A stretch of 64,000 nt of DNA. Source: a virus. The notes below the pieces were generated by a model that had not been told where the DNA came from, made no database searches, and saw only the letters and a list, made by a program, of their open reading frames with translations. The stretch covers positions 54,221 through 118,220 of IMG/VR virus record IMGVR_UViG_3300047322_000252; one strand, 5' to 3'. Of the stretch, positions 1 to 64,000 are shown piece by piece; positions within the stretch are counted from its first letter, which is position 1; every line of letters starts with the position of its first letter. The translations under genes and the position numbers were made by a program.

Positions 1-3
1 CAG

Positions 4-783
4 GTGGCGGGCACCCTGAGCGGAGTCGGAGACGCTGAGTCTTTCCAGCAGTGGTCAGCCGAGACATCAGCCCAGCACAACGCTTTCCTGGTGGCCTCGG
101 CGTCAGCAAAGCAGGGTGCAGGTGGCTCCAGTGCGGCTGCTGTCACAGCACCGTCCATGGCCGCTGCTGCCGGTGGCTCTCCGGATGCTGTGGGCCTCGA
201 CGTGGTGGGCAAGGCCCTGTACTCCGCAGGCTTCCGGGGTGACGACCTGGTCAACATGATGGCCATCCCCTCCCGGGAGTCCAGCTACGTCCCTGGTGCG
301 CACAACCTGAACCCCAACACTGGAGACGACTCCTGGGGCCTGTGGCAGATCAACGTGGCCCCCGGCGCCAACGGGGCCACCTTGAAGGCGGTCACCGGCT
401 CTGACGACCCCAACCAGTTGACCGATCCCGCCACCGCCGCCCGAGTCGCTTTCGAGATGTACAAGCGCTCCGGTAACACGCTGCGGCCGTGGGGCGGGTA
501 CAAGGGCATGTCGAACACGTACAACGTGAGCGACGATGCCATCGGCGCCGCCCGTTCGATGGCTCAGAGCCTCTGGCCCAGTGGCTACGGCGATCCCTCG
601 GGCGGCGCTAGTGGCAATGGCGGTTCCACCAGCGTGACGCACTCGCCGGTCGTCTTCAATGCCACCTTCAACATCTCGGCTTCGGGCGGTGGCGGCGGGG
701 CCATGGACCTTGACGGCCTGGCCCGGCAACTAGCACCCAAGATCGAGTCCGTAGTCCGTCGAGCAGTAGGGGCCACACGATGA
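4..783 (+). CDS. C-terminal part of tape-measure-type protein with lytic transglycosylase (SLT/lysozyme-like) domain; probably begins upstream of the window
   Basis: RES...GAHN...DDSWGLWQIN...PW motif of SLT-like domains; Ala/Gly-rich; lies directly before the baseplate genes. Confidence 0.75.
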   Translation: MAGTLSGVGDAESFQQWSAETSAQHNAFLVASASAKQGAGGSSAAAVTAPSMAAAAGGSPDAVGLDVVGKALYSAGFRGDDLVNMMAIPSRESSYVPGAHNLNPNTGDDSWGLWQINVAPGANGATLKAVTGSDDPNQLTDPATAARVAFEMYKRSGNTLRPWGGYKGMSNTYNVSDDAIGAARSMAQSLWPSGYGDPSGGASGNGGSTSVTHSPVVFNATFNISASGGGGGAMDLDGLARQLAPKIESVVRRAVGATR

Positions 784-2474
784 GCGTTGATTCCGACATC
801 GGTTCGGGGAGTGATCGCAGCCCGAGCTACAACATCGGAGGGGCACCGCCCTACGGCTGGACGGGTACCCCGGGCTACAACCCCTTCCAGGCTCCCAGTG
901 AGAAGGAGACGTTCGGGGAGGTGGCGCTCTACGAGCGCATGGACTGGACAGGTGGTGTCACTGCCGACGCAGCCCAGAAGGAGTTGCAGAACCCGCCCTT
1001 CATCGGCGTGGGGAGCACCAGCGCCCGGGTTCCGGGGCACATGGCCAACAGCAGCAACCCGGCCATCCCGCACCGCATCCTGCGGGGCTACATGCGCCGC
1101 TTCGACACCAACCCGGCGAGTACTGACAACGCCTCGGACCCGTCGAAGAGCTACAAGGCCCGGCTCTTCTTCATGTGGAACCCCCAGTTCATCGAGCGCA
1201 CGTACGCAGCGCTGGAGGACATCCAGCAGTTCCTCAACCTCACCAACCAGGCCAACGGGCCGGTGAACAATGAGGACACGCAGCCGTACTTGAAGACGGA
1301 GGTGGGCTTCTCTCTGGTCTTCGACCGGCAGGAGGAGGTGAACCGCTTCCCGAACCACCCTGGCTGTCTGGTGGACCTGGCGGTGTTCGACCTGCTGTCG
1401 AGAGGTGGCTCCCCAGCCGGACAGATGACCAAGGAGGCGTTGAAGGCGCTGGACGACGCTGGTGGGACGGTGGCGGGAGGCCCGTCCAGCAAGAGCCTGA
1501 TCTTCAACCCCGGCATCAAGATCGCCGTCATCTTCTCGCCCTACATCGTCTACTTCGGCAACATCATCGACGTGCGGGCCACCTTCGAGAAGTTCTCGCA
1601 CCGCATGACGCCTACTCGTATGACGCTGGACTTGAAGATGCGGCTCTACGCCTTCGGCAGCCTGAACCAGTTGAAGGCCTCGGACCAGGCAGCGGTGTCC
1701 TCTTCAGCTTCAGCAGCGGCATACCAGGCGGGGCCTCTGGGAGCAGTGGACCCCACGACGGTGACGGCCAAGAGCCAGGACGAGAAGGACCGGCTCAACA
1801 TCCAGGGGGCCAGGGACGCCATGTCCTGGGGTGAGCACTGGATCGGCAAGGTCAACTACGAGGCCGGGGCGACCCGGTGTGCGAACGCTGGAGCGGACAG
1901 CTACGACAAGCCGGACTCCAACATCCCGCTGGCCTTCGACTGCTCCAGCTTCGTGGCCCGGTGTTTCTGCGTGATCGGGTGGGGTCCCACACTGGGCATC
2001 GACCCTTGTTCTGACACCAACGGGTTCGAGACAGCGATCAAGAACAACCCCAGCGCCTGGTACGTGTACTGGTTCAGCAACGAGATGATGCGTGCTCAGA
2101 ACAACGGAAGCTCCACCAGCGCTGTGTTCACCGTGCTGACCAGTCAGATCCGGCCCGGGGACTGCATCCTGCGCTCCGGTACCGGCCCCAACGGACACAT
2201 CGCTTTCATCCATGCGGTCATCGAGGCAGGTAAGACCTACGAGATCTTGCATACCAACACCTCGAAGCCGCCCAACAACAAGGTCCACCTGGACACCTAC
2301 ACCCTGGACCACATCGTCAACGGCGACGGCAACAGCATGAAGCCGTACACGCACCTCATCCGGGCGCAGCCCATCCCGCTGGTGAAGCCAGCCGAGCAGA
2401 AGGCTGCCCCGAGCAACCCGGCGCCGCAGATGGTGATGGCCCGGTCCACGATCTCTCTGGCTGGGCGGTTCTGA
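780..2474 (+). CDS. Tail-tube initiator/baseplate protein with NlpC/P60-type peptidoglycan hydrolase domain
   Basis: N-terminal F.WNP..I...Y and F.L.FDR pattern of tube initiators; FDCSSFV (catalytic Cys) and GHIA (His) of NlpC/P60. Confidence 0.65.
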   Translation: MSVDSDIGSGSDRSPSYNIGGAPPYGWTGTPGYNPFQAPSEKETFGEVALYERMDWTGGVTADAAQKELQNPPFIGVGSTSARVPGHMANSSNPAIPHRILRGYMRRFDTNPASTDNASDPSKSYKARLFFMWNPQFIERTYAALEDIQQFLNLTNQANGPVNNEDTQPYLKTEVGFSLVFDRQEEVNRFPNHPGCLVDLAVFDLLSRGGSPAGQMTKEALKALDDAGGTVAGGPSSKSLIFNPGIKIAVIFSPYIVYFGNIIDVRATFEKFSHRMTPTRMTLDLKMRLYAFGSLNQLKASDQAAVSSSASAAAYQAGPLGAVDPTTVTAKSQDEKDRLNIQGARDAMSWGEHWIGKVNYEAGATRCANAGADSYDKPDSNIPLAFDCSSFVARCFCVIGWGPTLGIDPCSDTNGFETAIKNNPSAWYVYWFSNEMMRAQNNGSSTSAVFTVLTSQIRPGDCILRSGTGPNGHIAFIHAVIEAGKTYEILHTNTSKPPNNKVHLDTYTLDHIVNGDGNSMKPYTHLIRAQPIPLVKPAEQKAAPSNPAPQMVMARSTISLAGRF

Positions 2475-2758
2475 TGATCACCGCTGCCTCCCGCTACACC
2501 CAGGGCGAGGCCTTGTGGGTCACCACCAAGGACCCTGACGTGGGCCGGGGCAACAAGCTCACGGTGTTCCTCAACACCGTCACCTACCTCACCAGCCCCT
2601 ACTCCGTGGCGCTGGTGAAGGAGACGGACGACATGAGCCTGTTCGCTTTCACCGCCTACGCCGACCCTCGGCGGTGGTGGGTGATCGCTGATGCCAACCC
2701 GCAGGTGTTCCACCCTTGGGACGCCCGCCCTGGCCAGTCCGTGCGGGTGCCGTCGTGA
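2474..2758 (+). CDS. LysM/gpX-like baseplate protein
   Basis: 94 aa with AY.DP..WW.IADANP motif; position in baseplate module. Confidence 0.7.
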   Translation: MITAASRYTQGEALWVTTKDPDVGRGNKLTVFLNTVTYLTSPYSVALVKETDDMSLFAFTAYADPRRWWVIADANPQVFHPWDARPGQSVRVPS

Positions 2759-3972
2759 CTACCTCCCCCTCGCTGGTCCAGCCTGCTCGCAGCCCGACCA
2801 CCGTCATCGGGGACATCCGGGTGAACGAGCGTTCCATCCTGGTCACTCCCACGCACGGCACGCTCACCCGCAAGGAGGATGAGCACGACACCGCCAGCAT
2901 CTTCGTGGTCACCGGCACTCGTGCCACGGACTTCGATCAGCTACCGAACCAGCGCATCGAGTTCGCCTACGGCACTCCCGGCAACAAGAGCACCTTCCAG
3001 GGTTATGTCAACAGCGTGATGCCGCAGAAGCGGTTGGTGGGTAACCAGACTGTCACCGTGCAGGAGATCTTCTGCTACGGGGCCTCGATGGTGTTGAAGG
3101 GCAACGTCCCCCGCTTCTTCACGTCATTGACATTGACGCAGATGATGCAGCGCATCGTGAGCGAGGCCAACCTGGGCTTCTCCGACGAGTTCCGCAACGA
3201 CACGATGGTGTGGCGCTCTCTGGCCCAGACCTCGGAGTCGGACTGGGAGATGTTGCTGGCCATGGCGAACCGCCTGGCTGCTCGCATCCTCTACGACCAG
3301 GGTGTCGTGCGCCTCATCGACTACCGGGACATCGCCTACCGCATGCTCCCGGTGCGCAAGCTCCTGAGCGGGAGCATGGACCCGGACTTCTCGGCCTCCG
3401 AGACGGGCAACTTCGGGTCGGGCGCCGTGGTCGAGTACGTGCCCATCAGCGTCGGTGTCCAGGACCCGGCCTACCGCACGCCCACCACCGCCTACCTGGC
3501 CGGGAAGTCGGCCGTGGTGCTGACCCCGCCGCTGGCCAGGCTCACGGCTCAGCCCTCGGTCATGAAGAACACCTGGGGGTCGGCACTGGTGGGCCGCTTC
3601 GCCACCGACATGCCTGCGTCATCACAACAAGAGGCCGAGATCATCCAGCAGGGCTTCTACAACCCACCGTGGCCCCAGCAGGCCGAGGTTCGCATCGAGG
3701 GGGACGCCACCGCCTCTCCTGGCACCGTGGTGCAGATCTCCTCGAAGCGGGGGCAAACCATGTCCCCGACCTACGACGGTCTGTGGTACGTCAGTGGGGT
3801 GCAGCACGACATCGGCCTCAACAAGCGCTTCTACACCGTGCTGACCGTGGGTCGGCAGGCTGAGCGGGGCATGAACTGGTATCAGTACCGGCCGTTCTGG
3901 CTGAGTGACAAGCGTGGCCCGCCCACTCTGCGCTCGTCGGGCGCTGGACAGTGGATCTCGAACTGGAGGTGA
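2755..3972 (+). CDS. Baseplate hub protein (gpD/gp27-like)
   Basis: Q..ESDW..L..LA.R and G.WYV..V.H motifs; GTG overlaps the upstream TGA. Confidence 0.7.
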   Translation: MTTSPSLVQPARSPTTVIGDIRVNERSILVTPTHGTLTRKEDEHDTASIFVVTGTRATDFDQLPNQRIEFAYGTPGNKSTFQGYVNSVMPQKRLVGNQTVTVQEIFCYGASMVLKGNVPRFFTSLTLTQMMQRIVSEANLGFSDEFRNDTMVWRSLAQTSESDWEMLLAMANRLAARILYDQGVVRLIDYRDIAYRMLPVRKLLSGSMDPDFSASETGNFGSGAVVEYVPISVGVQDPAYRTPTTAYLAGKSAVVLTPPLARLTAQPSVMKNTWGSALVGRFATDMPASSQQEAEIIQQGFYNPPWPQQAEVRIEGDATASPGTVVQISSKRGQTMSPTYDGLWYVSGVQHDIGLNKRFYTVLTVGRQAERGMNWYQYRPFWLSDKRGPPTLRSSGAGQWISNWR

Positions 3973-3973
3973 C

Positions 3974-4366
3974 ATGCAGGCGCTCAGATTCCCCTTCCAG
4001 ATCGACATCTACGGGCACGTCTCTGTTGTAACAACGTACCCGGAGGTCATCCGTGGGCAGTTGATCGACGTGCTGATGACCAACGAGAACGAGCGGGTCA
4101 TGCACCCCACCTACGGCGCCAACATGGAAGCGGCCCTCTTCGATCCCACTGACGTGTTGGTGCAGGCTGATGCAGCCCAGCAAGTGTCTGAGCGGATCAC
4201 CACCTTCGCTCCCCGGGTGAACCTGCGGGACGTCAGGTTCTCTGCGGACCCTCTCCAGCCAGGCAGGCTCTTCGTGGACGTCAGTTACTCGGCCGGGGCC
4301 TTCGATGAGGCTCGCTCTCTGCGCATCCCGGTCGCCAACTTCCTGAGCGAGGAGTCCTCGGTATGA
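3974..4366 (+). CDS. gp25/GPW-like baseplate wedge (sheath initiator)
   Basis: L.FPF...T..NERVMHP.YG motif; GGAGG RBS before ATG 3974. Confidence 0.85.
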   Translation: MQALRFPFQIDIYGHVSVVTTYPEVIRGQLIDVLMTNENERVMHPTYGANMEAALFDPTDVLVQADAAQQVSERITTFAPRVNLRDVRFSADPLQPGRLFVDVSYSAGAFDEARSLRIPVANFLSEESSV

Positions 4367-5856
4367 CCGCACCCATCGAGATGGACTACACGAACAGGGA
4401 CTACGACTCTCTCGTCTCCTTCCTGGTGAGCGCCGCCCGGGGGTTCATGCCCGAGTGGGTCACCGTGGGCGAGACAACCGACTTCGGAACTTTGTTGTTA
4501 GAACTGTTTGCTTACGTCGGAGACGTGACCAACTACTACATCGACCGGGTCGCTGCCGAGCCGTTCCTGGCCACTGCCCAGCGTCGTCAGAGCGTCCTCG
4601 GCATAGCCGACATGCTGGGGTACACCCCCATCGCCCAGCAGGCTGCCTCGGGCATCGTCACCTTCACCCTGGACGACACCGCCTACCTGAACAGCACCAC
4701 CACCATCCCGTCAGGGACCGTGGTGCAGACGGGCCAGAGCGAGGGCCAGGGGGCCGTCTTCTTCGAGACGACCACCAACGCCTACCTGGGCCAGTCGGTG
4801 CGCACCGCTGACATCGGTGTGAACGAGGGCCGCACCATCGCCACCGAGTACGTGGCGATCTCCAACGGCGCCCCCATGCAGGAGTACGTGCTGATGAACG
4901 CCGGGGTGATCCACCGCAGCACCCGGCTTTACGTGCAGGAGACGGACACCTCCGTCATCGAGTGGAGCTACGTGGACAACCTGGTGGTGGCCGACCCCGA
5001 CGCCTCGGTGTGGACCACCTACCTGGACGACCAGCAGTTCCTGCACATCGTCTTCGGAGACAACGTGGCCGGGCGCATCCCGCCCAACGGCGCTCAGGTC
5101 ACCTGCTCCTACCGCTACGGCGCCGGGGCACGAGGCAACGTGGCCGGGGGCACCATCACCCAGATCACACCACCGATCGCTGGCGTGAGCGTGGTCAACG
5201 CCGCCGACAGCCCCTGCAACGGCGGCGCTGACAACGAGTCGATCGACCAGATGCGCTACTCGATCCCCCGAGCGGCCAAGCTCCGGGACCGGGCCATCAC
5301 CCTCCAGGACTTCGCAGACCTGGCCCACCAGGTACCCGGTGTGGCAAAGGCCACAGCAACGGGCCAGTTCTACACGAACATCAAGGTGTACATCGCCCCG
5401 GTGGGCGGGGGCTACCCCTCGGTTGACCTGCGGGCAGCGGTGGACACCTACCTCACCGAGCGGGCCTTGGTGGGCACCGCTGTCGATGTCCACCCGCTGA
5501 GCACTTCCGAGCAGTTGTATCAACAGATCCACCTGGCGCTCGACGTCCACGTCCGCAAGGAGTTCGGCCAGTTGACCGTGGCCAATGGCGTGCGGGACGC
5601 CATGACCGCCCTCTTCGCCTTCGACTCCTCGGACTTCGGCAAGTTCTACTCCCAGGGCGACGTGTACCACGCTGCGCTGGCCGTCACCGGGGTGGACTAC
5701 ATCGTCTTGAAGGCCATGCAGTTCTACGCCGCCGACAACAGCACCCTTGTGGCTCCCGCCATCGGTGACCTCACGGCCAGCCCGATCCTCATCCCGCTGC
5801 TCGACACCACCGACACGATCAAGTTCGTGCTCACCCCCATCGGGGGCCTGACGTGA
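4363..5856 (+). CDS. Baseplate J/gp47-like wedge protein
   Basis: DYT.RDYDSL, D.G..LLELFAY, FGD...GRIP, GGAD.ES, RA.T..DF motifs. Confidence 0.9.
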   Translation: MTAPIEMDYTNRDYDSLVSFLVSAARGFMPEWVTVGETTDFGTLLLELFAYVGDVTNYYIDRVAAEPFLATAQRRQSVLGIADMLGYTPIAQQAASGIVTFTLDDTAYLNSTTTIPSGTVVQTGQSEGQGAVFFETTTNAYLGQSVRTADIGVNEGRTIATEYVAISNGAPMQEYVLMNAGVIHRSTRLYVQETDTSVIEWSYVDNLVVADPDASVWTTYLDDQQFLHIVFGDNVAGRIPPNGAQVTCSYRYGAGARGNVAGGTITQITPPIAGVSVVNAADSPCNGGADNESIDQMRYSIPRAAKLRDRAITLQDFADLAHQVPGVAKATATGQFYTNIKVYIAPVGGGYPSVDLRAAVDTYLTERALVGTAVDVHPLSTSEQLYQQIHLALDVHVRKEFGQLTVANGVRDAMTALFAFDSSDFGKFYSQGDVYHAALAVTGVDYIVLKAMQFYAADNSTLVAPAIGDLTASPILIPLLDTTDTIKFVLTPIGGLT

Positions 5857-7436
5857 CGGACTTCCGCCCCTTCACCATCCGGCGCACCATCGGCGGCGAC
5901 GTCGTCCGCTCGACCGCTGGATGGCACGGAGCGCTGCGGTACGGCCCCGTCCAGGTCCCGTTCGACATCGTGGACGGGACCACTCTCGACGGCATGCCCA
6001 TCGGGTATGACACTGGCCTCGTCACGGTGCGGATTCCCCCCACCGTGCCGTGGGTTGAGGCGGTACTGGTGCGGGGTGCCTTCGGGCCTCCCACCACACC
6101 GCTGGACGGGGTGCCGGTCTGGTACGAGGAGGGCCACGATCCTCACGACCCGGACCAGTTCAGCCAGATGGTCATGGACACGCCGCTCACCGGGGGCTAC
6201 TGGTATTACTACACGCTCTTCCTGTACTTCGGCTCGCCCCCCACCTGGCTGGCTGCGGCCACCGTGGCGCTGCTGGTGCCCCGCAACTACGGCACCGCCG
6301 AGAAGCTGTTCAGCCTGATCCCGCAGTTCTACCAGTCCACCGACGATCAGCAGGCGGCTGACGGGCGCAACGGACCGCTGCGGAAGTTCACGGCCATCCT
6401 GGGTTATGACAACGACTACGAGCGCACGCTCCTCGACGGCGTGCTCAACGTCTACGACCCGGACCGGGCGCCCTTGAAGTTCGTCCAGCTACTGGGCACC
6501 AACCTGGGCCTTCCCATCGAGCAGGCCCTCGGCGGCGCTCGCTACCGCACCCTGGTGGGTGGCCTCACCCAGCTAGAGGACCTGCGGGGTACCTCCATCG
6601 GCCTGGAGGCGTTCATCTACGCCGCCAGCAACTACCGCTGTGATGTGACAACGGGAGGAAACTCCCTGCTCACGCCGGACGACGCCGAGTTCGTGAATGG
6701 AGTGGGGCACTGGCAGAAGTTCCTCAACTCTGCTATCACAACATTCCAGAACGCCATCTCCCACGCCACGCCTGCGGTGCCTGGGGACCAGTGGGCCAAC
6801 CTGGTCCTGCGCAAGTACACCGGCAACGCCAGCCCGCCCATCCCTCCGGTGCCCAGCGCCGGGCAGGGGATCATGGAGATCATCGATCTGGCGACCACGC
6901 ACCTCTACACCGACTTCGTCATCGTCTGTGGCCTCAGCCCGACCGGATCTACTGGGGGCCTGCCGGACGCCATCCAGTTCGGCATCCCGGTGCGAGGCGG
7001 GGAACTGTGGGAGTTCAGCTTCAACATGGTCAAGCCCACCGCTGGCCCGACTGCTCAGGTGGTCGCCTCGTGGGTCGCCTACGACACCAACGGCGTCTTG
7101 AAGGGCGTCTACCAGGACGCCACAACCTACGCCCCCAACGGCTACCTGTCCGACACCGGGGCCTGGACCAAGTACCGGATGCAGCACATCATCGCCTCGG
7201 GCGGCGACGGCCTCGTCACCGACCCAGCGGGCGGCATCTGCGGCTACATCATCCCCTGCATCTGGTGGCATGCACCGACAGCCATGACTGCCCGGTACAT
7301 CATGGGGGCCATGCTGACCAGCATCAAGGGCGTGGGTGGGGCCATCGTGCCGCTGCCGCCTGACGTGTACCTGACCCTCGGGTCCACCAAGCTGCTCAAT
7401 AGCCCACAATCGATACTGGGGCCAGATCCGGCATGA
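5853..7436 (+). CDS. Baseplate wedge/tail-fibre attachment protein (gpI-like)
   Basis: L...IP.FY...D, L.KF...G...D and RGT..GL pattern; follows baseplate J. Confidence 0.55.
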   Translation: MTDFRPFTIRRTIGGDVVRSTAGWHGALRYGPVQVPFDIVDGTTLDGMPIGYDTGLVTVRIPPTVPWVEAVLVRGAFGPPTTPLDGVPVWYEEGHDPHDPDQFSQMVMDTPLTGGYWYYYTLFLYFGSPPTWLAAATVALLVPRNYGTAEKLFSLIPQFYQSTDDQQAADGRNGPLRKFTAILGYDNDYERTLLDGVLNVYDPDRAPLKFVQLLGTNLGLPIEQALGGARYRTLVGGLTQLEDLRGTSIGLEAFIYAASNYRCDVTTGGNSLLTPDDAEFVNGVGHWQKFLNSAITTFQNAISHATPAVPGDQWANLVLRKYTGNASPPIPPVPSAGQGIMEIIDLATTHLYTDFVIVCGLSPTGSTGGLPDAIQFGIPVRGGELWEFSFNMVKPTAGPTAQVVASWVAYDTNGVLKGVYQDATTYAPNGYLSDTGAWTKYRMQHIIASGGDGLVTDPAGGICGYIIPCIWWHAPTAMTARYIMGAMLTSIKGVGGAIVPLPPDVYLTLGSTKLLNSPQSILGPDPA

Positions 7437-8665
7437 CCACCTACGTGAACCAGCATCTGTTGTCACATCTGGCGGACGGCTCGCTCAACTTCAACGGGAC
7501 AAACCTAGGTTTAGCCTTGGTTTACAGCTACGCCGTGCCGACTGACACCAGCCCCGACTCCTTCGACCAACTGCTGCTGTCGGGTGGCTTCCAGGAGCTT
7601 GACGCCGCCACCGGCTATACCCGCATCACTCGGACCGCCAACACCCAGGTGACGGCGCCGCTCACCAAGGTGGCGATCGGGGCCGACTACGCATTGACAC
7701 TGACGAAGCCCACCTTCGTGGCTGCTGGTGTCTGGTACCTGGCGGGCAGCCAGGCGGGATTCACCAACCCCTGGCTCTTCGTCACCGACAGCATGTTCGG
7801 CAATGTTGTGTCACCAGGGGCCATCGTCGGCATCGCCGCCACCCCTAAGGTGCTGTTCTCCTACGTGACGCATGGGACCACAGCGGACGTAGCCGGGGGC
7901 ACGGTGGTGCAGTCTCCTGGCCCCACCACGTGGGAGTCGGCCCGCATCCAGCACGTCTACCTCTATCCGCAGCGGGTCAACTTGATTCCGAACCCGAGCT
8001 ACGAAGATGTCGGCGGCTTCGGGTGGCGCTCAGATGCTGCCATCGCCAGGGTTCTGGGTGGTGTGGACAAGCCTGCGTCCAACTACTTCGGCCGGGCGGC
8101 GGGCAAGGTGGTGCAGTCTCTCTCCATCCCGACCCAGGGCCGCATGCGGTTCTCGGCCTACGTGCGCAAGGGCACCGGCACCAAGATCACCCTGAGTCTC
8201 GTGTGTCTGGACGAGACATACAGCGTGCTCACCACCGTCCAGGGGCATCAGCGGACGTTGTACAGCGACTGGGCACGGTATGACGACCTCCTGGCGCCCT
8301 CCGACGACTGTGTGGCCGTGATCCCCCAGATCATCTCGGACGGGTCCTTCGACTTCGACCTGTGCCTGCTGGAGGCCACCGACCCCCTCCACGACTACTT
8401 CGCCGGGGACTCCGACACCGGGGCGCCCTACGACTTCTCGTGGCAGGGCCAGGCCCACCAGTCCTACTCTTGTTATTACAACAACCGCCATGTGACGGCA
8501 GCACGCCTGTTCGGGGGCTATTTCAACGGCCAGATGACCTTGCCTGGCCTCGTGCAGGACTGGATTCCCACTGGCACGGCAGTGTACACCCACTGGGATG
8601 TGCTGAGTATGACGGATACTGGGCACCCCTTGAAGGACTGGTCACCCAAGATCTTCGTGCCGTAG
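7433..8665 (+). CDS. Minor tail protein with carbohydrate-binding-like domain
   Basis: RVNLIPNPS.E and YF.GD motifs typical of actinophage minor tail proteins. Confidence 0.55.
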   Translation: MTTYVNQHLLSHLADGSLNFNGTNLGLALVYSYAVPTDTSPDSFDQLLLSGGFQELDAATGYTRITRTANTQVTAPLTKVAIGADYALTLTKPTFVAAGVWYLAGSQAGFTNPWLFVTDSMFGNVVSPGAIVGIAATPKVLFSYVTHGTTADVAGGTVVQSPGPTTWESARIQHVYLYPQRVNLIPNPSYEDVGGFGWRSDAAIARVLGGVDKPASNYFGRAAGKVVQSLSIPTQGRMRFSAYVRKGTGTKITLSLVCLDETYSVLTTVQGHQRTLYSDWARYDDLLAPSDDCVAVIPQIISDGSFDFDLCLLEATDPLHDYFAGDSDTGAPYDFSWQGQAHQSYSCYYNNRHVTAARLFGGYFNGQMTLPGLVQDWIPTGTAVYTHWDVLSMTDTGHPLKDWSPKIFVP

Positions 8666-8675
8666 GGTTCCGAAC

Positions 8676-8933
8676 ATGGTGTTCGTCCTGGTGGGGCTAG
8701 GTGTGTTCATGGTTGTACGGGTCGCCACCGAGGGCATCACCGCTCCTGCCTGGTTCTACATGGCCCTGTCGATCGCCCTGGCCTGCGGTGGACTGGCTCT
8801 CACCAGCGAAAGTCCCTGGTGGGGACCGGCCGTGGCCGGGATCGCCTTCGGGTTCTACCGAGGCGACCAGGTGATCGTGGCCCTGCGGGACTGGATTAGA
8901 GTCCGTGTTCTTCGGGGTCCGTCCCGAAGGTAA
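8676..8933 (+). CDS. Small membrane protein (about 3 TM segments)
   Basis: Hydrophobic segments with basic C-terminus; leaderless -10 TAGGGT at 8663. Confidence 0.6.
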   Translation: MVFVLVGLGVFMVVRVATEGITAPAWFYMALSIALACGGLALTSESPWWGPAVAGIAFGFYRGDQVIVALRDWIRVRVLRGPSRR

Positions 8934-8964
8934 CTGGGCTTCTACCTGCACGAATGGAGAGCAC

Positions 8965-9840
8965 ATGCTCTATGCCATTGCCGGAAACGGCGTAGGCCCC
9001 AACGCCGAGATCACCAAGGCTCTCGCAGATCTCAAAGCGAAGGCCACGGCTGACGGGGTTGACTTCTGGCTCCTGCTGGAAGCGAAGGACGAACCCACCA
9101 AGGCTGACACCGTCATCTATGAGTGGGCCAACAAGACCGAGACGTGGTTCGAGACGATCACGGCCACTGACGCTGCCGTCGAGGGCGCTCAGACGGCTGA
9201 GCAGAACGAAGACCCTCACGGACGGATGTTGGAGCGCATCCTGGAGATCCGTGGGGCCGCTGAACCGGAGGACGGCTCCGTCCTGGTTCTTCTTCCCCCC
9301 GATGACGCCGACGACGATGAGCCGCTGATGGCCCTCATCGAGAACGCCATCGACTCCGACGTCGAGGTCTTCCAGTTGAACGGGGCCATGAGCAAGCTGA
9401 GCCTCGGGGAGGCCGAGGAGGAAGGGGATGCCGAACCAGTGGCTGCTGAGCCGGTGAAAGGTGCCACCAAGAAGGCAGGGGCGGCGAAGAAGGCGGCGGC
9501 TCCTGCTGCTGCCCCCACCAAGAAGGCAGCCGCCAAGAGGGCTGCGGCCCCCACCGCCGAAGATGTCGTAGCTGCGGTCGAGGAGCTACCTGAGGCTGTT
9601 GTGTACACAGAGGACGAACTGAAAAAAATGGGCGTCCCCGAACTCACCGGCATCGCACGAGGTCAGGGCATAGATACGAAGGGCCTCGGCAAGCGGGACC
9701 TGATCACGGCCATCATGAACCTCACCGAGGGCGAGCCGGAGGCCGTCGCTGCTGTTGTGTCAGCAGTCATGACCAATGGCGACGACGACGTGATCGTCAT
9801 CATCATCCCCCGGTCCAAGATCGTCGGCCTCCTGGGATGA
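8965..9840 (+). CDS. Hypothetical protein with Ala/Lys-rich histone-like linker and C-terminal Rho-N/HeH-like helical motif
   Basis: GGAGA RBS before ATG 8965; KKAGAAKKAAAPAAAPTKKAAAK; ELKKMGVPELTGIARGQGI...KRDLITAI. Confidence 0.6.
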   Translation: MLYAIAGNGVGPNAEITKALADLKAKATADGVDFWLLLEAKDEPTKADTVIYEWANKTETWFETITATDAAVEGAQTAEQNEDPHGRMLERILEIRGAAEPEDGSVLVLLPPDDADDDEPLMALIENAIDSDVEVFQLNGAMSKLSLGEAEEEGDAEPVAAEPVKGATKKAGAAKKAAAPAAAPTKKAAAKRAAAPTAEDVVAAVEELPEAVVYTEDELKKMGVPELTGIARGQGIDTKGLGKRDLITAIMNLTEGEPEAVAAVVSAVMTNGDDDVIVIIIPRSKIVGLLG

Positions 9841-10190
9841 CCCGCACGCTGATCCGCACGCTCACAGCCCTTCCGACCACCAAGGAAGGGCTGTGGGTGT
9901 ACACCCTGGTGCCAGTGGAGCGCAAGGCGGGGCCGAACTCGGAGGTGACGTGTTACAACGTGTGCCGCAAGAAGGGCTTCTGGTTCCCCACCATCCGGGT
10001 GTGCGGGGAACCTGACGAGTTTCCCTGGGACACGACCCAGCGAGACACCAGGGGCGTGCTCTCGTGCCCGCCCTGTGCCATCAGGTTCGTGAACCATCGC
10101 TTCAACGGGCACGACGACCCGGAGTGGGAAGATCACATCCGTATGCTCCAACTGCGGGCCATCCAGCAGATGGAGGCACGGTTCGGCTGA
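9837..10190 (+). CDS. Hypothetical protein
   Basis: ATGA overlap with upstream gene; followed by a hairpin. Confidence 0.55.
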   Translation: MTRTLIRTLTALPTTKEGLWVYTLVPVERKAGPNSEVTCYNVCRKKGFWFPTIRVCGEPDEFPWDTTQRDTRGVLSCPPCAIRFVNHRFNGHDDPEWEDHIRMLQLRAIQQMEARFG

Positions 10191-10196
10191 CAACGA

Positions 10197-10226
10197 CAGA
10201 GGCCCCCTCCGAAGAAGGGGCCTCTG
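10197..10226. terminator. Hairpin between convergent genes (probable bidirectional terminator)
   Basis: CAGAGGCCCC...GGGGCCTCTG. Confidence 0.6.
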
Positions 10227-10242
10227 CTAGCTTCCCGTCTTG

Positions 10243-10746
10243 CTACGGACGGTTCTCCAGGATGTACGCCGCCCTGTCCGAGATGTCAGTCTTGGACAGG
10301 GTGGCAACTTCCTCAGCCTGATCCAGGCTGGTGTTCATGGAGCGCTTCAACTTGCGCAGCGACTTCCCGATGGAGGTCTTGCCGGGCACCTTCTGCGTGA
10401 GGTTGTCGATGTCCTCGAAGGTGACAGCCAGCCGGGTGAGGATGTCGCTGACGGCCTTCTTCACGTTCGGCTCTCCGGTGCCGGGACCCGTAGGCCCCCA
10501 GGCGTCGGCCAGCTTGTACAGGAAGCCCTCGTCACTCACCGGACGAGGGATGACCACGTTGCGGTCCTCCATCGCCAGGCGACCGGGCAGCGAGTAGCGA
10601 GCCTGGCGGAAGTTGTGGGCCGGTTCCTGGATGGCCGTGCAGATCTCATCGAGCGTGGCCGGGCCGTTCATGTCCAGGAACGTGATGACGTTGTTGATCA
10701 GGACGTAGTGGACGGAGTCACGAGGGTCCATCTTCCTGCGGGTCAT
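10243..10746 (-). CDS. Putative winged-helix DNA-binding protein with coiled-coil C-terminus
   Basis: ITFLDMNGPATLDEICTAI..PAHNFRQAR pattern; ATG 10746 overlaps the upstream TGA. Confidence 0.5.
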   Translation of the reverse strand: MTRRKMDPRDSVHYVLINNVITFLDMNGPATLDEICTAIQEPAHNFRQARYSLPGRLAMEDRNVVIPRPVSDEGFLYKLADAWGPTGPGTGEPNVKKAVSDILTRLAVTFEDIDNLTQKVPGKTSIGKSLRKLKRSMNTSLDQAEEVATLSKTDISDRAAYILENRP

Positions 10747-11633
10747 CACTCCCCCCTGGCCATGGCGTCGAGTTCGGCTTCGATGGTGCCGTTGATCTCG
10801 CCACGAGCCGCCGTGGCAGCCATGTCGAGGAGGTCCAGCGTCTCGTTGGCCGAGCCGACGAGGTCTTCTTCGTGCCGCACATCGGGATCGAGTCCGGCCC
10901 ACGCCGTGCGGAACTCCTCCACCTTGCGGGTGGCCTCGTTGAGCAACCCGACGACGAAGAGGAACGCCTCGTTCTCGGCGGCGATCACCTTGGGCCTCTT
11001 GCCCTTGGGCCAGTCGCCCTCGGCCAGGCGCTTGCGGTTCTGGATCACACGGCGGTTCTGTGATGCCTTCGCCGTGGCTTGGCTCAGCGTCTCGGTGTCG
11101 CCCTCATCGATGGCTTCCTGGATGGCAGCCTGACGTTCGATCTTGCGCACGATCGTGGGCCGGTCCTCAGTGATGCGGGCCACCACGGCAGCAGCATCAG
11201 CATCGGAGAGGTTCTGCGCCAGCACTTCGACGTCGAGTTCCTTGCGGGCGATGGAGCGGCCGACAGCGGCCTCGTCCTTCTCGACGTAGCGCTTCTTCCC
11301 CGAGTCGTCCTGGCGACCGGGCCAGGGTGTGGCGGGCAACTCGACACGGTCACCGGGACCGATGTCCAGGGCACCGTTGGCGTCGATCCACGCTTGGTGG
11401 TACGCAGCCACGGTGTCTGCCTTTCGCAGCCCGGCGATACCGAGCTTGGCGAAGGCGGTGAAGGTCAACTTCTCCCCTTTCCGGGAGAGGTCTGACCGTT
11501 GGCCCTGGCTGGGACGGGTGAAGGCGAAGACGAGTGCTGAGCGCTCGTACTCCTTCGTGGTGAGCAGCGCCTCCAAGCCGTTGAGCTTGGTGGTGACCTC
11601 CTCGATGGAGGCCGGGATGGTGATGCGAGGCAA
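10746..11633 (-). CDS. Hypothetical protein
   Basis: TTG start at 11633 after GAAAGGAAAGG RBS; translationally coupled to the next gene. Confidence 0.65.
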   Translation of the reverse strand: MPRITIPASIEEVTTKLNGLEALLTTKEYERSALVFAFTRPSQGQRSDLSRKGEKLTFTAFAKLGIAGLRKADTVAAYHQAWIDANGALDIGPGDRVELPATPWPGRQDDSGKKRYVEKDEAAVGRSIARKELDVEVLAQNLSDADAAAVVARITEDRPTIVRKIERQAAIQEAIDEGDTETLSQATAKASQNRRVIQNRKRLAEGDWPKGKRPKVIAAENEAFLFVVGLLNEATRKVEEFRTAWAGLDPDVRHEEDLVGSANETLDLLDMAATAARGEINGTIEAELDAMARGE

Positions 11634-11765
11634 GGTGCCTTTCCTTTCGTAGGCTTCGGTTTCTACACCCTCGGCCTCGCAGGAGTCAACAAGAAGCCCC
11701 ACATTGACTTCTTGATGGGCCGTATGGCATGTATGCAACAGAACGAGCATTGACACTGACATGAA

Positions 11766-11800
11766 GAGAGGCCCCCCGTACCAACACCGGGGGGCCTCTC
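11766..11800. terminator. 13-bp stem hairpin
   Basis: GAGAGGCCCCCCG...CGGGGGGCCTCTC. Confidence 0.5.
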
Positions 11801-11951
11801 CTGTCCTGCATGCTCCTGCTGCCTTCTCTGGGCGCTGGAGCGCACGTACATCCTACCCTTCATACTCCGGGCCTCCTGGACAGGGCCTGTGACACTTGCC
11901 ACGACCCTTCACTTCCGGGGCCTTCCCTGCCTCATAGAGAGTATGGAAACC

Positions 11952-12044
11952 ATGGAGTGCCCCATCTGCCACGTCCAGCGCCCTGAGGATGTACACCTCG
12001 ACTGGTGTACCTACGAGGGTCCCGAGCCTGCTGACCAGGACTAG
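11952..12044 (+). CDS. Possible 30-aa Cys/His peptide (MECPICHVQRPEDVHLDWCTYEGPEPADQD)
   Basis: ATG...TAG with CxxC..H...C; below the ORF-track length cutoff. Confidence 0.35.
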   Translation: MECPICHVQRPEDVHLDWCTYEGPEPADQD

Positions 12045-12060
12045 CGCCCGTCAATGTCAA

Positions 12061-12088
12061 TGGGACGGAGTCCTAAGACTCCGTCCCA
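12061..12088. other. Perfect 12-bp stem hairpin upstream of the replication genes
   Basis: TGGGACGGAGTC-CTAA-GACTCCGTCCCA. Confidence 0.55.
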
Positions 12089-12364
12089 GTGGCGACTCAT
12101 GGTGTTGCGGCCTAGGAGTTGCTGTTGGAGTGCGTCCCTGATCAACACGTTCCACGATGGGCGGTGAGGCTCCCTACCATCCACGAGGGTTGGTAGGAAG
12201 GGGGCGACGAGTAGTTGCTTCTCTCTTCTCTACGTGTCTGCTATGTCTCTCGGTTGCTTGGGGTTACCGCCTCGGGTGGGTTGCCTTCGCACGAAGCTGA
12301 TGACGGAGCCGGACGGATTGCGGCGTGGTCTACCCCCGGTTCCGAAACCTGTCAACATGTCGGG

Positions 12365-12823
12365 ATGGCCAGAGACGGACGCCGGGGTGATGACCCGGCA
12401 TGGGAGGGCACGCTGCCGACAGGTGGACGGAGGAAGAAGGACCCCGCACTGCTGAACCGACTGCGGGAGCACTTCTGGCGACAGATGGACAGTGTGCCCC
12501 TGTCCGTACCTCGGTGGGACTCGATCCCCCGTATGAACGCCAACATGAAGTGGATGCTGGAGGGTGGCGACGGCCGACCACCGATCCCCGAGGACCTACT
12601 ACGGGTGTCGTTCGAGTACTTCCGCAACGACGTGGACTCGTTGGACCTTGGTCCACAGACGCCGTGTTGGAACGTGTACTTCGCACGGCGCACCACCTAC
12701 CTGCGTCAAGCCGCTGCTGCTCAGGCCGGGTCCCGAGGCGACGGTCATACTGTGGTGGTTGGGGACATTGCTGGGGATAAGCCTGTGAGGAAGCGGAGGC
12801 GTGTCATCCGTCGTGAGACGTGA
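12365..12823 (+). CDS. Hypothetical protein, possible replication initiator partner of the DnaC-like ATPase
   Basis: GTGA coupling to the AAA gene; start uncertain (ATG 12365 chosen). Confidence 0.5.
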   Translation: MARDGRRGDDPAWEGTLPTGGRRKKDPALLNRLREHFWRQMDSVPLSVPRWDSIPRMNANMKWMLEGGDGRPPIPEDLLRVSFEYFRNDVDSLDLGPQTPCWNVYFARRTTYLRQAAAAQAGSRGDGHTVVVGDIAGDKPVRKRRRVIRRET

Positions 12824-13434
12824 CTACTGTGGCTGCCCACATGGACACAGCCTTCGCCTCCGAGGTCTGGCCGATCCCCGCTCGCTTCGCTCGCATCGAG
12901 CCGAGGCAGTGGGCCGTCCGTGGTGCCAAGGACTACCCGGCTGAGTGGGAGATCGCCAAGTCGTGGCTCGCCAAGTTCCGCTCCTACCTCGTCGGCTCGC
13001 CCTTCCCCGAACTGATCGGTCAAGGCCTACTCCTCACCGGGCCTGCGGGCACCGGCAAGACCATGCTCGCTTCGAGCTTCATCACCTACCTGCGGGGCAA
13101 ACAGTTCTCCACCGCCTTCATACGGGACCGGGACCTGTACAGCCTCCTGGACATGCGCTACCCCTCCGACGACGTCATGGACCGGCTCTGGCTGGTGGAG
13201 CGGTGCGCCTGCCTCGTCATCGATGACGCCCTGCGCATGGGCGGCAAGAGCGAACTGCTGGAGCCGTTCCTCCGATACCGCCAGGACGAGGGCAAGCCCA
13301 CCATCGTGACGATGAACAACCAGGTGGCGGTCAGCGAGGTGCTGGGCAGCTTCCTGCACTCCTACACGGCCATCAACCTGGCGGGCGAGGACCGAAGGGT
13401 CAACCCCATCGAGGTGCGTGGTGCAAGATGGTGA
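12820..13434 (+). CDS. DnaC/IstB-like AAA+ ATPase (helicase loader)
   Basis: GLLLTGPAGTGKT Walker A, LVIDD Walker B, R....KPTIVT.N, G.DRR. Confidence 0.85.
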   Translation: MTTVAAHMDTAFASEVWPIPARFARIEPRQWAVRGAKDYPAEWEIAKSWLAKFRSYLVGSPFPELIGQGLLLTGPAGTGKTMLASSFITYLRGKQFSTAFIRDRDLYSLLDMRYPSDDVMDRLWLVERCACLVIDDALRMGGKSELLEPFLRYRQDEGKPTIVTMNNQVAVSEVLGSFLHSYTAINLAGEDRRVNPIEVRGARW

Positions 13435-13840
13435 TCTGGGCGTCTGGGAACAGCGTCGCATCTTGTTGGTGCTAGAGGACACGCTCGCTCACGTCACCGG
13501 CCACAACGAGGGGCGCATCCGCAGGACGTGGGCGCCCAACCCGGCCGACGAGTGGGTGTGGGGCCTCACCACGGTGAAGACCATCATGCGCTACGCCTTC
13601 AACAGCGTGCCGGTGGAGGTGGTCACCTTCATCTCCACCGATGTGGCGGCGCTCGCCGCCGACTGGTTCCTGCGCTACGACATCGACGTGTCCGAGGTGA
13701 CGTATCTCGACTTCGGCCACTTCACCAAGTCCCTGCTGTGGCGGCGCAACAACATCCAGGAGATCATCGACACCAACCAGGAGCGCCTGCTGCGGTACGG
13801 CCAGCTTGGTCGAGCCATCCTCTTCGACGGCGAGTTCTGA
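13418..13840 (+). CDS. Hypothetical protein, possibly HAD-like fold
   Basis: Coupled ORF; ILLVLEDTL N-terminal strand; similar layout to 49787. Confidence 0.5.
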   Translation: MVQDGDLGVWEQRRILLVLEDTLAHVTGHNEGRIRRTWAPNPADEWVWGLTTVKTIMRYAFNSVPVEVVTFISTDVAALAADWFLRYDIDVSEVTYLDFGHFTKSLLWRRNNIQEIIDTNQERLLRYGQLGRAILFDGEF

Positions 13841-15114
13841 TGGACTACGGCAACGGGTTGATCTCGTGCATCCTCAACGGCGAGGACCTGGGCACCGCCA
13901 TCGAGCGGGGTGTCACCGTGGCCTTCTTCACCGAGGAGCGGGACAAGGCCGTCTTCGGCTCCATGCTGCGGCACTACCAGAAGTACGGGACCACGCCCAC
14001 GCCCGACGTGATCCTCCAGTCATACCCGTCATACGAGATCGGGCAGTACCCGCACCCCACCGAGTACTACATCGACGCTCTCGCCAGCCGACGTCGCCAG
14101 GCCATCGTGATCAACGCCGCCCAGGAGGTGGTGGAGGCGTTGAACACCGAGGGCGACGATCCCGGGCAGGACGCCGTCAGTGTGATGGAGAAGGCCATCC
14201 TCCAGGCCCACTTCGAGACGTCCCCGGCCAAGCACGTGAGCTACGTGGACCTGTTGAAGCGCCGGGTGCCCGAGTGGATGAACGGGTTCAGCACGCCCTC
14301 CATCCCCTACGGCATCCCCACCCTGGACCTGCACACCGGAGGCATGAGGCCCGAGCAGTTCATCGTCCTCACCGGGTTGGCCAAGAGTCGCAAGACGTGG
14401 ACGGCGCTCTACATCGCCTCCAACGTCCACGTGTATGCCCCCGTTGTGTTCATAACATTCGAGATGTCCAACGACGAGCAGCTTGAACGGCTCGCCACCC
14501 TGTGGGGGAAGATCCCCTACGACATCGTGCGAGGGGACAAGACTCAACTCACCGAGGACCACTTCCACTCGATGACCCGGTTCCTCCACGTGCGGGAGCA
14601 GTTCTCCACCTTCCTCGGTGTCGAGGACGCAGCCGGGCACTCCACCGTCACGAGCATCCAGGCCCTCATCCAGGACACGGACCCGGCGCTGGTGGTCATC
14701 GACGGCGTCTACTTCATGACCGATGAGGTGACCGGCCTCCAGGGGTCCTCGGACCATCAGGCACTGACCAACATCAGCCGGGCGTTGAAGCGCTTGGCCA
14801 AGACGCAGAAGGTCGCCATCCTGGCCACCACCCAGACGTTGGCCGGGAAGATCAGCAAGGGCCGCACCAGTCTCTTCGGGATGGGCTACACGAGCGCCTT
14901 CTCCCAGGACGGGGACCTGGTCATCGGCATCGAGACACTGGAAGATCAACCCACTCTCGGCGTCATGCGTATCCTGGGCAACCGCTCCGGTCCCCAGGGC
15001 ATCGACTTCCACCTGGCATGGGACCTGAACACAGGTCTGGTCGAGGAAGTCGAAGGTGTGGCTGGTGAGAGCGGAGACGCTTCGGGAGGGTACGAGTATG
15101 ACGACATCGCTTGA
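13840..15114 (+). CDS. dnaB: DnaB-like replicative helicase
   Basis: GIPTLD..TGG.RP, variant Walker A GLAKSRKT, FITFEMS, LVVIDG.Y.M, ISR.LK.LA, QD.D. Confidence 0.9.
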   Translation: MDYGNGLISCILNGEDLGTAIERGVTVAFFTEERDKAVFGSMLRHYQKYGTTPTPDVILQSYPSYEIGQYPHPTEYYIDALASRRRQAIVINAAQEVVEALNTEGDDPGQDAVSVMEKAILQAHFETSPAKHVSYVDLLKRRVPEWMNGFSTPSIPYGIPTLDLHTGGMRPEQFIVLTGLAKSRKTWTALYIASNVHVYAPVVFITFEMSNDEQLERLATLWGKIPYDIVRGDKTQLTEDHFHSMTRFLHVREQFSTFLGVEDAAGHSTVTSIQALIQDTDPALVVIDGVYFMTDEVTGLQGSSDHQALTNISRALKRLAKTQKVAILATTQTLAGKISKGRTSLFGMGYTSAFSQDGDLVIGIETLEDQPTLGVMRILGNRSGPQGIDFHLAWDLNTGLVEEVEGVAGESGDASGGYEYDDIA

Positions 15115-16012
15115 CCTGACTCCATACCTGCAATCCATCGGGTTGCACGTCATGCGAGTCGAGGGCTTGGAGGTCCGGGCCTACTGTCCGGCTCACCCTG
15201 AGAGGCTGGGCAAGGAGGACCGCAGCGCCAGCTTCTACTTCAACCAGATGAAGCTGGTGGGCCACTGCTTCTCGTGCGACTTCAAGACCCCCACCCTGGA
15301 CGTGCTGGTCGAGTACCTGACGGGTGCTCCCGCCGAGGGTGACGTGGTGCTGGAGGCCCGCAAGCGCTCCCTCGCCGCCGAGGTGGACCGCATCTCGGTG
15401 CGCAAGGAGAGGGAGCTAGCCGACTCGGTGCGGTACATGGAGTGGACGTTGTCAGAACAGTTCCGCCCCGTACCCGAGCGGCTGCTGGAGATCCGCCGTA
15501 TCCTGCGGGCGGCGGCAGACTTCTTCCAGGTGAGATTCGACCGTGAGCACCGCTGCTGGGTGCTTCCCATTCGTTCTCCCCGAGGGGCGTTGTGGGGTTG
15601 GCAGCAGAAGCAGAACGGCGGTGTTTACAACTGGCCCAAGGAGGTCAAGAAGAGTGACACCCTCTTCGGATTCCACCTCTGCGAGAGCGATCGAGTGGCC
15701 CTGGTGGAGTCCCCCCTCGACGTCGTCCGTCTCCACCAGGCTGGAGTCCCGGCTGTGGCCTCCTTTGGCGCCGGAGTCAGCAACCGGCAGGTCGAGTTAC
15801 TGGCACGCAACTTCGGGTGTGTGGTCCTGGCGTTGGACAACGACTCTGCCGGGCTAGAGGCCATGCCCCGCCTGGAGCGCCAGTTGAAGAAGCGGACAGG
15901 GGTCGTACGCTGGGATTACTCTGGTCTGGCCAAGGGGAAGGACCCGGGGGACTACAGCAGCGACGAGGAGTTGACCACGGCATGGAAGCGGACACTGCGT
16001 CTTGGCCTCTGA
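15098..16012 (+). CDS. DNA primase (Zn finger + TOPRIM)
   Basis: CP.H...CFSC zinc finger; LVES..D and LALDND.AG TOPRIM; KDPGD. Confidence 0.9.
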   Translation: MTTSLDLTPYLQSIGLHVMRVEGLEVRAYCPAHPERLGKEDRSASFYFNQMKLVGHCFSCDFKTPTLDVLVEYLTGAPAEGDVVLEARKRSLAAEVDRISVRKERELADSVRYMEWTLSEQFRPVPERLLEIRRILRAAADFFQVRFDREHRCWVLPIRSPRGALWGWQQKQNGGVYNWPKEVKKSDTLFGFHLCESDRVALVESPLDVVRLHQAGVPAVASFGAGVSNRQVELLARNFGCVVLALDNDSAGLEAMPRLERQLKKRTGVVRWDYSGLAKGKDPGDYSSDEELTTAWKRTLRLGL

Positions 16013-17568
16013 CCGTTGAGCCGAGGCCTTATCAAGCGGAAGCCCTCGCACGCATGGTGGAGCGGGGGAACCAGCTACTCGCCCTCACGATGGGAGCGGG
16101 CAAGACCATCACGGCCCTGGCCGCAGTTGAACTACTGGCAGCGCAAGGCCTTGTCCGCACCGGGTTCGTCCTGTGCCCCAACTCGATCAAGTTTCAATGG
16201 CTGGATGAAATCCGCCGCCGAACAGGAGCGCCGTGCCAGGTCATCGATGGCACACGTGAGCACCGCCTCTTCCAGTACAAACATGCCCGTAGGTACCGCT
16301 ACAACATCAGCAACTACGACACGCTTCGGAACGACCTGGAACTACTGACCAACTGGGTGCCGGTCCCGGACTTCCTGATCGCTGACGAGGCCACCCAGAT
16401 CAAGAGCATGCGGGCGCAGCGCTCGAAGGTGTTGAAGCGTCTGGCCAAAGAGGTGCCGTACCGCTTCGCCCTCACCGGCCAGCCCATCGAGAACCGGCCC
16501 GAGGAACTGTTCTCCATCATGGAGTTTGTTGACAGAACAGTGTTGGGTCCGTTCATCAAGTTCGACCGCACCTTCATCAGCAGGGACCACTTCGGGCGCC
16601 CGGTGCGCTACCGCAACATGGAGACGCTGCGGGACTCGATGGCTCCGGTGATGTACCGCAAGAGCCGCAAGGACATCGAGGACTTCCTGCCCACCATCAT
16701 CCCGATGGAGATGCCGATCGAGCTATCCCCTGCGGTGCGGGCGGTCTACGACTTCATGGCACACGACTGCCTGGCTGCCATAGAACATGCCATAGAGGCT
16801 GGTGGGATGGGTAGCTTCGACGTGGCCAGCATCTACGGCCGCTCCGACCACGAGAACGCCAAGGGCAAGGCGATGGGCGAGATCATGGCCCGGCTCACCT
16901 GCATGCGCATGCTCTGCGACCACCCGGCCCTGCTGCTCCAGTCGGCCCAGGAGTATGACGACCCGGAGTCCGGTCGGGGATCGAAGTATGCAGCGTGGTT
17001 GGCTCACGAGGGCTTCCTGGACGAGCTAGCTGACGACGGCCACCAGAAGATGCTCGCCGCCTGCGACCTGATCGAGGAGATCGTGGGGGAGTCGGACACC
17101 AACAAGGTGGTCCTCTTCGCCTTCTTCAAGCCCATGCTGCGCATGATTCGGGCTGTCCTGGGCAAGCGGAAGATCGCCACCGTCATGCTCACCGGGGACC
17201 TGAACGCCCAGCAGCGGCGCCAGTCGTTGGACATGTTCCAGGGGCCGTGCCAGGTCCTGCTCTCCTCGGACGCCGGGCAGTACGGCATCGACCTGCCCCA
17301 CTGCAACTACCTGATCAGCTACGACCTGCCGTGGTCAGCCGGGGCCTTCGCCCAGCGGGTGGCCCGCATCGACCGCACTTCCAGCCTGTTCCCTCACGTC
17401 ACCGTTGTCACCATGATGTGTAGGGGCACGGTGGAGCAGCGCCAGTTCGACATGTTGACTCAGAAGCGCACCGTGGCCGAGACGTGGATCGATGGCATGC
17501 ACATCGACGGCAAGGGCGGATTGACATTGACACTCGACACCTTGCGGGGGTTCCTCCAGGCTGCCTAG
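15982..17568 (+). CDS. SNF2-family helicase
   Basis: PYQ, MGAGKT, DEA..IK, ALTGQPIEN...ELFSI, GIDL, YDLPWS....QR..RI.R. Confidence 0.9.
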   Translation: MEADTASWPLTVEPRPYQAEALARMVERGNQLLALTMGAGKTITALAAVELLAAQGLVRTGFVLCPNSIKFQWLDEIRRRTGAPCQVIDGTREHRLFQYKHARRYRYNISNYDTLRNDLELLTNWVPVPDFLIADEATQIKSMRAQRSKVLKRLAKEVPYRFALTGQPIENRPEELFSIMEFVDRTVLGPFIKFDRTFISRDHFGRPVRYRNMETLRDSMAPVMYRKSRKDIEDFLPTIIPMEMPIELSPAVRAVYDFMAHDCLAAIEHAIEAGGMGSFDVASIYGRSDHENAKGKAMGEIMARLTCMRMLCDHPALLLQSAQEYDDPESGRGSKYAAWLAHEGFLDELADDGHQKMLAACDLIEEIVGESDTNKVVLFAFFKPMLRMIRAVLGKRKIATVMLTGDLNAQQRRQSLDMFQGPCQVLLSSDAGQYGIDLPHCNYLISYDLPWSAGAFAQRVARIDRTSSLFPHVTVVTMMCRGTVEQRQFDMLTQKRTVAETWIDGMHIDGKGGLTLTLDTLRGFLQAA

Positions 17569-17622
17569 CCACAGGAGTACAGTGCGCCCCGGACGTCCTG
17601 ATGGACCACGAAAGGGGACCCA

Positions 17623-17967
17623 ATGTCCGATGTTGACACCACAGACGAAGTCGCCATCCAAGGCGAAGAGGAGCAGAAGGTCACGGACCGGGTTGCTGAG
17701 GCCGTTGCCGAGGTCAACCCTCCCGGTTCGGCCATCTACCCGGAGAACGACGCCGTACGGGGGGCGATGTCGGGCATGCCTGCGGGCAACACCGATGAGC
17801 TTCCGCCTGGCGCCGACTCGGTCCGGGAGGCCATGAAGGCGTCGCTGACCCCCGAAGAGGTCGAGGAAGGGGACGCCCAAGGAGTGGAGTTCCCGCCCGA
17901 GGTTTCTCGACAGGCGTCCAGCAAGCGCATCGGGAAGGGCAGCGGCGGCACCGACGACGTCGGTTGA
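17623..17967 (+). CDS. Acidic hypothetical protein
   Basis: AAGGGG RBS; followed by a terminator-like hairpin. Confidence 0.6.
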   Translation: MSDVDTTDEVAIQGEEEQKVTDRVAEAVAEVNPPGSAIYPENDAVRGAMSGMPAGNTDELPPGADSVREAMKASLTPEEVEEGDAQGVEFPPEVSRQASSKRIGKGSGGTDDVG

Positions 17968-17981
17968 CGGCGGGCAAGACA

Positions 17982-18013
17982 AAGGGCCGGGGTGGTCGAG
18001 CACCCCGGCCCTT
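17982..18013. terminator. Bidirectional terminator-like hairpin between convergent genes
   Basis: AAGGGCCGGGGTG-GTCGAG-CACCCCGGCCCTT. Confidence 0.7.
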
Positions 18014-18044
18014 CGCCGTGTCCTAGCCTTACCCCCAAGTCGGG

Positions 18045-21000
18045 CTAGGAGGTTTCACACGCCTGGCCGTCGCCGTCGTGGTCGAGGCCACCCGGGTTGG
18101 GAATGGCGGGGCTGCGGTAGTAGTCCCACCACGCCTGGGCGGCGTTGTGGTTCTGCACGCTGCCGAGGGCACCAGGGAAGTCGGCGCACTTGGCCACGGT
18201 GTTCGGGTCAGGACCAGACGGGGGTGTTGTGACAGCGTCACCGAACCACCCACTCAGGTCCACGATCAGGTCGGTGGCGGCGAAGCTCTTGAAGCACACC
18301 TGACCCGTCTCCGGAACCTTGACCACCGTCATGTTGGCGGCGCTCACCTGGTGGGCCGTGTAGTTGACCGATGACGTCTTGGTGGTCGTCCCGCAGGGGT
18401 ACACCTGGACGTAGCCATTGGCCGAGGGGTCAGCCACCGTGATGTTGAGCACCGCCGCTGCGATGCCCCGGGGCAGGCCCAGGTCCACGGCAAGCTCCTG
18501 GCCGGGAGCCAGGCGGCTGAACCCCGGTGTGCTGCGGGTGTCGAACAGCCGGGACGGAGCCACGGCGGTGAGGGTGGTGCCATCAGCACCCACGAACCAG
18601 CCCGCCAGGTCTGCGATCACCTGCGTGTTGGCGAAGCTCCGGAAGCAGAGCGTGCCTCCCGGTGCCTCCACGGCGGCGAAGTTGGCGATGGTCTGGCCCG
18701 CTGCGTAGTTCACGTTGGACGTGTTGGCCTCGGCGTCGCAGGGGTAGGCCCTGAGGTAGCCATCAGCCTGGGGCTGGTCCACCGTGAGGTTCAGCATCAT
18801 GGCCTCGGCCGTAGCCGGTGCCTCAGCGAGGTTGAACACCACCTGGTGTCCTGCCTGGAAGGCGTTGGGTCGGGAGTCGAGTACCCGGGTCGGGTCCACC
18901 GGCTGGTAGCCCAGCGCTCCGTCCCTATCGAAGTAGCCCGACAGGTCGATCACCACGTCGGTGGTCTGTTGTGACAAGAAGCAGACCCACCCGTCAGCGG
19001 GGATCGTGACAATCGCCACGTTGCTCACCGTCTGCCCGGTGCTGTAGTTCACCGTGCTGTTCTCCGGGACCGTGCCGCAGGGGTACACCCGCAGGAAGCC
19101 GGTGTCCTGAGGCTGCGTCACCGTGACCGTGAGCATGGCGGCGCTGTGCCCGCCGAGGTTGATGGCGTTCTGCTCACCGGCCTGCACCGGCTGGGCGTCC
19201 GTCCTGGTGTCCACCAGGCGCTCAGCGGGCTGCTGAGTGAACCGGAGGCCCTGGATCTGCGGCGGGGTCACCGGAGGCGCCACAGGAGGCACCACAGGGG
19301 GCGCCACCGGGGGCACCGTCTGGTCCAGGAGGTAGGTCACCGACTGCTGGACGACAGCGCCTCGGGAGTCGGTGGCCTTGACCACGATCTCCAGGTAGTA
19401 GTCCGGCGTGTCGTCCCCATGGCTGGGGAAGACGAAGTCCGGGCTGTCCTGGAAGGCGCCGGGATGCACGTGGCACTCGCCAGGTGAGGGGCAGTGGTGG
19501 ATCACCGGCTGGTACTGGACGCTGACGGCGTCGCCATCGGGGTCCCGCACTGTTGCGTCAACATGGAGGGCGTCACCGACGTGGAAGAGGCCCTGGGGCG
19601 GGACCACGTTCAGGACGGGGGCGTTGTTGCCCACGTTCACGGTCACCGTGGCCGAGGCCGTGGCGCCCAGGTCGTCGCTGACCGTCAGGATGGCCCGGTA
19701 GGAGCCGGGCGACGTGTAGGTGTGGCTCACCGTGGCCGGGGGCTGGTTGAGCGCCGACAGGGGCAGTGAGCCGTCCCCGAAGTCCATGGTCCACGTGCGG
19801 ATGGTGCCGTCCGTGTCGCCAGCGGAGGGAGAGAAGGTCACGCCCAACGGGGACAGGCCGATCAGCGGTGTGCCGACCAGGCGAGCGGTGGGTACGGCGT
19901 TGTCGCCACCCAGGTAGTGGATGCGGGTGATGTGACCGGCCCCGGTGCCAGGCGCACCGATGTCGGACACCATGACGTCGCCGCCCAGGCCCGCTTGGAT
20001 GCTGGTGATGGACCCCCACTGGCCGAGCGCACCGAAGGGGTGCTGGTGGTCGCCCACGAACAGATCGCCTCGGGCGTAGTCACCGAACCAGTAGCCCTGC
20101 TGGGCAGCCGGGTAGTTGCTTGTTACGACAACACCACCGACTGCGGCCGACTGAGCGGCCCGACCCACTTCAACGTGGGGCCAGGTCAGCAGAGGATCGG
20201 TGAAGGTGGCGTTGCACTCGGGGCTGTTGTCCAGCGTGGTGACCGTGGTGCCTTCCAGGCAGGGCCAGCCCAGGTTGTTGCCCTTGTTCACCACGTCCTG
20301 CTCTTCGGTGGTGTTCCAGCCCACGTCCCCGACCCGCAGGGTCGAGCCGTCGAGGGAGAAGCGGAAGGGGTTGCGGAGGCCGTAGGCCCACACCCGCTGC
20401 GCCCAATACTCGTCCCGGATGGGGTAGTCGTTCTGGCCGTTGATCTTGGCGGCGATGAAGGGGTTGTCAGCGACGGGCGTGCCGTCCTGGTTGATGTGGA
20501 AGATCTTGCCCCGAGGCGAGAACACGTCCTGGGCCGACAGGGACGACGGGTCCATGGCGCCGCAGTAGGACGAGCCGTCACCGTTGCCGACGTACAGGGT
20601 GCCATCCGGTGCTGTGATAACAGTGCCCACGGTGTGGCTGTCGGTGCAGACGGCCCCGTTGGTGGGCGACCACGACGGCAGGTTGTCCATGAGCACGACC
20701 TCGCTGGTGAAGTCGATGCCGGTGGGAGCGGTGGCCGGACCCAGGAGGGTCATCCGGCTCAACCGACCAGTCGGTAGGCCACCATCGGGGATGCAGGCCT
20801 GGTCATCGGAGGCCAGGGTGGTGGACTGGCAGTAGTCCCACAGCATGTTCACGTGCTTGGTGGTGGCGTAGTCACCGGCCAGGGAGATGCCGAGCAGGCC
20901 TCGGTCGCCCTGGTAGTAGGCGGGCATGTTGCCGATGATGGTGGCGGTGGCGTCCGAGGCGTCCATGCCGTCGCCTGTTACGTCAACACGTGTCACCCGC

Positions 21001-21203
21001 CCCGACTTGCCGGTGGCCAGCATGGTCTGAGTGCCGGGTATGACCACGAAGTTGGTCAGGTCATACTCGAACATTCCAGCGTCATACTGGACGAGCTTGA
21101 AGCCGGTGGGTACGGACGGGGCCGCACTCGCAGGGGAGGGCGCTAGAGGTATTGCCGCCAACCCCATTGCGAGCAGGGCGAGTGTGATGACTCTCCTGAT
21201 CAT
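18045..21203 (-). CDS. Secreted PQQ-dependent glucose/sorbosone-dehydrogenase-like beta-propeller + PKD domain + three surface repeats + Excalibur Ca-binding domain
   Basis: Signal peptide ending ASA; DRGLLGI, DGTLYVG.GDG, GLRNPFRF, GDVGW, N.GWP..EG; WTMDFGDG..HTY..PG.Y (PKD); R.xDTR/GYL..YPC/S.VNY/D..G.F repeats; C.DF..AQ..LD.DGDG.AC. Confidence 0.85.
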   Translation of the reverse strand: MIRRVITLALLAMGLAAIPLAPSPASAAPSVPTGFKLVQYDAGMFEYDLTNFVVIPGTQTMLATGKSGRVTRVDVTGDGMDASDATATIIGNMPAYYQGDRGLLGISLAGDYATTKHVNMLWDYCQSTTLASDDQACIPDGGLPTGRLSRMTLLGPATAPTGIDFTSEVVLMDNLPSWSPTNGAVCTDSHTVGTVITAPDGTLYVGNGDGSSYCGAMDPSSLSAQDVFSPRGKIFHINQDGTPVADNPFIAAKINGQNDYPIRDEYWAQRVWAYGLRNPFRFSLDGSTLRVGDVGWNTTEEQDVVNKGNNLGWPCLEGTTVTTLDNSPECNATFTDPLLTWPHVEVGRAAQSAAVGGVVVTSNYPAAQQGYWFGDYARGDLFVGDHQHPFGALGQWGSITSIQAGLGGDVMVSDIGAPGTGAGHITRIHYLGGDNAVPTARLVGTPLIGLSPLGVTFSPSAGDTDGTIRTWTMDFGDGSLPLSALNQPPATVSHTYTSPGSYRAILTVSDDLGATASATVTVNVGNNAPVLNVVPPQGLFHVGDALHVDATVRDPDGDAVSVQYQPVIHHCPSPGECHVHPGAFQDSPDFVFPSHGDDTPDYYLEIVVKATDSRGAVVQQSVTYLLDQTVPPVAPPVVPPVAPPVTPPQIQGLRFTQQPAERLVDTRTDAQPVQAGEQNAINLGGHSAAMLTVTVTQPQDTGFLRVYPCGTVPENSTVNYSTGQTVSNVAIVTIPADGWVCFLSQQTTDVVIDLSGYFDRDGALGYQPVDPTRVLDSRPNAFQAGHQVVFNLAEAPATAEAMMLNLTVDQPQADGYLRAYPCDAEANTSNVNYAAGQTIANFAAVEAPGGTLCFRSFANTQVIADLAGWFVGADGTTLTAVAPSRLFDTRSTPGFSRLAPGQELAVDLGLPRGIAAAVLNITVADPSANGYVQVYPCGTTTKTSSVNYTAHQVSAANMTVVKVPETGQVCFKSFAATDLIVDLSGWFGDAVTTPPSGPDPNTVAKCADFPGALGSVQNHNAAQAWWDYYRSPAIPNPGGLDHDGDGQACETS

Positions 21204-21291
21204 TCTACTGTTCTACCTGGTCTTCTACCCGCTTGAACATGGGCTGAACGACCTACTGTGCGTGGATCGGTTCCTGGGTACACTGTCAAGC

Positions 21292-21774
21292 ATGCCTGGG
21301 AAAGCAGCACCGACCCCTGAACCTGATCGGCCGAAGCGCCGCCGTGTGGTGAAGCGCACGCCGATCGACATCCGCACCGCTACCCGTCAGTGGTTGCTCG
21401 CCAGCGATGCCGTCGAGCGGTTCTCCAAGGACGTGTCCACCCATCGGGGGATGCTCATGGAAGCCCTCGTGGACCAGGGGACGGTGGACGACAAGGGCAG
21501 CTTCTGGGTTCGTTTCCCCGACGATCCGGTCGAAGGCCGGGTCAAGGGTATGAAGCGTGAGCGCCGGGTGAGCCGGGTCCTCAACCAGGAAGCGGCCGAG
21601 GAGTACCTGCGGGAGAAGGGCCTGTACAAGGCCTGCACCGAGACGGTCGTCATGCTCTCGGAGGAGAAGATCCTCGACAAGAACTTCAAGGGCGAGATCT
21701 CCGACGCCGACCTGGACAAGCTCTACGACGTCAAGGAGACGTGGGCGCTGATCGCTGACCGGGTGAAGCTGTGA
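21292..21774 (+). CDS. Hypothetical phage protein
   Basis: Leaderless start: TACACT 21279, 7 nt, ATG 21292. Confidence 0.65.
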   Translation: MPGKAAPTPEPDRPKRRRVVKRTPIDIRTATRQWLLASDAVERFSKDVSTHRGMLMEALVDQGTVDDKGSFWVRFPDDPVEGRVKGMKRERRVSRVLNQEAAEEYLREKGLYKACTETVVMLSEEKILDKNFKGEISDADLDKLYDVKETWALIADRVKL

Positions 21775-21950
21775 AGGGTGAGACGTGCTGCGCCTGCGGG
21801 CGCTACGACCCACCTGGTGGAGTGCGACTGACCGATGGGTCGTTCGAGGGTCCAGGTGAGTTCGACTTCAAGCAGGACTGGATCTGCAAGCGGGCCGTCG
21901 CCTGCGCCGAAGAGATCGCTCGACAGCTACGGACGGGTGAACGGCGCTGA
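21771..21950 (+). CDS. Small Cys-rich hypothetical protein (59 aa)
   Basis: GTGA overlap; MKGETCCACGRYD...ICKRAVAC. Confidence 0.4.
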   Translation: MKGETCCACGRYDPPGGVRLTDGSFEGPGEFDFKQDWICKRAVACAEEIARQLRTGERR

Positions 21951-21964
21951 GCGACATCGATGGG

Positions 21965-22390
21965 ATGTTCGATGATCTGAGGGACTACCCCGGCAAGCGC
22001 AAGCCTGCGCTCCGGGACCAGCCTCGGCCCGAGCGCAAGATGCCAGACGCCTGGGACGCCAAGCCCAGGCACTACTTTGTGAATGGTGTGAAGACTGAGT
22101 TCTTCACCGTGGGGCAGGTGGCCCTCGCCCTCAACCGCACGTCGAGAACCATCCGGTGGTGGGAGGGCAAGCAGGTCATCCCACCGGCCACGTTCCGGGC
22201 TGCTGCGCCCAAGCGCAGCAAGGTCAAAGAGGCTGGTGACAGGCTGTGGAGCCGTGCTCAGGTGGAGGTTATGATTCGGGTTGCGCAGGAGGAGGGGGTG
22301 CTGGACGGTAAGGCGCCTTCTCCGCTCTTCACCAGGAAACTGGTGACGGCGTTCCTCGCACTACAGCAACACACCAAACGCAACTCGTAA
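21965..22390 (+). CDS. MerR-like HTH DNA-binding protein
   Basis: FTVGQVALALNRTSRTIRWWE...IP...R.WS. Confidence 0.75.
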   Translation: MFDDLRDYPGKRKPALRDQPRPERKMPDAWDAKPRHYFVNGVKTEFFTVGQVALALNRTSRTIRWWEGKQVIPPATFRAAAPKRSKVKEAGDRLWSRAQVEVMIRVAQEEGVLDGKAPSPLFTRKLVTAFLALQQHTKRNS

Positions 22391-22410
22391 CACCACCAAA
22401 GGAACACCTC

Positions 22411-23172
22411 ATGGCAACGAAGCGGATCATCAGGCGTCAGCCTGCTCCCGCCGCTGCCCCTCCCATCGTGGAGGAAGCGGAGGAGTATGACGCATCGGCA
22501 ATGACCAATGGGGGCGGGTTCTCAGGTCCAGACGAAGACGAAGGCGAGGACATCCGTGGCGGATGGGGCGCCTCGCAGGAAGTCATCGACAGCACGTCGA
22601 GCTACGCACAGACGTTCAAGCCAGGCAAGGACACACAGATCATCCGGTTCCTGGAGGGCAAGCCGTATGCCGCCTTCCGGCGACACTGGATCGACCGGGT
22701 AGGCATCGGCAAGCGGGCCTACACGTGCTACAAGAGCGTGGGCAAGGACTGCCCGCTCTGCATGATCGGGGACAAGCCGGGCGCCGTGACGGCGTTCAAC
22801 GTGGCGCTCTGCCAGGACGACGGCGAGGCCCTGATCAAGTCGTGGGAGACGGGTGTGAAGATCACCCAGCAGTTGAAGACGTACGCCAACGACCCGAAGA
22901 TCGGGCCACTCGATCGGCCAGGCCTCTACTTCGCTGTGTCGAAGAGCGAGGCGACCCAGCGTCAGCAGGTGACCACCATGGTCAACCCCGTCCGTGAGCG
23001 GGACCTCCTGGAGGATTGGGCCACCCCACCGTTGACCCAGGCCAAGATCGACAAGCTCATCATGTACACGGCTGAGATCGTGGACATCTCACCCAAGGCC
23101 ACGATGGACGAGGTAGCGGCTGAGTTCGCAGGCGACACCCCGCCCGAGGAAGGACGTAGCTGGGGAGGTTGA
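22411..23172 (+). CDS. Single-stranded DNA-binding protein (T4 gp32-like)
   Basis: IIRFL, HW, C.....CPLC zinc site, acidic tail; AAGGA RBS; precedes the polymerase. Confidence 0.7.
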   Translation: MATKRIIRRQPAPAAAPPIVEEAEEYDASAMTNGGGFSGPDEDEGEDIRGGWGASQEVIDSTSSYAQTFKPGKDTQIIRFLEGKPYAAFRRHWIDRVGIGKRAYTCYKSVGKDCPLCMIGDKPGAVTAFNVALCQDDGEALIKSWETGVKITQQLKTYANDPKIGPLDRPGLYFAVSKSEATQRQQVTTMVNPVRERDLLEDWATPPLTQAKIDKLIMYTAEIVDISPKATMDEVAAEFAGDTPPEEGRSWGG

Positions 23173-23241
23173 CAGGGTTCGGAACCTGTGCTTTACTCTC
23201 CTGGCTCCGGATTGCCCGCTCTTTCCAGAGCACTCCACCTC

Positions 23242-23287
23242 AGGACCCCCGGCCTTCCTTCCCTCCCAGGAAGTGGCCGGGGGTCCT
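23242..23287 (+). terminator. Hairpin between SSB and polymerase
   Basis: AGGACCCCCGGCC...GGCCGGGGGTCCT. Confidence 0.55.
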
Positions 23288-23322
23288 CGGCGTGTGAGGG
23301 GCCGGGAGCTACAGTCCCGTCA

Positions 23323-25317
23323 ATGGCAATGGTGGTCGAGCCGTATCTCATCCGCACCCGCCACGACTTGAAGACGGCGGTCGCCCGCTGCTCCCAGTAC
23401 GACGCCTTCGTGATCGACGTCGAGACGGACGGCGTCTTCACCAAGACCAACTGGGTCACCTGGGTCGGCCTCGCCACCCATGGTCAGTGCTTCCTCATTC
23501 CCATCGGGCAGCGTCACGGGCGGCTCATCAAGCGAGCGCACTCGAAGATGGAGCTACCGCCCGACCATCTACGGGCCGTGCTCCAGAACGGCACGCTGTC
23601 CATGCGCAAGGTGAAGGTCAACTACCCGGCCGTGTTCGGGGACCCCGGCGAGCAACTGGACCCTGCTGTCGTCTTCGAGGAGCTACAGCCTCTGCTGTTC
23701 AGTGACCAGATCAAGATCGGCCACAACGTCAAGTTCGACCTGATGACGGTGTCCAAGTACTACGGCGGCGAGCTACCACCAGGGCCGTACGAGGACACGA
23801 TGATCATGCAGCACGTCGTGGACGAGAACCGGCGCCTCTACGACTTGAAGGAGTGCGTACTAGACATGCTCCGGGTGGTAGGTCTGGATCAGCGCCGGAC
23901 CTATTACCCCAAGCTGGGCAAGACCATCATGAACGAGTCTCTGATGGACGTGGCCCGCTACCTGTCCAAGGACACCTATCTCTGCTGGCTGTTGCGACAT
24001 CACCTGCGGGAGCGCTTGAAGAAGCAGGGGCTGGAGTCGGTGTTCCGGCTGGAGATGGACGTGTACCCGGCTGTGATGCGCATGGAGATGAACGGCGCCG
24101 CCATTGACACTGACGAGATGCAGGCGGTGGGCGCCGACCTGCGCCAGCAGATCACCCTCATCGAGAACCGGGCCTGGCAGATCGCTGACGGACCGTTCCA
24201 GATGACGGATGTGAACAAGAAGCGGGAGCTTCTGTTCATGCCCAAGGACAAGGTCAAGGGTGGGCAGGGCTTGAAGCCGCTCACCTGGACGGCCAAGACC
24301 GGCGTGCCCCAGTTGAACCAGTTCACCCTGGAGCACTACAGCGAGACGAACGAGCTAGCCCGGCTGTTCAGTGAGTGGAGCGCCGCCGCCAAGCTGCACT
24401 CCACCTATATCGTGGGCCTGCGGGACCGGATGCACGAGCGGGACGGTCAACATTACGTTTACACATCATTCACACAACAGGGCACGGTGACAGGGCGTCT
24501 GAGCAGCCGTGACCCCAACGTCCAGAACATCCCCACCGACTCCTCGATCCGGGGGCTATTCATCGCCCCGGACGGGCAGATCCTCATCGTGGCTGACTAC
24601 GACCAGATCGAGTTGCGGGTGATCGCCCACTTCTCGGGGGACCCGGTCATGCAGGGCATCTTCCAGCGGGGTGAGGACATCCACGCTGGTACAGCGGCTG
24701 CGGTGCTGGGCAAGGAGATCGAGGAAGTCACCCCCATCGAGCGCTCCAAGATCGGCAAGCCCCTCAACTTCGCCGTGGGCTACGGCGCAGGCTGGCAGAA
24801 GGTCGCCGCCATGTCCGGTACCAGCGAGCGCCAGGCCAAGCTCTTCGTGCGTCGGTACTACGAGCGCTTCGCCATGATCCAGCCCTGGAAGCGCCGGGTC
24901 CTGCTGGAGGCGTGGAAGCGGGGGGACCCCAAGAACCCCTACGGGCAGCCCCCATTTGTGACAACACTTCTGGGACGTAAGCGCAGGTTGCCGGAGCTTT
25001 ACAGCGGCGACAACGCCTTGAAGTCGAGGGCTGAGCGGCAGGCCATCAACCACCGGGTGCAGGGCACAGCGGCCGAGATCATGAAGATCGCCATCATCCG
25101 GGTGGACCGGGCCTTCCAGGACACGCCGTACCAGATGCTGATGACTGTTCATGACGAACTGCTGTCGGCCGTCCCCGAAGCCGAGGCTGAGCAGGCGAAA
25201 GCGGCCGTTGTGACAGCGATGTCCGGGATATGCTTCGCCAACGGAGATCCGATTCTCAACGTCCCACTGGTGGTGTCATGCGGAACAGCGAAGAGGTGGA
25301 GCGAGGCCAAGGGGTAA
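23323..25317 (+). CDS. polA: Family A DNA polymerase (3'-5' exonuclease + polymerase, no 5'-3' exonuclease)
   Basis: DVET (ExoI), GHNVKFD, TGRLSS..PN.QNIP, ADYDQIELR, K..NF...YG, VHDE; leaderless start at 23323. Confidence 0.95.
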   Translation: MAMVVEPYLIRTRHDLKTAVARCSQYDAFVIDVETDGVFTKTNWVTWVGLATHGQCFLIPIGQRHGRLIKRAHSKMELPPDHLRAVLQNGTLSMRKVKVNYPAVFGDPGEQLDPAVVFEELQPLLFSDQIKIGHNVKFDLMTVSKYYGGELPPGPYEDTMIMQHVVDENRRLYDLKECVLDMLRVVGLDQRRTYYPKLGKTIMNESLMDVARYLSKDTYLCWLLRHHLRERLKKQGLESVFRLEMDVYPAVMRMEMNGAAIDTDEMQAVGADLRQQITLIENRAWQIADGPFQMTDVNKKRELLFMPKDKVKGGQGLKPLTWTAKTGVPQLNQFTLEHYSETNELARLFSEWSAAAKLHSTYIVGLRDRMHERDGQHYVYTSFTQQGTVTGRLSSRDPNVQNIPTDSSIRGLFIAPDGQILIVADYDQIELRVIAHFSGDPVMQGIFQRGEDIHAGTAAAVLGKEIEEVTPIERSKIGKPLNFAVGYGAGWQKVAAMSGTSERQAKLFVRRYYERFAMIQPWKRRVLLEAWKRGDPKNPYGQPPFVTTLLGRKRRLPELYSGDNALKSRAERQAINHRVQGTAAEIMKIAIIRVDRAFQDTPYQMLMTVHDELLSAVPEAEAEQAKAAVVTAMSGICFANGDPILNVPLVVSCGTAKRWSEAKG

Positions 25318-25637
25318 CCCTGACGAGCTTGCGGCGGGCCTTCCTCATCGACATGTCCTGGCCGGTCGGCAGTGATGCCATCGCCCGGCTGTTCGACCTG
25401 CCTGCGGCCTCAGCCGAGGTGCTGGAGGCCGAGGTCGGGGACTCTCGTGCCCGCATGGGCCGGTTCACTCGCAACGGGAAGCTGTGCGCCATCCTGACCC
25501 AGGCTGCCCGGGACTGCGAGGCCGTGCTCAGCGTGGTGGAGGACGAAGATGAGCGGGTGGCCTGGCTGGCGACGTACGCTCTGGCCGTCATGAACCTCTT
25601 GGAGATGGCAGGTGAGATCGAGGTGACGGCAGCGTGA
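25296..25637 (+). CDS. Hypothetical protein (start uncertain)
   Basis: Fills the gap between polA and 25634; GTGA coupling downstream. Confidence 0.5.
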   Translation: MERGQGVTLTSLRRAFLIDMSWPVGSDAIARLFDLPAASAEVLEAEVGDSRARMGRFTRNGKLCAILTQAARDCEAVLSVVEDEDERVAWLATYALAVMNLLEMAGEIEVTAA

Positions 25638-26062
25638 GCGCACAGGATTGGTACCGCAGGGCACTGGGAGGAGGGTCGCCAGCGCCTGCGGCCCCCCAAG
25701 CGTACGTGCCCCAGCAGCAGGTCCCAGCGGGCTATCAGGCCCCTCCGGGCTACCAACTGGTGCCCGTCCAGCAGCCCAACGGCAACGGGGCCATCCCCTG
25801 GAGCCAGATCCAACAGCAGCAGGTGCCGAACATCGACACCCGCACCATCCCTCGTGGTGCTGTGACACCAGAGAACTTCCTGGAGATGGCGAAGTTCTGG
25901 AGGGGTGGCGAGGGGCAGAAGGCGGCGCTCGACTGCCCGCAGTGCGGAGGGGTGCTCTTCCGTCGCTTCGAGGGCAGGCGTGAAGCCGCACCACTGTGTG
26001 AGTCGTGCGGCTTCAACGGCCTCTTCGTGCAGGGTCAGGGAGCCGTCGCCGTCAACGGGTGA
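25634..26062 (+). CDS. Gln/Pro-rich protein with C-terminal Zn ribbon
   Basis: CPQCGG...CESCG. Confidence 0.65.
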   Translation: MSAQDWYRRALGGGSPAPAAPQAYVPQQQVPAGYQAPPGYQLVPVQQPNGNGAIPWSQIQQQQVPNIDTRTIPRGAVTPENFLEMAKFWRGGEGQKAALDCPQCGGVLFRRFEGRREAAPLCESCGFNGLFVQGQGAVAVNG

Positions 26063-26253
26063 AACGCCGCCATGTGAGCGTCATACTCTTCACGAGAGTG
26101 CATGGTACGGTCGATGTTGGAGGCCTGGATGCCGTAGTGGGCAACACACAGGCGGCATGCCAGGCCTCTCTTGCTCCCGTCCACGAGCGCTAGCTCGACC
26201 GGCTCACGCCAGGGCAGTTCGGGGAAGGTCGCTTCGAGTTCGTCGTCAGTCAC
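26035..26253 (-). CDS. Small Zn-binding hypothetical protein
   Basis: Leaderless TAGGAT, 7 nt, GTG 26253; CRLC...H....H. Confidence 0.5.
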   Translation of the reverse strand: MTDDELEATFPELPWREPVELALVDGSKRGLACRLCVAHYGIQASNIDRTMHSREEYDAHMAAFHPLTATAP

Positions 26254-26286
26254 GTACGGAATCCTACGAGGAGTACCGTAGGCCGG

Positions 26287-27357
26287 ATGCCTGACACATC
26301 TCTCGACACGGTGCTGACGAGGGTCAACAAGAACCTCGGGGAAGGGACCCTCATCCGGGGGTCCGACTTGAAGAACCACCAGATCCCCCGCATCACGTCC
26401 GGGTCGTTGGCCCTGGACATGGCGCTGGGCGGCGGCTGGGCCATGAACTGTTGGTCCGAGCTTCTGGGTGAACCGTCCCATGGGAAAACGGTTCTCGCTC
26501 TCAAAACGATCGCCGCCAACCAACGTATCCACAAGCGTTTCCACACCCTGTGGATAGCCGCCGAGCCGTTCGTACCCGCCTGGGCCGAGACGTGCGAGGT
26601 CGATCTCGACCGGGTGATGATCGCTGACACCCGGGTGATGGAGGACGCCTACCAGATCGTCTGCGAGATGATCGACGGGCGCCTCGTGGACGCCGTCGTC
26701 ATCGACTCACTCTCTTCGCTCACGCCCACCGAGGAGGACGAGAAGGCCATGGACGACTGGCAGGTGGGCCTCGGCGCTCGCCTGACGGGCAAGTTCATGC
26801 GCAAGTCCAGCGTGGCCCAGCGCCGCAGCCTCACCGAGCCGGACCGCAACTGCTTCGGGCTGATCATCTCGCAGTGGCGGGAGAAGATCGGCGTGATGTA
26901 CGGCGACAACCGAGTCAGCCCCAACGGGCGGGCCAAGGAGTTCTTCTTCATGACCCGGGTGGAGGTGCGCCGGGATGACTGGCTGGGGCCGGACAAGCAC
27001 CGGGTGGGCCAGACGTTCAAGGCCCGCATCATCAAGAACAAGACGGCGCCGCCCCAGCGCTCAGCCGTGTTCGACTTCTACTGGGAGGACGACGGCAACC
27101 ACCGGGCCGGGCGTTATGACATCGGGAAGATGCTGGCCAACATCGGCATGGACCTGGGTGTCGTGGAGTTGAAGGGGGCCTGGTACTACTTTGCTGGGCA
27201 GAAGTGGAACGGCAAGGAGAAGTTCTGGGAGGCAGTCGATCAGGATGAGTTGTTACAACGAGGTCTGGCCAAGGCCATCCGTGGCCTCGCCCTGCCGGGC
27301 ATTGACATTGACGACCCCGCCCCGGCCAAGGCCAGGCGGGCGTTGAAGCGTGCCTAA
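26287..27357 (+). CDS. recA: RecA recombinase
   Basis: SGSLALD.ALGGG, GEPSHGKT, VIDS, Q.REKIGVMYG, KNK.APP, GAWY. Confidence 0.95.
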   Translation: MPDTSLDTVLTRVNKNLGEGTLIRGSDLKNHQIPRITSGSLALDMALGGGWAMNCWSELLGEPSHGKTVLALKTIAANQRIHKRFHTLWIAAEPFVPAWAETCEVDLDRVMIADTRVMEDAYQIVCEMIDGRLVDAVVIDSLSSLTPTEEDEKAMDDWQVGLGARLTGKFMRKSSVAQRRSLTEPDRNCFGLIISQWREKIGVMYGDNRVSPNGRAKEFFFMTRVEVRRDDWLGPDKHRVGQTFKARIIKNKTAPPQRSAVFDFYWEDDGNHRAGRYDIGKMLANIGMDLGVVELKGAWYYFAGQKWNGKEKFWEAVDQDELLQRGLAKAIRGLALPGIDIDDPAPAKARRALKRA

Positions 27358-27631
27358 GCCCTGGCAGAAGCAAGAGTCCCGGCTCGCCAACCTCCTTGGG
27401 GGCACTCGCAACGCCGGGTCCGGCAACGGCTGGGTCAGGAAGGCCGACGTGCGCAATGTGGACTGGTTGGTGGAGGCCAAGACCACCGACAACAAGGGGT
27501 ACCGCATCACCCTCCAGGAACTGCTCACCTTGGGCCACCAGGCCGACGTGGAGGGGCGCAAGCCTGCGTTCTGCATCGAGATCCAGGGCCACAACTACGT
27601 GGTGCTGCGAGAGCAGGAGTGGGAGCGGTGA
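27350..27631 (+). CDS. PD-(D/E)XK nuclease/Holliday junction resolvase-like
   Basis: QE...A...GG.R..GSG...KADV....LVEAK. Confidence 0.75.
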   Translation: MPKPWQKQESRLANLLGGTRNAGSGNGWVRKADVRNVDWLVEAKTTDNKGYRITLQELLTLGHQADVEGRKPAFCIEIQGHNYVVLREQEWER

Positions 27632-28641
27632 GCGTGTCGAAGAGGGTGCTCATCGAGACACGCAACCTCACCGTGGGGGACGAGACGGTCATCCTCTCCG
27701 ACGTGCGCAAGCACGTGCTCAGACAGAGTCAGGAGCCTGAGCCGGACCGGCGCCAGGACATCCTCCATCCCAGCGAGATGGCCAAGGGGGACTGGTGCCA
27801 CCGGCACGACTACTACCGCCTCCGGGGCTACCCGGTGGACCCCAAGAGCCAGAACCCCAGCTTCCACATGGAGAACGTGTTCGAGGAGGGGCACGAGATC
27901 CACCACAAGTGGCAGCGTTGGCTGTGGGAGATGGGCACCCTCTACGGCGTCTTCTACTGCCAGTTGTGTGAACAGTCGTGGTGGGACCGCTCCCCCAAGG
28001 AGTGCTACTACTGCCAGGCCCCGCTCCGGTTCCTGCGGTACCACGAGATCCCCCTGTACGCCGACCACCTGCACATGGGGGGCAAGTCGGACGGCGGGCT
28101 GATGATCGAGGGCCAACCCTTCCGGCTGCTGGAGATCAAGAGCGTGAGCCTGGGCACTCTCCGGTTCGAGGCGCCCGACCTGTACGAGCGTTATGAGAAC
28201 AACGAGAGCCTGGACAAGATCTGGATGGAGATCAACCGGCCCTTCCCCAGCCACATCCGACAGGGCCTGCTCTACCTGTACATGGCGATCCGGGGTGCCA
28301 CCAGTGACGTCCCGGTGCCCCACGAGATGGTGTTCATCTACGAGTGGAAGCCCCGCCAGTTGGTGAAGGAGTTCGTGGTCGCCTACCAGCCACGGTGGGT
28401 GGAGAGGATGCTGGCCGGTGCCCAGATGGTCACCGACGCCTTGGACATCGGACGACCACCGCAGCGGCCTCCCTGGGCCGCTGACGAGCAGGTTCGCATC
28501 TGTCGAAGCTGTCCGTACCGTGCTCTATGCTGGAAACTGAACCATGAACAACACCAAGACCATCCGACGCCGGTCGCAACGCCCGTCAAGCGAGCCGCAG
28601 CGAATGTTCGCAGGCGTGCTCTTACCAAGCGAGCCTCCTGA
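27628..28641 (+). CDS. Cas4-like PD-(D/E)XK exonuclease
   Basis: HPS...C.R, G..IH, G..DG, LEIKS, Q...Y, C..CPY...C iron-sulfur-type Cys set. Confidence 0.8.
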   Translation: MSVSKRVLIETRNLTVGDETVILSDVRKHVLRQSQEPEPDRRQDILHPSEMAKGDWCHRHDYYRLRGYPVDPKSQNPSFHMENVFEEGHEIHHKWQRWLWEMGTLYGVFYCQLCEQSWWDRSPKECYYCQAPLRFLRYHEIPLYADHLHMGGKSDGGLMIEGQPFRLLEIKSVSLGTLRFEAPDLYERYENNESLDKIWMEINRPFPSHIRQGLLYLYMAIRGATSDVPVPHEMVFIYEWKPRQLVKEFVVAYQPRWVERMLAGAQMVTDALDIGRPPQRPPWAADEQVRICRSCPYRALCWKLNHEQHQDHPTPVATPVKRAAANVRRRALTKRAS

Positions 28642-29041
28642 GCCGATACCGGCTGTACCCATCGACCTGGCTGAGCTAGCGGACCCGCACCTGATGCGGC
28701 TCTTCTCGTTGTACGTGGCGTGGAACGACTACCTGGACGTGCTGCGGGTGGAGGCCGAGGTGGAGGAGGGCAACGCCGAGGCTGACTTGAAGCTGTTGGA
28801 GGCCACGTCCATGGCAGGGTGGGGACCCAAGGACAAGGTGACCTTCGCCAGGGCCGAGCGGGACACCGATCCCGAGATCGTCATTGCTCGCCAGCGGGTG
28901 ACGACGGCGTGGTCCCGGCGCAAGGTGCTCATGGTGCTGTGCGGGAACATGGAGCGGGACGCAAGCCTGCTATCGAGGGAGTTGTCACGCCGTATCGGAC
29001 GAGCACCTGTGGAGGGGCGCTATGCAGGATGGAACACCTGA
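28604..29041 (+). CDS. Helical hypothetical protein (possible UvsY-like recombination mediator)
   Basis: Coiled-coil pattern ending LLSRELSRR; sits in the recA/exonuclease cluster; start uncertain (28544 or 28604). Confidence 0.45.
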   Translation: MFAGVLLPSEPPEPIPAVPIDLAELADPHLMRLFSLYVAWNDYLDVLRVEAEVEEGNAEADLKLLEATSMAGWGPKDKVTFARAERDTDPEIVIARQRVTTAWSRRKVLMVLCGNMERDASLLSRELSRRIGRAPVEGRYAGWNT

Positions 29042-29348
29042 GGACGACGTCGTTGCGATCAGGCTGGATGCGGAGGCGTCAGCCGACAGCCAGGTGGTGC
29101 CCGAGGACGACGAGGCCGACCTGCTGCGCATCCAGCGGCTCTACAGCACGACCGACGCCATGGTGTGGGCCACCGAGTGGTGCATCGTGGCCCGCAAGCT
29201 GGAGTACCTGGGCAAGCCGTTGATCGATGAGGGCTGGATGGTGGGGTGGTTCGCCAACGCCATCGAGATCGGACGAGAGGCCGGGTATCGCAAGGCCATG
29301 GAGTCCATTGACACTGACGATGGTCGGGGACGGGAGTTCACACGATGA
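29022..29348 (+). CDS. Hypothetical protein
   Basis: GGAGG RBS; coupled ORF. Confidence 0.6.
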   Translation: MQDGTPEDDVVAIRLDAEASADSQVVPEDDEADLLRIQRLYSTTDAMVWATEWCIVARKLEYLGKPLIDEGWMVGWFANAIEIGREAGYRKAMESIDTDDGRGREFTR

Positions 29349-29590
29349 TCTGTTCGCTGTGTGAGGAGCCGATGGGCAATGAGTCTTCGGCCAACAACAA
29401 CCCGGTCGCTCCGATGCACCGGGTGTGCGCACTGCGCTCTGTCATGGGGGGCATCGGCCACTTGATCGCCCACGAGTACTGGTGTCTCCAGCAAGGCGAT
29501 CCGGACGCCGGGTTGACGTGGCACCAGAGCGCCCGGTTGGTGGAGCACTACATCCAGGTGATGGGTGTCGAGACGGCGGCAGCCAAGTGA
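29345..29590 (+). CDS. Small Cys/His hypothetical protein
   Basis: ATGA overlap; CSLC...HRVC. Confidence 0.55.
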   Translation: MICSLCEEPMGNESSANNNPVAPMHRVCALRSVMGGIGHLIAHEYWCLQQGDPDAGLTWHQSARLVEHYIQVMGVETAAAK

Positions 29591-30018
29591 CCGCCCTCGT
29601 GCTCATCCCCGCTCATACTCCCGGCCTTCCCGAGGACGCCCACCTCACCCTGGTGTGGCCTGGGGAGAAGCCTGGCACCGACGTGTTGTCAGCACTCGCC
29701 ATCATCGGGGCCAACTTCTCCCGTACCACCCTCGCCTTCGGGGCCAAGGTGATCGGCGCTGCCTTCTTCGGGGAGAAGCGCAACGAGCCGGTCCTGTTGT
29801 CTGAACTGACCTCCGAACTGGCGCTCATGCGAGCCGCCGTCCAGCAGTACAGCCAGTCCGAGCACACCGAGTTCCGCCCTCACGTGGCTGTCCCTGGTCT
29901 GACACCGAAGATGCTCAACGTGAAGACCCGGCCACGCCTCCTGTACTTCAACCAGTTGGCCTTGTGGCCTGCCAGCCAGGGGTCCGCAGGGGCCGTGACC
30001 TGGTGGTTGGGGTCCTGA
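29587..30018 (+). CDS. 2H phosphoesterase (2'-5' RNA ligase/Acb1-like fold)
   Basis: HLTL and F.PHVA motifs about 78 aa apart; GTGA start. Confidence 0.7.
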   Translation: MTALVLIPAHTPGLPEDAHLTLVWPGEKPGTDVLSALAIIGANFSRTTLAFGAKVIGAAFFGEKRNEPVLLSELTSELALMRAAVQQYSQSEHTEFRPHVAVPGLTPKMLNVKTRPRLLYFNQLALWPASQGSAGAVTWWLGS

Positions 30019-30419
30019 TGGTCAATCGATCGAAGAAGACGGGAACCGAGCACGAGTCCAAGAGCGTCATCTGGTTGAAGCGCAACGGGTGGCCCTACGC
30101 CCGGCGCATCACCATGAAGGGGCAGCGAGACGAGGGAGACATCGACCTGGGCAACGGCATCCCGGTGATGATCGAGGCCAAGAACGAGAAGACGATCAGC
30201 CTGGCTCAGTACATCAAGGAGATGGACGCTCAGATCGTCAACGCCGACGCCGAGACGGGCTTCGTCATCATCAAGCGTAGGGGAACCACGGACGTGGGGA
30301 AGTACTACGCTCTGACAACTGTCGAACATGCGAACGACCTGCTACGGAGAGTGTACAAGGTTCGGAAACGTCGGCTGATCCGTACGACCCATTCCGATCC
30401 GTCCTCCAACGGCGCATGA
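30018..30419 (+). CDS. Holliday junction resolvase (PD-(D/E)XK)
   Basis: N.SK..GT..E, D.GDI, IEAKN, KRRG. Confidence 0.8.
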   Translation: MVNRSKKTGTEHESKSVIWLKRNGWPYARRITMKGQRDEGDIDLGNGIPVMIEAKNEKTISLAQYIKEMDAQIVNADAETGFVIIKRRGTTDVGKYYALTTVEHANDLLRRVYKVRKRRLIRTTHSDPSSNGA

Positions 30420-30426
30420 TGGAGGC

Positions 30427-30717
30427 ATGGCAAGGAGCAGCTACGAGATCCTGGATAGGTACGAACTTCCGTGCCCAGCGTGCCAGGGCATCGGTTGCGT
30501 GAACTGCCGTAATGGTTCCGTCCCGGTGTACACCCTGGTCAGCGGCCGATCGAAGGTGCGTTGCAACGCTTTCGGCCACGTCATGTTGGGCAAGACCGAA
30601 CGACCCACGAACGCAAGGGACCTACCCCAGGTCGCCTGGTGCAGCCGCTGCCAATGGCAGCAGGTTCACACGGACGTCCCCGAGGCTTATGATCTGGAGG
30701 CCGAACACACCGCCTAG
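30427..30717 (+). CDS. Cys-rich Zn-finger hypothetical protein
   Basis: CPACQGIGCVNC...C...GH...CSRC. Confidence 0.55.
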   Translation: MARSSYEILDRYELPCPACQGIGCVNCRNGSVPVYTLVSGRSKVRCNAFGHVMLGKTERPTNARDLPQVAWCSRCQWQQVHTDVPEAYDLEAEHTA

Positions 30718-30726
30718 GAGGTCGCC

Positions 30727-31311
30727 ATGGACCTGACCACCATCACCGTTCCCGAGGACGTAGCCGAAGAGCGAGTCCGAGAGTACGAGGTGGCGGTCAG
30801 GGAACGGCGAGACGCCGAGGACCAAGCCATCCTCTCGGCGTACAAGGCGGCGGCTCGTGGCCTCCCGATCATCATGCTCCCGCAGGTGATCAAGGCCGGG
30901 GGCTTCTTCTCCGATGACCACCCGGTGTGCCCCCGACTCCCGAAGCTCGCCATCGCCCGAGCCGACGCCCGCACCTGCTGGGTGGACAGCCGCTCGAACG
31001 AGATCGTCTACCGGGACAGCAACCGGGTGCAGAACCGGGGCGCTCTCGTCGCCCCGCACTCGGTGTCAGTGTCAGTGCCCGGGAATCGCTGGTGGCGCTC
31101 CGCTCAGACCATCGTGCCCCACGTCCCGCCCCGGCACCGGCCCAAGCGAGGCCGCATCGGCAGCTTCCACGTCCTGTGGGAGGTCGAGGAGTGGACCAAC
31201 GTGGCGCCCATCGACCCGGCGCTGCTGCGCCACATCCGGGGCGACCTGTGGAGCGTGCTCGCTGTGTGGGACCTGACGGACCTGGAGCGGGCTGTACTCT
31301 CGGCCCGATGA
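30727..31311 (+). CDS. Hypothetical phage protein
   Basis: AGGAGG RBS; P.VPP..RP, LWEVE.W, DP.LL, WDLT.LERAVL. Confidence 0.7.
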   Translation: MDLTTITVPEDVAEERVREYEVAVRERRDAEDQAILSAYKAAARGLPIIMLPQVIKAGGFFSDDHPVCPRLPKLAIARADARTCWVDSRSNEIVYRDSNRVQNRGALVAPHSVSVSVPGNRWWRSAQTIVPHVPPRHRPKRGRIGSFHVLWEVEEWTNVAPIDPALLRHIRGDLWSVLAVWDLTDLERAVLSAR

Positions 31312-31613
31312 TCCGTGTCGAGTCTCGTGGTTCGATATGGCTGATCGACCAGGACCTGGGTCGGTACATGCGACTCCCGAAGCACGAGATACCACGAGAT
31401 CCAGAGTGGTCGCTTGGCTGGCTGTCCGACCTGGAGTGGCATCCCTTCGAGTCGTGGTGGATCACCACCGAGAGCTTCGGCGCCAAAGACGACAACGGGA
31501 CGCTCTTCCTGTACGCACCGCCCACGCTCGTGATCCGACCGTCCGACTCCCGTCGCAAGGTGTACGCCCCGGACGCCTACATCCAGAACCATGATGTGAC
31601 AGCAACACCGTAG
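31308..31613 (+). CDS. Hypothetical protein
   Basis: ATGA overlap. Confidence 0.5.
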   Translation: MIRVESRGSIWLIDQDLGRYMRLPKHEIPRDPEWSLGWLSDLEWHPFESWWITTESFGAKDDNGTLFLYAPPTLVIRPSDSRRKVYAPDAYIQNHDVTATP

Positions 31614-31640
31614 GTCCCTGGCGCTGTACGCTGCGCCAAC

Positions 31641-32606
31641 ATGGCCAGCAGCGACACCGCCCTCGCCGCCTACGGCGGCGTCTATCGTGCTGTCTGCCTG
31701 GAGATGTTGGAGGACCGGGCCAGGGTCCAGGTCCCTCAGTTGTTCGCCGCCGAGGACGTGGTGGTCTATGAGTTCGCCGGGCCTCGCCCGGTGGCGGGGG
31801 ACAGCGGCTGGGTCTTCTTCGAGTCCGAACTGGCCGAGCGCCCGGTGTGGGCAGGGTCGGAGTCCTCGGGTGGCGGCACCAGCGCTGCCTCTTGGCCCCC
31901 GTACAAGGTGGTCACCCAGGAGGTGTCGATCGAGAGCGGCACCACCGGCATCACCGACCTGGTGGTGCTCGACGGCAGCTACGAGGTCGCCTTCGACGGT
32001 TGGATCGAGGCCATCGTCTCCGGGGGCTACGGTGGGCACTCTCCCACCAGTGTGAACGTGCGCCAGGGTGTGTACGCCCCCGGCTACATGGACCCCACCG
32101 GCAACGATTGGATCGCCTTCGGCTACATGGCCAGCCCGGGGCCGAACCAGTGGGAGTCCATCGGGGACTGCCTGCTCAGCGTGCCGGTGATCAAGGGCCA
32201 GACACCCACCCTCCGCTGGCGGGGCAACTGGTCACCGGGCACCGTGCCGTGCTCGTTCCGCAGCGGTGTCTCGGTCAAGTTCTATTCGGGGGCGGGGGAG
32301 TCGGGCACGCTCAGTCTGGTCGGTCCGACTGGAGCGACTGGGCCGCAGGGACCAGAGGGTCCTCCTGGTCCTACCGGCCCGCAGGGGCCAGGCGGTGCCG
32401 GTGCTCAGACGCTGGCGTATCGGCACGTTCAGCCCACGGCCTCGGCGGTGTGGACGATCACCCACGGCCTCTCCTTCTACCCCAACATCTCTGTCGTGGA
32501 TTCCAGTGGCCGGGAGGTGGTCCCCGGTGCGATCGACTACGTGAGCAGCGCCACCGTCCAACTGACCTTCTCGGCTGCCTTCGGCGGCGAGGCGTACCTG
32601 AGTTAG
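31641..32606 (+). CDS. Baseplate spike-type protein (gp5/gpV N-terminal OB fold) fused to collagen repeats and a fibre-type C-terminal domain
   Basis: YGGVYRAV...RARVQVP...P..GD.GWVFFE....RPVW.G; (G-X-Y)n GPTGATGPQGPEGPPGPTGPQGPG. Confidence 0.7.
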   Translation: MASSDTALAAYGGVYRAVCLEMLEDRARVQVPQLFAAEDVVVYEFAGPRPVAGDSGWVFFESELAERPVWAGSESSGGGTSAASWPPYKVVTQEVSIESGTTGITDLVVLDGSYEVAFDGWIEAIVSGGYGGHSPTSVNVRQGVYAPGYMDPTGNDWIAFGYMASPGPNQWESIGDCLLSVPVIKGQTPTLRWRGNWSPGTVPCSFRSGVSVKFYSGAGESGTLSLVGPTGATGPQGPEGPPGPTGPQGPGGAGAQTLAYRHVQPTASAVWTITHGLSFYPNISVVDSSGREVVPGAIDYVSSATVQLTFSAAFGGEAYLS

Positions 32607-32615
32607 GGGACCCCC

Positions 32616-34373
32616 ATGCCCACCTTCTACGGAGCCATCAACCTCTCCAAGAACGAGCTACAGAACGCCGTCGTCCAGAACCTGGGCACGGCGCCATCGT
32701 CGCCGGTCAAGGGCCAGGTCTACTTCGACTCCACCGCCAACATCCTGTACTGGTACAACGGCTCGCAGTGGGTCGCCGCCCAGGGTGGAGCGGGTGCTGT
32801 CCCAGCGGACACGACCACCACGTTGGCGGTGGGTGGTGCGGCAGCGCCAGGTGCGAGCGCTCTCTACTCCCGAGGGGACCACGCTCATGGCATGCCCTCC
32901 TTTGGAGCGGCTACTGCGGACACTGCCTTCGGCACAGCCAAGAGCGACGGTGTTGCGACAACAATAGCTCGCTCTGATCACACGCACGGCAACCCGGCGC
33001 TGGGTACGACACCTTCCACTGCCGCTATCGGTGACGCAGCAGCCGGGGGAGTCGCTACCGATGCGGCCAAGACGGACCACAAGCATGGGATGCCTGCTTT
33101 CGGGGCCATCTCCGGGGAGTCCACCTTCGGTGCCGCTGCATCCAACGGGTCGGCAGCCACCATCGCCCGGTCGGACCACCTTCACGGCAACCCGACCCAC
33201 GTCGCTGCGGATCACGCCACCATCCCCATCTCAGCGTTGGCGGCGCCCACGGCTGATGTGAACTGGGGCGCCTTCAAGATCACCAACCTCAACTCGCCCA
33301 CTGGGAGCAACGACGCCGCCAACAAGGGCTACGTGGATGGCCTCGTCAACGGGCTGTCGTGGAAGGACGCTGCGAGGGCAGCAACCACTGCCAACATCGC
33401 TCTCACCGGAACGCAGACGATCGATGGTGTGGCCTGCATCGTCGGTGATCGGGTGCTGGTCAAGAATCAGACGACGGCCAGCGGCAACGGTGTCTACTTC
33501 GTCGCTTCCGGCGCCTGGGGACGAACCACTGACACGCAGTTCGGCACCGACATCGTAGGCATGGCGATCTACATCGGTGAGGGTACGACGCAGGCCGACA
33601 CGACCTGGACGTTGACGACGGACGCCCCGATCTCGATCGGTACGACGAGTCTGGCGTTCGCACAGACGGGCGGTCCAGGGGCGATCACTGCTGGCGCCGG
33701 TATGACGCAGGTGGGCAACACGCTCAACGTCATCGCCGGGGACACCACCCTGACCGTCGCCGCCGACGACGTGCGGGTGAACACGGCGGTCATCGCCACG
33801 GTGGCCTCGGTAACGGCGGGTGATGCCGCCAACGTACCGAACACCCGGCAGGTCATCGCTGGTGCGGGCCTGACTGGTGGTGGTGCGCTCTCGGCTGACG
33901 CCACCCTCAACGTGGTCGCTGGGGACACCAGCCTCACGGTCGCTGCCGACTCGGTTGTTGTCAACACAGGAGTCATCGCTCCGACCAGTCGCCTCATCAA
34001 CACCACGGCTCCGATCACTGGCGGCGGCAACCTCACGGCCGACCGGACGATCGCCATCACCAGCTTCGCCGGGAGCACTCCGGGAGCAGTGCCCAACTCA
34101 CCAGGAGGCACGACCACCTTCCTGCGAGCGGACGGCACCTGGTCGGCACCAGCAGGAGGTGTCGGCAAGTACGCTGCCGCTCTCACCGGCACGGCCAGTC
34201 CCGAGGTGGTGACCCACAACCTGAACACCAGGGATGTGCAGGTGCAGGTGCTCAACGGGGCCAGTCCTTACACCGCCGTGGTGGTGGACTGGGATGCGAC
34301 AACAGTGAACACGATCACCATCCGCTACAACCCGAACCTCGGAGCCGGGTATCGAGTGGTGGTGGTGGGCTGA
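32616..34373 (+). CDS. Tail fibre protein
   Basis: Four R.DH.HG repeats; DAANKGYVD; DRVLVKNQT....NG.Y; AGAGLTGGG. Confidence 0.8.
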   Translation: MPTFYGAINLSKNELQNAVVQNLGTAPSSPVKGQVYFDSTANILYWYNGSQWVAAQGGAGAVPADTTTTLAVGGAAAPGASALYSRGDHAHGMPSFGAATADTAFGTAKSDGVATTIARSDHTHGNPALGTTPSTAAIGDAAAGGVATDAAKTDHKHGMPAFGAISGESTFGAAASNGSAATIARSDHLHGNPTHVAADHATIPISALAAPTADVNWGAFKITNLNSPTGSNDAANKGYVDGLVNGLSWKDAARAATTANIALTGTQTIDGVACIVGDRVLVKNQTTASGNGVYFVASGAWGRTTDTQFGTDIVGMAIYIGEGTTQADTTWTLTTDAPISIGTTSLAFAQTGGPGAITAGAGMTQVGNTLNVIAGDTTLTVAADDVRVNTAVIATVASVTAGDAANVPNTRQVIAGAGLTGGGALSADATLNVVAGDTSLTVAADSVVVNTGVIAPTSRLINTTAPITGGGNLTADRTIAITSFAGSTPGAVPNSPGGTTTFLRADGTWSAPAGGVGKYAAALTGTASPEVVTHNLNTRDVQVQVLNGASPYTAVVVDWDATTVNTITIRYNPNLGAGYRVVVVG

Positions 34374-36565
34374 TGCCGAGGTCCTTCGGCGTCACCAACG
34401 CAGCGCCCTACGCCAGCGCCCCAGCGGTGGGGGCGGCAGGTGACACGTACTTCAACACCACGAACAAGACGATGTACCTGTCGGACGGCACGTCGTGGAT
34501 CGGGGTGTCGGCTGGTGCAGGTACAGGTGCGGCGTTTCTTTACGCCCAGGCCACCCAGGTTGGTACGTCGGGTGCGTCTGCGCTTCCCATCACCTGGGGC
34601 ACTGTCCTCGGGCAGTCTGGGTTCTCGTCTGGTCCTGGTGCGCTCATCAAGCCGGATGCGGCTGGTCGGTATGAGATCAGTGCTCAGATCACGCTCGTTA
34701 TGCAAAGTGCATTGACGGCTGACATTATTGCGAACCTGGAGTACTACTCTTCAACTGGCACTCTCGTATCGACTCGTCAGTTCTACGGAACCGGCGTATC
34801 CACCACCAACTACTACTCTCAGGTCAGCATCGGCGGCATCTATGACCTGGGTGTTGGTGAGTACTTCCGCATTACCGCCTACCCCATAGGGGGTGGTACG
34901 TGGACCCTTCACGGTTCGTCGTTCGTTCAGGTCGTTGCCGCCAGCGGAGCGACGGGAGCCAAGGGTGACACCGGGGCTATCGGTCCAGCGGGCACGCCCA
35001 CGCCGGATGGCTTCGTTCGTGTGGCATCGCTGACGACTGCCTCCACCGTGGCCGTCCCAGCCACCACCGTGACAGAGGTTGTGCTTCCTGGGGTGTACCA
35101 GGCACAAGGCTCGACGTACACCAACAACGGACCTAGCACCCGGTTCACGGTCCCCAACTCGGGCGTCTACGACATCAGTGCCTACATCGCTGCGGGTGCA
35201 AGCGCATGGGTTGCTGGCTCTGTTGTCATTCTGCTTGTCAACGGGACTGCCGTCGCCCGCACGCTCACCGAGGTAGCAACGGCATATGAGGGCCACACGA
35301 TCTCGATTCAGCGTTATCTCAACGCTGGTGACTACGTGAGTCTGGCGCTCTATCTGCAAGGGGCGAACTCGTACCGTGTTGAGCCGCTCAATGCCAGTAA
35401 CAACCTCGATCCAACTCCTCAGCCGTACCTCTCGGTGTGGCGAGCGGGAGCGGGCCTCCAGGGTGCGCAAGGTGTAGCTGGTACCTCAGGTAGTGCCGTG
35501 GCCGTGCCGCCGCCGTACTACTCGGCTCGCAAGAGCACGGCCACGAGCCACGTGCAGAACACGCCCACGCAGATCGTTCTCGACACGATCATCGACTCGA
35601 ACACCGGGTCGGCTGACTTCTACATCAACAACGGTGGCATCTTCATCGTGGCGTCGGGGTACTACCAGATCGTCGGGCAGGTGATGGTGGCGAGCACAGC
35701 GAACAACGCCTCCATCTCCATCGATTATTGGACCGGATCTGCGTGGATGGTGGGCGCTCAGAACAACATGGTTGCGGCTCCGGCAGGAGCTACTCCACCG
35801 CAACAGGTTGTGTGGGAGACGTGGCTGGCAGCAGGTACCACGGTTGCTCTGTTCATCTACTCGACGTCGGCGGCACTGTCCTGGCCTGTCGCAACACAGA
35901 CCGGGTTCATCCCGAACATCCCGTCGCTCTCCATCGTCAAGGCGGGCGGGGCCAAGGGTGACCCCGGTGCTGCTGGTGCTGCTGGTATCCAGGGGCCTGC
36001 TGGTACGACAACACAGGCTCTCGTAGCCCGGGGTGAGTGGACCGGCGCTGCTGCCTACAACCCCTTGGAGATCGTCACCAGGAACGGGGTGGCCTTCCTC
36101 GCCATGGCCTCGAACACCAACGTCGATCCCGGTTCGATTCCGTACGGCTCCTTCGCCGCCAGCAGTGATGCTCTGGTCGCCGCCATCGGCAAGCAACTCA
36201 CCTGGACGCCGGTCTTCCGCCAGAGTGTGACGCTCCCGCTCACTGTCAACAACGCCTGGTACTCCAGGGTGGGTGAATGGGTTGTCGGTGAGGTTGGTGT
36301 CACTCTCACTGGCGCCGGTACAGCCGGGCAGCCACTCCAGATGGATCTTCCGGTTCCGATTCGTAACTATGCGGGTGGTGCTGCTGGTCAGAACATAGGT
36401 AACGCCGTCTTCATCGGTTCAGGAGGTAACCAGTACGGCGCCGTGATGGCGATCTCGGCTACCGCTGTGCAGCTTGCTGTTGGTGGTGTCTACTGGACCG
36501 CTCAGATGGTGAGTGGTGCCTGGATCACCTTCCCCTTCATGTACCTCGCCCCGGTAGGAGTGTGA
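34373..36565 (+). CDS. Tail fibre/adhesin with C1q/TNF-like domains separated by collagen repeats
   Basis: G.Y.IS...L..G.Y..L pattern three times; GATGAKGDTGAIGPAG and similar linkers. Confidence 0.7.
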   Translation: MPRSFGVTNAAPYASAPAVGAAGDTYFNTTNKTMYLSDGTSWIGVSAGAGTGAAFLYAQATQVGTSGASALPITWGTVLGQSGFSSGPGALIKPDAAGRYEISAQITLVMQSALTADIIANLEYYSSTGTLVSTRQFYGTGVSTTNYYSQVSIGGIYDLGVGEYFRITAYPIGGGTWTLHGSSFVQVVAASGATGAKGDTGAIGPAGTPTPDGFVRVASLTTASTVAVPATTVTEVVLPGVYQAQGSTYTNNGPSTRFTVPNSGVYDISAYIAAGASAWVAGSVVILLVNGTAVARTLTEVATAYEGHTISIQRYLNAGDYVSLALYLQGANSYRVEPLNASNNLDPTPQPYLSVWRAGAGLQGAQGVAGTSGSAVAVPPPYYSARKSTATSHVQNTPTQIVLDTIIDSNTGSADFYINNGGIFIVASGYYQIVGQVMVASTANNASISIDYWTGSAWMVGAQNNMVAAPAGATPPQQVVWETWLAAGTTVALFIYSTSAALSWPVATQTGFIPNIPSLSIVKAGGAKGDPGAAGAAGIQGPAGTTTQALVARGEWTGAAAYNPLEIVTRNGVAFLAMASNTNVDPGSIPYGSFAASSDALVAAIGKQLTWTPVFRQSVTLPLTVNNAWYSRVGEWVVGEVGVTLTGAGTAGQPLQMDLPVPIRNYAGGAAGQNIGNAVFIGSGGNQYGAVMAISATAVQLAVGGVYWTAQMVSGAWITFPFMYLAPVGV

Positions 36566-36566
36566 G

Positions 36567-37055
36567 ATGCCCTGGCCGTTGACACAACCATCATCGCTGT
36601 TGGCTACTGATGTCACAGCACAGACGACCAGGCACGCCGACGACCACAACAAGACCGCCGCTCTTCTGGCTGTGCTCACACCGGGGCCGTGGATCAACGT
36701 GAATCCGGTTGGTGGCAATCTGCCTGCCTTCGCCACCGGCTGGTACAACTTCGGTGGTGGGTGGCAACTTGCCCGCATCCGTCGAGAGGGCGGTGACATA
36801 TGTCGCATCGAGGGCTTCGTGGCTGGGGTACCCGGCTCCATCCTCACGGTGCCGATCGGCTACCGCCCGGCGCAGAACATGCGGTGGGTCGGTGGGGCTG
36901 ATACGTCGGCCGGGTCCCCTGCTGCGGCGTTCTGCCGTCTCGACATACTGAGCACCGGGGTCATGCAGATGAGCCTCTGGGCTGGCGGTGGGTCGGGCAA
37001 CGTCGCAGCCATGTCCATCAACATGACGTACGCCATCGACCCCTCCCAGCTATGA
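36567..37055 (+). CDS. Tail fibre-associated protein
   Basis: I.T.P.GYRP fibre C-terminal motif. Confidence 0.55.
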   Translation: MPWPLTQPSSLLATDVTAQTTRHADDHNKTAALLAVLTPGPWINVNPVGGNLPAFATGWYNFGGGWQLARIRREGGDICRIEGFVAGVPGSILTVPIGYRPAQNMRWVGGADTSAGSPAAAFCRLDILSTGVMQMSLWAGGGSGNVAAMSINMTYAIDPSQL

Positions 37056-40000
37056 GCTTCGATCCCTCTGGTATCCCGGGCCTCACGCTGTGGCTGGACG
37101 CCTCCCGTCTCGGGCTGGTCAACGGCGCTGACGTCGTCAACTGGCCCGACCTCTCGCCGTTCAACCAGCGCTGCAACTACGAGTTCCAGCCGGGCACCAA
37201 CACCCCTCCGGTGATGCGGACCGGAGTCAACGGCCTCAACGGACGTCCGGTGGTGCGGTACACCACCCTCCAGGGGCGGCACATGTGGTGGGGCCTGCCG
37301 ATCGACCGGGAGTACACGATCATCTACGTCGGGCGTGTGTGGGACGCCACCACGGCGAACATCGGTCGGGTCGTGGCGGGGGACGGCAATCAGGTCAACA
37401 TCCTCTTCGGGTTCTGGGGCGGGAACGAGGACGCCCTCTTCGTAGGGGCGTGGCCTCTCGCTGACTTGAAGAAGGCGGCGACCACCACCTGGAAGCTGTA
37501 CTCCTTCGACGCCACTGCTGCGGCTAATCCCCGCATGTTCACCAACGGTGTCTTCCTGTACGGCAACACTGTTGCGACAACAGGGGTGCTGAACACCCTG
37601 TGCATCTCGGGCTACAGCGCCAACAACACGGCTGAGTCATCCAACTGCGAGATGGCCGAACTCATGGTGTTCAGCCGCAAGCTGTCGAACCTGGAGCGCC
37701 AGCAGGTGGAGAGCTACCTGCGCTCCAAGTGGCTGAACGCCGCCCCGACTGTGCCGGTGGCCCTCCTCCAGGATGCCTTCGCCACTGGCATCGACCGGGT
37801 CACAACTTGGCCCGCCTCCACCGGGGCGCCGAACGTCTACTACGACACCCCCAACAAGCGGGTGGGTATTGTCACAACACCGAGCTACTACTCGTTGAAG
37901 ACCCCCACCACGCTCACGTACAACCTGCTCAACTCGGGTATTTACGCCAAATGCACGCCCAGTCCTGCGGTGGCGGGCCGGGAGTTCAACTTCTCCCTCC
38001 AGAACACGGACCGCTCGTTGCTCGTCAGCTTCACCGTGTACGACACCAACCTCATCGCCTGGACCAACCCCGAGCCTGGTGGGGTGGACTGGGGGACGGC
38101 TACCTACGATCCGGTGGCCCACCAGTGGCTGCGCATGCGTGCTGACAACACCAACATCTACTGGGACGTGTCGGCCGATGGTCTGGCGTGGCATCCCTTC
38201 GCCACCGCCCCGGTCCTGCCTGCGATAGCGACCATGGGGCGTAGCTGGGACTTCAACGGCTACTCGGGCAACCACGACCGCATAGGTGTGCAGAACCAGA
38301 CGCTTACCGGCCTCGCTCCGATCAACCCCCCGGGGGGTGGCTCGTACGGGGTCGGGACGTTCTACATGAGCGACACCACCCCACCCTGGACTCCATGCGT
38401 TGCCCGGGTTGCCGACACCGGCCTCGGTGGGTTCGCTGCCACGCACGCCAATGTCACCGGCACACTGCGGCCGATGGCACCAGGCTGGACGTCGCTCAGC
38501 TTCGCCACGCCTACCAGCACGGCTCCGCAATCTTGGACAGCCACTGATGGCACCAACACGGCGTGGCGCACGAACACTGCGATCACCACCCCGCAGCTTG
38601 TGTACGGCTACACCAACACCGATGCGAGCACTCCGAACTTCCCGGTCGGCAGCATCTTTGCGATCTTCGTCAATGGTGTGGAGGTGGCTCGCACCTACGT
38701 CACCGTGGCGACCAGCGTCTTGGAGGTGCGGACCGAGATCCCGTTCGCCATCAACGATGTGTTGTCACTACGTTACTACAACCCCACTGGCAGCAACATC
38801 AACATGGTGGACAGCATCCAGGCTGGTCCGGGCACTCGTCGTCCGTACCTGCGGGTCACTGGTCGTATGGCTGAGACGGCTGGCGACTACTGGATCTGCC
38901 CCACCACCGGCACGTACAACCTGCACGCTGAGATCTGCAATGGAGCGTCCTTCGGGTTCGGTTACATGATCACGGTCAACCGCAAACCGTTGGCAAGCGT
39001 CACCATCCCCTACATCATCAGCAACACCGTCGCTGACTACTCCGTCCAAACGATGGACGCCAACAGCGTGGCGTTGACGGCGGGCGACATGGTGGGCCTC
39101 GGTGCGTTGATGAGCGACTACAACTCGGGCTGGCTCAACCGTGTTGACGGTGCTGAGGGAACCGCCAAGCCGTACCTGCGTGCCACCCGAGTCGTTCCCT
39201 CGGCCATCATCTCGAACGATTCCTGGATGGTGAACTTCTCCCAGGGTGGCCCGGCTGGCTCGCCGGACGCCTTCGTGGACCACGTCAACGTGCCTCCGGT
39301 GGACCAGTCATACTCCTACGGTGGCTATGGCGATGGCCCGTACGGCTCGCCGCCTCCGGTCTGGGAGCCGCTGCAAGGTCCGGCTGGTCCATCAGGTGAC
39401 CCGGACCTCGGCTTGTACCGCCCCGTCTCGGGCCGTTTGACCTACCCAGCGAACTGGAGTGAGTACGGCCAACCGTTCGGCAACAGCAACGTGTACCGGG
39501 ACCGACAGGGGGTGTGCCACCTCAACACTACGATCGCCGGTCCGGCCAGCTTCGCTGCTGGTTCGACCTGCTGCTACTTACCGATCGGCTTCTTCCCTCT
39601 GAATAGAGTGATGCTGCCAGGCCTCATCGGCAACCCGCAGACAGGTTGTCGGATCGACGTCAACAACACTGACGGCAGCATCCAGGTCAACTCCACTACT
39701 CCAGCGGGCGAGACTTTCGTTGCCCTTGATCTCGTGTGGTTCTCGGCGGTGCCGTACCTGGCCGTGCTCGATGGCCTCGTTGTCACATCGGTGGTCTTCC
39801 AGAGTGGGAGTAGCTACCTGGTGACGTACACAGCAGGGCACCTGGTGAACCTGGCCGGGGTTGTCACAGCAATACCAGCCGGGTCCGCCTCAGTGGTGGC
39901 GTCTGGCGTTACTTGGTTCTGCCTCATCATCACTGCGGCTGGAGGGGTAGGCCAGAGTTATGGGAACAACTCTGAGGCTTCGTCCTGCGTTGGCTACTAC

Positions 40001-40102
40001 GCCAACAGCGGCAACCCAGCGAACGGAGCGCTCCTCGCTACGTTCTCGACGGGGGCGGGAGTGAGGCCGGTCAACGACCGGAGGTGGCTGCCCTATGTCT
40101 AA
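37052..40102 (+). CDS. Large receptor-binding/minor tail protein with LamG/ConA-like and C1q-like domains
   Basis: L.LWLDAS...V..W.D.S; EL.VF.R.LS..ERQQVE.YL..KW; WLR.R....IYWD.S.DG..W. Confidence 0.7.
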   Translation: MSFDPSGIPGLTLWLDASRLGLVNGADVVNWPDLSPFNQRCNYEFQPGTNTPPVMRTGVNGLNGRPVVRYTTLQGRHMWWGLPIDREYTIIYVGRVWDATTANIGRVVAGDGNQVNILFGFWGGNEDALFVGAWPLADLKKAATTTWKLYSFDATAAANPRMFTNGVFLYGNTVATTGVLNTLCISGYSANNTAESSNCEMAELMVFSRKLSNLERQQVESYLRSKWLNAAPTVPVALLQDAFATGIDRVTTWPASTGAPNVYYDTPNKRVGIVTTPSYYSLKTPTTLTYNLLNSGIYAKCTPSPAVAGREFNFSLQNTDRSLLVSFTVYDTNLIAWTNPEPGGVDWGTATYDPVAHQWLRMRADNTNIYWDVSADGLAWHPFATAPVLPAIATMGRSWDFNGYSGNHDRIGVQNQTLTGLAPINPPGGGSYGVGTFYMSDTTPPWTPCVARVADTGLGGFAATHANVTGTLRPMAPGWTSLSFATPTSTAPQSWTATDGTNTAWRTNTAITTPQLVYGYTNTDASTPNFPVGSIFAIFVNGVEVARTYVTVATSVLEVRTEIPFAINDVLSLRYYNPTGSNINMVDSIQAGPGTRRPYLRVTGRMAETAGDYWICPTTGTYNLHAEICNGASFGFGYMITVNRKPLASVTIPYIISNTVADYSVQTMDANSVALTAGDMVGLGALMSDYNSGWLNRVDGAEGTAKPYLRATRVVPSAIISNDSWMVNFSQGGPAGSPDAFVDHVNVPPVDQSYSYGGYGDGPYGSPPPVWEPLQGPAGPSGDPDLGLYRPVSGRLTYPANWSEYGQPFGNSNVYRDRQGVCHLNTTIAGPASFAAGSTCCYLPIGFFPLNRVMLPGLIGNPQTGCRIDVNNTDGSIQVNSTTPAGETFVALDLVWFSAVPYLAVLDGLVVTSVVFQSGSSYLVTYTAGHLVNLAGVVTAIPAGSASVVASGVTWFCLIITAAGGVGQSYGNNSEASSCVGYYANSGNPANGALLATFSTGAGVRPVNDRRWLPYV

Positions 40103-40982
40103 TCCTTGGACGCTGGTGACCGGCCCGGTCGGGGCGAAGGGTACGCCGCAGTCCGTTCCCAGCGTGCCGGTGCGGCGCTACTGCTTCGACTTCCCCAGCA
40201 CTGGTAACCCGGCTCATGGCGGGTTCCTCTTCGCCTACAACGTCAAGAACTACGTGACGCAGACCGGCGCCCCCCACCAGCGGCTTGTGGCGTATCGCAC
40301 GGCGCAGGGGCAGGTCGTCCTCGAAGGCCTCATCTATGCGCTCACGCCGGACACCGGCATCCTCTTCTACTTGCCGTGGGACATGCTTCCGTATCCTGAG
40401 ACGCTTCGCCTGGTGTGTCTTCAGAACACCGGCAACCAGCAGGGCCGGTCCGACATCTACTACAACAGCACCTACGGCTGGGTCTACGAAGTGAACAGCA
40501 CAGCGGTCACGTACCAGAACCAGTTCACGGCGGTGCATGCCATCTATCAGACCCACGTGCCTGTGATGTGGGTGGACTTCGGCATGAAGGTGAGCGCCCA
40601 GCAGGGACCGGGGTACACCACCATCTACACGGTGGGACCAGGGCAGATCAGCGGCTACTTGAAGGGCGCTCCGTTAACGGTTACGTTTCCGGCGGTGCAA
40701 ACGGTTCAGTTGCCGTACACACCGTCCGGCTCCAACCTCACTGCCTGGCTCTACTACGACGCAGCGGCGGGGGCGTTCAACCACCGTGTCGGCAACCAAG
40801 GCACGTTTGACGTCTACCCCACGCCGTGGATACAGATGGCCGACCGTGGTCAGGTTGTGTTGGCACAACACGTCATGAACTACGCCGCTTCGTCGTACGA
40901 TCCGACCTCGCTCATGGACCACCGCTGGCTTCTGCGTGGTCCGCTCGACGTCCCTTCCGGCACTCCCGGAGCCTTGATCTGA
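40095..40982 (+). CDS. Tail-associated protein
   Basis: Coupled within the fibre cluster; ends D.RWL like the upstream gene. Confidence 0.55.
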   Translation: MSNPWTLVTGPVGAKGTPQSVPSVPVRRYCFDFPSTGNPAHGGFLFAYNVKNYVTQTGAPHQRLVAYRTAQGQVVLEGLIYALTPDTGILFYLPWDMLPYPETLRLVCLQNTGNQQGRSDIYYNSTYGWVYEVNSTAVTYQNQFTAVHAIYQTHVPVMWVDFGMKVSAQQGPGYTTIYTVGPGQISGYLKGAPLTVTFPAVQTVQLPYTPSGSNLTAWLYYDAAAGAFNHRVGNQGTFDVYPTPWIQMADRGQVVLAQHVMNYAASSYDPTSLMDHRWLLRGPLDVPSGTPGALI

Positions 40983-41401
40983 TGGCCGGGGAATGGGCAC
41001 GGCTCACCGGGCCGAAGGGTGATCGGGCTACTCCGTACGTGGTCCACGCCATGCCAGTCATCCAGGTCCTCGTGCTCCTCACGAACGGTGGTTCCCAACT
41101 CATCCAGTACGACACCTCCTGGACCGTGCCTCGTGTTGTTAGAACATGGGATAACATGTGTTTCATGGAGGGATTGATCCGTCGCACCGACAGTGCCACC
41201 ATCGCTGGTGGGATCATCTGCAATCTTCCGGCTGGCTTCCGGCCCGAAGCCCGAACGCTGCTCAACAGTGTGGCGTCGGCCGATGGCATCAACTGCTTCG
41301 CCCGGGTCGATGTTGACCCCAACGGCGACGTGACCTACCAGGCGTCGATGGCTGCATCGGGCTGGATCTCCCCCGCAGGTCGCTGGTACGCCGTGCAGTA
41401 A
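40982..41401 (+). CDS. Tail fibre-associated protein
   Basis: TGATG overlap; LPAGFRP...ARVDV...G motif. Confidence 0.55.
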   Translation: MAGEWARLTGPKGDRATPYVVHAMPVIQVLVLLTNGGSQLIQYDTSWTVPRVVRTWDNMCFMEGLIRRTDSATIAGGIICNLPAGFRPEARTLLNSVASADGINCFARVDVDPNGDVTYQASMAASGWISPAGRWYAVQ

Positions 41402-41438
41402 CACGTCCGGCCTGGTCCCAGGGTCTACGCTCCCCCTC

Positions 41439-41993
41439 GTGCCGTCGTTCACCACCTTCCAGGGCCGTGAATACCCAGCTAGCGACGCCCCGTTTGATGT
41501 CACAAGAACCGGAGGGCCGCAGCCCTTCTTCCGTGACGACCTGGATGCACGGCGCAGCATGTGGCGCCAGACGCCCGAGGCGCAGTACCCGGACGGCTAC
41601 CTCGGCACGCTGAACAGTCGGCGCTCCGACCGGCTGATGAACAACCTCATCGACCGGGCCAAGCAGCGGCCCTACACGAGGGGCATCCACAAGGGCGAGC
41701 GGGTCGAGCACCGGGACTACTTCTGGCCCGAGGAGTTCAACCCTTGGACGGGCCTCGAACTCCAGGCCATCGGTGAGAAGTTCGCCCCGCCCGGCATGGG
41801 CCGGGAGTGGAACGGCGACTCCTCCATCTGGGACAACCCCACCATCGGGCCGAAGGGCATCCCTCGGGGTCGCACCGAGGTGTACGGCGCCATCGATCCC
41901 AACGTGCGGGAGAGCATGCTGCGTCAGGTACCACCGTGGAGCACCGGGCGTCCGCAGACACCGATGTCGGTGATGCCAGGAAGGATGATGTGA
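41439..41993 (+). CDS. Hypothetical phage protein
   Basis: Leaderless TACGCT, 7 nt, GTG; YPDGYLGT. Confidence 0.65.
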   Translation: MPSFTTFQGREYPASDAPFDVTRTGGPQPFFRDDLDARRSMWRQTPEAQYPDGYLGTLNSRRSDRLMNNLIDRAKQRPYTRGIHKGERVEHRDYFWPEEFNPWTGLELQAIGEKFAPPGMGREWNGDSSIWDNPTIGPKGIPRGRTEVYGAIDPNVRESMLRQVPPWSTGRPQTPMSVMPGRMM

Positions 41994-42103
41994 TGGCAGA
42001 ACAACGGCGAGGCATTGACACTGACAAAGACGAGGTGAAGCTGGAGGTCTACGACGAGGACGAGCACGGTCAGGTGGGTCCCGAGGAGAAGGAGGAGAAG
42101 TGA
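41993..42103 (+). CDS. Small acidic peptide (36 aa)
   Basis: TGATG and GTGA couplings on both sides. Confidence 0.45.
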   Translation: MAEQRRGIDTDKDEVKLEVYDEDEHGQVGPEEKEEK

Positions 42104-42999
42104 GCTACCTCCCCGGCGCTCCCGGCTTCCTGGTGAAGCCCGAAGACTGGGGTGCTCGCTTCGCCAGTCGTTACGACCCGGCCAACGGGCGCCCCACGAT
42201 CACACCCTGCACCAAGCTCATCGTCCACCATTCGGCCTCGAACCAGCCTCCAGCGGGTCAGGAAGCAGCGTTCAGCAGGCAGATCGAGAGCTACGGAGAG
42301 GGACGTGACGGAGCAGCCATCGAGTACAACTACCTGGTCTATCCAACGGGCGTCCTGCACGGTGGCTTCGGTGACACCCGAGGATGCCATGCAGTCGCTC
42401 CAGATCCTTCGACAGGACGAGCCTTCAACTCTTCCTCCATCGGTATCTGCTTCATCGGGTTCTTCCATCAGCCCTACAACATGGAGCCGACTGCGGAGTC
42501 CATCGAGGCATTTCAGGCCTGGCTCTCCTGGATGGTCGCCAGCGGACGGCTGACCGATGATGTGATAACACGAGCCTCATCGAGGGGTCAGCCGGGGTGG
42601 TACGGGCACCGGGACGTGGGTGCCACGGCCTGTCCGGGCGACGATCTCTACCCCCTGCTGCCCAGCATCATCCAGATCGGGACTGCTCCCGCACCCATCC
42701 CCACCCCCACGCCACCGCAACCATCGGGAGACGACGACATGCCCACACCCTGCGGCTTCATCCAGTGCAACGCCGGTACCAAGGGCCACCACGTGGACGG
42801 CTCCGAGTGGACGGCGCCGGTCAACGGCACCACCTTCAAGGTGAACCCGGGCGGGACCATCCAGTGGGTCCATGCGGGCGAGCTTGACGACGCCACCGCT
42901 GTGCTGGCTGCTGCCGGGGCCAAGACCGACACGTGGGACGGGGCTGTTGGAGTGCCCGACGCCTTCGGCTGTCTGGTGGGAGACAAGCCCTATGCCTGA
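42100..42999 (+). CDS. Endolysin, N-acetylmuramoyl-L-alanine amidase (Amidase_2/PGRP-like)
   Basis: IVHHSA, YNYLV, H, N..SIGICFIG, GHRDV..TACPG. Confidence 0.9.
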   Translation: MSYLPGAPGFLVKPEDWGARFASRYDPANGRPTITPCTKLIVHHSASNQPPAGQEAAFSRQIESYGEGRDGAAIEYNYLVYPTGVLHGGFGDTRGCHAVAPDPSTGRAFNSSSIGICFIGFFHQPYNMEPTAESIEAFQAWLSWMVASGRLTDDVITRASSRGQPGWYGHRDVGATACPGDDLYPLLPSIIQIGTAPAPIPTPTPPQPSGDDDMPTPCGFIQCNAGTKGHHVDGSEWTAPVNGTTFKVNPGGTIQWVHAGELDDATAVLAAAGAKTDTWDGAVGVPDAFGCLVGDKPYA

Positions 43000-43168
43000 C
43001 GAGGGCGACCACTACCGACGTCAAGTTCCGATGGCGCCCACGGAGGCCGAGCGCCTGGAGTTGAAGCGTGAGGACAGTGGCTTCGCCTTCGAGTTGAACC
43101 ACCCACCCGTTCGGCGGTCCCGCCTCGCCCACTTCGACATTGGGCGTATCGGTGGTGCAGGTGACTGA
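42992..43168 (+). CDS. Hypothetical protein (58 aa)
   Basis: Coupled between the lysin and the membrane protein. Confidence 0.45.
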   Translation: MPDEGDHYRRQVPMAPTEAERLELKREDSGFAFELNHPPVRRSRLAHFDIGRIGGAGD

Positions 43169-43488
43169 TGAGCGACCCCGGCCACGTTGGGCCGAAGATC
43201 TACCCCACGTGGTTCGACGTCATCCGGCAGATCGTCATGTTCATACTCGGGGTGGCACTGGTCATCTTCGCAGTGGTCACGCCGGGCTACGACATCCCGT
43301 TCCTGGTCATGTCGCTCATACTCTTCGGACTGGTGCCTGCCGAACGGTTCTTGCTCCGCAAGGAAGCTCAGAAGGAGGAAGCTGATGCCCGGTCACGACC
43401 ACGGCGCCTCGATCAAGAAGGGCGACGAGTACGAGGCCCTGCGGGAGAAGGGGGCGAGCAAGTCGAAGGCGGCGGCGATCTCGAATGA
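43168..43488 (+). CDS. Holin candidate (2 TM)
   Basis: Two hydrophobic helices, charged tail, next to the endolysin. Confidence 0.55.
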   Translation: MSDPGHVGPKIYPTWFDVIRQIVMFILGVALVIFAVVTPGYDIPFLVMSLILFGLVPAERFLLRKEAQKEEADARSRPRRLDQEGRRVRGPAGEGGEQVEGGGDLE

Positions 43489-43564
43489 GGCAGCCAAGGG
43501 TCCGGCAGCCCGCAGCAAGATGGCCAAGAAGGCGGCGGCGACCAGGAAGAAGCGGGGTACCTGA
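43385..43564 (+). CDS. Small basic protein resembling actinobacterial 'YEALR..GASK.KAA.I.N' proteins
   Basis: AAGGAGG RBS; YEALREKGASKSKAAAISN; Lys/Arg tail. Confidence 0.65.
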   Translation: MPGHDHGASIKKGDEYEALREKGASKSKAAAISNEAAKGPAARSKMAKKAAATRKKRGT

Positions 43565-43893
43565 TGAGCTACGTAGGTGGAGGCTGGCGCTCTGGTTCCG
43601 CTGCTGATGTGGCAACAGGGGCCAACTCCACGGCCACGGTGTCCGGCGTGGCTCCTACCACCTACGCCCGCAAGAATCAGATCACGTTGACGGTGACGGG
43701 CACCGGCTTCACCAACCTCACCGTCATCCACGCCAACTACGCCCCGGTGGCGACCACCTTCGACAGCGCCACCCAGTTGCGCTGCGTGGGCTTCAACACC
43801 ACGCCCGACAACGGTGCGGCAGGACCCATTCTCATCGGTGTGCGCAAGCCCGGCGAGAAGATGTCCGGCACCCAGACCTTCAACGCCACCTGA
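43564..43893 (+). CDS. IPT/TIG (Ig-like) domain protein
   Basis: V.P......TLTVTGTGF...TTFDSATQL. Confidence 0.65.
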   Translation: MSYVGGGWRSGSAADVATGANSTATVSGVAPTTYARKNQITLTVTGTGFTNLTVIHANYAPVATTFDSATQLRCVGFNTTPDNGAAGPILIGVRKPGEKMSGTQTFNAT

Positions 43894-44078
43894 TGCAGGT
43901 CAGCACGCAGTTTCAGCAGCAGCAGCTAGCGGGTATTGGGGGCGAGGAAGCACGCCCCATCGCTCGTGTAGAGCATCCCGCCAGGGGCCATCGCACCCCT
44001 ACGTTCACCGAGGGACGGCGGGGCGAGCAGTTCAAGACTCGGAGAGAGATGAACACCGAGGACGCACCCGAAAGGTGA
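43893..44078 (+). CDS. Hypothetical protein
   Basis: TGATG coupling. Confidence 0.5.
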   Translation: MQVSTQFQQQQLAGIGGEEARPIARVEHPARGHRTPTFTEGRRGEQFKTRREMNTEDAPER

Positions 44079-44084
44079 CACAAC

Positions 44085-44297
44085 ATGCACATGCTCGCAG
44101 ACATAGCCAGCGGGAACACCGGCACCGCCGACGTTCTCTTCCTGATCGCCGCCATCCTCTTCGGGATCGCTGCGCTCACTCACTTCTTCGCCCCGCACGG
44201 TGGCCCTGAGGCTCCCCGGGCTGCGTACTGGGGCTGGACGCCTGCTCTGGTGGACGCTGGCCTCTGCCTGATAGCCATCGGTTGGCTGGTGTTGTGA
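44085..44297 (+). CDS. Small 2-TM membrane protein
   Basis: ADVLFLIAAILFGIAA; LVDAGLCLIAIGWLVL; AAAGG RBS. Confidence 0.65.
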   Translation: MHMLADIASGNTGTADVLFLIAAILFGIAALTHFFAPHGGPEAPRAAYWGWTPALVDAGLCLIAIGWLVL

Positions 44298-44342
44298 GCA
44301 CAGTGTCAGTGTCAATGGTCCGGATGTTGTAGGTTCGGAGCC

Positions 44343-44762
44343 ATGGCTGTTCGCTTCCTCGAAGAGGGGTATGAGTATCTGGACCCCATGTCGGGGGCCA
44401 GCACGGCAGGATCAGTCGTGCTGTACGACGACGAGCAGCCTCCCCTGCTCATGCCGTGGGAGGATCGGCCCGGCTACAGCCAGGCTGAGATGATCGCCTC
44501 CGACGCTCTGCGTTGGATGGGCACGCCTCGTGAGCAGCTAGCAATGATCCGTCCGCCAGTGCCCCAGCAGTTGTTCCCACCCCGTTTCGGGTACGTTCAC
44601 GAGCCGGTCACCGTCGAGGACATCTTCTACGGGGACTGGACGCCTCGGCAGCGGTCTTGGGTGTCTCCTCCGATCGCTACGCCTCGGCGCCGGTATGAAG
44701 AGGAGCAGATGTGGTCGGGTACCGACCGCAACGTGAGCATCAGCACTAGCCCGCTGGGCTGA
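44343..44762 (+). CDS. Hypothetical protein
   Basis: Leaderless TAGGTT, 7 nt, ATG. Confidence 0.6.
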   Translation: MAVRFLEEGYEYLDPMSGASTAGSVVLYDDEQPPLLMPWEDRPGYSQAEMIASDALRWMGTPREQLAMIRPPVPQQLFPPRFGYVHEPVTVEDIFYGDWTPRQRSWVSPPIATPRRRYEEEQMWSGTDRNVSISTSPLG

Positions 44763-44773
44763 GAGGAGGGACC

Positions 44774-45439
44774 ATCTCGGATCAACCGCCGAGTTCGGCA
44801 CCGTGGGGCTGGGACGTCTACACGGAGACTCGCTCCGAGTGGGTCCCCAAGCCAGATCCCAATCCCATCGTCATCCACTGGACCATCGGTCCGATCGGCT
44901 TGAAGCCCGCCAACTGGCAGGCCGAGCCACCGCAGCACCCTCCATACGAGCAACCAGAAAGTGAGATCACCTTGCAGTTGACAGCAGATCAGATGGTCAG
45001 CCTGGCCGTGAGCGGGACCGACAAGTACGGCAACCCCACCGACATCTCGGGTGCCGGTGTGTGGCAGTCGAGTGACCCCGCCATCATCGTGGTGCGGCAG
45101 AACAAGAGCGCCAACCCGCAGGAGTGCCTCGCCATTGCGGTCGGGCCGGTCGGCGCCGCCAGCGTCGTCTACACCAACGATGCCAACTGGGACGGCTCCG
45201 GTGACTTCATCGGTTCCATCTCGTTCGAGGTGACGGGTGGGCAGATGTCCGAGATCACCATCACGGCGGGCGAGCCGGAGAGCAAGCCTGGTGGCGGGCA
45301 GCCCGAGCCTCCTCCGGTCGAGGGTGGCGGCGAAACGCCCGACAGCGGCGCCCACCCGGACAACACGCTCCCCAACGAGCTTCCCGTCACCGGGGAGCCT
45401 CCGGTGGTGGACCCCCGGACCGGCCAGCCCCGCCGCTAG
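44774..45439 (+). CDS. Ig-like domain protein with Pro-rich tail (start uncertain: ATC 44774, TTG 44900 or TTG 44972)
   Basis: QLTADQ.V.L.V...D.YGNP...W.SSDP Ig-like pattern. Confidence 0.55.
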   Translation: MSDQPPSSAPWGWDVYTETRSEWVPKPDPNPIVIHWTIGPIGLKPANWQAEPPQHPPYEQPESEITLQLTADQMVSLAVSGTDKYGNPTDISGAGVWQSSDPAIIVVRQNKSANPQECLAIAVGPVGAASVVYTNDANWDGSGDFIGSISFEVTGGQMSEITITAGEPESKPGGGQPEPPPVEGGGETPDSGAHPDNTLPNELPVTGEPPVVDPRTGQPRR

Positions 45440-45446
45440 CAGCCTC

Positions 45447-45475
45447 GGGCGTGGGAGGTACCCCCTCTCACGCCC
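45447..45475 (+). terminator. Hairpin after the Ig-like gene
   Basis: GGGCGTGGGAGG...CCTCTCACGCCC. Confidence 0.5.
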
Positions 45476-45514
45476 TCCGCTGTTCTACGCTGCGCCCCAG
45501 CGAGAGGAGTTGTC

Positions 45515-45787
45515 ATGGCTCAGGCAGTGGACCGCAGCATGGTGGCCGAGTTCCGCCAGGGCTGCATCGACAACACCTACATCTCGGTTGCCCCCGGCAC
45601 TGGTGGCCTCGTGGAGATGCAGGGCCGGGTCGATCGAGCGATCAACCAGATGCCCTACCAGTACCTGAACGCCGAGGTGAAGGGGATGGACCCCTTCGAC
45701 ATCGCCCGAGCGCACCGGGCCTCCATCCCGATGCAGCCCCACTCCCGCTACGTGCCCCGGCGTGATCCGGTGGGCCGAGGCTTCTGA
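45515..45787 (+). CDS. Hypothetical protein
   Basis: GAGGAG RBS; TACGCT -10 at 45486. Confidence 0.6.
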   Translation: MAQAVDRSMVAEFRQGCIDNTYISVAPGTGGLVEMQGRVDRAINQMPYQYLNAEVKGMDPFDIARAHRASIPMQPHSRYVPRRDPVGRGF

Positions 45788-45909
45788 TGGCCAAGCAGCC
45801 CGCCCCCAAGGAGAAGAAGAAGGCGTCCACCAAGGACGACAAGTTCGGGGGCAAGCGAGCGCCCGCCTTCGGCTCCGAGGAGAAGACCGAGACGAAGGGG
45901 AAGAAGTGA
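45787..45909 (+). CDS. Lys-rich 40-aa basic peptide
   Basis: MAKQPAPKEKKKASTKDDKFGGKRAPAFGSEEKTETKGKK; TGATG couplings. Confidence 0.55.
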   Translation: MAKQPAPKEKKKASTKDDKFGGKRAPAFGSEEKTETKGKK

Positions 45910-46172
45910 TGGCCGGACACGGATCACCGCCTGCCGAGGACAAGGCCAACCATCCTGGCCGTCAGGTCGGTCGCAGCACCGCATCCCTCGCTCCGCAAGG
46001 CATCGGCCCCGTCTACGGCCCGCCTTCGCCGGGCTTCGAGGGCGTGCGTGGCGCTGCTGACTCGCCCGCCAGCGCTGACCCCATGGAGGCCCGCCTCCGT
46101 CGTATGGGGGCGACCGGCGCCTCGAACAAGGGCTGGTTGAAGAACCTGGTCGAGAAGGGCATGGACGGCTAG
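45909..46172 (+). CDS. MAGHGS-leader protein 1
   Basis: MAGHGSPPAEDKANHPGRQV; TGATG coupling. Confidence 0.7.
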   Translation: MAGHGSPPAEDKANHPGRQVGRSTASLAPQGIGPVYGPPSPGFEGVRGAADSPASADPMEARLRRMGATGASNKGWLKNLVEKGMDG

Positions 46173-46382
46173 ATGGCCGGACACGGTTCGTCTCCCCCCG
46201 ATGACAAGGCCCGGCATCCTGGTCGTGTTGTCACACCGGAGACGTTCTCGACGTCGGGTATGAGCGACGCCGACATCCGAGCGCACCGAGTCGCCACGCA
46301 CGCCTACGAGCTTCGGCCTGCTTGGAACGACGACGATGCCTGGGAAGAGGGCCGCAGGCTCAATCGTGAGGGGTATGACTGA
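46173..46382 (+). CDS. MAGHGS-leader protein 2
   Basis: MAGHGSSPPDDKARHPGRVV. Confidence 0.7.
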   Translation: MAGHGSSPPDDKARHPGRVVTPETFSTSGMSDADIRAHRVATHAYELRPAWNDDDAWEEGRRLNREGYD

Positions 46383-46609
46383 TGGCCGGGCATGGCTCTG
46401 GCCCTGCTGAGGATCGAGCCAACCACCCCGGTCGCAAGGTGGACCGAGGGTCAGGCAGTGTCGAGTCCTACGTGCGCTTCCGAGGGCGGGGCTACAGCCC
46501 AGCGCAGGCCTTGGAGTGGGCACGAGGTGCGGGTGTGAAGCGTGAGCCGATCACCCGGCCGTTGAGCGAGTACTTCAAGCCACACGAGATCAACGAGTAC
46601 AAGGCGTAG
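46382..46609 (+). CDS. MAGHGS-leader protein 3
   Basis: MAGHGSGPAEDRANHPGRKV. Confidence 0.7.
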   Translation: MAGHGSGPAEDRANHPGRKVDRGSGSVESYVRFRGRGYSPAQALEWARGAGVKREPITRPLSEYFKPHEINEYKA

Positions 46610-46617
46610 GAGGGATC

Positions 46618-46920
46618 ATGGCAGGACATGGATCGGCACCGCCCCCGGATCGGGCGAACGAATCTGGTCGTGTCGTGCATCGAGACTCGGGTATGCACAG
46701 CGAAGAGGGCGAGCACGGCCGCATCAACGAGTACCGGCCTCCGGTGGGGTCCGGCTCCAAGCTCAGCGACCGAGGGACCCGCTACGCCTGGACCACGAGC
46801 ACCGACATGTTCAGCGGTGGCCGAGGTGGGAGCGTGCGCACCCTCCAGCGGGCACGTGCGGCTCTGCGGATAACGGCGCAACGACGGGCTGAGGGCCGGG
46901 ACAGGTACTCAGGCCTCTGA
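46618..46920 (+). CDS. MAGHGS-leader protein 4
   Basis: MAGHGSAPPPDRANESGRVV; AGGAGG RBS. Confidence 0.7.
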   Translation: MAGHGSAPPPDRANESGRVVHRDSGMHSEEGEHGRINEYRPPVGSGSKLSDRGTRYAWTTSTDMFSGGRGGSVRTLQRARAALRITAQRRAEGRDRYSGL

Positions 46921-47474
46921 TGCCCCGCCTCGTCTCCTGTCACGTCTGCCGGGTGCTGTCGAGCCTCCCGGACCCACCGGCCAAGGCGCCGTTGGTCCCT
47001 GCTCGCATCGCCTGGATGGAGGGCGGGCGGGAGGTCGAGTACATCTTCCGGGACGAGACGGGTCAGGTGGCGATGGTCGCCATGTACGACCCCGCCTTGG
47101 AGGACTGGATGACCCGGCACGAGCACCCCGAGGTGCCCGAGGACCGGATGCGCAAGCATGACATCTACGCCACCGACCAGGCGAGCTTCAACGCTGGCTT
47201 CGTGGCCCAGATGAAGAAGGAGATCGAAGAGGCCCACCAGTCTGCATACTCCGAGCGGGACCAGGTCAAGGAAGACGCTTTGCAGTGCTTCGAGCGGCAT
47301 CACCGGCCCACAGACGGCTGCATGGACGTGTTCAGCGAGGCCAAGCTCTTGGGAGGGCACGAGTCGAACAAGCGCATGCCGATGAACGACCGCATGTACC
47401 TGTGCCACGCCTGCCCGTTCGTCCACGGCTACGTCATCCCTGACGTCCGGCACAAGAAGGGGATGTACCGCTGA
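46920..47474 (+). CDS. Cys/His-containing hypothetical phage protein
   Basis: MPRL..C..C; C...H.RP...C; YLC..CP. Confidence 0.65.
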   Translation: MPRLVSCHVCRVLSSLPDPPAKAPLVPARIAWMEGGREVEYIFRDETGQVAMVAMYDPALEDWMTRHEHPEVPEDRMRKHDIYATDQASFNAGFVAQMKKEIEEAHQSAYSERDQVKEDALQCFERHHRPTDGCMDVFSEAKLLGGHESNKRMPMNDRMYLCHACPFVHGYVIPDVRHKKGMYR

Positions 47475-47971
47475 TGCTCTCCGACGACCAGTTCAGCGGC
47501 CTGGCTCAGCGGGTCAACGAGGGCGGTGGCTTCTCGGTGCGCACTCATGGCCCCAAGGCCGGGGAGGAAGCCGAGAACGCCTTCATGGTGGGGACGCTCC
47601 GACACGGCCAGGACGTGCCCATGCCGACCAGCGGCGGCACGTTGAAGGGCTTCGCTGAGTCCCGTAGTCCCGAACTGAGCCGCACCGACCGCTTCATGGG
47701 CGGCTGGGCCGGGGGCAAGGCAGCCAGCCTGGACGTGTCCCAGGCCTTCCCGCTCACCAAGCGGGGCGAGGTCGGTGCCCGGCGCATGGGCATAGCCGAA
47801 GGCCAGAAGGCCATCGGCAAGGTTGGTCCCGGTGGTGAGTATCAGGGCGACGTCATGGCCCCCATGGTCAAGCGTCACGGCGGAAAGGAAGGGCCGCAGG
47901 TGCCCTTCCACAGTGCCGCCAACAAGTCCTGGGTCTACGGACCCGTCAAGTCACGTCGGCCGAAGGCGTGA
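47474..47971 (+). CDS. Hypothetical protein
   Basis: TGATG coupling; GGW....LDVS...Q.AI. Confidence 0.6.
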   Translation: MLSDDQFSGLAQRVNEGGGFSVRTHGPKAGEEAENAFMVGTLRHGQDVPMPTSGGTLKGFAESRSPELSRTDRFMGGWAGGKAASLDVSQAFPLTKRGEVGARRMGIAEGQKAIGKVGPGGEYQGDVMAPMVKRHGGKEGPQVPFHSAANKSWVYGPVKSRRPKA

Positions 47972-48155
47972 TCCGTTGCTTCGGCGTGACGTCGTAGACG
48001 ACCAGGGTGTAGTCCTGGTGCAGAGGGCACAGATGCCGCTGCTGCGGGCTGACGTAGCCCGTATCCGGGATGGCGGGCACTGGCTCCTCGCACACGGCGC
48101 AGGTGGCCGACTTGGCGGTCATCATCCGGTGCTTGGAGACGTTCACGTCGGGCAT
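47946..48155 (-). CDS. Small Zn-binding hypothetical protein
   Basis: Leaderless TACCAT, 6 nt, ATG; CAVC...HLC..H. Confidence 0.45.
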   Translation of the reverse strand: MPDVNVSKHRMMTAKSATCAVCEEPVPAIPDTGYVSPQQRHLCPLHQDYTLVVYDVTPKQRITPSADVT

Positions 48156-48203
48156 GTGTACATGGTACCAAACCTTTGCATACTTTCCTCGGCGGTGAGC
48201 TAG

Positions 48204-48887
48204 ATGCCTCGCAAACGGCAGGAGGTATTCGGCCAGCAGAAGTTGGACATCGGTGAAGGGACATCCCAGACCTGGACCCCTTCGCCGGAAGTCGTGTCGG
48301 GCGCTAAGAAGTATGCAGCTTCACACGGCAGAGAGGTGTCGAGCGAGGGCCTTGGAACCATCCAGCATCAGGCCCGAACGGCCTATGCGACCCACTTGGA
48401 GCGGCGCAAGAATGAGGGCCAGCCCATGACCCCGGACACGTCGGCGTCATACGATGCGCTGCGCCAGGGCATCGGAGAGCAGTTCGCCCATCTGACCACG
48501 CCCAAGCACCAGGGCGGCATGGGCTTCCACTTCGAGGCCACGTCCCATGACCCGTATCCCACGGCCGAGCACATGGCTGCCGATGTGGCGCAAGGACGCA
48601 TCAAGGTCCTCTCCACCGCCAGTACAGGTGGGCACGGCCTCCTCTCGGACTTGGAGAATGACCAGTTTCGGGCTGTCCATGACGTGTTCGGCCACGCTGC
48701 AACGGGGCGAGGATTCTCACGGCACGGTGAGGAGGCTGCGTATCAGCATCACGCTCAGATGTTCGCCCCGGAGGCCCGGCCAGCACTCTCGGCTGAGCTT
48801 CGTTCGCAGACCGCCTCCCTCATCTTCTCCGGGGACTTCCCGCCCAACGCCCCGGTGAACCTGCCCAAGACCGGGAGGATGAAGTGA
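48204..48887 (+). CDS. Hypothetical protein with HDxxGH (zincin-like) motif
   Basis: FRAVHDVFGH...G.GF...GEE.A...H..MF. Confidence 0.6.
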   Translation: MPRKRQEVFGQQKLDIGEGTSQTWTPSPEVVSGAKKYAASHGREVSSEGLGTIQHQARTAYATHLERRKNEGQPMTPDTSASYDALRQGIGEQFAHLTTPKHQGGMGFHFEATSHDPYPTAEHMAADVAQGRIKVLSTASTGGHGLLSDLENDQFRAVHDVFGHAATGRGFSRHGEEAAYQHHAQMFAPEARPALSAELRSQTASLIFSGDFPPNAPVNLPKTGRMK

Positions 48888-49609
48888 GCATCCAGAAGAA
48901 GGGCACTGCACAGATCCCGGGCCAGTTGAAGATGTTCATGACGCCTGACGAGATCCACGCTGAGTACCAGCCCTTGGACGCCGATCGTCACGAGCGGGGC
49001 ACCGACACGTACGTGAGCGGTAGCTCTTGGAACCCTGCTACGCCGTCCACTGGCGGGTCGGAGTGGGGCGACCTGGCCCATAACAAGGAGAAGCCCCCGC
49101 AGCCTCAGTACGGTGCCACGCCGGGCGGGGGCTGGTACAACCGCACCCAGGGCGGCGGCAAGTGGGTCACGCACGAGGTGACCGAGTCCGACGAGGACTT
49201 GTACGCCCGCAAGCTGAGCGAGGCCCAGGGCTACGCCGACGAGGACGAGTACCCCGAGCACAAGCTCATGGTGGGCAACTCATCCCGCTACAGCGGCGAG
49301 ACGTACCACTCGGCCCGCACCACGACGGGCGGCGGGCACGAGTCTTCGTGGGAGTCCGAGATGCGCTACACGCCGGGCAACAAGGCCACCCTGCACGAGG
49401 CCATCGGTGAGGAAGGTGTGAAGTCGCCCATCCGGCTGGGTCAGACCATCGGCAGCCAGGGCAAGCCCGAGATCGTTGGAGGGCATCACCGAGTGGCCTC
49501 AGCCACCGAGCACGCCCAGTACGGCAACTGGTCCCACCAGTTCCTGCCGGTGCTCCACTACAAGAACATCGGTGAGGCCAAGAGCGACCCGACGTTCAAG
49601 TACACGTGA
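48884..49609 (+). CDS. Protein with C-terminal ParB/sulfiredoxin-like domain
   Basis: L.EAI...GV..PI.L....IVGGHHRV.SA. Confidence 0.6.
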   Translation: MSIQKKGTAQIPGQLKMFMTPDEIHAEYQPLDADRHERGTDTYVSGSSWNPATPSTGGSEWGDLAHNKEKPPQPQYGATPGGGWYNRTQGGGKWVTHEVTESDEDLYARKLSEAQGYADEDEYPEHKLMVGNSSRYSGETYHSARTTTGGGHESSWESEMRYTPGNKATLHEAIGEEGVKSPIRLGQTIGSQGKPEIVGGHHRVASATEHAQYGNWSHQFLPVLHYKNIGEAKSDPTFKYT

Positions 49610-49794
49610 TGGACGACCGAGCGAAGCTACGAGGGGCGGTGACCCGGACCAGTCGCCAGTTCGACAAGATCCTCGCTCAGTACGGCGCCAACGACATCCC
49701 CGAGAGCCATCCGCTGCACGCCAAGGCGGTAGCAGCCAAGCAGAAGCACCGGGCGGCTACGCAGGCGCTGAGGGAGCACGAGCAGCGTGAATGA
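49606..49794 (+). CDS. Hypothetical protein
   Basis: Coupled ORF. Confidence 0.5.
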   Translation: MMDDRAKLRGAVTRTSRQFDKILAQYGANDIPESHPLHAKAVAAKQKHRAATQALREHEQRE

Positions 49795-50311
49795 GTGCCT
49801 GATCGTCTCCTTGGAGGACGTGTTGGCGATGGACGCCAACAACGCCTGGGCACGCAACGTGGACCTGTACGGCGCTCTTGGAGGGACCTTCCGCACTGTT
49901 GTCATCACACGGTGGGACCGTGAAGAGGCCAAGCGGTGGATGCGGGCCGAGCGGGTGCGCTACGACCTGCTCTTGGAGCGGGGCAACAGCATCCTGAACG
50001 ATCACGAGTGGAAGCTGCATGCGGTGACCGAGGTACAGGCGATGGGATGGCCCATCGGGGTGTACCTGGACAGTGACCCCGGCGTGGTCCAGGAGGTACT
50101 GGCCCGGGGCATCACCACGCTGTTGATCTCGTTTCGGGTGGCCCGGCCCAACTGGGTACCTGTTGTCGGTGCCCCTCGGGCTTGGGACGACCTGGTCGCC
50201 TTCATCGATGACCAACGGGAGGCCAACGGCGTGAGCGGGGAGGTCGTGGACGAGGTCGGTGGTGGGCGTCGGTCGAGATGGCCGGGTGAGGTCCAGGCTG
50301 ATGTGGGTTAG
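49787..50311 (+). CDS. HAD-like (PNK phosphatase-type fold) protein, possibly degenerate
   Basis: IVSLEDVL, VVITR, K, YLDSDP....L.RGI.TL. Confidence 0.55.
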   Translation: MNECLIVSLEDVLAMDANNAWARNVDLYGALGGTFRTVVITRWDREEAKRWMRAERVRYDLLLERGNSILNDHEWKLHAVTEVQAMGWPIGVYLDSDPGVVQEVLARGITTLLISFRVARPNWVPVVGAPRAWDDLVAFIDDQREANGVSGEVVDEVGGGRRSRWPGEVQADVG

Positions 50312-50413
50312 CAGCCACGCCATCACCACGAACAGTGCTATGACAACAGTCAATGTCAATGCGTCTCTGAGCATGTTCCCGCCCTCCCAGTTGAGCCGAG
50401 CTACGCTACCGCC

Positions 50414-50725
50414 ATGGCTCTGAGCAAGAAGCCTGCCCAGGATGAGGGCACCATGATGGGCGGTAAGAAGGTGCGTACCGTTCGAGGTGGTGGCATCTGT
50501 TCGTCCGGGGACAAGCCTGCGCTCACCAGGGACACCTTGAAGACGGTCACCTGCCAGGCGACTCCTGGAGCGGACCCTCGGCCTCGCTGGCGGGTGGCTG
50601 GCTCCAACATCTCCTCCACCGGCTCACAAGGTTCACACGGCACCCGAGGTTCCCGGGGTAAGACGCACGGCTCTCCGACAGCGGAGAAGGAAAAGCCTCG
50701 TCTCCTGCGTCAGAGGAGCGGCTGA
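50414..50725 (+). CDS. Basic hypothetical protein
   Basis: Leaderless TACGCT, 6 nt, ATG. Confidence 0.55.
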   Translation: MALSKKPAQDEGTMMGGKKVRTVRGGGICSSGDKPALTRDTLKTVTCQATPGADPRPRWRVAGSNISSTGSQGSHGTRGSRGKTHGSPTAEKEKPRLLRQRSG

Positions 50726-50726
50726 C

Positions 50727-51344
50727 ATGCCTGACTTCCACGGCTACGGCTACAACTCCTGGCAGACCCCTGGCTCGTGGGGCGGCGGCGGTATGTCCCG
50801 CTCCCGCATGGGTGTCTTCCACAACGGTGCCGTCTTCGGCACGCCGTTCAAGGGCGGGCCGTTGAAGGGGATGCAGCCCTCCAAGACGCCGAACACGCCC
50901 GGGGGCCGGGCCTTGGAGCCGCTGGGCGGCGTCGAGTGGGGCAAGGGCACCGCTGCGATCGGCAACGTGTTGAAGACCCGAGGGGCCGTGAAGCCCCGCT
51001 GGGGCACGTTCCAGGGCAGCACGCTGGCCTCGGCGCCGATGATGCAGCAACAGCCCGCCCTTGGAGCGGGTACACAGCCCATGGCCCTTGGAGCGGGCAC
51101 CGAGCAGTTGGCGCTCAACGCAGCCCCGGCTCGCCAGCTTGGAGGGCCGACAGCCCAGGGCGCTCTTCCTCGTGCCGCTCCACAGCCTCCTGGTCCCGTC
51201 GTGATGCCTTCTGGGCCTCGGCCCACGGGTCCGGCGCCCACACCGCTCGCTCTCGGCCCTGCTGGCTCCGCAGCGCCTCTTGGACCCACACGCCGGGGGC
51301 GTCAGAAGGCCTTCGCCGGGCAGATGAAGTTCGGAGAGGGCTGA
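50727..51344 (+). CDS. Gly/Pro-rich hypothetical protein with ALGAG repeats
   Basis: AGGAG RBS; near-tandem gcccttggagcggg repeats around 51057-51100. Confidence 0.6.
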   Translation: MPDFHGYGYNSWQTPGSWGGGGMSRSRMGVFHNGAVFGTPFKGGPLKGMQPSKTPNTPGGRALEPLGGVEWGKGTAAIGNVLKTRGAVKPRWGTFQGSTLASAPMMQQQPALGAGTQPMALGAGTEQLALNAAPARQLGGPTAQGALPRAAPQPPGPVVMPSGPRPTGPAPTPLALGPAGSAAPLGPTRRGRQKAFAGQMKFGEG

Positions 51345-51415
51345 TGTACATCGGCAGCGGCGTGGTCATCCTGATCATCGTCGTCATCGTCGTCGTCCTG
51401 CTGTTGCGGAGGTGA
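51344..51415 (+). CDS. 23-aa single-TM peptide
   Basis: MYIGSGVVILIIVVIVVVLLLRR; TGATG coupling, GGAGAGG RBS. Confidence 0.55.
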   Translation: MYIGSGVVILIIVVIVVVLLLRR

Positions 51416-51416
51416 C

Positions 51417-51638
51417 ATGGGCTGGGGACCGGGGGAGTACCAGTGCAAGGCCTGCAAGGCCGGTCCTGGTGAGCCGTGCATGGGCGTGGGGCGAGATCGC
51501 AAGGCCGGGAAGCTCTACGCCCGAGGCACCCGCCAGTTCCATCCGTCTCGTGGTCCGGGGATGGGGATTCTGAGCCGGGACTACAACAAGAACCCCGAGC
51601 TACGGAACCAGCCGTACCCGGCCCCTGGGGAGGCCTGA
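51417..51638 (+). CDS. Small Zn-finger protein
   Basis: CKAC.A.PGEPC...H.SR; GGAGG RBS. Confidence 0.6.
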   Translation: MGWGPGEYQCKACKAGPGEPCMGVGRDRKAGKLYARGTRQFHPSRGPGMGILSRDYNKNPELRNQPYPAPGEA

Positions 51639-51640
51639 GC

Positions 51641-51859
51641 GTGTCCTGGCTCAACGACACCCAGTTCGCCGGGGAGTACACGGTGACGCAGGGGGAGTAC
51701 AACCGGGGCATGCGCCCGCAGGCGTCCCTTCAAGCTGCCGCCGTCAGCCGACGCCGTAACCAGTTCGGCAAGGCGCTGACTGGGGATGTGGTGCGGGCTG
51801 GGGCACGTCCTGCCGACAAGCAGGAGCGAGCCAGGCACCGGGTGATCAAGAGCATCTGA
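51641..51859 (+). CDS. Hypothetical protein
   Basis: GGGAGG RBS before GTG; MSWLNDTQFAG. Confidence 0.5.
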   Translation: MSWLNDTQFAGEYTVTQGEYNRGMRPQASLQAAAVSRRRNQFGKALTGDVVRAGARPADKQERARHRVIKSI

Positions 51860-51874
51860 CGTAGCCTGCGTGTT

Positions 51875-53206
51875 GTGACACGTCTCTACTTCGCTGGCGC
51901 CGAGCAGCCCTCGCATCGCAACCTGCTGAGTGACTGCGGCGTCGAGCGCTTCGCCATCAACCTGACCAACATCAACCGCACCGTGAGCGGCGCTTGGAAC
52001 GTCTTCGAGCACCTGCCTCCAGGAGCGGAGTGGATCGCCTACGCCGACGAGCAGACCACGTGGGAGATGGCCGAACCCTTCGTGCGCCAGGAGCCGTTGC
52101 TCACCCTGGGGCCACTGGAGTGGCACACGCACTTCGAGGACGAGACGGCCTTCGCCCCCTTCTACCAGGTGGGCCTCCAGGGCTGGACGTTCCCCACGAT
52201 CGCCCTGACGGACGACAACGTGAAGCACCAGAACGTGCTGCGGTCGATCCTGGCGGGCTACCGGGGCAACGCCCTCGTGGCCGTCACCGGGTCGAGCAAG
52301 GGCGGTGTGGAGCGCTTGGACGCTCTCGTCACCAGCGCCTGGTTCGCCGCTCAGCGCTTCGGAGAGACGCAGGTGTGGGGAGGAACCAAGCTGCATCGCT
52401 ACGCAGGCTCACGCAAGGCTGAGGCCCGTCCCAAGCACCGTGCCGACATCGAGCGGCTGGGCATCGACTACCGGCTGATCGAGGCCGACGATCCCGAGGA
52501 AACGGCCCGCCTCGCTGTTGTGTCATGGCTCGCCTGGGAGGAACGCCATGCTGTGACAGCACCGAACCTCCTCTCGCTGTCAAGCACAGAGGAGTACTCG
52601 GATCAAGACGGGATGGGATCGGCGCACGTGGGCCTTGCCAGCGTCACCTCCAAAGCCCGGCACGATCGAGAGCAAGTCCTGCTGCCGGTGATGGGCTTGG
52701 AAGACCACGAGGAGCGGACGGTTGACGGCGAGGGCCGGGAGACGGTCACGACGCATCAGTCGGTCCGAGGTGTGGGCGAACTCATGCGCTCGTGTGACTC
52801 GTGCTTCCTGGCCCCGAGGTGCCCGGCCTTCCAGCCTCAGCACACGTGCGCCTTCAAGATCCCGGTCGTGATCAGGAGCAAGGACCAGCTACAGGGCCTC
52901 ATGCGGTCCGTGATCGAGATCCAGGGCCAGCGGGTGCTCTTCGCCCGGTTCGCAGAAGAGATTGAGGGCCAGGGCCTCAACGGCGACCTCTCGGCCGAAA
53001 TCGACCGGCTGTTCAAGAGCCTGGCAGCGATGAAGGACATCAACGACACCCGGGACGTGCTCCGGCTAGAGCTAGAGGCCAAGGGCAACAGCGGGATGCT
53101 GTCCCGTCTGTTCGGCGCCGATGTCGGCAACACGGCCAAGGCCTTGCAGGCTCCCCTGCACTCTGATCAGGTCTTGGACGCCTTCGAGCGCACTCCGCAG
53201 CATTGA
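51875..53206 (+). CDS. Multidomain phage protein: LYFAG-type N-terminal domain, Cys cluster CxxCxxxxxCP..C, helical C-terminus
   Basis: Leaderless TAGCCT, 7 nt, GTG; CDSCFLAPRCPAFQPQHTC. Confidence 0.65.
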   Translation: MTRLYFAGAEQPSHRNLLSDCGVERFAINLTNINRTVSGAWNVFEHLPPGAEWIAYADEQTTWEMAEPFVRQEPLLTLGPLEWHTHFEDETAFAPFYQVGLQGWTFPTIALTDDNVKHQNVLRSILAGYRGNALVAVTGSSKGGVERLDALVTSAWFAAQRFGETQVWGGTKLHRYAGSRKAEARPKHRADIERLGIDYRLIEADDPEETARLAVVSWLAWEERHAVTAPNLLSLSSTEEYSDQDGMGSAHVGLASVTSKARHDREQVLLPVMGLEDHEERTVDGEGRETVTTHQSVRGVGELMRSCDSCFLAPRCPAFQPQHTCAFKIPVVIRSKDQLQGLMRSVIEIQGQRVLFARFAEEIEGQGLNGDLSAEIDRLFKSLAAMKDINDTRDVLRLELEAKGNSGMLSRLFGADVGNTAKALQAPLHSDQVLDAFERTPQH

Positions 53207-53312
53207 CACTGACACGCAGGTGACCAGCACCGTCGCTGGACTAGTCGAGACGGACAGCCGTGGCTCCGGTGCCGAGTAGTAGGAGGGTGCTGGTCGTCGT
53301 GATGATGCCCGA

Positions 53313-53348
53313 GGACCCCCGGCACTGTCAAGCAGTGTCCGGGGGTCC
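53313..53348. terminator. Hairpin between convergent genes
   Basis: GGACCCCCGG-CACTG..CAGTG-T-CCGGGGGTCC. Confidence 0.6.
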
Positions 53349-53371
53349 GGGTTGGAACCTGACGTCTGTTC

Positions 53372-54709
53372 TCAGACCGGGAGTGTGAACCCCCGCCCCT
53401 TGACTTCGATGAGGCCCTGCTCCACCGCCAGGTCGAGCGCCGCCCCGCACCGCTCCGGGTGGGCCATGAAGCGGTTGGACTTGCGCATGACGTCCCGCTT
53501 CGAGAAGTCCGGGCCGACCTTCTGAGCGATCGCCATCAGGTGGACCAGGTCGTCGTCAGCGAAGCTGGCGCCCATCTCCCCGAACGCCCGCTTGGCGTCG
53601 ATCATCAGCGCCCGCAGGATGGCCTTGGCCGCTCCGGTGTCGTTCAGCGTCACCGTGTCCCGGCCGTTGACGATCGCCATGATGGCGGCGAGGCGGATGA
53701 AGTGACCACCACGGACCTTGGAAGCCCAGGCGGCGATCGAGCCGAGCATGCCGTCCGGCGCCATCAGCGGCTCAATCTCGTCCCGCCACTTCCCAATCTC
53801 CCGCACGGCGTCGCCGTTCCAGGTGATGGACTTGGGGTCCTTGTCGGAGTACCCCTTGACGATCCGAAGCATCTCGGCCTCGTACTCGCCCTGGGCCTCC
53901 GGGCTGGTCAGGTGCGGGCGGCTGATCCGCTGGCCGATCAGCGACTCCGGGTAGCTGATCAGGAACCGGGGCATCACGCCACGGTTCACCATGTCGGCGC
54001 CCAGGCTGTTCAGCACCGTGGGCTGCATCGCCAGCATCATGGTCAGGACCGGGCGGGCGATGGTCACCTGGCCGGTGCCACGACGGGCCTGCGTCAGCGT
54101 CTCGCCGTCGTAGCCCTTCAACAGGGCTTCCTTGGACCCGCCCCGGAAGTTGAGCAGACCCTCGGCCTCCGGGGAGGCGATGACCACCCGGCCGTTGTTG
54201 TCCTGCAACGCATCGATGAGCGCCGCAGGCGTGGCGTCGGTGAGGACGACCTGGGGGACCGCCTGGGAGGCCGACAGGCTCATGGCCCGCTCCGCAGCGG
54301 CAACCTCGGCCACGGCCTCTTCGATGGTCATGTTGCCCTTGGCGACCTCGTTCATCGCCTTGGCCTCGACTCGCTTGACGTACTTGCGGTTGACCCGGTT
54401 CCGGATGGCCTGGTACTTGGCGTCAGCGGCCTGCGTCACACCCGTCACATCGGTGAAGGCCCGGGTGACGGGGTCGAGCAGACGGGAGTAGACGGGGGAC
54501 TTGCCCTCGCCCGAGGCCAGGAGAGCCAGGGTGTAGAGCGTGGCTGGTTCCTTCCAGCCGGGGACCGGCATGGTGTTGGCACCGCCATTGATGGCTGAGG
54601 ACACGGCGCCCAACGACAGAAGGGCGACCGCATCGGTCGGGACCTGCAACTCGTCAGCCGTCTCGGTGACGAAGTCTGAGAGCCAGGAGGGAAGGTGATC
54701 GGTGAGCAT
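53372..54709 (-). CDS. DUF3987/YfjI-like P-loop protein
   Basis: W.EP..LY.L....SGEGKSP, D.TP.AL...L..N.GR, LLK.YDG....R, QP.VL, RG...RFL..P. Confidence 0.8.
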   Translation of the reverse strand: MLTDHLPSWLSDFVTETADELQVPTDAVALLSLGAVSSAINGGANTMPVPGWKEPATLYTLALLASGEGKSPVYSRLLDPVTRAFTDVTGVTQAADAKYQAIRNRVNRKYVKRVEAKAMNEVAKGNMTIEEAVAEVAAAERAMSLSASQAVPQVVLTDATPAALIDALQDNNGRVVIASPEAEGLLNFRGGSKEALLKGYDGETLTQARRGTGQVTIARPVLTMMLAMQPTVLNSLGADMVNRGVMPRFLISYPESLIGQRISRPHLTSPEAQGEYEAEMLRIVKGYSDKDPKSITWNGDAVREIGKWRDEIEPLMAPDGMLGSIAAWASKVRGGHFIRLAAIMAIVNGRDTVTLNDTGAAKAILRALMIDAKRAFGEMGASFADDDLVHLMAIAQKVGPDFSKRDVMRKSNRFMAHPERCGAALDLAVEQGLIEVKGRGFTLPV

Positions 54710-55068
54710 CAGGGTGTCTTTCTCGGTATCAGGGGTTTGTGTTCAGGTTCTGAATGAAGTGTACCACGCCCCCAGCACCTGTCATGGGCCAAACGGCCCA
54801 ATAACGGCACTCTCTGATGTGACAACGGTCACACCTTGTTGTCAACACAGTGTGACGGCGTGGGGACCGGGACCGGGGTGGCGGAACCCCACAATCCCTG
54901 ACCGCTGCGGGGTCCCAGGACACAGGCGGCGGGAGCCTGCGCCCCTTCCCGCTTGCGATCGCCAACCCACGCCGTCACGGTTCAGGACCCTAACAATGGT
55001 CGATGCCCTGGTCAAGAATCTGACCAGGGCATCTGTGGGGCTTCGGGTGCGGGTCCTTCCCGCCTGTC

Positions 55069-55470
55069 TCACGCCTTGACGATCTTCCGCTTCGGCTTGG
55101 CCGGGGCGCTGGTCCGCTTGGTGGCAGGTTTCGAGCCATTGCCATTGACACTGGCCTCTTCCCGAGCCGCCTTGATCGAGCGCAGGCTGGGGGACTTGGT
55201 CACGCCACGCTCCGAGGTCTGGTCCTCATGCTTCTGCACGACGACGTAGCCGTCCTCGGTGATCCGGACCCGGACCTTCAAGCCACGCCGGTTGGCCGAC
55301 GTGCGGACGACCCGTTCCAGTGAGACAGCGGGACCATCGAAGTCCTCGCCCGGGTGCAACTCATGGATGCGGCCATCGAACCACTCGGACCAGGGGTACG
55401 AGCGGCTGCGGGGTGTAGCGCTGTTCCTGGACACGAAGGTCCAGTCGAAACTCTTCAAGACGGTGGACAT
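55069..55470 (-). CDS. Small basic protein, putative DNA binding
   Basis: YPW.EWFDG....L..GEDF; AAGGAAGG RBS; basic tail. Confidence 0.65.
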   Translation of the reverse strand: MSTVLKSFDWTFVSRNSATPRSRSYPWSEWFDGRIHELHPGEDFDGPAVSLERVVRTSANRRGLKVRVRITEDGYVVVQKHEDQTSERGVTKSPSLRSIKAAREEASVNGNGSKPATKRTSAPAKPKRKIVKA

Positions 55471-55511
55471 GGTTGGGGTGTGCCTTCCTTAGGTGTTGGG
55501 GTTGTGATGAC

Positions 55512-55545
55512 AGTGTAGCAGGTCGTTGTGAGAACACAACGTCAC
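55512..55545 (-). promoter_or_regulatory. Promoter GTGACGTTGTG-N11-ACCTGCTACACT (copy 1)
   Basis: Same flanks and spacing as 58027-58060; TG-extended TACACT -10. Confidence 0.65.
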
Positions 55546-55982
55546 CAGTTCTTGTGGAACCTGCCGGTGGTGAGGTCGAAGGTGTACTGGCTGGTGGCGG
55601 GCTGAGCCTGGCGTGCCAGGGCGGTGGAGGTCCTGCCGGGGGGCGCTGGGATGCGCTGTGGCGCCATGTAGCGCTTCATGCGGCGACCGTGGGCCATCAC
55701 CATGTAGATGACCGCCCAGGTGCAGAAGAGGGCCAGCAGGAGGCACAGAGCGCCCATGCCTCCCTCTCCGCTCACGAAGCCGCCGAGCGCACTGACGTAG
55801 CCGAACACGGCCACCAGGCCCAGCAGGGAGCCACCGATGATGGTGCCTCCCCCGCTGATCCCGGCCTGGGCCGCAGCCCGCTTGTCTCCGGTGGCCTGGT
55901 AGGCCCGGTAGGCCTCGAAGCCAGCGCCGAGAGCTACGTCTCGGATGACGTACCCGTTGTCTCCGGGTTGTCGGATGGTCAT
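55542..55982 (-). CDS. Membrane protein (2 TM)
   Basis: Hydrophobic helices; AAAGGA RBS. Confidence 0.6.
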   Translation of the reverse strand: MTIRQPGDNGYVIRDVALGAGFEAYRAYQATGDKRAAAQAGISGGGTIIGGSLLGLVAVFGYVSALGGFVSGEGGMGALCLLLALFCTWAVIYMVMAHGRRMKRYMAPQRIPAPPGRTSTALARQAQPATSQYTFDLTTGRFHKNW

Positions 55983-56027
55983 GGTCAGGGGTCCTTTGTC
56001 AATGTCAATGGTGTTGTGACGATGTTA

Positions 56028-58019
56028 TCACATCGCCCGGAGAATGTACCGGCGCAGGAAGTGAGGAATCTCGCCCAGCGAGCCAAGTTGCTGGACGGTG
56101 GAGCACTGCTCCATGCCGTTCGGGCCACTGCTGATCGGGGTGTTCCAGAAGAACATGACCATGTCCCGGTGGGGCACCATGTAGTCGCCCAGGCTGTACT
56201 TGCTGTGCCAACGCCCGCCCCAGGCGCCATCGGTCATGATGATCACCAGGTGGTGATCCTTCCCGGCCATCTGGTCGTCCAGCAGGTCGAGCGTGGACTT
56301 GGGGTCGGTGCCACCGCAGGGGATGACGTCGTAGGGCACTTCCAGGGGACGGTCATCCTTGTCCCACAGGAGGTAGGGCGCCGTGTCGAACAGGGTGACG
56401 GTGCAGGGGATGCCCACCACGTCGCACGCACTCTTCACACCGAACGCCGCTGTCGCCAGGTCGTCGTTGTAGGGCTGCATCGAGCCGGACCCGTCCAGCA
56501 CGAGGGACACCGCCATGTTGGGCAGGTGCATATCGCCCCCGTCCGCATACTGGCGGAAGAACTCCATATCGCCCGGCTGACGGGTCTTGTAGCGGATGAC
56601 GTCCACGACGCCCTGGCGCTGGTTGCCCTGCCACGACGGCGCCCGCTCCGCACGAGCCTCTTCCATGAGGTTGCGCAGGCCACGGTTCAGCTTGGTGGCC
56701 TCGGCGGTGAGCAGGGGGTCGGGATGGCCGACCGTGGGCACCCGCTTGATGGGCAGGGAGCCGTTGGCCCTCGCCAGCGCCTCGTTGAACGCCCTGACGT
56801 CACCGACCACCGTGCGGTCCTGGTTCCGCTCTTCCTTCGCCCGGCGCACGGCCTCACGTAGGGTGTCCCGGTTCCAATCCTTGTTCCACACGGCCTCGCC
56901 AACCGAGTCGTCAGCGGCGCCGCCGAACGGGTCCAGGTCGCCAATCTCGCCCTTGGCACCACGGTCCGCAACGGCTGGGCCGTCACCTTCGTCGTCGCCC
57001 TCGTCGTCACCCTCATCGGCGTCTGCATCCTCGTCGCCATCCTCGTCGTCTGGCGTCCCTTGACCCTGGCCTTCGCCGTCCTGGTCCTCGCCCTCATCTA
57101 CGCCTGGCGCCTGTGAGCGGTCGAGACGCTGGGCCTCTTCCTTGCCGTCCAGCGCCTCGCCATCGCCATGGCCGTCCATGTCGTCCAGGTTGGACCCTGC
57201 CGCCAGGCGGTTGAAGCGCACGACGCACTCCCACATGGTGTCCAGGTCGCCAGCCGCCATGTAGCGGTCGATCAGGCGCTCAACCTCTCGGACCTGAGCC
57301 TCACCGACCTCTTGGACCATGGCGACACGAGCGGCCACCCGAATGGCCTCGTCCACGTGCTTGCGACCGTGGAGCAGGAGGTAGGCCCTGGGCGACACGT
57401 CGCCGTTCAGGACGTGGGTGAGCACGATCACGTTGTAGTAGCGGCCGAGGTTCTTGGAATCCCTCACCATGGCCGTCTCCATGCGCTGATCTTCGAGCAT
57501 GTTCCAGGCGTGGTGCAGTTCGTCCTGGTCAGCGATCCACTGGCCGAGTGACCGGCGCCGCTGGTTCCTGGCCCAATCGTTGTCATCACAGGGCATGACG
57601 TGGTCCAGCATGTTCAGGAAGGGGACCGTCTTGATGATGTGGCCCGCCTCGTGGTACGCCAGCCCTCGCAGGTCGGCGGCGAAGTCCAGCGTCATCTCCT
57701 GATCCTCCCGGATGGCCGGAATGGAGAGGTTGATCGACCGGAAATCGGTGTAGGCAGAGAACTCTCGGGCCGGATGCTCCACAGAGAGGGGAACACGCTT
57801 CCCGGCCCAGGAGTCGATGGCGCCGCTGATCCGGGGCACGAGGCCGGTGATCACGGCGTTCTGCTTCAAGATGAAGCCCTTGGTCTGCTTCTGCTTGTCC
57901 AGGGCCTCTCGGCGGTCCATGGCGAGACTCCGCTGCTCACGCAGCTTGCGCCGCTCAGCGGCCTGCTCTCGCCTGACGTCCCGGAGGGACTTGCCTGCTA
58001 TGGGGTCAGGGGTGCTCAT
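56028..58019 (-). CDS. CobT-like vWA protein with N-terminal HExxH region and acidic linker
   Basis: YHEAGH, N.LEDQRME, D/E-rich linker, LVLDGSGSM MIDAS, GGT, IMTDG; true start ATG 58019 (leaderless). Confidence 0.85.
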   Translation of the reverse strand: MSTPDPIAGKSLRDVRREQAAERRKLREQRSLAMDRREALDKQKQTKGFILKQNAVITGLVPRISGAIDSWAGKRVPLSVEHPAREFSAYTDFRSINLSIPAIREDQEMTLDFAADLRGLAYHEAGHIIKTVPFLNMLDHVMPCDDNDWARNQRRRSLGQWIADQDELHHAWNMLEDQRMETAMVRDSKNLGRYYNVIVLTHVLNGDVSPRAYLLLHGRKHVDEAIRVAARVAMVQEVGEAQVREVERLIDRYMAAGDLDTMWECVVRFNRLAAGSNLDDMDGHGDGEALDGKEEAQRLDRSQAPGVDEGEDQDGEGQGQGTPDDEDGDEDADADEGDDEGDDEGDGPAVADRGAKGEIGDLDPFGGAADDSVGEAVWNKDWNRDTLREAVRRAKEERNQDRTVVGDVRAFNEALARANGSLPIKRVPTVGHPDPLLTAEATKLNRGLRNLMEEARAERAPSWQGNQRQGVVDVIRYKTRQPGDMEFFRQYADGGDMHLPNMAVSLVLDGSGSMQPYNDDLATAAFGVKSACDVVGIPCTVTLFDTAPYLLWDKDDRPLEVPYDVIPCGGTDPKSTLDLLDDQMAGKDHHLVIIMTDGAWGGRWHSKYSLGDYMVPHRDMVMFFWNTPISSGPNGMEQCSTVQQLGSLGEIPHFLRRYILRAM

Positions 58020-58026
58020 GACAGGT

Positions 58027-58060
58027 AGTGTAGCAGGTACCGTACCGGGCACAACGTCAC
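58027..58060 (-). promoter_or_regulatory. Promoter GTGACGTTGTG-N11-ACCTGCTACACT (copy 2), leaderless into the vWA gene
   Basis: TACACT ends 7 nt before ATG 58019. Confidence 0.7.
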
Positions 58061-58163
58061 TTGTGTTCAGAACGTTGTGACAAGTTGCACACGAGTATGA
58101 AGGTGTGACGGCCCTCTGCCCTGATACAGTGTCCTCGTACCTGAGAGCGAGAAAGCCCCTGAC

Positions 58164-59192
58164 ATGGCAACTCCAAACCCGAAAGCGAGCAAGCGGCCGA
58201 TGGCCTCCACCCTGACAGTGACCGGCGAGGAAGCTCGCCCTCTGACGATCGATGACGAGCGCCTGGATGCGCTGCGTCCCAACCCCCTCCTGGCGCAGAC
58301 CTACGTGAGCCGCAAGATGGCGAACGGGGACACCGACGTCGAGTACCTGATGAAGTGCTGGGCCAAGCGGGAGAACGTCCTGCTGGTCGGTGACACCCAG
58401 GGCGGCAAGACGATGCTGGTCAACGTCCTCGCCATCCATATCGGTGAGGCCATGGGCCTCGGCAAGCCGGTGCCGGTGTTCACCCTCTCGGCCTCGAACG
58501 GCATCACTGACTTCGACCTGTTCGGACAACCCACGGCGTGGACCGATCCCGAGACGGGCATCGAGCGCCTGGTGTGGCTCCCCGGCATGGCCGACCTGGC
58601 TGCCCGAGTCGGCGGCATCTTCTACCTGGACGAGGTCAACATGATGCCCGAGCGGGTCACGTCGAGCCTCCACCCCATGACTGACTGGCGCCGGACGTTC
58701 ACCAACCGGGCCAAGGCCGTCAAGGTCCCCGGCGACGGCTTCATGCCCGAGACGGTCACCCTGTCGGACAACCTGTGGATCGTCGGCACCATGAACCCCA
58801 ACTACCGGGGCGCCGGGGCGCTCAACGAGGCCTTCGCCAATCGTTTCCGCCACCTGGACTGGACCTACGACGACAAGGTCGAGCGGTCCCTGATCCCCAA
58901 CGATGCCGTGCGCACCCTGGGCGATGCCCTGCGCCAGGCCCGAGCCACCGGCCACGTCCGTACCCCGGTCGGCACCAGCGCCCTCATGCGGCTGGCCGAT
59001 GACTGTGTGAGCGATGGCGTGGATATGGCCCTGTTCGTCCTGACCAGCATGTTCACCAGCGACGAGCGCCTGGTGGTGGACGAAATCATCGAGAGCCGCA
59101 GCTTCAAGACGCTGTTGCAGAACGCCATCGACCACGCTCACCCCCTCACCGGCTCCGGTGACGGCGTGCTGGACCCGGATAGCCCGTTCTAG
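58164..59192 (+). CDS. MoxR/CobS/CbbQ-like AAA+ ATPase
   Basis: NVLLVGDTQGGKT, FYLDEVN, GTMNP.YRG...LNEAF.NRF. Confidence 0.9.
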   Translation: MATPNPKASKRPMASTLTVTGEEARPLTIDDERLDALRPNPLLAQTYVSRKMANGDTDVEYLMKCWAKRENVLLVGDTQGGKTMLVNVLAIHIGEAMGLGKPVPVFTLSASNGITDFDLFGQPTAWTDPETGIERLVWLPGMADLAARVGGIFYLDEVNMMPERVTSSLHPMTDWRRTFTNRAKAVKVPGDGFMPETVTLSDNLWIVGTMNPNYRGAGALNEAFANRFRHLDWTYDDKVERSLIPNDAVRTLGDALRQARATGHVRTPVGTSALMRLADDCVSDGVDMALFVLTSMFTSDERLVVDEIIESRSFKTLLQNAIDHAHPLTGSGDGVLDPDSPF

Positions 59193-59198
59193 CAGCAC

Positions 59199-59226
59199 GA
59201 ACCTCCCCCCAATAGGGGGGAGGTTC
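59199..59226 (+). terminator. Perfect 12-bp hairpin after the AAA gene
   Basis: GAACCTCCCCCC-AATA-GGGGGGAGGTTC. Confidence 0.65.
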
Positions 59227-59300
59227 AACTGTCACAACAGTTCTCACAACAGTCCGTTTGGCCTACATACCGAGGCCTAAGAATGAGGTACGATTCTCCC

Positions 59301-60095
59301 ATGCAAACCCTGGCACCCCAACCGAACCGCTCCACCAACAGCATCACGCTCTCGTGGGGCATGATCAACATTCCCTGCTCCGTCTACACCGGCACCGAGT
59401 CGGTCAGCGTGGCCCGCAAAGAGTTCGTGGTCGGCACCGACCATCCGGTGGGCCGGGTGTCCATCGACAAGGTGGACGGCACCGTGGTCGATCGGGCCGA
59501 CGTCGTCAAGATGGCTGAGGCCACCAGCGGCGTGTTCGTCCTCCTGGACGACGACGAGATTGCCGCCGTCACGACCGACCGGGGCCTCGCCACCATCGAG
59601 GGCTTCGTGCCCGTCACCAAGCTGGGCGAGTACCTGACCGATGGCCTGCTGCAAGTCCGGCCCAAGCGGGTCAAGGGCAAGGTCGATCCGGGGGGCAACC
59701 GCTCCCTGGCCCTGCTCTTCGCCGCCATGAAGCGGGAGAAGGTCGCCGCCCTGGTGAACGTGGCTCTGCGTGGCCCGGCCCGCTACGCCTTGCTCACCAG
59801 CGACGGCTTCATGCGCTTCGTGATCACCGCCGACTGCATCCGCACCCCGCTCCCCATGCCGGACGGCGTCGCCACCATGGACGAGGTCACCATGGCCTGC
59901 ACGTTCATCAAGGCCATGGGCAAGGGCACGCCGGTCCTCACCGACAGCACGGCCCGAGCCATCCAGTCCTACGTGGACAGCAAGGCCGAGGGCCATCCGG
60001 TCATCGTGAGCGAGGAACCCGTCGCCACCGGCCCCGAACTCATGCAGCAGATGCTCGCCAGCATCGAGCAGCAGAAGGCTGCCAAGGCCTCCTGA
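59301..60095 (+). CDS. ku: Ku-like DNA end-binding protein
   Basis: RS....LSWG.INIP..VY, V.R...DK.DG..V...DVVK, V.L.DDE, TI.GFVP, LL..AM, LM..M.ASI; leaderless start. Confidence 0.8.
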   Translation: MQTLAPQPNRSTNSITLSWGMINIPCSVYTGTESVSVARKEFVVGTDHPVGRVSIDKVDGTVVDRADVVKMAEATSGVFVLLDDDEIAAVTTDRGLATIEGFVPVTKLGEYLTDGLLQVRPKRVKGKVDPGGNRSLALLFAAMKREKVAALVNVALRGPARYALLTSDGFMRFVITADCIRTPLPMPDGVATMDEVTMACTFIKAMGKGTPVLTDSTARAIQSYVDSKAEGHPVIVSEEPVATGPELMQQMLASIEQQKAAKAS

Positions 60096-60104
60096 GCACG
60101 CACA

Positions 60105-60130
60105 AGAGCAGGGCCGCAAGGCCCTGCTCT
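60105..60130 (+). terminator. GCAA-tetraloop hairpin after ku
   Basis: AGAGCAGGGCC-GCAA-GGCCCTGCTCT. Confidence 0.65.
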
Positions 60131-60214
60131 CATGCCTGTGCCCAGGTGGCCGGGCATGCTAGCATCGTTTCCGAACCTGTACAAAGCACCACCCCTGAAA
60201 GGCGGGACAGGACA

Positions 60215-60454
60215 GTGACTCTCCGACAGAGACTCCGGGACGCCCGGAGTCGAGCCTTCGACCGTTACGCCGAGAAGTACGGCACGCTGCACCATCGTGA
60301 CCCCCGGTCGCACACGGTGATCATCCTCAATCCCGAGGACGCCGACTGGACACACGACGAGTTCGTGGCCGAGCTACTGCGCCGGGCCAACAACGGCGAG
60401 CCGTACCCGGACGTCACGGTGCGACCGTGGAATCCGGGCGGGCCGTACGCATGA
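60215..60454 (+). CDS. Hypothetical protein
   Basis: GTG after a purine-rich tract; ATGA coupling downstream. Confidence 0.5.
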   Translation: MTLRQRLRDARSRAFDRYAEKYGTLHHRDPRSHTVIILNPEDADWTHDEFVAELLRRANNGEPYPDVTVRPWNPGGPYA

Positions 60455-60993
60455 TCAAGGGCGCCGTGGTCACCATGGGCCGGGTCTGCGCTCAGAAGGA
60501 CCCGCTGTACTTCGCAGAGGCGGCGAGCTACTACATGCACCGGCCCCGGCCGTGGGTGTGGATCGGTGGCGCCAACGATGACGACGCCAAGGCTGCCGAG
60601 TACATGGCGGCGCTGGACGAGGCGGGCGTGATCATCACCGGCTGGCTGGAACGAGACGAGGCGCTGGCGTGGCTGAGCTACGCCCACGTCTACGTCCACA
60701 CAGCGGCCTGGGAAGGCAACCCCGTCACGGTCTACGAGGCGGCGGTACGAGGCCTGCCCGTCATCTGCCGGGACATTCCCGCCGTCAAGGCCGAGGGCAT
60801 CGAGTACCTGACCACCAGCCCTGCCCACATGGCCGGGTGGGTGCGGGTGATGGACGACGAGTACCAATGGCGCCGGGCTGCCTGGTGGTCCATGGGCTGG
60901 GTCCAGCGCCACATGGAACAGAGCCAGCGCCAGGCCCTGCGTGAGGTCTACGGCCTGATCGATGTGACAACGGACCTGCCCGTTCCCCGGTGA
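60451..60993 (+). CDS. Glycosyltransferase family 4-like, C-terminal (nucleotide-sugar-binding) domain only
   Basis: GR...QK.P..F, ITGW, YVH...WEG.P....EA...GLPVI..DIP. Confidence 0.75.
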   Translation: MIKGAVVTMGRVCAQKDPLYFAEAASYYMHRPRPWVWIGGANDDDAKAAEYMAALDEAGVIITGWLERDEALAWLSYAHVYVHTAAWEGNPVTVYEAAVRGLPVICRDIPAVKAEGIEYLTTSPAHMAGWVRVMDDEYQWRRAAWWSMGWVQRHMEQSQRQALREVYGLIDVTTDLPVPR

Positions 60994-62315
60994 ACAAGGT
61001 GACCAGGAGGGCGCTCCTAGCGGGCACCCTCCTGGGCCTCACACAGATCGCTGGCGACAGAGTGTTACGGTTCTGCTGCATGAGCGACCTGCAACCTGTC
61101 ATCGATGACCTGCGCAAGCAGGCATCAGCCATCAGTGCCTCGGCGGGCGTGATCAGACAGCAGGCCACCAGCATGGATGCCGCTGCTGCGGCCATCAATG
61201 CCGACGCCGACAAGCTGGCTGCCGCTCCCGTCACCCCACCTACTCCCATCGAGCCGCCGCCTGTCACCGGCACGCAGACTCTCGGACAACGCTTCGGGGC
61301 GTTCTCCATGCCGCTGGAACAGGTGCAGGGTGTGACCCAGGCCTTCATCGACCAGCAAGCCGACCTGATCAAGGAATCGGGCGCCGGGTGGTGGCGGGGC
61401 GACTACCCCATCCGCCAGGTGTATCCGACCAAGGGCGGCGCCTACCAGTGGGCCGACACCGACCGCTGGGTGTTGGCGGCGTTGAAGCGTGGTATCAAGC
61501 CGCTGCCCATCCTCTACATGCTTCCGGCTCACATGGTGGGCACGCCCTACAACGACAAGAACCAGCCCACCAATGACAGCGAGTGGGCCGACGTCATCAC
61601 CGAGTGCTGCAAGCACCTGTGGTCCCTTGGTGTCACAGCAGTCGAGACGTGGAACGAGGCCAATCTGTCCGGCTTCTGGACCAACGCCGCCAGTACCGAC
61701 GACGCCTACCGGGGCAAGTACACCCGCATGATGAAGGCGGCGTACCCCAAGATCAAGGCGGCGGTGCCCAACATGGTGGTGATCGTCGCCGGGCTGAGCA
61801 CGGCTGACACCGTGTGGGGCGCCACGCAGCAGCCCAACCCTCCGGGCTGCGGAGCGCTGAGCACGATCAAGAGTTACGCCGACAAGGGCATGTTCTCCAA
61901 CTGCGACGCTCTCGGCTGGCACCCGTACCTGGACACCGACTACCCCTGCAAGGACGTGGGCAACTGGCCGTCCTGGTCGCCCAAGGCAGTCAAGGCGGCG
62001 CTGGACATCATCGACGCTGCCGCCCCTGGCCGGGGCATCAGTCTGTGGACCACCGAGACAGGCTGCCCGAGGTCGGCGGTGGGCGGAAGTCAAGGCACGC
62101 AGTCACAGCGGGCCAAGGACGCCCTCAACGCCTACATGCCGGGCGGTTGTCTCAACGCCTACCAAGGGCGCCTGGGTCCGTTCTTCTGGTTCTGCATGAT
62201 CGATCGCAACACAGGCGACGGTCGAGAGGACAGCTTCGGGTGGGTGAACCGCTCCGGGGGCAAGTACCAGGTCTTCGCAGACATGAAGACCGTGTTCGCA
62301 CAGGCCTGGGCATGA
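60990..62315 (+). CDS. Clan GH-A glycoside hydrolase (GH5/GH39-like)
   Basis: WWRGD, E.WNEAN acid/base, WHPY, W.TETG nucleophile, F.F...D; start 60990 or 61080. Confidence 0.8.
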   Translation: MNKVTRRALLAGTLLGLTQIAGDRVLRFCCMSDLQPVIDDLRKQASAISASAGVIRQQATSMDAAAAAINADADKLAAAPVTPPTPIEPPPVTGTQTLGQRFGAFSMPLEQVQGVTQAFIDQQADLIKESGAGWWRGDYPIRQVYPTKGGAYQWADTDRWVLAALKRGIKPLPILYMLPAHMVGTPYNDKNQPTNDSEWADVITECCKHLWSLGVTAVETWNEANLSGFWTNAASTDDAYRGKYTRMMKAAYPKIKAAVPNMVVIVAGLSTADTVWGATQQPNPPGCGALSTIKSYADKGMFSNCDALGWHPYLDTDYPCKDVGNWPSWSPKAVKAALDIIDAAAPGRGISLWTTETGCPRSAVGGSQGTQSQRAKDALNAYMPGGCLNAYQGRLGPFFWFCMIDRNTGDGREDSFGWVNRSGGKYQVFADMKTVFAQAWA

Positions 62316-62458
62316 GCGAGCAGCCGGGCCAGGAGATCTACTACCCGGAGGTTGACCCGAACAGGCCCAAGCCACCGAGGCCCAATCCGCCCCTGGACCC
62401 GTACCCGCACCCCGGCACGCTGGTGCAGAAGCACCTGGACGCACCGCCGCCTGGTTGA
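62312..62458 (+). CDS. Pro-rich 48-aa peptide
   Basis: ATGA coupling; followed by a terminator-like hairpin. Confidence 0.4.
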   Translation: MSEQPGQEIYYPEVDPNRPKPPRPNPPLDPYPHPGTLVQKHLDAPPPG

Positions 62459-62482
62459 CACAACAGCAGGGCCATTGACATT

Positions 62483-62521
62483 GACAAAGCCCCCTCGATT
62501 CCGGGTCGAGGGGGCTTTGTC
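62483..62521 (+). terminator. 16-bp stem hairpin
   Basis: GACAAAGCCCCCTCGA-TTCCGGG-TCGAGGGGGCTTTGTC. Confidence 0.7.
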
Positions 62522-62631
62522 GTTCCCGGAGGTCAAGCCAGGAGAGAGGTCAACGTAGCAGGTCACACCACGAGCACGAATGGTCCGTTCGACCCATGTT
62601 CGGTACCCTACGAATGACTAGAGTATGAAGC

Positions 62632-63318
62632 ATGGAAGAGGGAGGACTCGACGGCAGTAAGCCTTCGCCAGGGAGCGCTCCCGACGCTGGCCCAACCCGC
62701 CCGGTGAAGCCGGGTGGCCTCCCTCTTCCTAACCTTCGCCACTACGGGCACCAGGTCATCGCACCGACCTACACACGCACGTTCTTCGCTGTGCTGAGTG
62801 GTGCCACGACTGTGCAACAGGTCGCCGCCATCGTCGGTCTGAGTGAGACGACGACCAGCAGCCACTTGAAGCGCCTGCGAGGCCTGGGCCTGATCGACTG
62901 GACCTACACGGCCCGCAACCAACGAGGCGTGCGCATCCTGCGCTCCTGCGTGGAGTCAGTGCCGTTCAACAACGAGCGAGGCGAGGACACCATCGCCATC
63001 GTTCTCGCCAGCGAGGACGGCCAAGAGTTCTCTGACGTAGCACCCCTGGTCCGGCCGGTCGAGCCGACCATCACCAACGTGCGAGAGCTACGCAAGGGTG
63101 ACGTGCTGACGCTGGAAGGTCAGGACTACCCGGTCAAGGAAGTGCGCATCGGCCAGAAGGCCAAGCGTGCTGCCATCCGCCTGGGCATCCCCGATGGGGA
63201 GTGGTGGTACAAGCCGCCGCTGGACCAGCCCATCACCGCTGTGCGGACGCACGAGGCCCAGCGCCGCATCAGCCAAGCAACCGAGGCCCGAGACGGGATG
63301 TACCGCTATGGCCGTTGA
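62632..63318 (+). CDS. Winged-helix (ArsR-like) DNA-binding protein with extra C-terminal domain
   Basis: TVQQVAAIVGLSETTTSSHLKRLRGLGLI; leaderless TAGAGT. Confidence 0.7.
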   Translation: MEEGGLDGSKPSPGSAPDAGPTRPVKPGGLPLPNLRHYGHQVIAPTYTRTFFAVLSGATTVQQVAAIVGLSETTTSSHLKRLRGLGLIDWTYTARNQRGVRILRSCVESVPFNNERGEDTIAIVLASEDGQEFSDVAPLVRPVEPTITNVRELRKGDVLTLEGQDYPVKEVRIGQKAKRAAIRLGIPDGEWWYKPPLDQPITAVRTHEAQRRISQATEARDGMYRYGR

Positions 63319-63964
63319 GGCCGTTCTCACCATCGACTGCGACGGCAACGTAGCCCTCGTGGTCACCAACAACACCACCCAGGGCTTCACCGGCCAGTAC
63401 GCCACCGCATCCTCGTGGATCGGTGACGCCAGCGTGGCCGCTGGTGCATCACGCACCATCACCGCCCACATCAACGGCCTGAACCCCACGGTGGCGGGCT
63501 ACGTGCGGGGCAAGCTGGACGATGGCACGCCGGTCAGTACCACGTTCAGCGGGACCAAGGAAGGCACCTGCGCTCCGTACATTCCACCGACCACGGTGGT
63601 GGACCTGACGCCCAAGCCGGTGCCTACCACGACACCCGGTCAGACCGTCGTCTACTGCCAGGTGCCTGGGTCCAACCCGCCCATGAGCGTGCCTTGTGAT
63701 GACCCCAGGGCCACGCAGCCGTACCAGCCCCCTACCACCGCCCCTGTTGTCACAACGCCTGTCACAGAGGCACCTGTGGCGTCTGAGGCCCCTGTGGTGG
63801 TCACTGGCCCGCCCCGCACGCACCAAGCTGTGGTGCATGCCGTCCCCGCAACACTCCCGGCGACGGGTCCTGTTCTTCTCGGACCCGAACTGGCGATTGC
63901 CGGACTATGCGCAGCCATCGGCGCTGCCTTCATTCGACTCACTCATCGACGTGCCAACCCCTGA
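63308..63964 (+). CDS. Pro/Thr-rich protein with LPXTG sortase-type anchor
   Basis: LPATG followed by a hydrophobic helix and RLTHRR basic tail. Confidence 0.7.
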   Translation: MAVEAVLTIDCDGNVALVVTNNTTQGFTGQYATASSWIGDASVAAGASRTITAHINGLNPTVAGYVRGKLDDGTPVSTTFSGTKEGTCAPYIPPTTVVDLTPKPVPTTTPGQTVVYCQVPGSNPPMSVPCDDPRATQPYQPPTTAPVVTTPVTEAPVASEAPVVVTGPPRTHQAVVHAVPATLPATGPVLLGPELAIAGLCAAIGAAFIRLTHRRANP

Positions 63965-64000
63965 CAAGGAAGATCCCCATGCCCTCTGGAAGCCTCCCCC

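What the first reader, a model, noticed from the sequence alone, without database searches (positions are those of the whole stretch)
138..63757. Genome-wide 13-bp palindrome (TGTTGT-N-ACAACA) written into coding sequence about once per kb
Seen: about 46 sites with <=2 mismatches, starting at 138, 2007, 4024, 4493, 5513, 6641, 6731, 7458, 7804, 8471, 9753, 15447, 16527, 18225, 18967, 19551, 20121, 20610, 24954, 25858, 27248, 31592, 32951, 33956, 36608, 37570, 37867, 38760, 39859, 40858, 41134, 41495, 42558, 43605, 44290, 46226, 49897, 50336, 52549, 54815, 54837, 55524, 59239, 61628, 62453 and 63745, plus about 17 with 3 mismatches. A rough base-composition estimate, assuming about two-thirds GC, predicts fewer than 1 site with <=2 mismatches in 64 kb. 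Most copies lie inside structural, replication and accessory genes, where they force A/T-ending codons (GTT, ACA, GCA) in otherwise C/G-ending sequence. I found no perfect copy, which could mean affinity is tuned below maximum. Established: cluster A mycobacteriophage stoperators are 13-bp dispersed repressor sites, but they are asymmetric and mostly near gene boundaries. Inference: a dimeric protein binds along the whole genome, for silencing, condensation, protection from host defences, segregation or packaging. I do not recognise this as a described system.
Basis: partly seen in the sequence, partly recalled or inferred. Interest (0 to 1): 0.9.

Follow-up and report, generated by a model that had tools for sequence, protein, structure and literature searches.

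The report
Genome-wide 13-bp palindrome in a phage
A soil phage that probably infects actinobacteria has written a 13-base palindrome into its genes about 80 times by choosing rare synonymous codons, and the best copies sit on its early promoters, so it is most likely a genome-wide array of binding sites for one regulatory protein that is not yet identified.

Summary
TGTTGT-N-ACAACA with at most 2 mismatches occurs 48 times in the window, against 1.19 expected. It occurs 81 times in the whole 118,220-bp phage genome.

- **Not a coding artefact.** Coding regions hold 54 sites, against 2.4 ± 1.3 in synonymous-codon shuffles. Of the 34 places where the protein sequence allows at most 1 mismatch, 21 carry a site. 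Two relatives without the motif use 0 of 36 and 1 of 28.
- **Promoter copies.** The best copies, including the only perfect one, lie outside the window at genome 1-12 kb. There they overlap the -35/spacer of a repeated early-promoter module.
- **Relatives.** A relative (G004) carries the motif mainly at a fixed distance from the -10 box of its early promoters. Three closer relatives share the dispersed form at mostly different positions.
- **Host.** The motif is not enriched in the 406 Actinomycetota genomes searched.

Best reading: an operator for a dimeric DNA-binding protein, expanded into a genome-wide site array. The binder is unidentified. The closest described analogue is the 17-bp repeat of Cluster O mycobacteriophages. 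The scan had noted this motif only in an overlapping window of this same genome.

The parts
138..150 (.). site TGCTGTCACAGCA, 2 mismatches, in CDS, frame nnT-GYT-GTS-ACA-RCA
2007..2019 (.). site, 2 mismatches, in CDS 780-2474
4024..4036 (.). site TGTTGTAACAACG, 1 mismatch, in CDS 3974-4366. Peptide SVVTT, where relatives have ATTTD/AETTD
4493..4505 (.). site, 2 mismatches, in the baseplate-wedge gene 4363-5856. LLLEL is conserved in relatives, which use CTG CTG CTG GAG where this phage uses TTG TTG TTA GAA
5513..5525 (.). site, 2 mismatches, in the baseplate-wedge gene
6641..6653 (.). site, 2 mismatches, in CDS 5853-7436
6731..6743 (.). site, 2 mismatches, in CDS 5853-7436
7458..7470 (.). site, 2 mismatches, in CDS 7433-8665
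7804..7816 (.). site, 2 mismatches, in CDS 7433-8665
8471..8483 (.). site TGTTATTACAACA, 1 mismatch, in CDS 7433-8665
9753..9765 (.). site, 2 mismatches, in CDS 8965-9840
15447..15459 (.). site, 2 mismatches, in CDS 15098-16012
16527..16539 (.). site, 2 mismatches, in the helicase gene (PHROG 62)
17631..17643 (.). site, 2 mismatches, in CDS 17623-17967.
18225..18237 (.). site, 2 mismatches, in the large minus-strand gene 18045-21074
18967..18979 (.). site TGTTGTGACAAGA, 1 mismatch, same gene
19551..19563 (.). site, 2 mismatches, same gene
20121..20133 (.). site, 2 mismatches, same gene
20610..20622 (.). site, 2 mismatches, same gene
23990..24002 (.). site, 2 mismatches, in the DNA polymerase I gene.
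24954..24966 (.). site, 2 mismatches, in the DNA polymerase I gene
25858..25870 (.). site, 2 mismatches, in CDS 25706-26062
27248..27260 (.). site, 2 mismatches, in CDS 26287-27357
31592..31604 (.). site, 2 mismatches, in CDS 31308-31613
32951..32963 (.). site TGTTGCGACAACA, 1 mismatch, in CDS 32616-34373
33956..33968 (.). site, 2 mismatches, in CDS 32616-34373
36608..36620 (.). site, 2 mismatches, in CDS 36567-37055
37570..37582 (.). site TGTTGCGACAACA, 1 mismatch, in the 1016-aa gene 37052-40102
37867..37879 (.). site TATTGTCACAACA, 1 mismatch, same gene
38760..38772 (.). site, 2 mismatches, same gene
39859..39871 (.). site, 2 mismatches, same gene
40858..40870 (.). site TGTTGGCACAACA, 1 mismatch, in CDS 40095-40982
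41134..41146 (.). site TGTTGTTAGAACA, 1 mismatch, in CDS 40982-41401
41495..41507 (.). site, 2 mismatches, in CDS 41439-41993
42558..42570 (.). site, 2 mismatches, in CDS 42100-42999
43605..43617 (.). site, 2 mismatches, overlaps the start of gene 43609-43893
44290..44302 (.). site, 2 mismatches, at the end of gene 44085-44297. A copy of the second motif starts 2 bases further on
46226..46238 (.). site, 2 mismatches, intergenic
49897..49909 (.). site, 2 mismatches, in CDS 49787-50311
50336..50348 (.). site, 2 mismatches, intergenic, abuts a copy of the second motif at 50348
52549..52561 (.). site, 2 mismatches, in CDS 51875-53206
54815..54827 (.). site, 2 mismatches, intergenic. Forms a pair 22 bp apart with the next site
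54837..54849 (.). site, 2 mismatches, intergenic, second of the pair
55524..55536 (-). promoter-type site. On the minus strand it reads TGTTCTCACAACG-N6-TACACT (-10-like box at 55512-55517), upstream of gene 55069-55470
59239..59251 (.). site, 2 mismatches, intergenic, after a terminator-like hairpin and upstream of the Ku gene (59301-60095)
61628..61640 (.). site, 2 mismatches, in CDS 61080-62315
62453..62465 (.). site, 2 mismatches, at a gene end. A copy of the second motif starts 9 bp downstream, followed by a hairpin
63745..63757 (.). site TGTTGTCACAACG, 1 mismatch, in CDS 63308-63964. Peptide PVVTT, one of only 4 places that could encode a perfect site
62704..63318 (+). candidate binder: 204-aa winged helix-turn-helix protein (HTH_5, 28.7 bits). 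Found only in this genome among the six compared
21965..22390 (+). weak candidate: 141-aa MerR-like protein (18.6 bits, below the cut-off). Conserved also in relatives that lack the motif
55069..55470 (-). 133-aa gene of unknown fold with a basic tail, driven by the promoter-type site at 55524. It has homologues in G004 and G002

Best explanation
The 13-bp palindrome is the recognition site of one sequence-specific DNA-binding protein, probably a dimer and probably phage-encoded. Its primary, ancestral role is as an operator that overlaps the -35/spacer of the phage's early promoters, where a bound protein would block RNA polymerase. In this phage and its three closest known relatives the site has then been multiplied throughout the genome. 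Selection on synonymous codons has installed a copy at most places where the protein sequence allows one. The whole chromosome therefore carries about one medium-affinity site per 1.5 kb. These secondary sites would load the same protein along the entire phage DNA, for silencing by roadblock, for compaction or for protection.

Shown: the enrichment, the selection at synonymous sites, the promoter context, and the conservation of the motif with turnover of its positions.

Inferred: that a protein binds, that it represses, that it is phage-encoded, and what the intragenic copies do.
For: 1. **Enrichment.** 48 sites against 1.19 expected in the window, and 81 in the genome. It is the top palindrome in a de novo scan of G000 (81 against 1.19) and of G001 (19 against 0.59).
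2. **DNA-level selection.** 54 coding sites against 2.41 +/- 1.28 in synonymous shuffles. 21 of 34 synonymous 'opportunities' are used, against 0 of 36 (G003), 1 of 28 (G002), 8 of 36 (G004) and 5 of 16 (G001), while the number of opportunities is similar in all genomes. 35 of 54 coding sites use the frame that places N at a wobble base. 20% of all ACA codons lie in sites.
3. **Each half is read as sequence.** There is no excess of compensatory mirrored mismatches: 2 observed, 2.5 expected.
4. **Promoter context.** Sites at genome 1113, 3272/3295, 4475, 5561 (the only perfect one), 7068, 7919 and 109744 lie 5-7 bp upstream of TAnACT-type hexamers. Three of these hexamers are 7-8 nt before an ATG. 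Six of the units sit inside a repeated module that begins with CCGAAnnnCCYA. The background rate of such a hexamer beside a random coding position is 0.6%.
5. **Relatives.** In G004, 10 of 11 clustered sites lie 11-12 bp upstream of a TANNNT box, TACACT in most, and are oriented towards the downstream gene.
6. **Density, not position.** The dispersed form recurs in three further relatives. Of the 26 G000 coding sites that could be aligned to a relative, none has an orthologue with at most 2 mismatches, and one has 3.
7. **Host.** 0-1 sites with at most 1 mismatch in each of five Actinomycetota genomes. In 401 more, the largest count is 20 (control 24) and the best excess is 14 against 2 in 1.7 Mb. 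The 118-kb phage has 24.
Against: No binder is identified. The Pfam-detectable DNA-binding genes of G000 are three ribbon-helix-helix genes, one winged helix-turn-helix gene and one MerR-like gene.

- None of the ribbon-helix-helix or winged-helix genes has a detectable counterpart in G004, which uses the same motif.
- The MerR-like recognition helix of G004 resembles that of motif-less G002, not that of G000.
- A profile candidate (the 104-aa protein at genome 26134-26448) has homologues in IMG/VR loci without the motif.

The promoters are read by eye and by a TANNNT regular expression. The tool's E. coli-type -35/-10 scan found 1 promoter-like site in genome 1-12.1 kb, with 1.0 expected, and none of mine. 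'Early' is inferred from gene content, not measured. A repressor bound inside late structural genes would seem counter-productive in a phage with no detectable integrase, resolvase or ParB. Gene calls are from my own simple caller, and at least two 'coding' sites (3272 and 7068) are really promoter sites. The distance from motif to -10 differs between G000 (5-7 bp) and G004 (11-12 bp).
Confidence: 0.55

Rival explanations
1. The sites are read by a host protein, not a phage protein. The phage either uses a host regulator at its early promoters or uses its replicating genome as a sponge that titrates a host DNA-binding protein (a repressor or a defence factor) away from the chromosome.
For: No phage-encoded DNA-binding family tracks the motif across G000, G001 and G004 against G002, G003 and G005. 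An identical motif in phages that share only 61-69% capsid identity would follow simply from a shared host. Saturation of synonymous opportunities fits a function that depends on copy number.
Against: The motif is not enriched in 5 + 401 Actinomycetota genomes. The true host is unknown, and a local regulator needs only a few chromosomal sites, so this is weak evidence. Small early phage proteins diverge fast, so a failure to detect a shared phage binder is also weak.
Confidence: 0.2
2. The sites serve a DNA transaction rather than transcription: phage-specific marks for packaging, recombination, replication priming, segregation or condensation, or protection from an exonuclease (Chi-like).
For: Density rather than position is conserved, as for Chi or uptake sequences. 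The phage encodes a Ku homologue, so DNA-end handling matters to it. Cluster O phages, which have an analogous repeat, also encode Ku and a ParB-like protein (PMC4351075, passages read).
Against: No ParB N-terminal domain is found in G000. The best copies sit at a fixed distance from -10 boxes in two lineages, which is unexplained by this view. Chi-like and uptake sequences are also abundant in the host chromosome, which was not seen in those searched. From recall, known Chi and KOPS motifs are asymmetric.
Confidence: 0.15
3. The palindrome acts as a nucleic-acid structure, either a cruciform in DNA or a hairpin in mRNA, and not as a protein site.
For: It is a perfect 6+1+6 inverted repeat and, being palindromic, appears in every transcript that crosses it.
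Against: A 6-bp stem with a 1-nt loop cannot fold, and the alternative 5-bp stem with a 3-nt loop is A/U-rich and weak (inference, not computed). Mirrored mismatches are not compensatory: 2 observed, 2.5 expected among 57 two-mismatch sites, and 6 against 7.7 among 63 three-mismatch sites.
Confidence: 0.03
4. It is a by-product of amino-acid and codon usage, or of chance.
For: 35 of 54 coding sites encode x-V-V-T-T-like peptides.
Against: Synonymous shuffles give 2.4 sites, not 54. Relatives with as many suitable peptides have 0-1 sites.
Confidence: 0.01

Closest known systems
17-bp dyad-symmetric repeat of Cluster O mycobacteriophages (5'-TGTTCGGNNNCCGAACA; Cresawn et al. 2015, PMC4351075; section 8 and passages read)
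   Same: An actinobacteriophage carries tens of copies of a short palindrome spread over the whole genome, partly inside genes (11 of 34 in Corndog). The repeat is absent from the host genome. The authors proposed a dimeric binding protein, and the function is unknown. Both motifs begin TGTT and end AACA, and both phages encode Ku.
   Different: Here the motif is 13 bp, not 17. Copies are degenerate (1 perfect of 81) where the Cluster O copies are invariant. Two thirds lie inside genes, not one third. The strongest copies are clearly tied to promoters, whereas the Cluster O authors thought a transcriptional role unlikely. The phage is unrelated: megablast of a 12-kb piece against the phage collection found nothing, and the capsid protein is named N4-gp56-family by its sources.
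Stoperators of Cluster A mycobacteriophages (abstract of PMC9283540 seen in a search listing; other details recalled)
   Same: One operator at the early lytic promoter plus many further copies of the same site across the genome, thought to act on transcription at a distance from promoters. The site is 13 bp.
   Different: Stoperators are asymmetric and are bound by a monomeric repressor (abstract). From recall, they are oriented with transcription, are mostly intergenic, and belong to temperate phages. Here the site is symmetric and mostly intragenic, and no integrase, resolvase or ParB was found.
Classical phage operators that overlap a promoter (lambda, P22 Arc/Mnt, CopG-type 13-bp pseudo-symmetric elements; recalled)
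   Same: A short palindrome over the -35/spacer of early promoters. A 13-bp element with a central base pair fits a single ribbon-helix-helix dimer, and the phage encodes three such proteins.
   Different: Classical operators occur a few times per genome and are not written into structural genes.
parS/ParB, Noc or SlmA-type dispersed palindromes (recalled)
   Same: Palindromic sites spread over a replicon that load a protein which then spreads or bridges.
   Different: No ParB N-terminal domain is encoded. The motif length and sequence differ from the 16-bp parS (recalled).

Membership tests
Cluster A stoperator system | Asymmetric 13-14-bp site read by a monomeric repressor | tested here: not met
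   The site is a symmetric 6-N-6 palindrome, and both halves are equally conserved in the count matrix. The family feature is taken from the abstract of PMC9283540.
Cluster A stoperator system | One copy at the early lytic promoter and many more dispersed over the genome | tested here: met
   About 8 promoter-type copies and about 70 others.
Cluster A stoperator system | Sites mostly in short intergenic gaps and oriented with transcription (recalled) | tested here: not met
   54 of 81 sites are inside coding sequence. A palindrome has no orientation.
Cluster A stoperator system | Temperate phage with an immunity repressor | tested here: inconclusive
   No Phage_integrase, Resolvase, ParB_N or HTH_3 match in six frames. 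A repressor of another family cannot be excluded.
Cluster O 17-bp repeat | Sequence TGTTCGG-N3-CCGAACA, with invariant arms | tested here: not met
   The motif here is TGTTGT-N-ACAACA, and only 1 of 81 copies is perfect.
Cluster O 17-bp repeat | More than 30 dyad-symmetric copies genome-wide, some inside genes, absent from host genomes | tested here: met
   81 copies, 54 of them in coding sequence. Not enriched in the 406 Actinomycetota genomes searched. The true host is unknown.
Promoter operator of a phage repressor | The site overlaps core promoter elements | tested here: met
   In G000 the motif ends 5-7 bp before TAnACT. In G004 it ends 11-12 bp before TANNNT, in 10 of 11 clustered sites. 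The promoters are inferred from sequence only, and the E. coli-type scan did not call them.
Promoter operator of a phage repressor | A cognate DNA-binding protein encoded by the phage | tested here: inconclusive
   Candidates exist but none co-occurs with the motif across relatives.
parS/ParB-type centromere or spreading system | A ParB N-terminal domain protein is encoded | tested here: not met
   No PF02195 match at E <= 1 in six frames of G000.
Chi / uptake-sequence type over-represented words | The same word is abundant in the host chromosome | tested here: inconclusive
   Not abundant in the 406 genomes searched, but the host is unknown.

The most novel reading that the evidence does not exclude
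The intragenic copies are not regulatory. The phage has saturated its own coding sequence with a phage-specific word so that its whole chromosome is distinguishable from host DNA by one protein. That protein may be a phage protein that coats, compacts or shields phage DNA from nucleases or defence systems. Alternatively, the replicating genome may act as a high-capacity sponge that strips a host DNA-binding protein from the cell. On this view the promoter operator is the ancestral seed from which a 'self-marking' array evolved stepwise, weak in G004, moderate in G001 and near saturation in G000.
Probability: 0.2. Interest if true: 0.8.

Novelty: new variant of a known kind. Interest (0 to 1): 0.6.

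Why it matters
Genome-wide arrays of short operator-like sites are known in two groups of actinobacteriophages. Only the Cluster A stoperators have a worked-out function, and the Cluster O repeat has stood unexplained since 2015.

This phage lineage gives a graded natural series. Two relatives have no motif. One has it mainly at early promoters. One is moderately dispersed. This phage uses 62% of its synonymous opportunities. The series shows that the array grew out of a promoter operator and that what is selected is site density, not site position.

It also gives a quantitative handle, the fraction of synonymous opportunities used. This could be applied to other phages to find such arrays and to ask what they are for. 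If the array marks phage DNA as self, or titrates a host factor, that would be a new layer of phage-host interaction. If it is a set of roadblock sites, it extends the stoperator idea to symmetric sites and to a phage without recognisable lysogeny genes.

Tried and rejected
**Chance or codon artefact.** Rejected by dinucleotide shuffles, synonymous and codon-order shuffles and the comparison of opportunities across relatives.

**Hairpin or cruciform.** Rejected for lack of compensatory mismatches.

**Internal promoters.** Rejected. Only 3 of 54 'coding' sites have a TANNNT box at +5 to +9, and by context two of these (3272, 7068) are real promoter sites that my gene calls covered.

**Enrichment near gene 5' ends.** Not seen: 11 of 54 within 160 nt, about 14 expected. 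This is my own tally.

**Search for the binder.**
- Pfam or PHROG scans of about 80 proteins.
- Six-frame family searches: ParB_N, Phage_integrase, HTH_3, Resolvase, RHH_1, Arc, HTH_5, Lsr2 and HTH_17.
- tblastn and blastp profiling against G001-G004.
- An alignment of the MerR-like protein.
- IMG/VR look-ups with three candidates.
- ESM Atlas for two unknowns.

No candidate tracks the motif.

**Close relatives.** DNA polymerase as a single query found no close relatives in IMG/VR. Megablast of 12 kb against the phage collection found nothing.

**Sequencing runs.** 24 rhizosphere or soil runs hold the stretch. No RNA holder is listed, and all are kept as contigs. The four laid runs gave contigs almost identical to the window. 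There was therefore no population variation to test purifying selection, and no information on molecule ends.

**Metagenome records.** Those behind L092, L093, L099 and L102 are not held by the genome search.

**Literature.** A search for the exact 13-mer found only an unrelated paper that holds the string. A search on Streptomyces phage repeats found nothing beyond the Cluster O paper. Supplementary files were not opened.

**Structure and complex prediction.** Not used, because they could not link a protein to this site.

Full report
**What the window is.** The window is bases 54,221-118,220 of a 118,220-bp IMG/VR virus record. The record is rated complete and has direct terminal repeats. The exact end overlap is 127 bp, and GC content is 0.648.

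It is a tailed phage. It encodes baseplate wedge, DNA polymerase I, helicase, terminase, portal and a major head protein. Sources name the relatives of the head protein 'N4-gp56 family'. The nearest isolated phages are Streptomyces phages, at about 32% polymerase identity.

Several observations point to an Actinomycetota host:
- a WhiB-like gene;
- -10 boxes placed 7-8 nt before an ATG, which suggests leaderless genes;
- capsid relatives inside Streptomyces, Nonomuraea, Actinomadura, Terracoccus and Kitasatospora contigs.

The host itself is unknown. Twenty-four rhizosphere or soil runs hold the phage.

**The observation.** TGTTGTNACAACA with at most 2 mismatches occurs 48 times in the window. 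Dinucleotide shuffles gave a mean of 1.19 and a largest value of 6.

The whole genome has 1 perfect site, 23 with one mismatch, 57 with two and 63 with three. Conservation stops sharply at the 13 bp, apart from a mild C/G preference at the flanking bases. In a de novo scan of 6-mer inverted repeats with 0-4 bp spacers, this is by far the most over-represented palindrome: 81 observed against 1.19 expected from base composition.

**It is selected at the DNA level.** I called genes with my own codon-usage caller: 183 genes, 90% coding. On these calls, 54 sites lie inside genes, 7 overlap a gene edge and 20 are intergenic.

Shuffling synonymous codons within each gene (300 times) gives 2.41 +/- 1.28 sites, with a largest value of 6, against 54 observed. 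For at most 1 mismatch the figures are 0.23 against 14. Thirty-five of the 54 use the frame nnT-GTT-GTS-ACA-ACA, which puts the free central base at a wobble position and encodes x-V-V-T-T. GC3 is 0.847, yet 39 of 197 ACA codons, 19 of 159 GTT and 4 of 16 TTA lie in sites that cover 0.56% of codons.

I then counted the places where the amino-acid sequence would allow a site by synonymous change alone.
- Only 4 places allow a perfect site, and 3 of them carry a 1-mismatch site.
- 34 places allow at most 1 mismatch, and 21 of them (62%) carry a site with at most 2 mismatches.
- Relatives have similar numbers of such places but use few: G003 0 of 36, G002 1 of 28, G004 8 of 36 and G001 5 of 16.

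So the proteins were not reshaped much. The codons were. The absence of perfect intragenic copies is a coding limit, and there is no need to invoke tuned affinity. Some sites did cost amino-acid changes. One example is SVVTT where relatives have ATTTD or AETTD. Others are purely synonymous, such as LLLEL encoded TTG TTG TTA GAA where four relatives use CTG CTG CTG GAG.

**It is read as sequence, not as structure.** Among the 57 two-mismatch sites, mirrored complementary mismatch pairs number 2, with 2.5 expected under independence. Among the 63 three-mismatch sites they number 6, with 7.7 expected. The least variable positions are G2/C12 and T4/A10.

**The best copies are in promoters, outside the window.** Nineteen sites, including the perfect one and 12 of the 23 one-mismatch sites, lie in genome 1-13.2 kb. 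This is a block of small co-oriented genes of mostly unknown function.

At 1113, 3272, 4475, 5561, 7068 and 7919 the motif ends 5-7 bp before a hexamer TACTAT, TATACT, TACACT or TAGACT. At 1113, 5561 and 7068 that hexamer stands 7-8 nt before an ATG. The same holds at 109744 on the minus strand, which is window 55524. Six of these units start with a shared upstream element, CCGAAnnnCCYA.

A TTGTGT-like hexamer sits 17 bp before the -10 box in several units and overlaps the first three bases of the motif. This is my reading. The motif therefore covers the 3' part of the -35 region and the spacer, which is a classical position for a repressor.

Two cautions apply. These promoters are inferred from sequence. 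The tool's E. coli-type scan called only 1 site in this region, with 1.0 expected, and none of mine, because the -35 hexamers match TTGACA in only 3 of 6 positions. Only 3 of 54 'coding' sites have such a -10 box, and two of those are promoter sites that my gene calls had covered. The intragenic copies are therefore not promoters.

**Relatives.** The capsid protein has thousands of relatives in metagenomes, many on contigs of 100-136 kb.

| Record | Capsid identity | Sites with at most 2 mismatches | Control |
|---|---|---|---|
| L008 = L091 | 70% | 8 in 12.5 kb | 0 |
| L009/L010/L092/L093 = G001 | 69% | 19 in 49 kb | 2 |
| L088 | 75% | 2 in 4.2 kb | 0 |
| L089 | 75% | 4 in 3.4 kb | 0 |
| G004 (115.7 kb) | 61% | 26 | 7 |
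| G002 | 64% | 2 | 1 |
| G003 | 62% | 2 | 2 |
| G005 | 62% | 0 | 1 |

The first four rows are the dispersed-motif lineage. Their sites are mostly at positions different from those of G000. One site just upstream of the capsid gene is shared with L088 and L089. Of the 26 G000 coding sites that could be aligned to a relative, none has an orthologue with at most 2 mismatches.

The other capsid-related loci show nothing above control. Prophage-like loci in Streptomyces and other genera have 0-1 sites.

G004 is informative. Its 4 perfect copies and 6 copies of TGTTGTGATACCA cluster at 60.5-73.5 kb. Ten of 11 clustered sites lie 11-12 bp upstream of a TANNNT box, TACACT in most, and face the downstream gene. 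A second palindrome, TGATAC-N4-GTATCA, lies over the -10. G004 also uses 8 of 36 intragenic opportunities.

The series runs from none (G002, G003) through promoter-centred (G004) and moderately dispersed (G001) to near-saturated (G000). It suggests an operator that was progressively multiplied.

**Host chromosomes.** Five Actinomycetota genomes that carry capsid relatives have 0-1 sites with at most 1 mismatch, with reversed-pattern controls of 0-5. In 401 genomes sampled across the phylum, the largest count is 20 (control 24) and the best excess is 14 against 2 in 1.7 Mb. Three unpublished genomes in that sample contribute one match each. The phage has 24 such sites in 0.118 Mb, at least 25 times denser.

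**Who binds?** G000 encodes the following DNA-binding candidates:
- three ribbon-helix-helix proteins, at 11740, 16191 and 25615 (minus strand). The first lies just downstream of a 640-bp non-coding stretch with four sites;
- a winged helix-turn-helix protein, at window 62704-63318;
- a weak MerR-like protein, at window 21965-22390;
- a WhiB-like protein.

None tracks the motif. No RHH_1, Arc or HTH_5 match was found in G004 or G001. The MerR-like protein is present in motif-less genomes, and its recognition helix in G004 resembles that of G002. A 104-aa zinc-ribbon-like protein is present in G000, G001 and G004 only. However, its homologues occur in three IMG/VR loci with no sites. No ParB_N, integrase, resolvase, Xre-type HTH or Lsr2 was detected. 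The binder therefore remains open, and a host protein cannot be excluded.

**Comparison with what is known.** The closest described case is the 17-bp repeat TGTTCGG-N3-CCGAACA of Cluster O mycobacteriophages. Corndog has 34 invariant copies: 14 intergenic, about 10 near gene starts and 10-11 inside genes. The repeat is absent from the host, and a dimeric protein was proposed but no function is known (PMC4351075, section 8 read). Those phages also encode Ku and a ParB-like protein.

Cluster A stoperators share the logic of one operator plus many dispersed copies. They differ in being asymmetric and bound by a monomer (abstract of PMC9283540). From recall, they are also oriented, mostly intergenic and found in temperate phages.

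The present case differs from both in four ways. It is degenerate, it is mostly intragenic, it can be shown to sit near the coding limit, and it can be traced to a promoter operator in a relative. I file it as a new variant of a known kind and not as a member of either family. No paper in the library holds the exact 13-mer in a relevant context.

**Verdict.** The feature is real, strongly selected and conserved in a lineage. It is most likely a protein-binding array that grew out of an early-promoter operator (confidence 0.55). The function of the intragenic copies is unresolved. Interest is 0.6.

Noticed in passing
window 3126-62474 and genome-wide (for example genome 1064, 1976, 3673, 6974, 11139, 13151, 17833, 65969, 96234, 107422, 116694): A second dispersed motif, ATTGACAYTGACA, has 34 copies with at most 1 mismatch. 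Twenty are intergenic and 14 are inside genes. Several lie at gene ends just before a terminator-like hairpin, and several lie within 30 bp of a palindrome site. It co-occurs with the dispersed palindrome in G001 (9 copies). G004 and G002 have none and G003 has 1. Other first-stage notes describe it (e1-6167005, e1-6166996, e1-6166982).
   Followed up: partly
genome 3246, 3688, 4450, 5536, 7043, 7895 (outside the window; L005): The early-promoter module begins with a shared element, CCGAAnnnCCYA, 12-14 bp upstream of the palindrome. At 7895 the element is the top of a GAAA-loop hairpin flanked by two palindrome sites. A related CCGTTTGGCCTAC stands after the site upstream of the Ku gene (window 59253).
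   Followed up: partly
genome 11100-11740 (L005): A 640-bp non-coding stretch follows a strong terminator-like hairpin (11175-11204). It holds four palindrome sites, many GTCACA/TGTGAC words and several long inverted repeats, and lies just upstream of a leaderless Arc-like ribbon-helix-helix gene with a TACAAT box. It may be an origin or a control region.
   Followed up: partly
window 59301-60095: A Ku70/Ku80-like gene (Pfam Ku, E 3.7e-13), conserved in G004 and G002. A GT4 glycosyltransferase (window 60451-60993) lies two genes downstream. Ku is also found in Cluster O mycobacteriophages.
   Followed up: no
genome 16391-16606 and 13378-13611 (L005): An Acb2/Tad1 hairpin-domain protein (E 6e-21), which is an anti-CBASS/anti-Thoeris sponge family, and a WhiB-like protein, both in the early block.
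   Followed up: no
G004 60.5-73.5 kb (L168): The relative G004 has a second palindrome, TGATAC-N4-GTATCA, with 14 copies at 1 mismatch or fewer. It lies over the -10 box of the same early promoters that carry the 13-bp motif, so each promoter has two operators.
   Followed up: partly
genome 13,166-22,974: A 9.8-kb stretch without a single site with at most 2 mismatches, in a genome that averages one per 1.5 kb. It covers the rest of the early block and part of a minus-strand block.
   Followed up: no
L191, L193-L195, L199, L200, L202, L205-L208, L210-L216: Capsid relatives (45-67% identity over the best segment) sit inside large chromosomal contigs of Streptomyces, Nonomuraea, Actinomadura, Terracoccus and Kitasatospora. 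Some members of this capsid family may therefore be prophages or domesticated elements. None carries the motif.
   Followed up: no

Follow-up and report, generated by a model that had tools for sequence, protein, structure and literature searches.

The sites of the Cluster A mycobacteriophage repressors (L5 gp71 and the TipsytheTRex repressor) are asymmetric, 13-14 bp long and present at more than 20 copies per genome (PMC9283540, PMC6550527). The stoperators of Clusters A and CA are intergenic or lie over gene termini, mostly run along transcription, and have a consensus that shifts among related phages (PMC9283540, PMC6550527, PMC13313380); for the Cluster CA Rhodococcus phage Rasputin, 25 sites with the consensus TGTCTATTGTCAAG are given in PMC13313380.

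The DNA analysed here (the window, 64,000 nucleotides) comprises positions 54221-118220 of a 118,220-bp phage record, referred to as G000, and genome coordinates follow the numbering of that record. A dispersed word in this phage, CAYTGACAYTGAC, is like the Cluster A and CA stoperators in being an asymmetric 13-14-bp word with more than 20 copies (30 in G000, and 16 in the 58.8 kb of its relative G001), in the placement of the G000 copies in intergenic DNA or at gene termini and mostly along transcription, in a consensus that shifts among related phages, and in carrying TGTCAA in its reverse strand. It differs from the Cluster A sites in being a tandem hexamer, in an orientation ratio of about 2:1 over the clade, and in that no copy was seen in operator position over a recognisable early promoter while many are beside hairpins; the genome is also larger (118 kb versus about 50 kb) and shows no sign of lysogeny. 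When L5 gp71 (183 aa, NC_001335.1) was compared with the six frames of G000, in a search run without a positive control, no match was obtained at E<=10, and the integrase families PF00589 and PF00239 had no match in G000. An earlier note on this DNA had proposed a stoperator-like asymmetric site. The number, length, near-invariance and boundary position of the copies and their orientation bias in G000 agree with this proposal, but the lack of an L5 gp71 homologue and of an integrase, and the more balanced orientation in G001, do not.

The omega repressor of pSM19035, a ribbon-helix-helix (RHH) protein, has sites made of 7-bp heptads. According to PMC3074162, symmetric RHH dimers bind short non-palindromic units in head-to-tail or inverted arrangement, including unspaced direct repeats such as the 9-bp repeats of pCXC100 ParB. 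The present sites have two unspaced 6-bp units, and three RHH proteins are encoded in G000, but the ParB and omega arrays have 2-10 units at promoters or centromeres, whereas here there are always two units, dispersed, and their 6-bp period is shorter than that of the RHH repeats on record (7-9 bp). Cluster O mycobacteriophages (Corndog) reportedly carry 17-bp dyad repeats in dozens of copies genome-wide, with a reader that is said not to be known; dozens of copies of one word across an actinophage genome are common to both cases, but the Cluster O repeats are two-fold symmetric, unlike the orientation-biased direct repeat described here. The PeSL cassettes of T4-type phages combine an early sigma-70 promoter with a stem-loop at gene boundaries. 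They share with the present word a short conserved element beside stem-loops, placed between small early genes where gene content is variable, but their sigma-70 promoter is recognisable, whereas the word here has no -10 partner. We know of no described system that accounts for antisense copies being conserved or for the link with hairpins.

Enrichment and sequence of the word

The form CATTGACAYTGAC was found in 13 exact copies in the window, compared with none in 100 dinucleotide-preserving shuffles of it, and in 26 exact copies in the whole record (17 on the plus strand and 9 on the minus strand), where the pattern read backwards did not occur. When C was permitted at position 3, giving CAYTGACAYTGAC, G000 contained 30 exact, 7 one-mismatch and 17 two-mismatch copies, against 0, 0.5 and 9.1 in 30 dinucleotide shuffles; the motif is thus near-invariant, as had been described. 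The position and strand of all 13 exact copies in the earlier note were confirmed and its three one-mismatch copies (17519+, 31065- and 55143+) are real, but that list was incomplete, since 23319- and 55137+ had been missed. The record-wide count and the occurrence of the word across the clade rule out that enrichment is confined to the window.

The word is made up of two unspaced AYTGAC hexamers, each with C or T at the same position, and the base directly 3' of the 13-mer (position 14) is usually a purine. At each position beyond these 13+1 bases the information was less than 0.25 bit (52 sites). The copies are scattered at approximately one every 4 kb, always as exactly two 6-bp units, and no hexamer cluster or array was found anywhere, the maximum being 5 hexamers in 400 nt. 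The highest density, about one copy per 2.4 kb, was in the presumed early region, which runs from genome 112.4 kb through the arbitrary start of the record to 17.8 kb.

Copies within and between genes of the window

Genes were called by a codon log-odds scoring made for this analysis, and some of the assignments of copies as inside a gene or intergenic may be wrong. Two exact copies, CATTGACATTGAC at 3125..3137 (+) and that at 7692..7704 (+), lie within and are co-oriented with plus-strand genes, where they encode the peptides SLTLT and ALTLT, respectively. The DNA polymerase I gene contains a co-oriented exact copy (24102..24114, +; IDTD) that is absent at this place in G001; at its start is an antisense one-mismatch copy, CATTGCCATTGAC (23319..23331, -), and the polymerase start of G001 has an exact antisense copy. 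Further exact copies encode part of the C-terminal tail of RecA (27300..27312, +) and lie 30 nt 5' of the stop of a 108-aa gene (29306..29318, +; IDTD). The one-mismatch copy GATTGACATTGAC (17519..17531, +) is at the 3' end of an SNF2 helicase gene; the corresponding copy in G001 is exact. The variant CACTGACACTGAC (31065..31077, -; genome 85285) is antisense within a plus-strand gene, and two overlapping one-mismatch copies, amounting to three hexamers (55137..55155, +), are antisense in a minus-strand gene near whose orthologue G001 has an exact antisense copy. The claim that intragenic copies are co-oriented with their genes holds for the exact copies in the window but not genome-wide, where 41148(-) is within a plus-strand gene; the CAC variants 6189(-) and 85285(-) (genome) are likewise antisense.

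Coding does not account for the word. It is read as IDTD or IDID in one frame and as S/A-LTLT in another, as had been claimed, and the tails of RecA and SNF2 appear to be shaped by it. The SNF2 tail is LTLTL in both G000 and G001 versus L-x-L-D-L/F in four relatives, and the RecA tail is GIDIDD in G000 versus RTDTDN in G001, which has a variant at the same place, tracking ATT versus ACT in the motif. As judged from these sequences, selection acts at the DNA level, and in both tails the word takes precedence over the encoded protein.

Between genes, the exact copy at 11748..11760 (+) is in the 730-nt intergenic region of two divergent genes, 5 nt 5' of a G+C-rich hairpin with a 13-bp stem and without a T run (11766..11800). 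The copy at 12050..12062 (-) is 5 nt past the stop of a small plus-strand ORF and abuts a hairpin with a 12-bp stem (12061..12088), its likely counterpart being G001 site 45597, and the copy at 62473..62485 (+) contributes its last four bases to a hairpin with a 16-bp stem (62482..62522). An exact copy at 42013..42025 (+) separates a conserved 184-aa gene from an amidase (lysin) gene, a junction at which G001 carries two copies in inverted arrangement. At 53201..53213 (+; genome 107421) the copy overlaps the TGA stop of a queuine tRNA-ribosyltransferase-like gene at a convergent junction, where G001 has a copy and a hairpin. The inverted copy at 44305..44317 (-), 25 nt upstream of gene 44343-44762 (genome 98563; TAGGTT box 7 nt before its ATG), is kept in G001, and another inverted copy (50349..50361, -) is 37 nt past the end of a plus-strand gene. 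The copy at 55998..56010 (-; genome 110218), between two minus-strand genes and 15 nt before the next ATG, is conserved in G001 (site 4090). Four intergenic copies had been reported as inverted; this is correct for 12050(-), 44305(-) and 50349(-) relative to the neighbouring plus-strand genes, but 55998(-) is co-oriented, because it is flanked by minus-strand genes.

Distribution among related phages

The word was found in four other phage lineages, on five of six contigs: 16 copies in G001, 7 distinct copies in G006 and G011 (which are one phage, 99.8% identical), 2 in G012 and 3 in G013, all of these being fragments, and none in the 6.3-kb contig G010. No copy was present in seven more distant relatives (G002-G005 and G007-G009) or in Streptomyces phage BRock, of which the first 50 kb were searched. 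Position 3 was T in 26 of the 30 G000 copies and C in all 16 G001 copies. The word is therefore common to a narrow phage clade, and the state of its third position varies between lineages, in a concerted manner within G000 and within G001.

By our own mapping, approximately 9 of the 16 sites in G001 can be matched to a site in G000 (an exact copy in 6 cases, a one-mismatch copy in 3), and the intergenic DNA around the matched sites looks unalignable. At least two antisense copies, upstream of gene 98563 (genome) and at the polymerase start, are at the same place in both phages.

Gene boundaries, orientation and hairpins

More copies were outside genes than in 5000 random placements (p<=0.0002), both in G000 (17/30 versus 3.5 expected) and in G001 (8/16 versus 1.8), and 21 of the 30 G000 copies were within 70 nt of a gene end, compared with 8.4 expected. 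Many copies were close to a gene end, within its final 60 nt, or 0-30 nt ahead of the following start codon (e.g. genome 24339, 40979 and 110218, G001 4090 and G006 7295); at G006 7295 the TGA stop is part of the motif, which directly adjoins the following ATG. There is no downstream gene at the convergent junctions at genome 17832, genome 107421 and G001 6795.

The ratio of co-oriented to antisense copies was 22:6 in G000 (binomial p=0.004), 9:7 in G001 and 35:14 when the first three genomes were pooled (p=0.004). The copies added from G011, G012 and G013 were, by our own reading, 2 co-oriented, 3 antisense and 1 ambiguous, giving about 37:17 for the whole clade. Outside G000 the copies show far less orientation bias, and the overall ratio makes a strictly polar mechanism doubtful. 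Close inverted pairs of copies also occur, with gaps of 4 and 14 nt in G001 and 8 nt in G006.

Hairpins with a stem of at least 11 within 30 nt of a copy were over-represented in G000 (6/22 versus 0.6 expected) and in G001 (3/6 versus 0.16), and in four cases the copy overlaps or directly adjoins the 5' arm of a hairpin. This association arises in part because copies and hairpins are both intergenic; a rough estimate, given intergenic DNA, is about 1.8 hairpin associations expected versus 5 seen. The terminator-like hairpins beside copies often have no U tract.

A putative site for a clade-private protein

The explanation that we tentatively prefer, at a little under an even chance, is that the copies are putative operators or stoperator-like sites for a clade-private DNA-binding protein. 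The word would be a self-contained double-stranded DNA site read by a sequence-specific protein private to the clade, and the two hexamers, in which the same position can be C or T, are suggestive of a pair of equivalent reading heads arranged head to tail. Sites would be kept at the boundaries of genes or transcription units, often beside hairpins without a U tract, and the bound protein would most likely control read-through between units rather than start transcription, either by blocking the polymerase in the manner of an operator or stoperator or by assisting termination.

That a protein reads the word, which protein this is and what its binding does are three points that we infer; the candidates that the data suggest are one winged-helix and three RHH proteins. 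The first, a winged-helix protein of the ArsR type whose C-terminal part is a beta-barrel, is encoded by the first gene 3' of the copy and hairpin at 62473 (62632..63318, +; TAGAGT box 7 nt before the ATG). Among 5.8 billion proteins it had no more than 9 homologues, so that its distribution is roughly as restricted as that of the motif, and it is the only two-domain HTH protein found. Its second domain is predicted to be an SH3/KOW-like barrel and not a second DNA-reading head, from a model of moderate quality (mean pLDDT 69) with weak structural matches (Foldseek best E 9e-4). The three predicted Arc/CopG-type RHH proteins (genome 16191-16394, +; 25600-25752, -; 11731-12057, +) match Arc-like repressor families, and no copy was in operator position before any of their genes. 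Among the fragments of motif-bearing relatives, G001, G006/G011, G012 and G013 had no match to the winged-helix gene, and none of the candidate readers had a match in them that allowed a comparison.

If the word is read by a phage protein, some 30 fixed, conserved sites would offer a handle on the transcription organisation of a large uncultured actinophage, a 118-kb soil phage in which no sigma factor, RNA polymerase or repressor could be recognised, and the stoperator logic of many identical sites would extend beyond temperate Cluster A-like phages. Since the word is short, exact and orientation-biased, it is easily testable with synthetic DNA and the four small candidate proteins, and, if the two work together, word and protein would make a compact DNA-protein module for high-G+C hosts.

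Alternative explanations

A broader proposal, which we consider doubtful, is genome-wide boundary marking, whereby the clade-private protein would read the tandem hexamers at gene ends and beside hairpins without a U tract, and so set, or switch in the course of infection, the sites at which the host RNA polymerase stops. This would amount to a factor-dependent code of terminators or insulators, encoded by the phage and made of components unrelated to the repressor/stoperator pair of mycobacteriophages, in a phage without sign of lysogeny.

It is unlikely that the signal acts at the RNA level, with a factor of phage or host binding or cleaving the sense copy CAYUGACAYUGAC for processing between cistrons, translation control of the next gene or modulation of the adjacent terminator hairpin. 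The 22:6 co-orientation in G000, the many copies close to gene ends and starts and the four copies at hairpin 5' arms would fit such a signal, and the close inverted pairs in G001 and G006 would form perfect 13-bp hairpins with any loop length. However, roughly one copy in three runs antisense to the genes around it, including the antisense copies kept in place in G000 and G001. Sense copies were predicted to be more often unpaired than their flanks (0.45 versus 0.38; Wilcoxon p=0.03, 35 sites), but this gap is small and is expected of an A+T-richer word in RNA of 65% G+C, and tandem hexamers with the same Y in both halves fit a repeated protein-DNA contact better.

Another DNA transaction, in which the word would be a short identity 'linker' for module exchange at gene boundaries or a site for a nicking, replication or packaging protein, has a small chance of being correct. 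Some copies are found where synteny of G000 with G001 is broken, namely behind the 663-aa gene, ahead of gene 98563 and in the large intergenic region that precedes the replication genes. In addition, a gene pair at genome 66585-67654, for a putative initiator and a putative DnaC-like loader, was found only in motif-bearing genomes, and the 730-nt intergenic region with two copies is just upstream of this pair. Nevertheless, there is no hexamer array as at origins, no nickase was identified, and 13 bp is short for homologous exchange. The orientation of the copies tracks the local genes and flips in minus-strand blocks, whereas packaging would give one genome-wide polarity, and the rewriting of the RecA and SNF2 tails by selection argues that the site is read and is not a by-product of recombination.

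The prospect is equally slight that the 13-mer is a promoter for phage-specific machinery, read by an unrecognised phage RNA polymerase or a phage-redirected host polymerase that would start just downstream. The copies are self-contained, near-invariant, mostly co-oriented, placed at boundaries and densest in the presumed early region, and canonical promoters of the sigma-70 type are no commoner in the first 20 kb than in shuffles (1 versus 2.1). Against this, no RNA polymerase or sigma factor was found among 124 proteins in bulk Pfam searches (for the second set, among the best 25 of 35 families), and a search of the whole record for sigma-70 region 4 gave one 12-bit match, under the cut-off. 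Several copies, such as those at the convergent junctions, face no downstream gene, others are directly 5' of a strong hairpin or 0-15 nt from the next start codon, and a third are antisense.

The reverse strand of the word resembles the actinobacterial RecA-NDp/PafBC element, in what we take to be its consensus. Promoters of this type have a -10 box about 8 nt downstream of the element. A PafBC/RecA-NDp promoter is not supported, as TANNNT followed the reverse reading at 6-10 nt in 0 of 63 copies (G006 and G011 both counted).

The suggestion of the earlier note that the word is a -35 hexamer, a sigma decoy or an internal promoter is not supported by the data, and ordinary host sigma-A -35 boxes, or a decoy soaking up sigma or RNA polymerase, are hardly credible and already close to refuted: CATTGACA does contain TTGACA in G000, but a TANNNT box was 16-19 nt downstream of either hexamer in only 2 of 52 copies and the flanks are without conservation, which together argue against an ordinary -35 box, copies are found at convergent ends and before hairpins, and all 16 G001 copies read CTGACA.

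Copy number and form of the word

The window holds 13 exact copies of CATTGACAYTGAC, as the earlier note had claimed, with a match at every coordinate and on every strand given there, and none was recovered from 100 dinucleotide-preserving shuffles. When up to two mismatches were allowed, 19 matches were found in the window, compared with 2.25 expected. Five of the copies carried a single mismatch (window 17519 and 55137 and 55143 on the plus strand, 23319 and 31065 on the minus strand). The whole 118,220-bp record (G000; G+C content 64.8%), of which the window covers bases 54221-118220, contained 26 exact copies, 17 on the plus and 9 on the minus strand, and no match to the reversed pattern. 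After comparison with relatives the wider pattern CAYTGACAYTGAC was adopted, for which G000 had 30 exact, 7 one-mismatch and 17 two-mismatch matches, against 0, 0.5 and 9.1 in 30 shuffles. Copies of the word are either perfect or nearly absent. A literature string search of main texts for six 13-letter forms returned no printed description of the word; the six papers in which the strings occurred concerned neither phages nor bacterial gene regulation, judging by title and opening of the abstract.

Distribution among related phages

Family scans of G000 identified a baseplate wedge protein, DNA polymerase I, a queuine tRNA-ribosyltransferase-like protein, DnaB, an SNF2 helicase, RecA, DUF3987 and an amidase, and there were further matches to Ku, a MoxR-type AAA protein, a Toprim primase and an Acb2/Tad1-like domain. 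The DNA-binding families present were three ribbon-helix-helix (RHH) proteins and one ArsR-type winged-helix protein. G000 gave no match to tyrosine or serine recombinases, and no sigma-70 region 4 scored above the cut-off. The nearest isolates were the Streptomyces phages of the BRock group (45-47% identity for the terminase, 32-33% for the polymerase), and the sequencing runs containing the phage DNA were rhizosphere and soil metagenomes, none of those listed for window 41001-51000 being of RNA. The record begins and ends with the same 127 bases (genome 1-127 and window 63874-64000) and an open frame enters this repeat, so that the "direct terminal repeat" seems to be an overlap left when a circular map was assembled and not a pair of physical ends. 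On a circular map, the plus-strand block starting at genome 112.4 kb probably runs on into the left-end genes.

The top relatives by polymerase had 87%, 86% and 74% identity. A single-protein search of IMG/VR with DNA polymerase I gave no match, nor did the four nearest polymerases when searched as an alignment; against metagenome contigs, the same alignment recovered nothing beyond two distant polymerases and a 4-kb fragment. Of the matches listed in a 14-base scan of IMG/VR, most were single chance matches, and G006 alone among them was related. The host search, in which the lysin and winged-helix alignments were compared with GTDB genomes, gave no match, and the sole match of the lysin among isolated phages was weak (31%, one Bacillus phage record). 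Contigs of four DNA runs compared with genome 1-20000 consisted of the same phage at 100% identity and unrelated partial matches; they offered no usable variation and no contig ends at copies.

The word was present in several relatives. G001, a fragment of 58.8 kb from IMG/VR whose polymerase is 54% identical and which is syntenic with G000 58-114 kb, had 16 copies, every one of them CACTGACACTGAC. G006 (18.75 kb) and G011 (26.4 kb) represent one phage (99.8% identical across 15.9 kb), with a terminase 78% identical to that of G000 and seven distinct copies in which both variants are represented. Two exact copies and one with a single mismatch were found in G012 (8 kb), and three copies in G013 (5 kb; terminase identity 86%). 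The 6.3-kb contig G010 had none, and copies were absent from all seven more distant relatives (polymerase identity ≤46%; two of them complete genomes) and from the first 50 kb of the 112.5-kb BRock genome. Position 3 of the word was T in 26 of the 30 G000 copies and C in all 16 of G001. Among the sequences compared, the word is thus restricted to a narrow clade, with its variant changing in concert.

Placement and orientation

Gene maps were generated with a codon log-odds caller trained on long ORFs, which is adequate for strand blocks but can err at starts and for short genes. Copies were concentrated outside genes (17 of 30 in G000, 3.5 expected; 8 of 16 in G001, 1.8 expected) and within 70 nt of a gene end (21 of 30 against 8.4, and 12 of 16 against 3.5), with p ≤ 0.0002 for each genome in 5000 random placements. 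Of the 18 copies that lie co-oriented inside genes, half were within the final 15% of the gene.

The ratio of co-oriented to antisense copies was 22:6 in G000 (p = 0.004) and 9:7 in G001, and 35:14 when the first three genomes were pooled. The extra copies of G011, G012 and G013 comprised, by our reading, two co-oriented, three antisense and one unclear, which brings the clade-wide ratio to about 2:1. Inside genes of the first three genomes, 18 copies were sense and 6 antisense. The antisense word is free of stops in all three frames and the sense word is closed in one (CAT TGA), yet sense copies are commoner, so coding constraints are not the source of the bias.

Conservation of sites

Mapping by the orthologues on either side gave a G000 counterpart for about 9 of the 16 sites in G001 (genome coordinates, G000/G001). 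The pairs were located behind the 663-aa gene (110218/4090), at the convergent junction past the ribosyltransferase-like gene (107421/6795), ahead of the lysin gene (96233/19479), in the RecA tail (81520/30359) and in the long intergenic stretch that precedes the replication genes (66270/45597), as well as upstream of gene 98563, where the copies are inverted (98525/15125). The G000 member carried one mismatch at the SNF2 tail (71739/39551) and at the polymerase start, where the pair is again inverted (77539/34159), and one mismatch in each copy near gene 109289 (109357-109375/5178).

The SNF2 tail reads LTLTL in the motif-bearing G000 and G001, compared with L-x-L-D-L/F in four relatives. At the RecA tail the residues are GIDIDD in G000 and RTDTDN in G001, the isoleucine or threonine following from ATT or ACT in the motif, and other relatives have unrelated residues there. 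Both tails have been altered to fit the word, which upholds the view of the earlier note that protein sequence does not explain it.

Hairpins and inverted pairs

Perfect, G+C-rich hairpins with a stem of at least 11 pairs were counted, and were considered associated when within 30 nt of a copy. This was the case for 6 of 22 hairpins in G000 and 3 of 6 in G001, compared with 0.6 and 0.16 expected. A rough hand estimate of the expectation given intergenic DNA was about 1.8, against 5 seen in G000; as both features are intergenic, the association is real but moderate. The copy stood directly ahead of the hairpin in five cases (gaps of -1, -1, 5, 6 and 24 nt) and after it in the remainder, including the single G006 case. 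Close inverted pairs of copies occurred twice in G001 (gaps of 4 and 14 nt) and once in G006 (gap of 8 nt), the latter at a convergent junction where G000 has one copy and an ordinary hairpin.

Proposed function of the word

These features most likely reflect a specific protein-DNA contact that would control read-through. A self-contained, nearly invariant word of 13+1 bp would be expected of such a contact, and would be suited by two equal hexamers that tolerate C or T at the same position. The lineage-specific position 3, near-uniform within G000 and uniform within G001, and the conserved placement, antisense copies included, would also fit. The bound protein would probably act on read-through and not on initiation, because copies are found at unit ends, convergent junctions and hairpins lacking a U-tract, without a downstream promoter element.

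Some weight must be given to a role at the RNA level. The sense bias in G000, the copies at stop and start codons, the overlap of copies with hairpin arms and, in a weak test, a small accessibility excess of sense copies are in line with such a role, but the conservation of antisense copies and the symmetry of the hexamers are not. A function as a recombination linker or in replication is weakly suggested by a pair of initiator and loader genes specific to the clade, and by breaks in synteny that coincide with some of the copies. It is hard to square a promoter for an unrecognised polymerase with copies that face a hairpin or no gene. The suggestion of the earlier note that the word might serve as a -35 box was not sustained, as TANNNT lay 16-19 nt from either hexamer in only 2 of 52 copies, TTGACA was wholly absent from the G001 copies and all flanking positions carried ≤0.25 bit.

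No enriched words were found upstream of genes. None of 63 copies fitted the architecture of a PafBC-type promoter, and a literature string search for the RecA-NDp consensus gave only unrelated papers. An origin-like array was also rejected, with hexamers never more than two in a row save for a degenerate triple at window 55137-55155.

For a protein-read site controlling read-through, stoperators offer the closest described logic to the placement of the word. The word departs from the stoperator family in life style and in its repressor, no homology to the Cluster A repressor system having been detected; the weak orientation bias in relatives is a less clear departure. Its distinguishing features are a tandem-hexamer build, a variant that changes in concert across the clade, antisense copies kept in place, an association with hairpins and the absence of any lysogeny gene.

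Candidate reader proteins

The ArsR-type candidate (window 62632-63318) is encoded by the first gene after a copy and hairpin, with its ATG 7 nt past a TAGAGT box. It had only nine homologues among 5.8 billion proteins, and none in IMG/VR or GTDB. Its structure model gave only generic winged helix-turn-helix and SH3/KOW-like matches, in agreement with PDB and Atlas sequence searches. The second domain is modelled as an SH3/KOW-like barrel, which would provide no second reading head.

The three Arc/CopG-type RHH proteins (genome 16191-16394 and 11731-12057 on the plus strand, 25600-25752 on the minus strand) are also candidate readers. A passage in PMC3074162 documents RHH dimers on unspaced, non-palindromic direct repeats, so an RHH reader would suit the tandem build.

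Neighbouring features

Gene 44343-44762 of the window has TAGGTT 7 nt before its ATG (window 44318-44345), and in its G001 orthologue (around 15090-15125) TAGGGT precedes the ATG by 6 nt. Together with the TAGAGT box, these two resemble promoters of leaderless mRNAs of the kind found in Actinobacteria. A second, degenerate word (TGTTGT-N-ACAACA / TGTCACAACA) was often present to one side or the other of the 13-mer, no more than ~40 nt away, for example at window 44288-44304, 50335-50348, 56011-56034 and 62453-62466; its strict pattern had one match in the genome.

The long intergenic stretch ahead of the replication genes contains a 51-aa plus-strand ORF with a CPIC...C motif (window 11889-12044), which stops 5 nt short of the inverted copy at 12050 with its hairpin. 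Window 12365-13434 encodes a basic protein of 152 aa and an ATPase resembling DnaC/IstB, which may be an initiator and its helicase loader; this pair was present in G000 and G001 and had no match in four distant motif-less relatives. A 1009-aa protein with glucose/sorbosone dehydrogenase, PKD and Excalibur domains (window 18045-21074, minus strand) was found in G000 and G001 only among the compared genomes.

The queuine tRNA-ribosyltransferase-like (DpdA-like) gene and the DUF3987 gene are convergent (window 51875-53206 and 53372-54709), and the BRock annotation includes a similar ribosyltransferase, which suggests that 7-deazaguanine DNA modification may occur in this phage group. Genes for tRNA-Pro(GGG) and tRNA-Ala(GGC) lie immediately upstream of the terminase region (genome 31337-31506; 11337-11506 of locus L230). 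One early-region protein (genome 1-32000; loci L229 and L230) matched the Acb2/Tad1 hairpin domain (E 6e-21), whose family members act as sponges for the signalling nucleotides of anti-phage defence. The Ku homologue (window 59301-60095) adjoins the MoxR-type AAA_5 ATPase (58200-59192), and both were kept in all relatives compared.

Follow-up and report, generated by a model that had tools for sequence, protein, structure and literature searches.

A common N-terminal leader on four unrelated small proteins of a soil actinophage: a candidate docking tag, possibly for the phage capsid

In an uncultured soil phage four adjacent small genes begin with a common leader of about twenty residues, which is followed in each case by a different protein body. 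The question that this locus raises is what a leader kept on unrelated bodies could be for. The window analysed here is a stretch of 64,000 nt (positions 54,221 to 118,220 of IMG/VR record IMGVR_UViG_3300047322_000252), and all positions refer to it unless the genome or another locus is named. The source is a complete, myovirus-like genome of 118 kb (118,220 bp; completeness rated by CheckV). The host is an actinobacterium, a high-GC bacterium; its phage has a capsid protein of the type known from Streptomyces phage BRock/GiJojo, with 50-51% identity, and GiJojo is the closest cultured relative of the phage. Contigs of four DNA runs were compared, and the same phage was present in several soil and rhizosphere runs, with one low-similarity joint in these contigs (45932 to 46729) that probably comes from a related phage. 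Among RNA runs, none was listed as containing the stretch.

The genes concerned, g1 to g4, occupy 45909-46920 on the plus strand and are translationally coupled:

45909-46172, plus strand: g1, 87 aa, with a body of pI 9.4 that is partly like that of family protein P0035
45909-45974, plus strand: leader of g1 (codons 1-20/22)
46173-46382, plus strand: g2, 69 aa, acidic (pI 5.4)
46382-46609, plus strand: g3, 75 aa, pI 9.8
46618-46920, plus strand: g4, 100 aa, pI 11.0

A preliminary description of the window had proposed four small tandem genes here, and all the frames were found on the plus strand where it had placed them, with the first 20 residues exactly as it quoted; the leader codons that it gave (gga cac gga tca, gga cac ggt tcg, ggg cat ggc tct and gga cat gga tcg) are also correct. 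The coupling junctions in the cassette read TGATG, TAGATG and TGATG, and among the four genes only g4 has a ribosome-binding site of its own (GGAGGG). A longer frame that opens with GTG at 45762 contains the ATG of g1 internally. We considered, in this case, the ATG at 45909 as the true start of g1, since the upstream part of the GTG frame overlaps a 40-aa Lys-rich gene (45787-45909) that has a GC3 of 0.95 in its own frame.

The leader of all four proteins reads MAGHGSxPxxD[KR]Axx[PS]GRxV, and their alignment has 12 invariant columns in residues 1-20 and one more beyond. At the DNA level, the 72-nt heads of the four genes have 61-71% identity to the reference copy. The leader profile was run on all the stop-to-stop fragments of at least 25 aa in the six frames of the whole 118,220 bp; g1-g4 were retrieved with E values from 8e-15 to 3e-12, the next match was at E 0.24, and simple motif scans placed MAGHGS at four places only in the genome. 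Among 1.84 billion protein representatives, the leader-only profile gave 87 clusters (50% identity). The search that the preliminary description had proposed, with a leader profile in the rest of the genome and in metagenomes, thus returned four genome copies only and 87 clusters. The match started at residue 1 in 84 of the 87 clusters and at residue 2 in two more; the proteins of these 86 clusters are 44-198 aa long, and the remaining one, a 1089-aa repeat protein, looks like a spurious match.

The family-wide consensus is MAGHGSPPPxD[RK]ANHPGR[QK]VGR, that is, 20-22 residues with a sharp conservation boundary at about R22. G3, G5 and S6 were demanded by the selection pattern, which is matched by 117 of the 119 family proteins; the other residues are kept in these proteins to different degrees (R18 117/117, V20 114/117, D11 113/117, P8 109/117, H4 108/117, H15 83/117). 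The consensus contains no hydrophobic stretch and therefore does not qualify as a Sec or Tat signal peptide, and the whole g1-g4 proteins have GRAVY values from -0.66 to -1.18. The leader had been described as conserved at the peptide level, and the comparison of orthologues agrees with this: pS is 0.51-0.84 vs a pN of 0.13-0.23. Since leader identity is no higher in nucleotides (0.52-0.78) than in amino acids (0.45-0.85) and synonymous changes approach saturation, we considered the peptide as the conserved object. The longest identical run between leader copies of one genome is at most 17 bases (14 in the window). The leader makes use of rare codons: its GC3 is 0.65, compared with 0.81 over codons 1-22 in 42 other genes, and the Gly3 codon is GGA in 19 of 31 copies, GGA representing 6% of Gly codons.

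The bodies of g1-g4 are 67, 49, 55 and 80 aa long, and the absence of mutual similarity that had been reported for them was borne out: no direct BLAST links exist among the four, and the comparison of g1- to g4-type body profiles by hhalign gave probabilities of 0.1-7.4% for all six pairs. The preliminary description had allowed that its C-terminal parts might prove homologous, as in a simple paralogue duplication; by profile comparison this does not hold for g1-g4. A further possibility, that the bodies are frameshifts of one another, was rejected: when 119 bodies were compared with the cassette by tblastn, strong matches occurred only in the annotated frames, the out-of-frame ones being weak (E 6e-4 to 4e-3). 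In the family as a whole, 117 bodies fall into 52 BLAST clusters. They are 22-180 aa in length, mostly hydrophilic, with 0.1% Cys, and some carry Pro/Thr/Ser-rich low-complexity tails. Some bodies are joined via mosaic intermediates, and the g4-type bodies have a C-terminal helix motif in common with another group (hhalign 96%).

Each body type can be followed beyond the window. The g2 type, ending in ...EGRRLNREGYD, is kept in relatives P0022, P0023 and P0057 and reaches 77% identity in locus L038 (1190-1420). The C-terminal end of the g3 type, ...EPITRPLSEYFKPHEINEYKA, is kept in P0014, P0091, P0108 and P0111; this type is also encoded with no leader in L038 (1817-1987) and L040, so a g3-type body can act untagged. 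The best-conserved subfamily, to which g4 belongs, was aligned over 23 sequences (alignment A6) and has the motifs HRDSGM...EYRPPVGS...GTRF...VRTLKRAR...GRDxYTG. Between orthologues pN is below pS (0.25/0.57 for g4 and its L001 counterpart, 0.14/0.41 for g2 and that of L038), which indicates that the bodies are under purifying selection. The leader-plus-variable-body architecture first proposed for the locus therefore stands, as a peptide-selected leader on unrelated, swappable bodies. The functions suggested with it, virion-packaged effectors for injection or substrates of a modifying enzyme or phage protease, are candidates for which the evidence points both ways. We considered g1-g4 as members of a multigene family of small, hydrophilic and probably disordered proteins; three of the leader proteins in the window and the adjoining Lys-rich peptide are basic (pI 9.4-11.0).

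Searches in reference collections assigned none of these proteins to a family. For g1-g4 there were no Pfam or PHROG families at E up to 0.1 and no NCBIfam match; members of the family have no known domain, the longest being 198 aa. No relatives of the leader family were present in 185,579 species genomes. In cultured phages g3 had only chance-level matches (E ≥4), the ESM Atlas held nothing for g4, the PDB sequence search with the g4 family gave one chance-level match, and Rfam had no match over 43000-49000. A DNA-pattern search of IMG/VR gave 28 stretches, with the family in three contigs only, all of them already known, and the string MAGHGS was absent from the literature searched. All contigs on which the family was seen are metagenomic, phage-like and from a single clade. 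The leader defines a new, phage-private and wholly unannotated family. To our knowledge, no shared address tag on unrelated cargo is known for phages of actinobacteria.

The cassette is part of an operon that spans 44343-47971, and its surroundings in the window are the following:

43564-43893, plus strand: gene of an Ig-like (IPT/TIG) protein, 109 aa
44297-44342, plus strand: control region that precedes the operon with the cassette, with the palindrome-like TGTTGTGAGCACA
44343-44762, plus strand: first gene of the operon, 139 aa, no family match
44900-45439, plus strand: second gene of the operon, 179 aa, no family match
45515-45787, plus strand: conserved 90-aa gene directly upstream of the cassette, with 64-90% identity in 14 sequences (alignment A8)
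45787-45909, plus strand: gene of the 40-aa Lys-rich peptide, pI 10.0, coupled to g1 through TGATG
46920-47474, plus strand: conserved 184-aa gene downstream of the cassette, with six Cys

In distinct loci, two to four tandem leader genes of different types lie between the conserved 90-aa and 184-aa genes. The cassette is, hence, a variable island between conserved flanking genes. The 90-aa gene was directly upstream in seven of the nine distinct loci with enough upstream DNA and the 184-aa gene downstream in five of the seven with enough downstream DNA; both genes accompany the cassette and are much better conserved than it is. The first two genes of the operon are also kept beside cassettes in relatives. 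Relatives of the Lys-rich peptide with an FGGK..PFGK motif, or DUF7218 peptides, occur in or before the cassettes of seven other loci (L001, L003, L005, L038, L039, L040 and L046). None of the cassette neighbours had a Pfam, PHROG or NCBIfam match, and for the 90-aa and 184-aa genes nothing was found in the PDB by sequence or in cultured phages. The fold of the 90-aa product was not predictable, its AlphaFold model being poor (pLDDT 42.6). Four Cys of the 184-aa protein (C123, C134, C162 and C165) never vary over 33 sequences; at least 90% also retain C10, and the invariance of C7 is limited to alignment A7, with 6 sequences. Its model is of moderate quality (pLDDT 64, pTM 0.50); it gave no Foldseek matches in the PDB at E up to 1e-3, one uncharacterised phage protein in BFVD (6.9e-5) and a best Z of 3.9 in the wide VIA-align search, from which a function is not readable.

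At the start of the operon, TAGGTT lies 7 nt ahead of the ATG at 44343 and represents a leaderless-type promoter, and the control region also contains, on its minus strand at 44305-44317, the dispersed 13-mer CATTGACACTGAC. The same build, with TAGGTT and operator-like motifs, is shared by several early-region genes, and for this reason the operon does not resemble a late structural one. The right arm near the cassette contains DNA-metabolism genes (a DpdA/TGT-like gene, a DUF3987 helicase and Ku), and in the source genome the cassette is 60 kb apart from the head genes.

Other genomes of the clade are arranged differently. In the L005 lineage two genes with a variant leader are found in the interval from the terminase to the portal-scaffold-capsid genes. 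In L003/L044 the cassette is 1.5 kb from the orthologue of the source-genome gene that is located between terminase and portal. The TIG protein is a recurrent neighbour of the cassette (L005, L038, L039); measured by the Pfam cut-off of 20.9 bits, the copy in the window falls short with 17.6 and the L005 homologue passes with 27.1. We also considered a 523-aa protein encoded between terminase and portal of the source phage (genome 34531-36102) as a leader carrier, because its start, ...KKPPPDSRVTPPPGRAL, is leader-like by eye. The candidate was rejected as a chance resemblance: the leader profile did not score it (no match better than E 0.24) and its L003 orthologue lacks the motif. A 538-aa protein of L005 has no detectable relation to it, and the GiJojo genes between terminase and portal have no leader.

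From these observations we infer that the leader is a docking tag and, with less support, that its partner is the capsid. Precisely, the N-terminal 20-22 residues would be a common recognition peptide, or address tag, which would dock every family member on one same partner, and the bodies would be interchangeable modules taken from a pool of at least a dozen unrelated types and shuffled among related phages. The partner may be the phage's own capsid or procapsid, with loading into the head or docking on the shell; a variable set of small proteins would then travel with the virion, and the tag would function with no need for a canonical prohead protease to remove it. This assignment to the capsid or procapsid, drawn by analogy, is our preferred one, and we hold it tentatively, with less than even confidence. 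It is favoured by the leader genes of L005 in the terminase-portal interval and the L003/L044 orthologue close to the cassette, by the TIG Ig-like protein as a recurrent neighbour, by the basic proteins of the window, which are like the T4 internal proteins, and by the precedents of terminal tags for HK97-type shells, that is, the T4 capsid targeting sequence (CTS) and the encapsulin loading peptides (CLPs). On the other side, the distance of the cassette from the head genes together with the early-type operon start counts against the capsid, as do the acidic g2 and the Pro/Thr/Ser-rich low-complexity bodies, the occurrence of a g3-type body with no leader, and the flanking 90-aa and 184-aa proteins, which gave no usable fold match. 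As regards the protease, PF03420 (Peptidase_S77), PF04586 (S78) and PF00574 (ClpP) each returned zero matches from the complete genome with an E limit of 1, and in GiJojo no prohead protease is annotated in the 19 kb from terminase to tail sheath in which the head genes lie. Tag removal in the T4 style is thus unsupported, although the source genome may encode a divergent, unrecognised protease. In its most specific form the capsid reading would describe a protease-independent actinophage virion tag which, like those of encapsulins, binds an HK97-type capsid, scaffold or portal and loads swappable small disordered proteins and Lys-rich peptides that accompany the DNA into the next host; by analogy this is conceivable, and we regard it as rather doubtful.

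Nearly as likely as the capsid is a cytoplasmic partner of host or phage, even if by itself we consider this unlikely. The leader would dock on a host hub or on a non-structural phage protein, with no virion travel; candidates are RNA polymerase, the ribosome, a Clp-type unfoldase, a nucleoid protein or the product of a conserved flanking gene, and the family would consist of intracellular take-over or anti-defence proteins produced early or in mid-infection. The leaderless-type promoter with operator-like motifs, built as in the early region, is consistent with this, and small, hydrophilic, hypervariable genes in an accessory island between conserved genes are the usual look of phage take-over and anti-defence loci. 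The DpdA/TGT-like, DUF3987 helicase and Ku genes in the surrounding right arm, and the co-travelling 90-aa and 184-aa genes with their far better conservation, point in the same direction. However, a linear motif that binds a hub needs no position at residue 1, where, or at residue 2, 86 of the 87 clusters have it; one lineage has its leader genes inside the terminase-portal interval; and the motif occurs in no host protein, the species genomes having no relatives. A less probable account treats g1-g4 as ordinary paralogues whose bodies drift fast and whose N-terminus has been retained for something other than targeting, for example efficient translational coupling or restart, or the folding or stability of the first residues. 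It could draw on the coupling of the genes, on unusual leader codons (low GC3, GGA at Gly3) that might reflect an mRNA-level constraint, and on the mosaic intermediates between some bodies and the g4-type helix motif found elsewhere; but leader nucleotide identity does not exceed amino-acid identity, with synonymous sites near saturation, other coupled genes in the genome have no such N-terminus, Rfam had no match, and 20-22 residues kept over 87 clusters with non-homologous bodies exceed what paralogue drift would account for.

Two further accounts look quite improbable to us. In one, the leader is a recognition or processing sequence for a modifying or cutting enzyme and the genes are RiPP-like precursors. 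Tandem genes with a common leader before hypervariable C-terminal parts do have the prochlorosin-type layout, the conservation boundary at about R22 is sharp, and the L046 cassette includes a GNAT acetyltransferase (Acetyltransf_1, 24.4 bits with a cut-off of 20.7). The source genome, however, gave no matches to PqqD-like (PF05402), radical-SAM or YcaO (PF04055, PF02624) or GNAT families, nor was any protease family found in it; the neighbours match no Pfam, PHROG or NCBIfam family, and bodies of 22-180 aa with so little Cys are unlike typical RiPP cores. The 90-aa neighbour was considered as a leader binder of the PqqD-like kind, but its model is of too low quality for the fold to be read. 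The other account, to which we give an equally small chance, makes the leader itself the active part, as a metal-binding N-terminus (ATCUN) or an inhibitory peptide, with bodies that only tune it. An ATCUN is a free N-terminus with His in third position, which binds Cu(II) or Ni(II); removal of Met would expose Ala-Gly-His, with a second His at position 15, and the strict N-terminal position of the leader fits the need for a free amino terminus. Both His residues are largely kept (H4 in 108 and H15 in 83 of the 117), and in four of the six Tyr variants (P0088, P0095, P0100 and P0118) H4 to Tyr is accompanied by H15 to Asn. Yet nine of the 117 have Tyr, Val, Pro or Phe in place of H4, Tyr and His variants occur in the same cassettes (L001, L038, L040, L043 and L046), the L005 lineage starts with MSSGHG..., in which the His is shifted by one place and the X-X-His rule is broken, and conservation spans all 20-22 residues rather than the first three alone.

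If virion loading is true, capsid targeting would have evolved more than once and could work without a maturation protease, the leader being a second, independently evolved capsid targeting sequence. The family would then supply soil-phage candidates for injected anti-defence proteins, and a handle for packaging foreign proteins into actinophage (Streptomyces-type) heads. Should the partner instead be a host hub, the 22-residue leader would offer a compact probe for it.

Unrelated cargo with a common address tag is well known from T4, encapsulins and RiPP precursors (PMC9026906, PMC3012670, PMC7355545, PMC10783134). The T4 internal proteins IPI, IPII and IPIII are described as small and mostly basic, with a common N-terminal CTS of 10-19 residues and otherwise divergent; their sets vary between related phages, foreign proteins can be loaded by means of the CTS alone, and the injected cargo acts against host defences (PMC9026906, PMC3012670). 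The likeness to g1-g4 lies in the N-terminal peptide, here of 20-22 residues, the tandem genes and the unrelated, reshuffled bodies. Unlike the T4 proteins, which are targeted to the scaffolding core and lose the CTS to the prohead protease gp21, the present ones come from a genome with no detected S77, S78 or ClpP-type proteases; they are unrelated to the T4 proteins in sequence, with no PHROG or Pfam match for g1-g4, the promoter looks early-type and the host is an actinobacterium.

As regards RiPPs, the prochlorosins are presented as Nif11-family precursors with many hypervariable cores, all modified by one promiscuous enzyme, ProcM (PMC10783134). The cassette is like such precursor families in its clustered genes and in its conserved leader before hypervariable C-terminal parts, and unlike them in that no modifying enzyme or leader-binding domain is detectable in the genome, the bodies are long and almost Cys-free, the leader has 20-22 aa and the family is on phage contigs only. 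Extracellular contractile injection systems (eCIS), contractile machines similar to phage tails which the preliminary description had named, also use an N-terminal signal on otherwise unrelated proteins, although their signals belong to bacterial tailocin-like particles and not to phage virions, and the likeness is by description alone; the loading of eCIS cargo has been characterised as poorly understood. For encapsulins, short N- or C-terminal CLPs are reported to suffice for loading unrelated cargo into an HK97-fold shell, with several cargos per shell and no tag cleavage (PMC7355545). Encapsulins are cellular compartments with enzymes or ferritin-like proteins as cargo, whereas here the cargo would consist of putative disordered mini-proteins, and the two are likened by function alone. 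With this limit, the leader may be considered as like the T4 CTS and the encapsulin loading peptides in function, not related to them, and the encapsulin CLPs would be, in function, the best precedent for a tag that does not depend on a maturation protease.

Four tandem small genes of the window (g1-g4) begin with a common leader of about 20-22 residues (MAGHGS...), and the remainder of each protein is considered here as its body. The cassette formed by these genes and its immediate flanks are arranged as follows.

45515-45787, gene for a 90-aa protein, upstream flank
45787-45909, Lys-rich peptide
45909-46172, + strand, g1, 87 aa
46173-46382, + strand, g2, 69 aa
46382-46609, + strand, g3, 75 aa
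46618-46920, + strand, g4, 100 aa
46920-47474, gene for a 184-aa protein with conserved Cys, downstream flank

The first three junctions are stop/start overlaps or abutments (TGATG, TAGATG and TGATG), and g4 has a GGAGGG site of its own before it. The four leader peptides and the codons quoted in the preliminary description all match the starts of g1-g4, and its observation of a common leader is confirmed. The alignment of the four proteins shows 12 columns without variation among the first 20 residues and a single one beyond them; at DNA level, identity of the 72-nt heads to the reference copy is 61-71%. A leader profile, run against the six-frame translation of the whole genome, matched only g1-g4 (E from 8e-15 to 3e-12), the next best match having E 0.24; a resemblance of the leader to the N-terminus of the 523-aa protein encoded between terminase and portal was rejected as chance, since this profile does not score it and the L003 orthologue of that protein lacks the motif. 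In g2, at 46222-46240, the word GTGTTGTCACACC at the leader end resembles the genome-wide palindrome TGTTGTNACAACA and is not present in the other three leaders.

The profile built from ten full-length members retrieved 63 proteins. The profile built from the first 30 residues alone, used with no length filter and a threshold of E up to 1e-3 on 1.84 billion representatives, retrieved 87 clusters, hence a wider family. The match begins at residue 1 in 84 of these clusters and at residue 2 in two; the one left over is a 1089-aa repeat protein, apparently spurious. Family proteins are 44-198 aa long, and 117 of 119 begin with [MV]xGxGS. Among these 117, the residues kept are R18 (117/117), V20 (114/117), D11 (113/117), P8 (109/117), H4 (108/117) and P16 (100/117); the invariance of G3, G5 and S6 in this set holds by construction, these positions being part of the selection pattern, and they are invariant also in the 66-sequence family alignment. 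Conservation ends at about residue 22. Two proteins carry a second leader-like stretch: in P0020 (140 aa) it lies at the very C-terminus and suggests either an artefact of gene calling or read-through to the following gene of the cassette, and in P0086 (169 aa) it is internal, at about residues 86-102.

The leader family is unannotated. Precisely, g1-g4 had no matches in Pfam, PHROGs or NCBIfam, no precomputed Pfam domains were found in the family proteins, the g4 subfamily profile had a single, chance-level match among PDB sequences (E 0.84), g4 had nothing in the ESM Atlas, and the word MAGHGS had no occurrence in the literature searched. The family was not found in the cultured-phage collection, at the sensitivity used, nor in 185,579 prokaryote species (one genome each). 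It was found on three related IMG/VR contigs plus a variant lineage, and on nine further pieces from JGI metagenomes, one of them repeating an already known contig.

Between orthologues, pS of the leader is 0.51-0.84 and pN 0.13-0.23. Within one genome, the nucleotide identity of leader copies (0.52-0.78) is not above their amino-acid identity (0.45-0.85), and the longest run of identical bases between copies is 17 (14 in the window). What is conserved is therefore the peptide, as the preliminary description had inferred from synonymous codon differences. Codon use in the leader is unusual: mean GC3 is 0.65 in 31 leaders versus 0.78 in their bodies (Wilcoxon p 1.8e-4), while 42 other genes of the genome have a value of 0.81 over their first 22 codons (four window leaders: Mann-Whitney p 0.0017). 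At Gly3, 19 of the 31 copies (window, L001, L003 and L038-L046, the latter being related phage loci) have GGA, a codon that represents 6% of the Gly codons in the 42 genes. These codons fit a selection keeping tandem copies too different for homologous recombination; they also fit an mRNA constraint at the coupled starts.

As for the bodies, BLAST gave no direct link among the four of the window, and hhalign comparisons of body-only profiles of the g1-, g2-, g3- and g4-types gave probabilities of 0.1-7.4% across all six pairs, so the C-terminal parts did not prove homologous and the description of unrelated bodies stands. The 117 family bodies fell into 52 single-linkage clusters, 43 of which are singletons; in the largest (52 members) g1, g2 and g4 are connected only via mosaic intermediates, e.g. 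P0035. A C-terminal motif, VRTxxRARxAA...GR[DN]xYTG, is common to the g4-type and a further group (hhalign 96%). Judged from the clustering, the intermediates and the hhalign comparisons, the family bodies are modular and partly mosaic, and the four of the window are mutually unrelated in sequence.

The bodies are real coding sequence, since they have orthologues in other phages, their pN is below pS (0.25/0.57 and 0.14/0.41) and no sign was found of one body being a frameshifted version of another. Precisely, g4 has an ortholog at L001 4562-4858 (68% identity over 99 residues), g2 at L038 1190-1387 (77% identity), and g3 is 75% identical to the database protein P0014 over the body alone. A g3-type body (...YFSPHETEEYKA) is also found without the MAGHGS leader at L038 1817-1987 and L040 about 1200-1426, directly after the Lys-rich peptide gene, hence the leader is a separable module. 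The composition of the bodies (Arg 11.9%, Gly 11.3%, Ala 10.2%, Ser 7.9%, Pro 6.9%, Leu 4.2%, Ile 2.6%, Phe 2.0%, Cys 0.1%) suggests largely disordered chains, softly, because high-GC coding sequence leans to such a composition anyway. The pI values of g1, g2, g3 and g4 are 9.4, 5.4, 9.8 and 11.0.

The source record is a single contig of 118,220 bp, of which the window is the right-hand 64 kb, with direct terminal repeats, a CheckV completeness of 100% and a GC content of 64.8%. It encodes a large terminase, an SPP1-type portal, a coiled-coil protein in the scaffold position, a major capsid protein, a tail sheath and tail fibres, together with a family-A DNA polymerase, a RecA/UvsX-like recombinase and an amidase endolysin; further right there are a DpdA/TGT-like gene, a DUF3987 helicase, an AAA_5 ATPase and Ku. 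The nearest cultured phages are the Streptomyces phages pSt2308, GiJojo, BRock, LuckySocke and Alone3, with only 50-51% identity in the capsid protein and only 32-33% in the polymerase; a nucleotide search of cultured phages gave no match. The DNA runs containing the stretch come from soil and rhizosphere metagenomes. In the capsid gene (genome 38631-39983, outside the window; L007 18631-19980) the Streptomyces phage matches begin only at residue 58-62, and the N-terminal stretch left outside them is Gly-, Pro- and Thr-rich. The 106-aa gene after the endolysin (window 43168-43488) has weak matches to membrane families (DUF6903, E 0.067; MscL, E 0.36) and may encode a holin.

Counting each distinct locus once, there are 2-4 leader genes per cassette: four each in the window, L001, L038, L040 and L046, three each in L003 and L039, two variant copies in L005, and, on short pieces, at least three in L043, at least two in L042 and at least one in L045. 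Body types vary between phages, and a Tyr4/Asn15 variant with a Pro/Thr/Ser-rich tail shares cassettes with His variants (L001, L038, L040, L043). The flanks are far better conserved than the cassette. Among the distinct loci whose upstream DNA reaches far enough, the 90-aa gene (64-90% identity) directly precedes the cassette in 7 of 9, the exceptions being L045 and L005; among those whose downstream DNA does so, the 184-aa gene (52-90% identity) lies downstream in 5 of 7, the exceptions being L046 and L005. A second small family stands in front of or between the leader genes, consisting either of Lys-rich peptides of 38-43 aa with the motif FGGK..PFGK (also at L038 about 1698-1820, L039 2950-3081, L040 1075-1191 and L046 1343-1459) or, in their place, of DUF7218 peptides (L003 4391-4540 and L005 4759-4995; 67 and 56 bits). 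The L046 cassette includes a GNAT acetyltransferase (1428-1982; Acetyltransf_1, 24.4 bits, cut-off 20.7), for which the window's own genome had no match. Next to the cassette in L001 (5524-6138) and L005 (5745-6476) there is a protein of 204-243 aa that contains V[FY]RGMSEDEFQ...RIVKMAVH...QIPWDRV; Pfam gave no match for it, and the genome of the window yielded no counterpart with E below 1e-6.

The leader is thus a sharply defined, strictly N-terminal peptide of 20-22 residues under strong purifying selection; the small bodies joined to it are exchangeable and unrelated, and the genes form a variable island with conserved genes on either side, within one clade of uncultured actinophages. Address signals and features requiring a free amino terminus typically sit strictly at residue 1, ordinary linear binding motifs typically do not, and for this reason we read the leader as what would be a common docking tag for all family members. 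The partner could be the virion (capsid, scaffold or portal), a possibility that we hold tentatively and that is slightly favoured by what is known of T4 and of encapsulins, by the place of the genes between terminase and portal in one lineage, by an Ig-like neighbour and by the mostly basic members. In L005 (and in L004, which duplicates it) two genes carrying a variant leader, MSSGHG[AV][DA]KP[DN]KANHPGRQV, stand between terminase and the genes for portal, scaffold and capsid, in the order DUF7218 peptide, two variant-leader genes, TIG-domain protein. The Ig-like TIG protein (window 43564-43893) is likewise next to the L038 and L039 cassettes; in phages, such domains usually belong to the virion surface. 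In L003/L044 an ortholog of the 523-aa gene (55% identity) is 1.5 kb from the cassette. In this genome that gene lies between terminase and portal. Against a mechanism like that of T4, 60 kb separate the cassette from the head genes here, the prohead-protease families S77, S78 and ClpP had no match in the complete genome, and the annotated GiJojo head region lists terminase, portal, scaffolding protein and capsid protein and no protease.

A cytoplasmic partner is somewhat less likely; the promoter before 44343 speaks for it, as does the island, which resembles a take-over or anti-defence locus. The cassette operon covers 44343-47971, since a convergent minus-strand gene (47946-48155) closes the unit. 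The 45-bp gap before gene 44343 (window 44297-44342) contains a palindrome-like word, a dispersed 13-mer on the minus strand and, 7 nt ahead of the ATG, TAGGTT. A -10-like hexamer likewise lies 5-7 nt ahead of the start codons of four early-region genes (genome 7950, 18130, 19549 and 21660) and of one gene near the right genome end (116852), and none was found in the close-upstream DNA scanned for the terminase gene (32055) and the post-capsid gene (40050). From its sequence, this looks like a regulated promoter of leaderless type, read by host polymerase, and not like an obvious late operon. The convergent gene encodes a 69-aa Cys-rich protein (CxxC ... CPLH; GC3 0.89) and is separated by a 48-bp divergent gap from gene 48204. 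That the genes are simply paralogues under a constraint on their mRNA or on stability, a reading on which the leader codon use bears, is unlikely. We consider very unlikely both a metal-binding or otherwise active N-terminus and, to the same degree, a processing or modification leader; no PqqD, radical-SAM or YcaO domains were found in the genome. The predicted structures of the neighbours were of limited use: that of the 90-aa protein has no usable fold (pLDDT 42.6), and the moderate model of the 184-aa protein (pLDDT 64) had 0 Foldseek matches in the PDB at E up to 1e-3, one uncharacterised phage protein in BFVD and a best VIA-align Z of 3.9, the last two uninformative.

Compared with known systems, the family has the same layout as RiPP precursor families, none of whose enzymes are present here, and resembles the encapsulin loading peptide by analogy only. 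From the T4 internal proteins with their capsid targeting sequence it differs in that no homology and no protease were detected, but the layout is alike.
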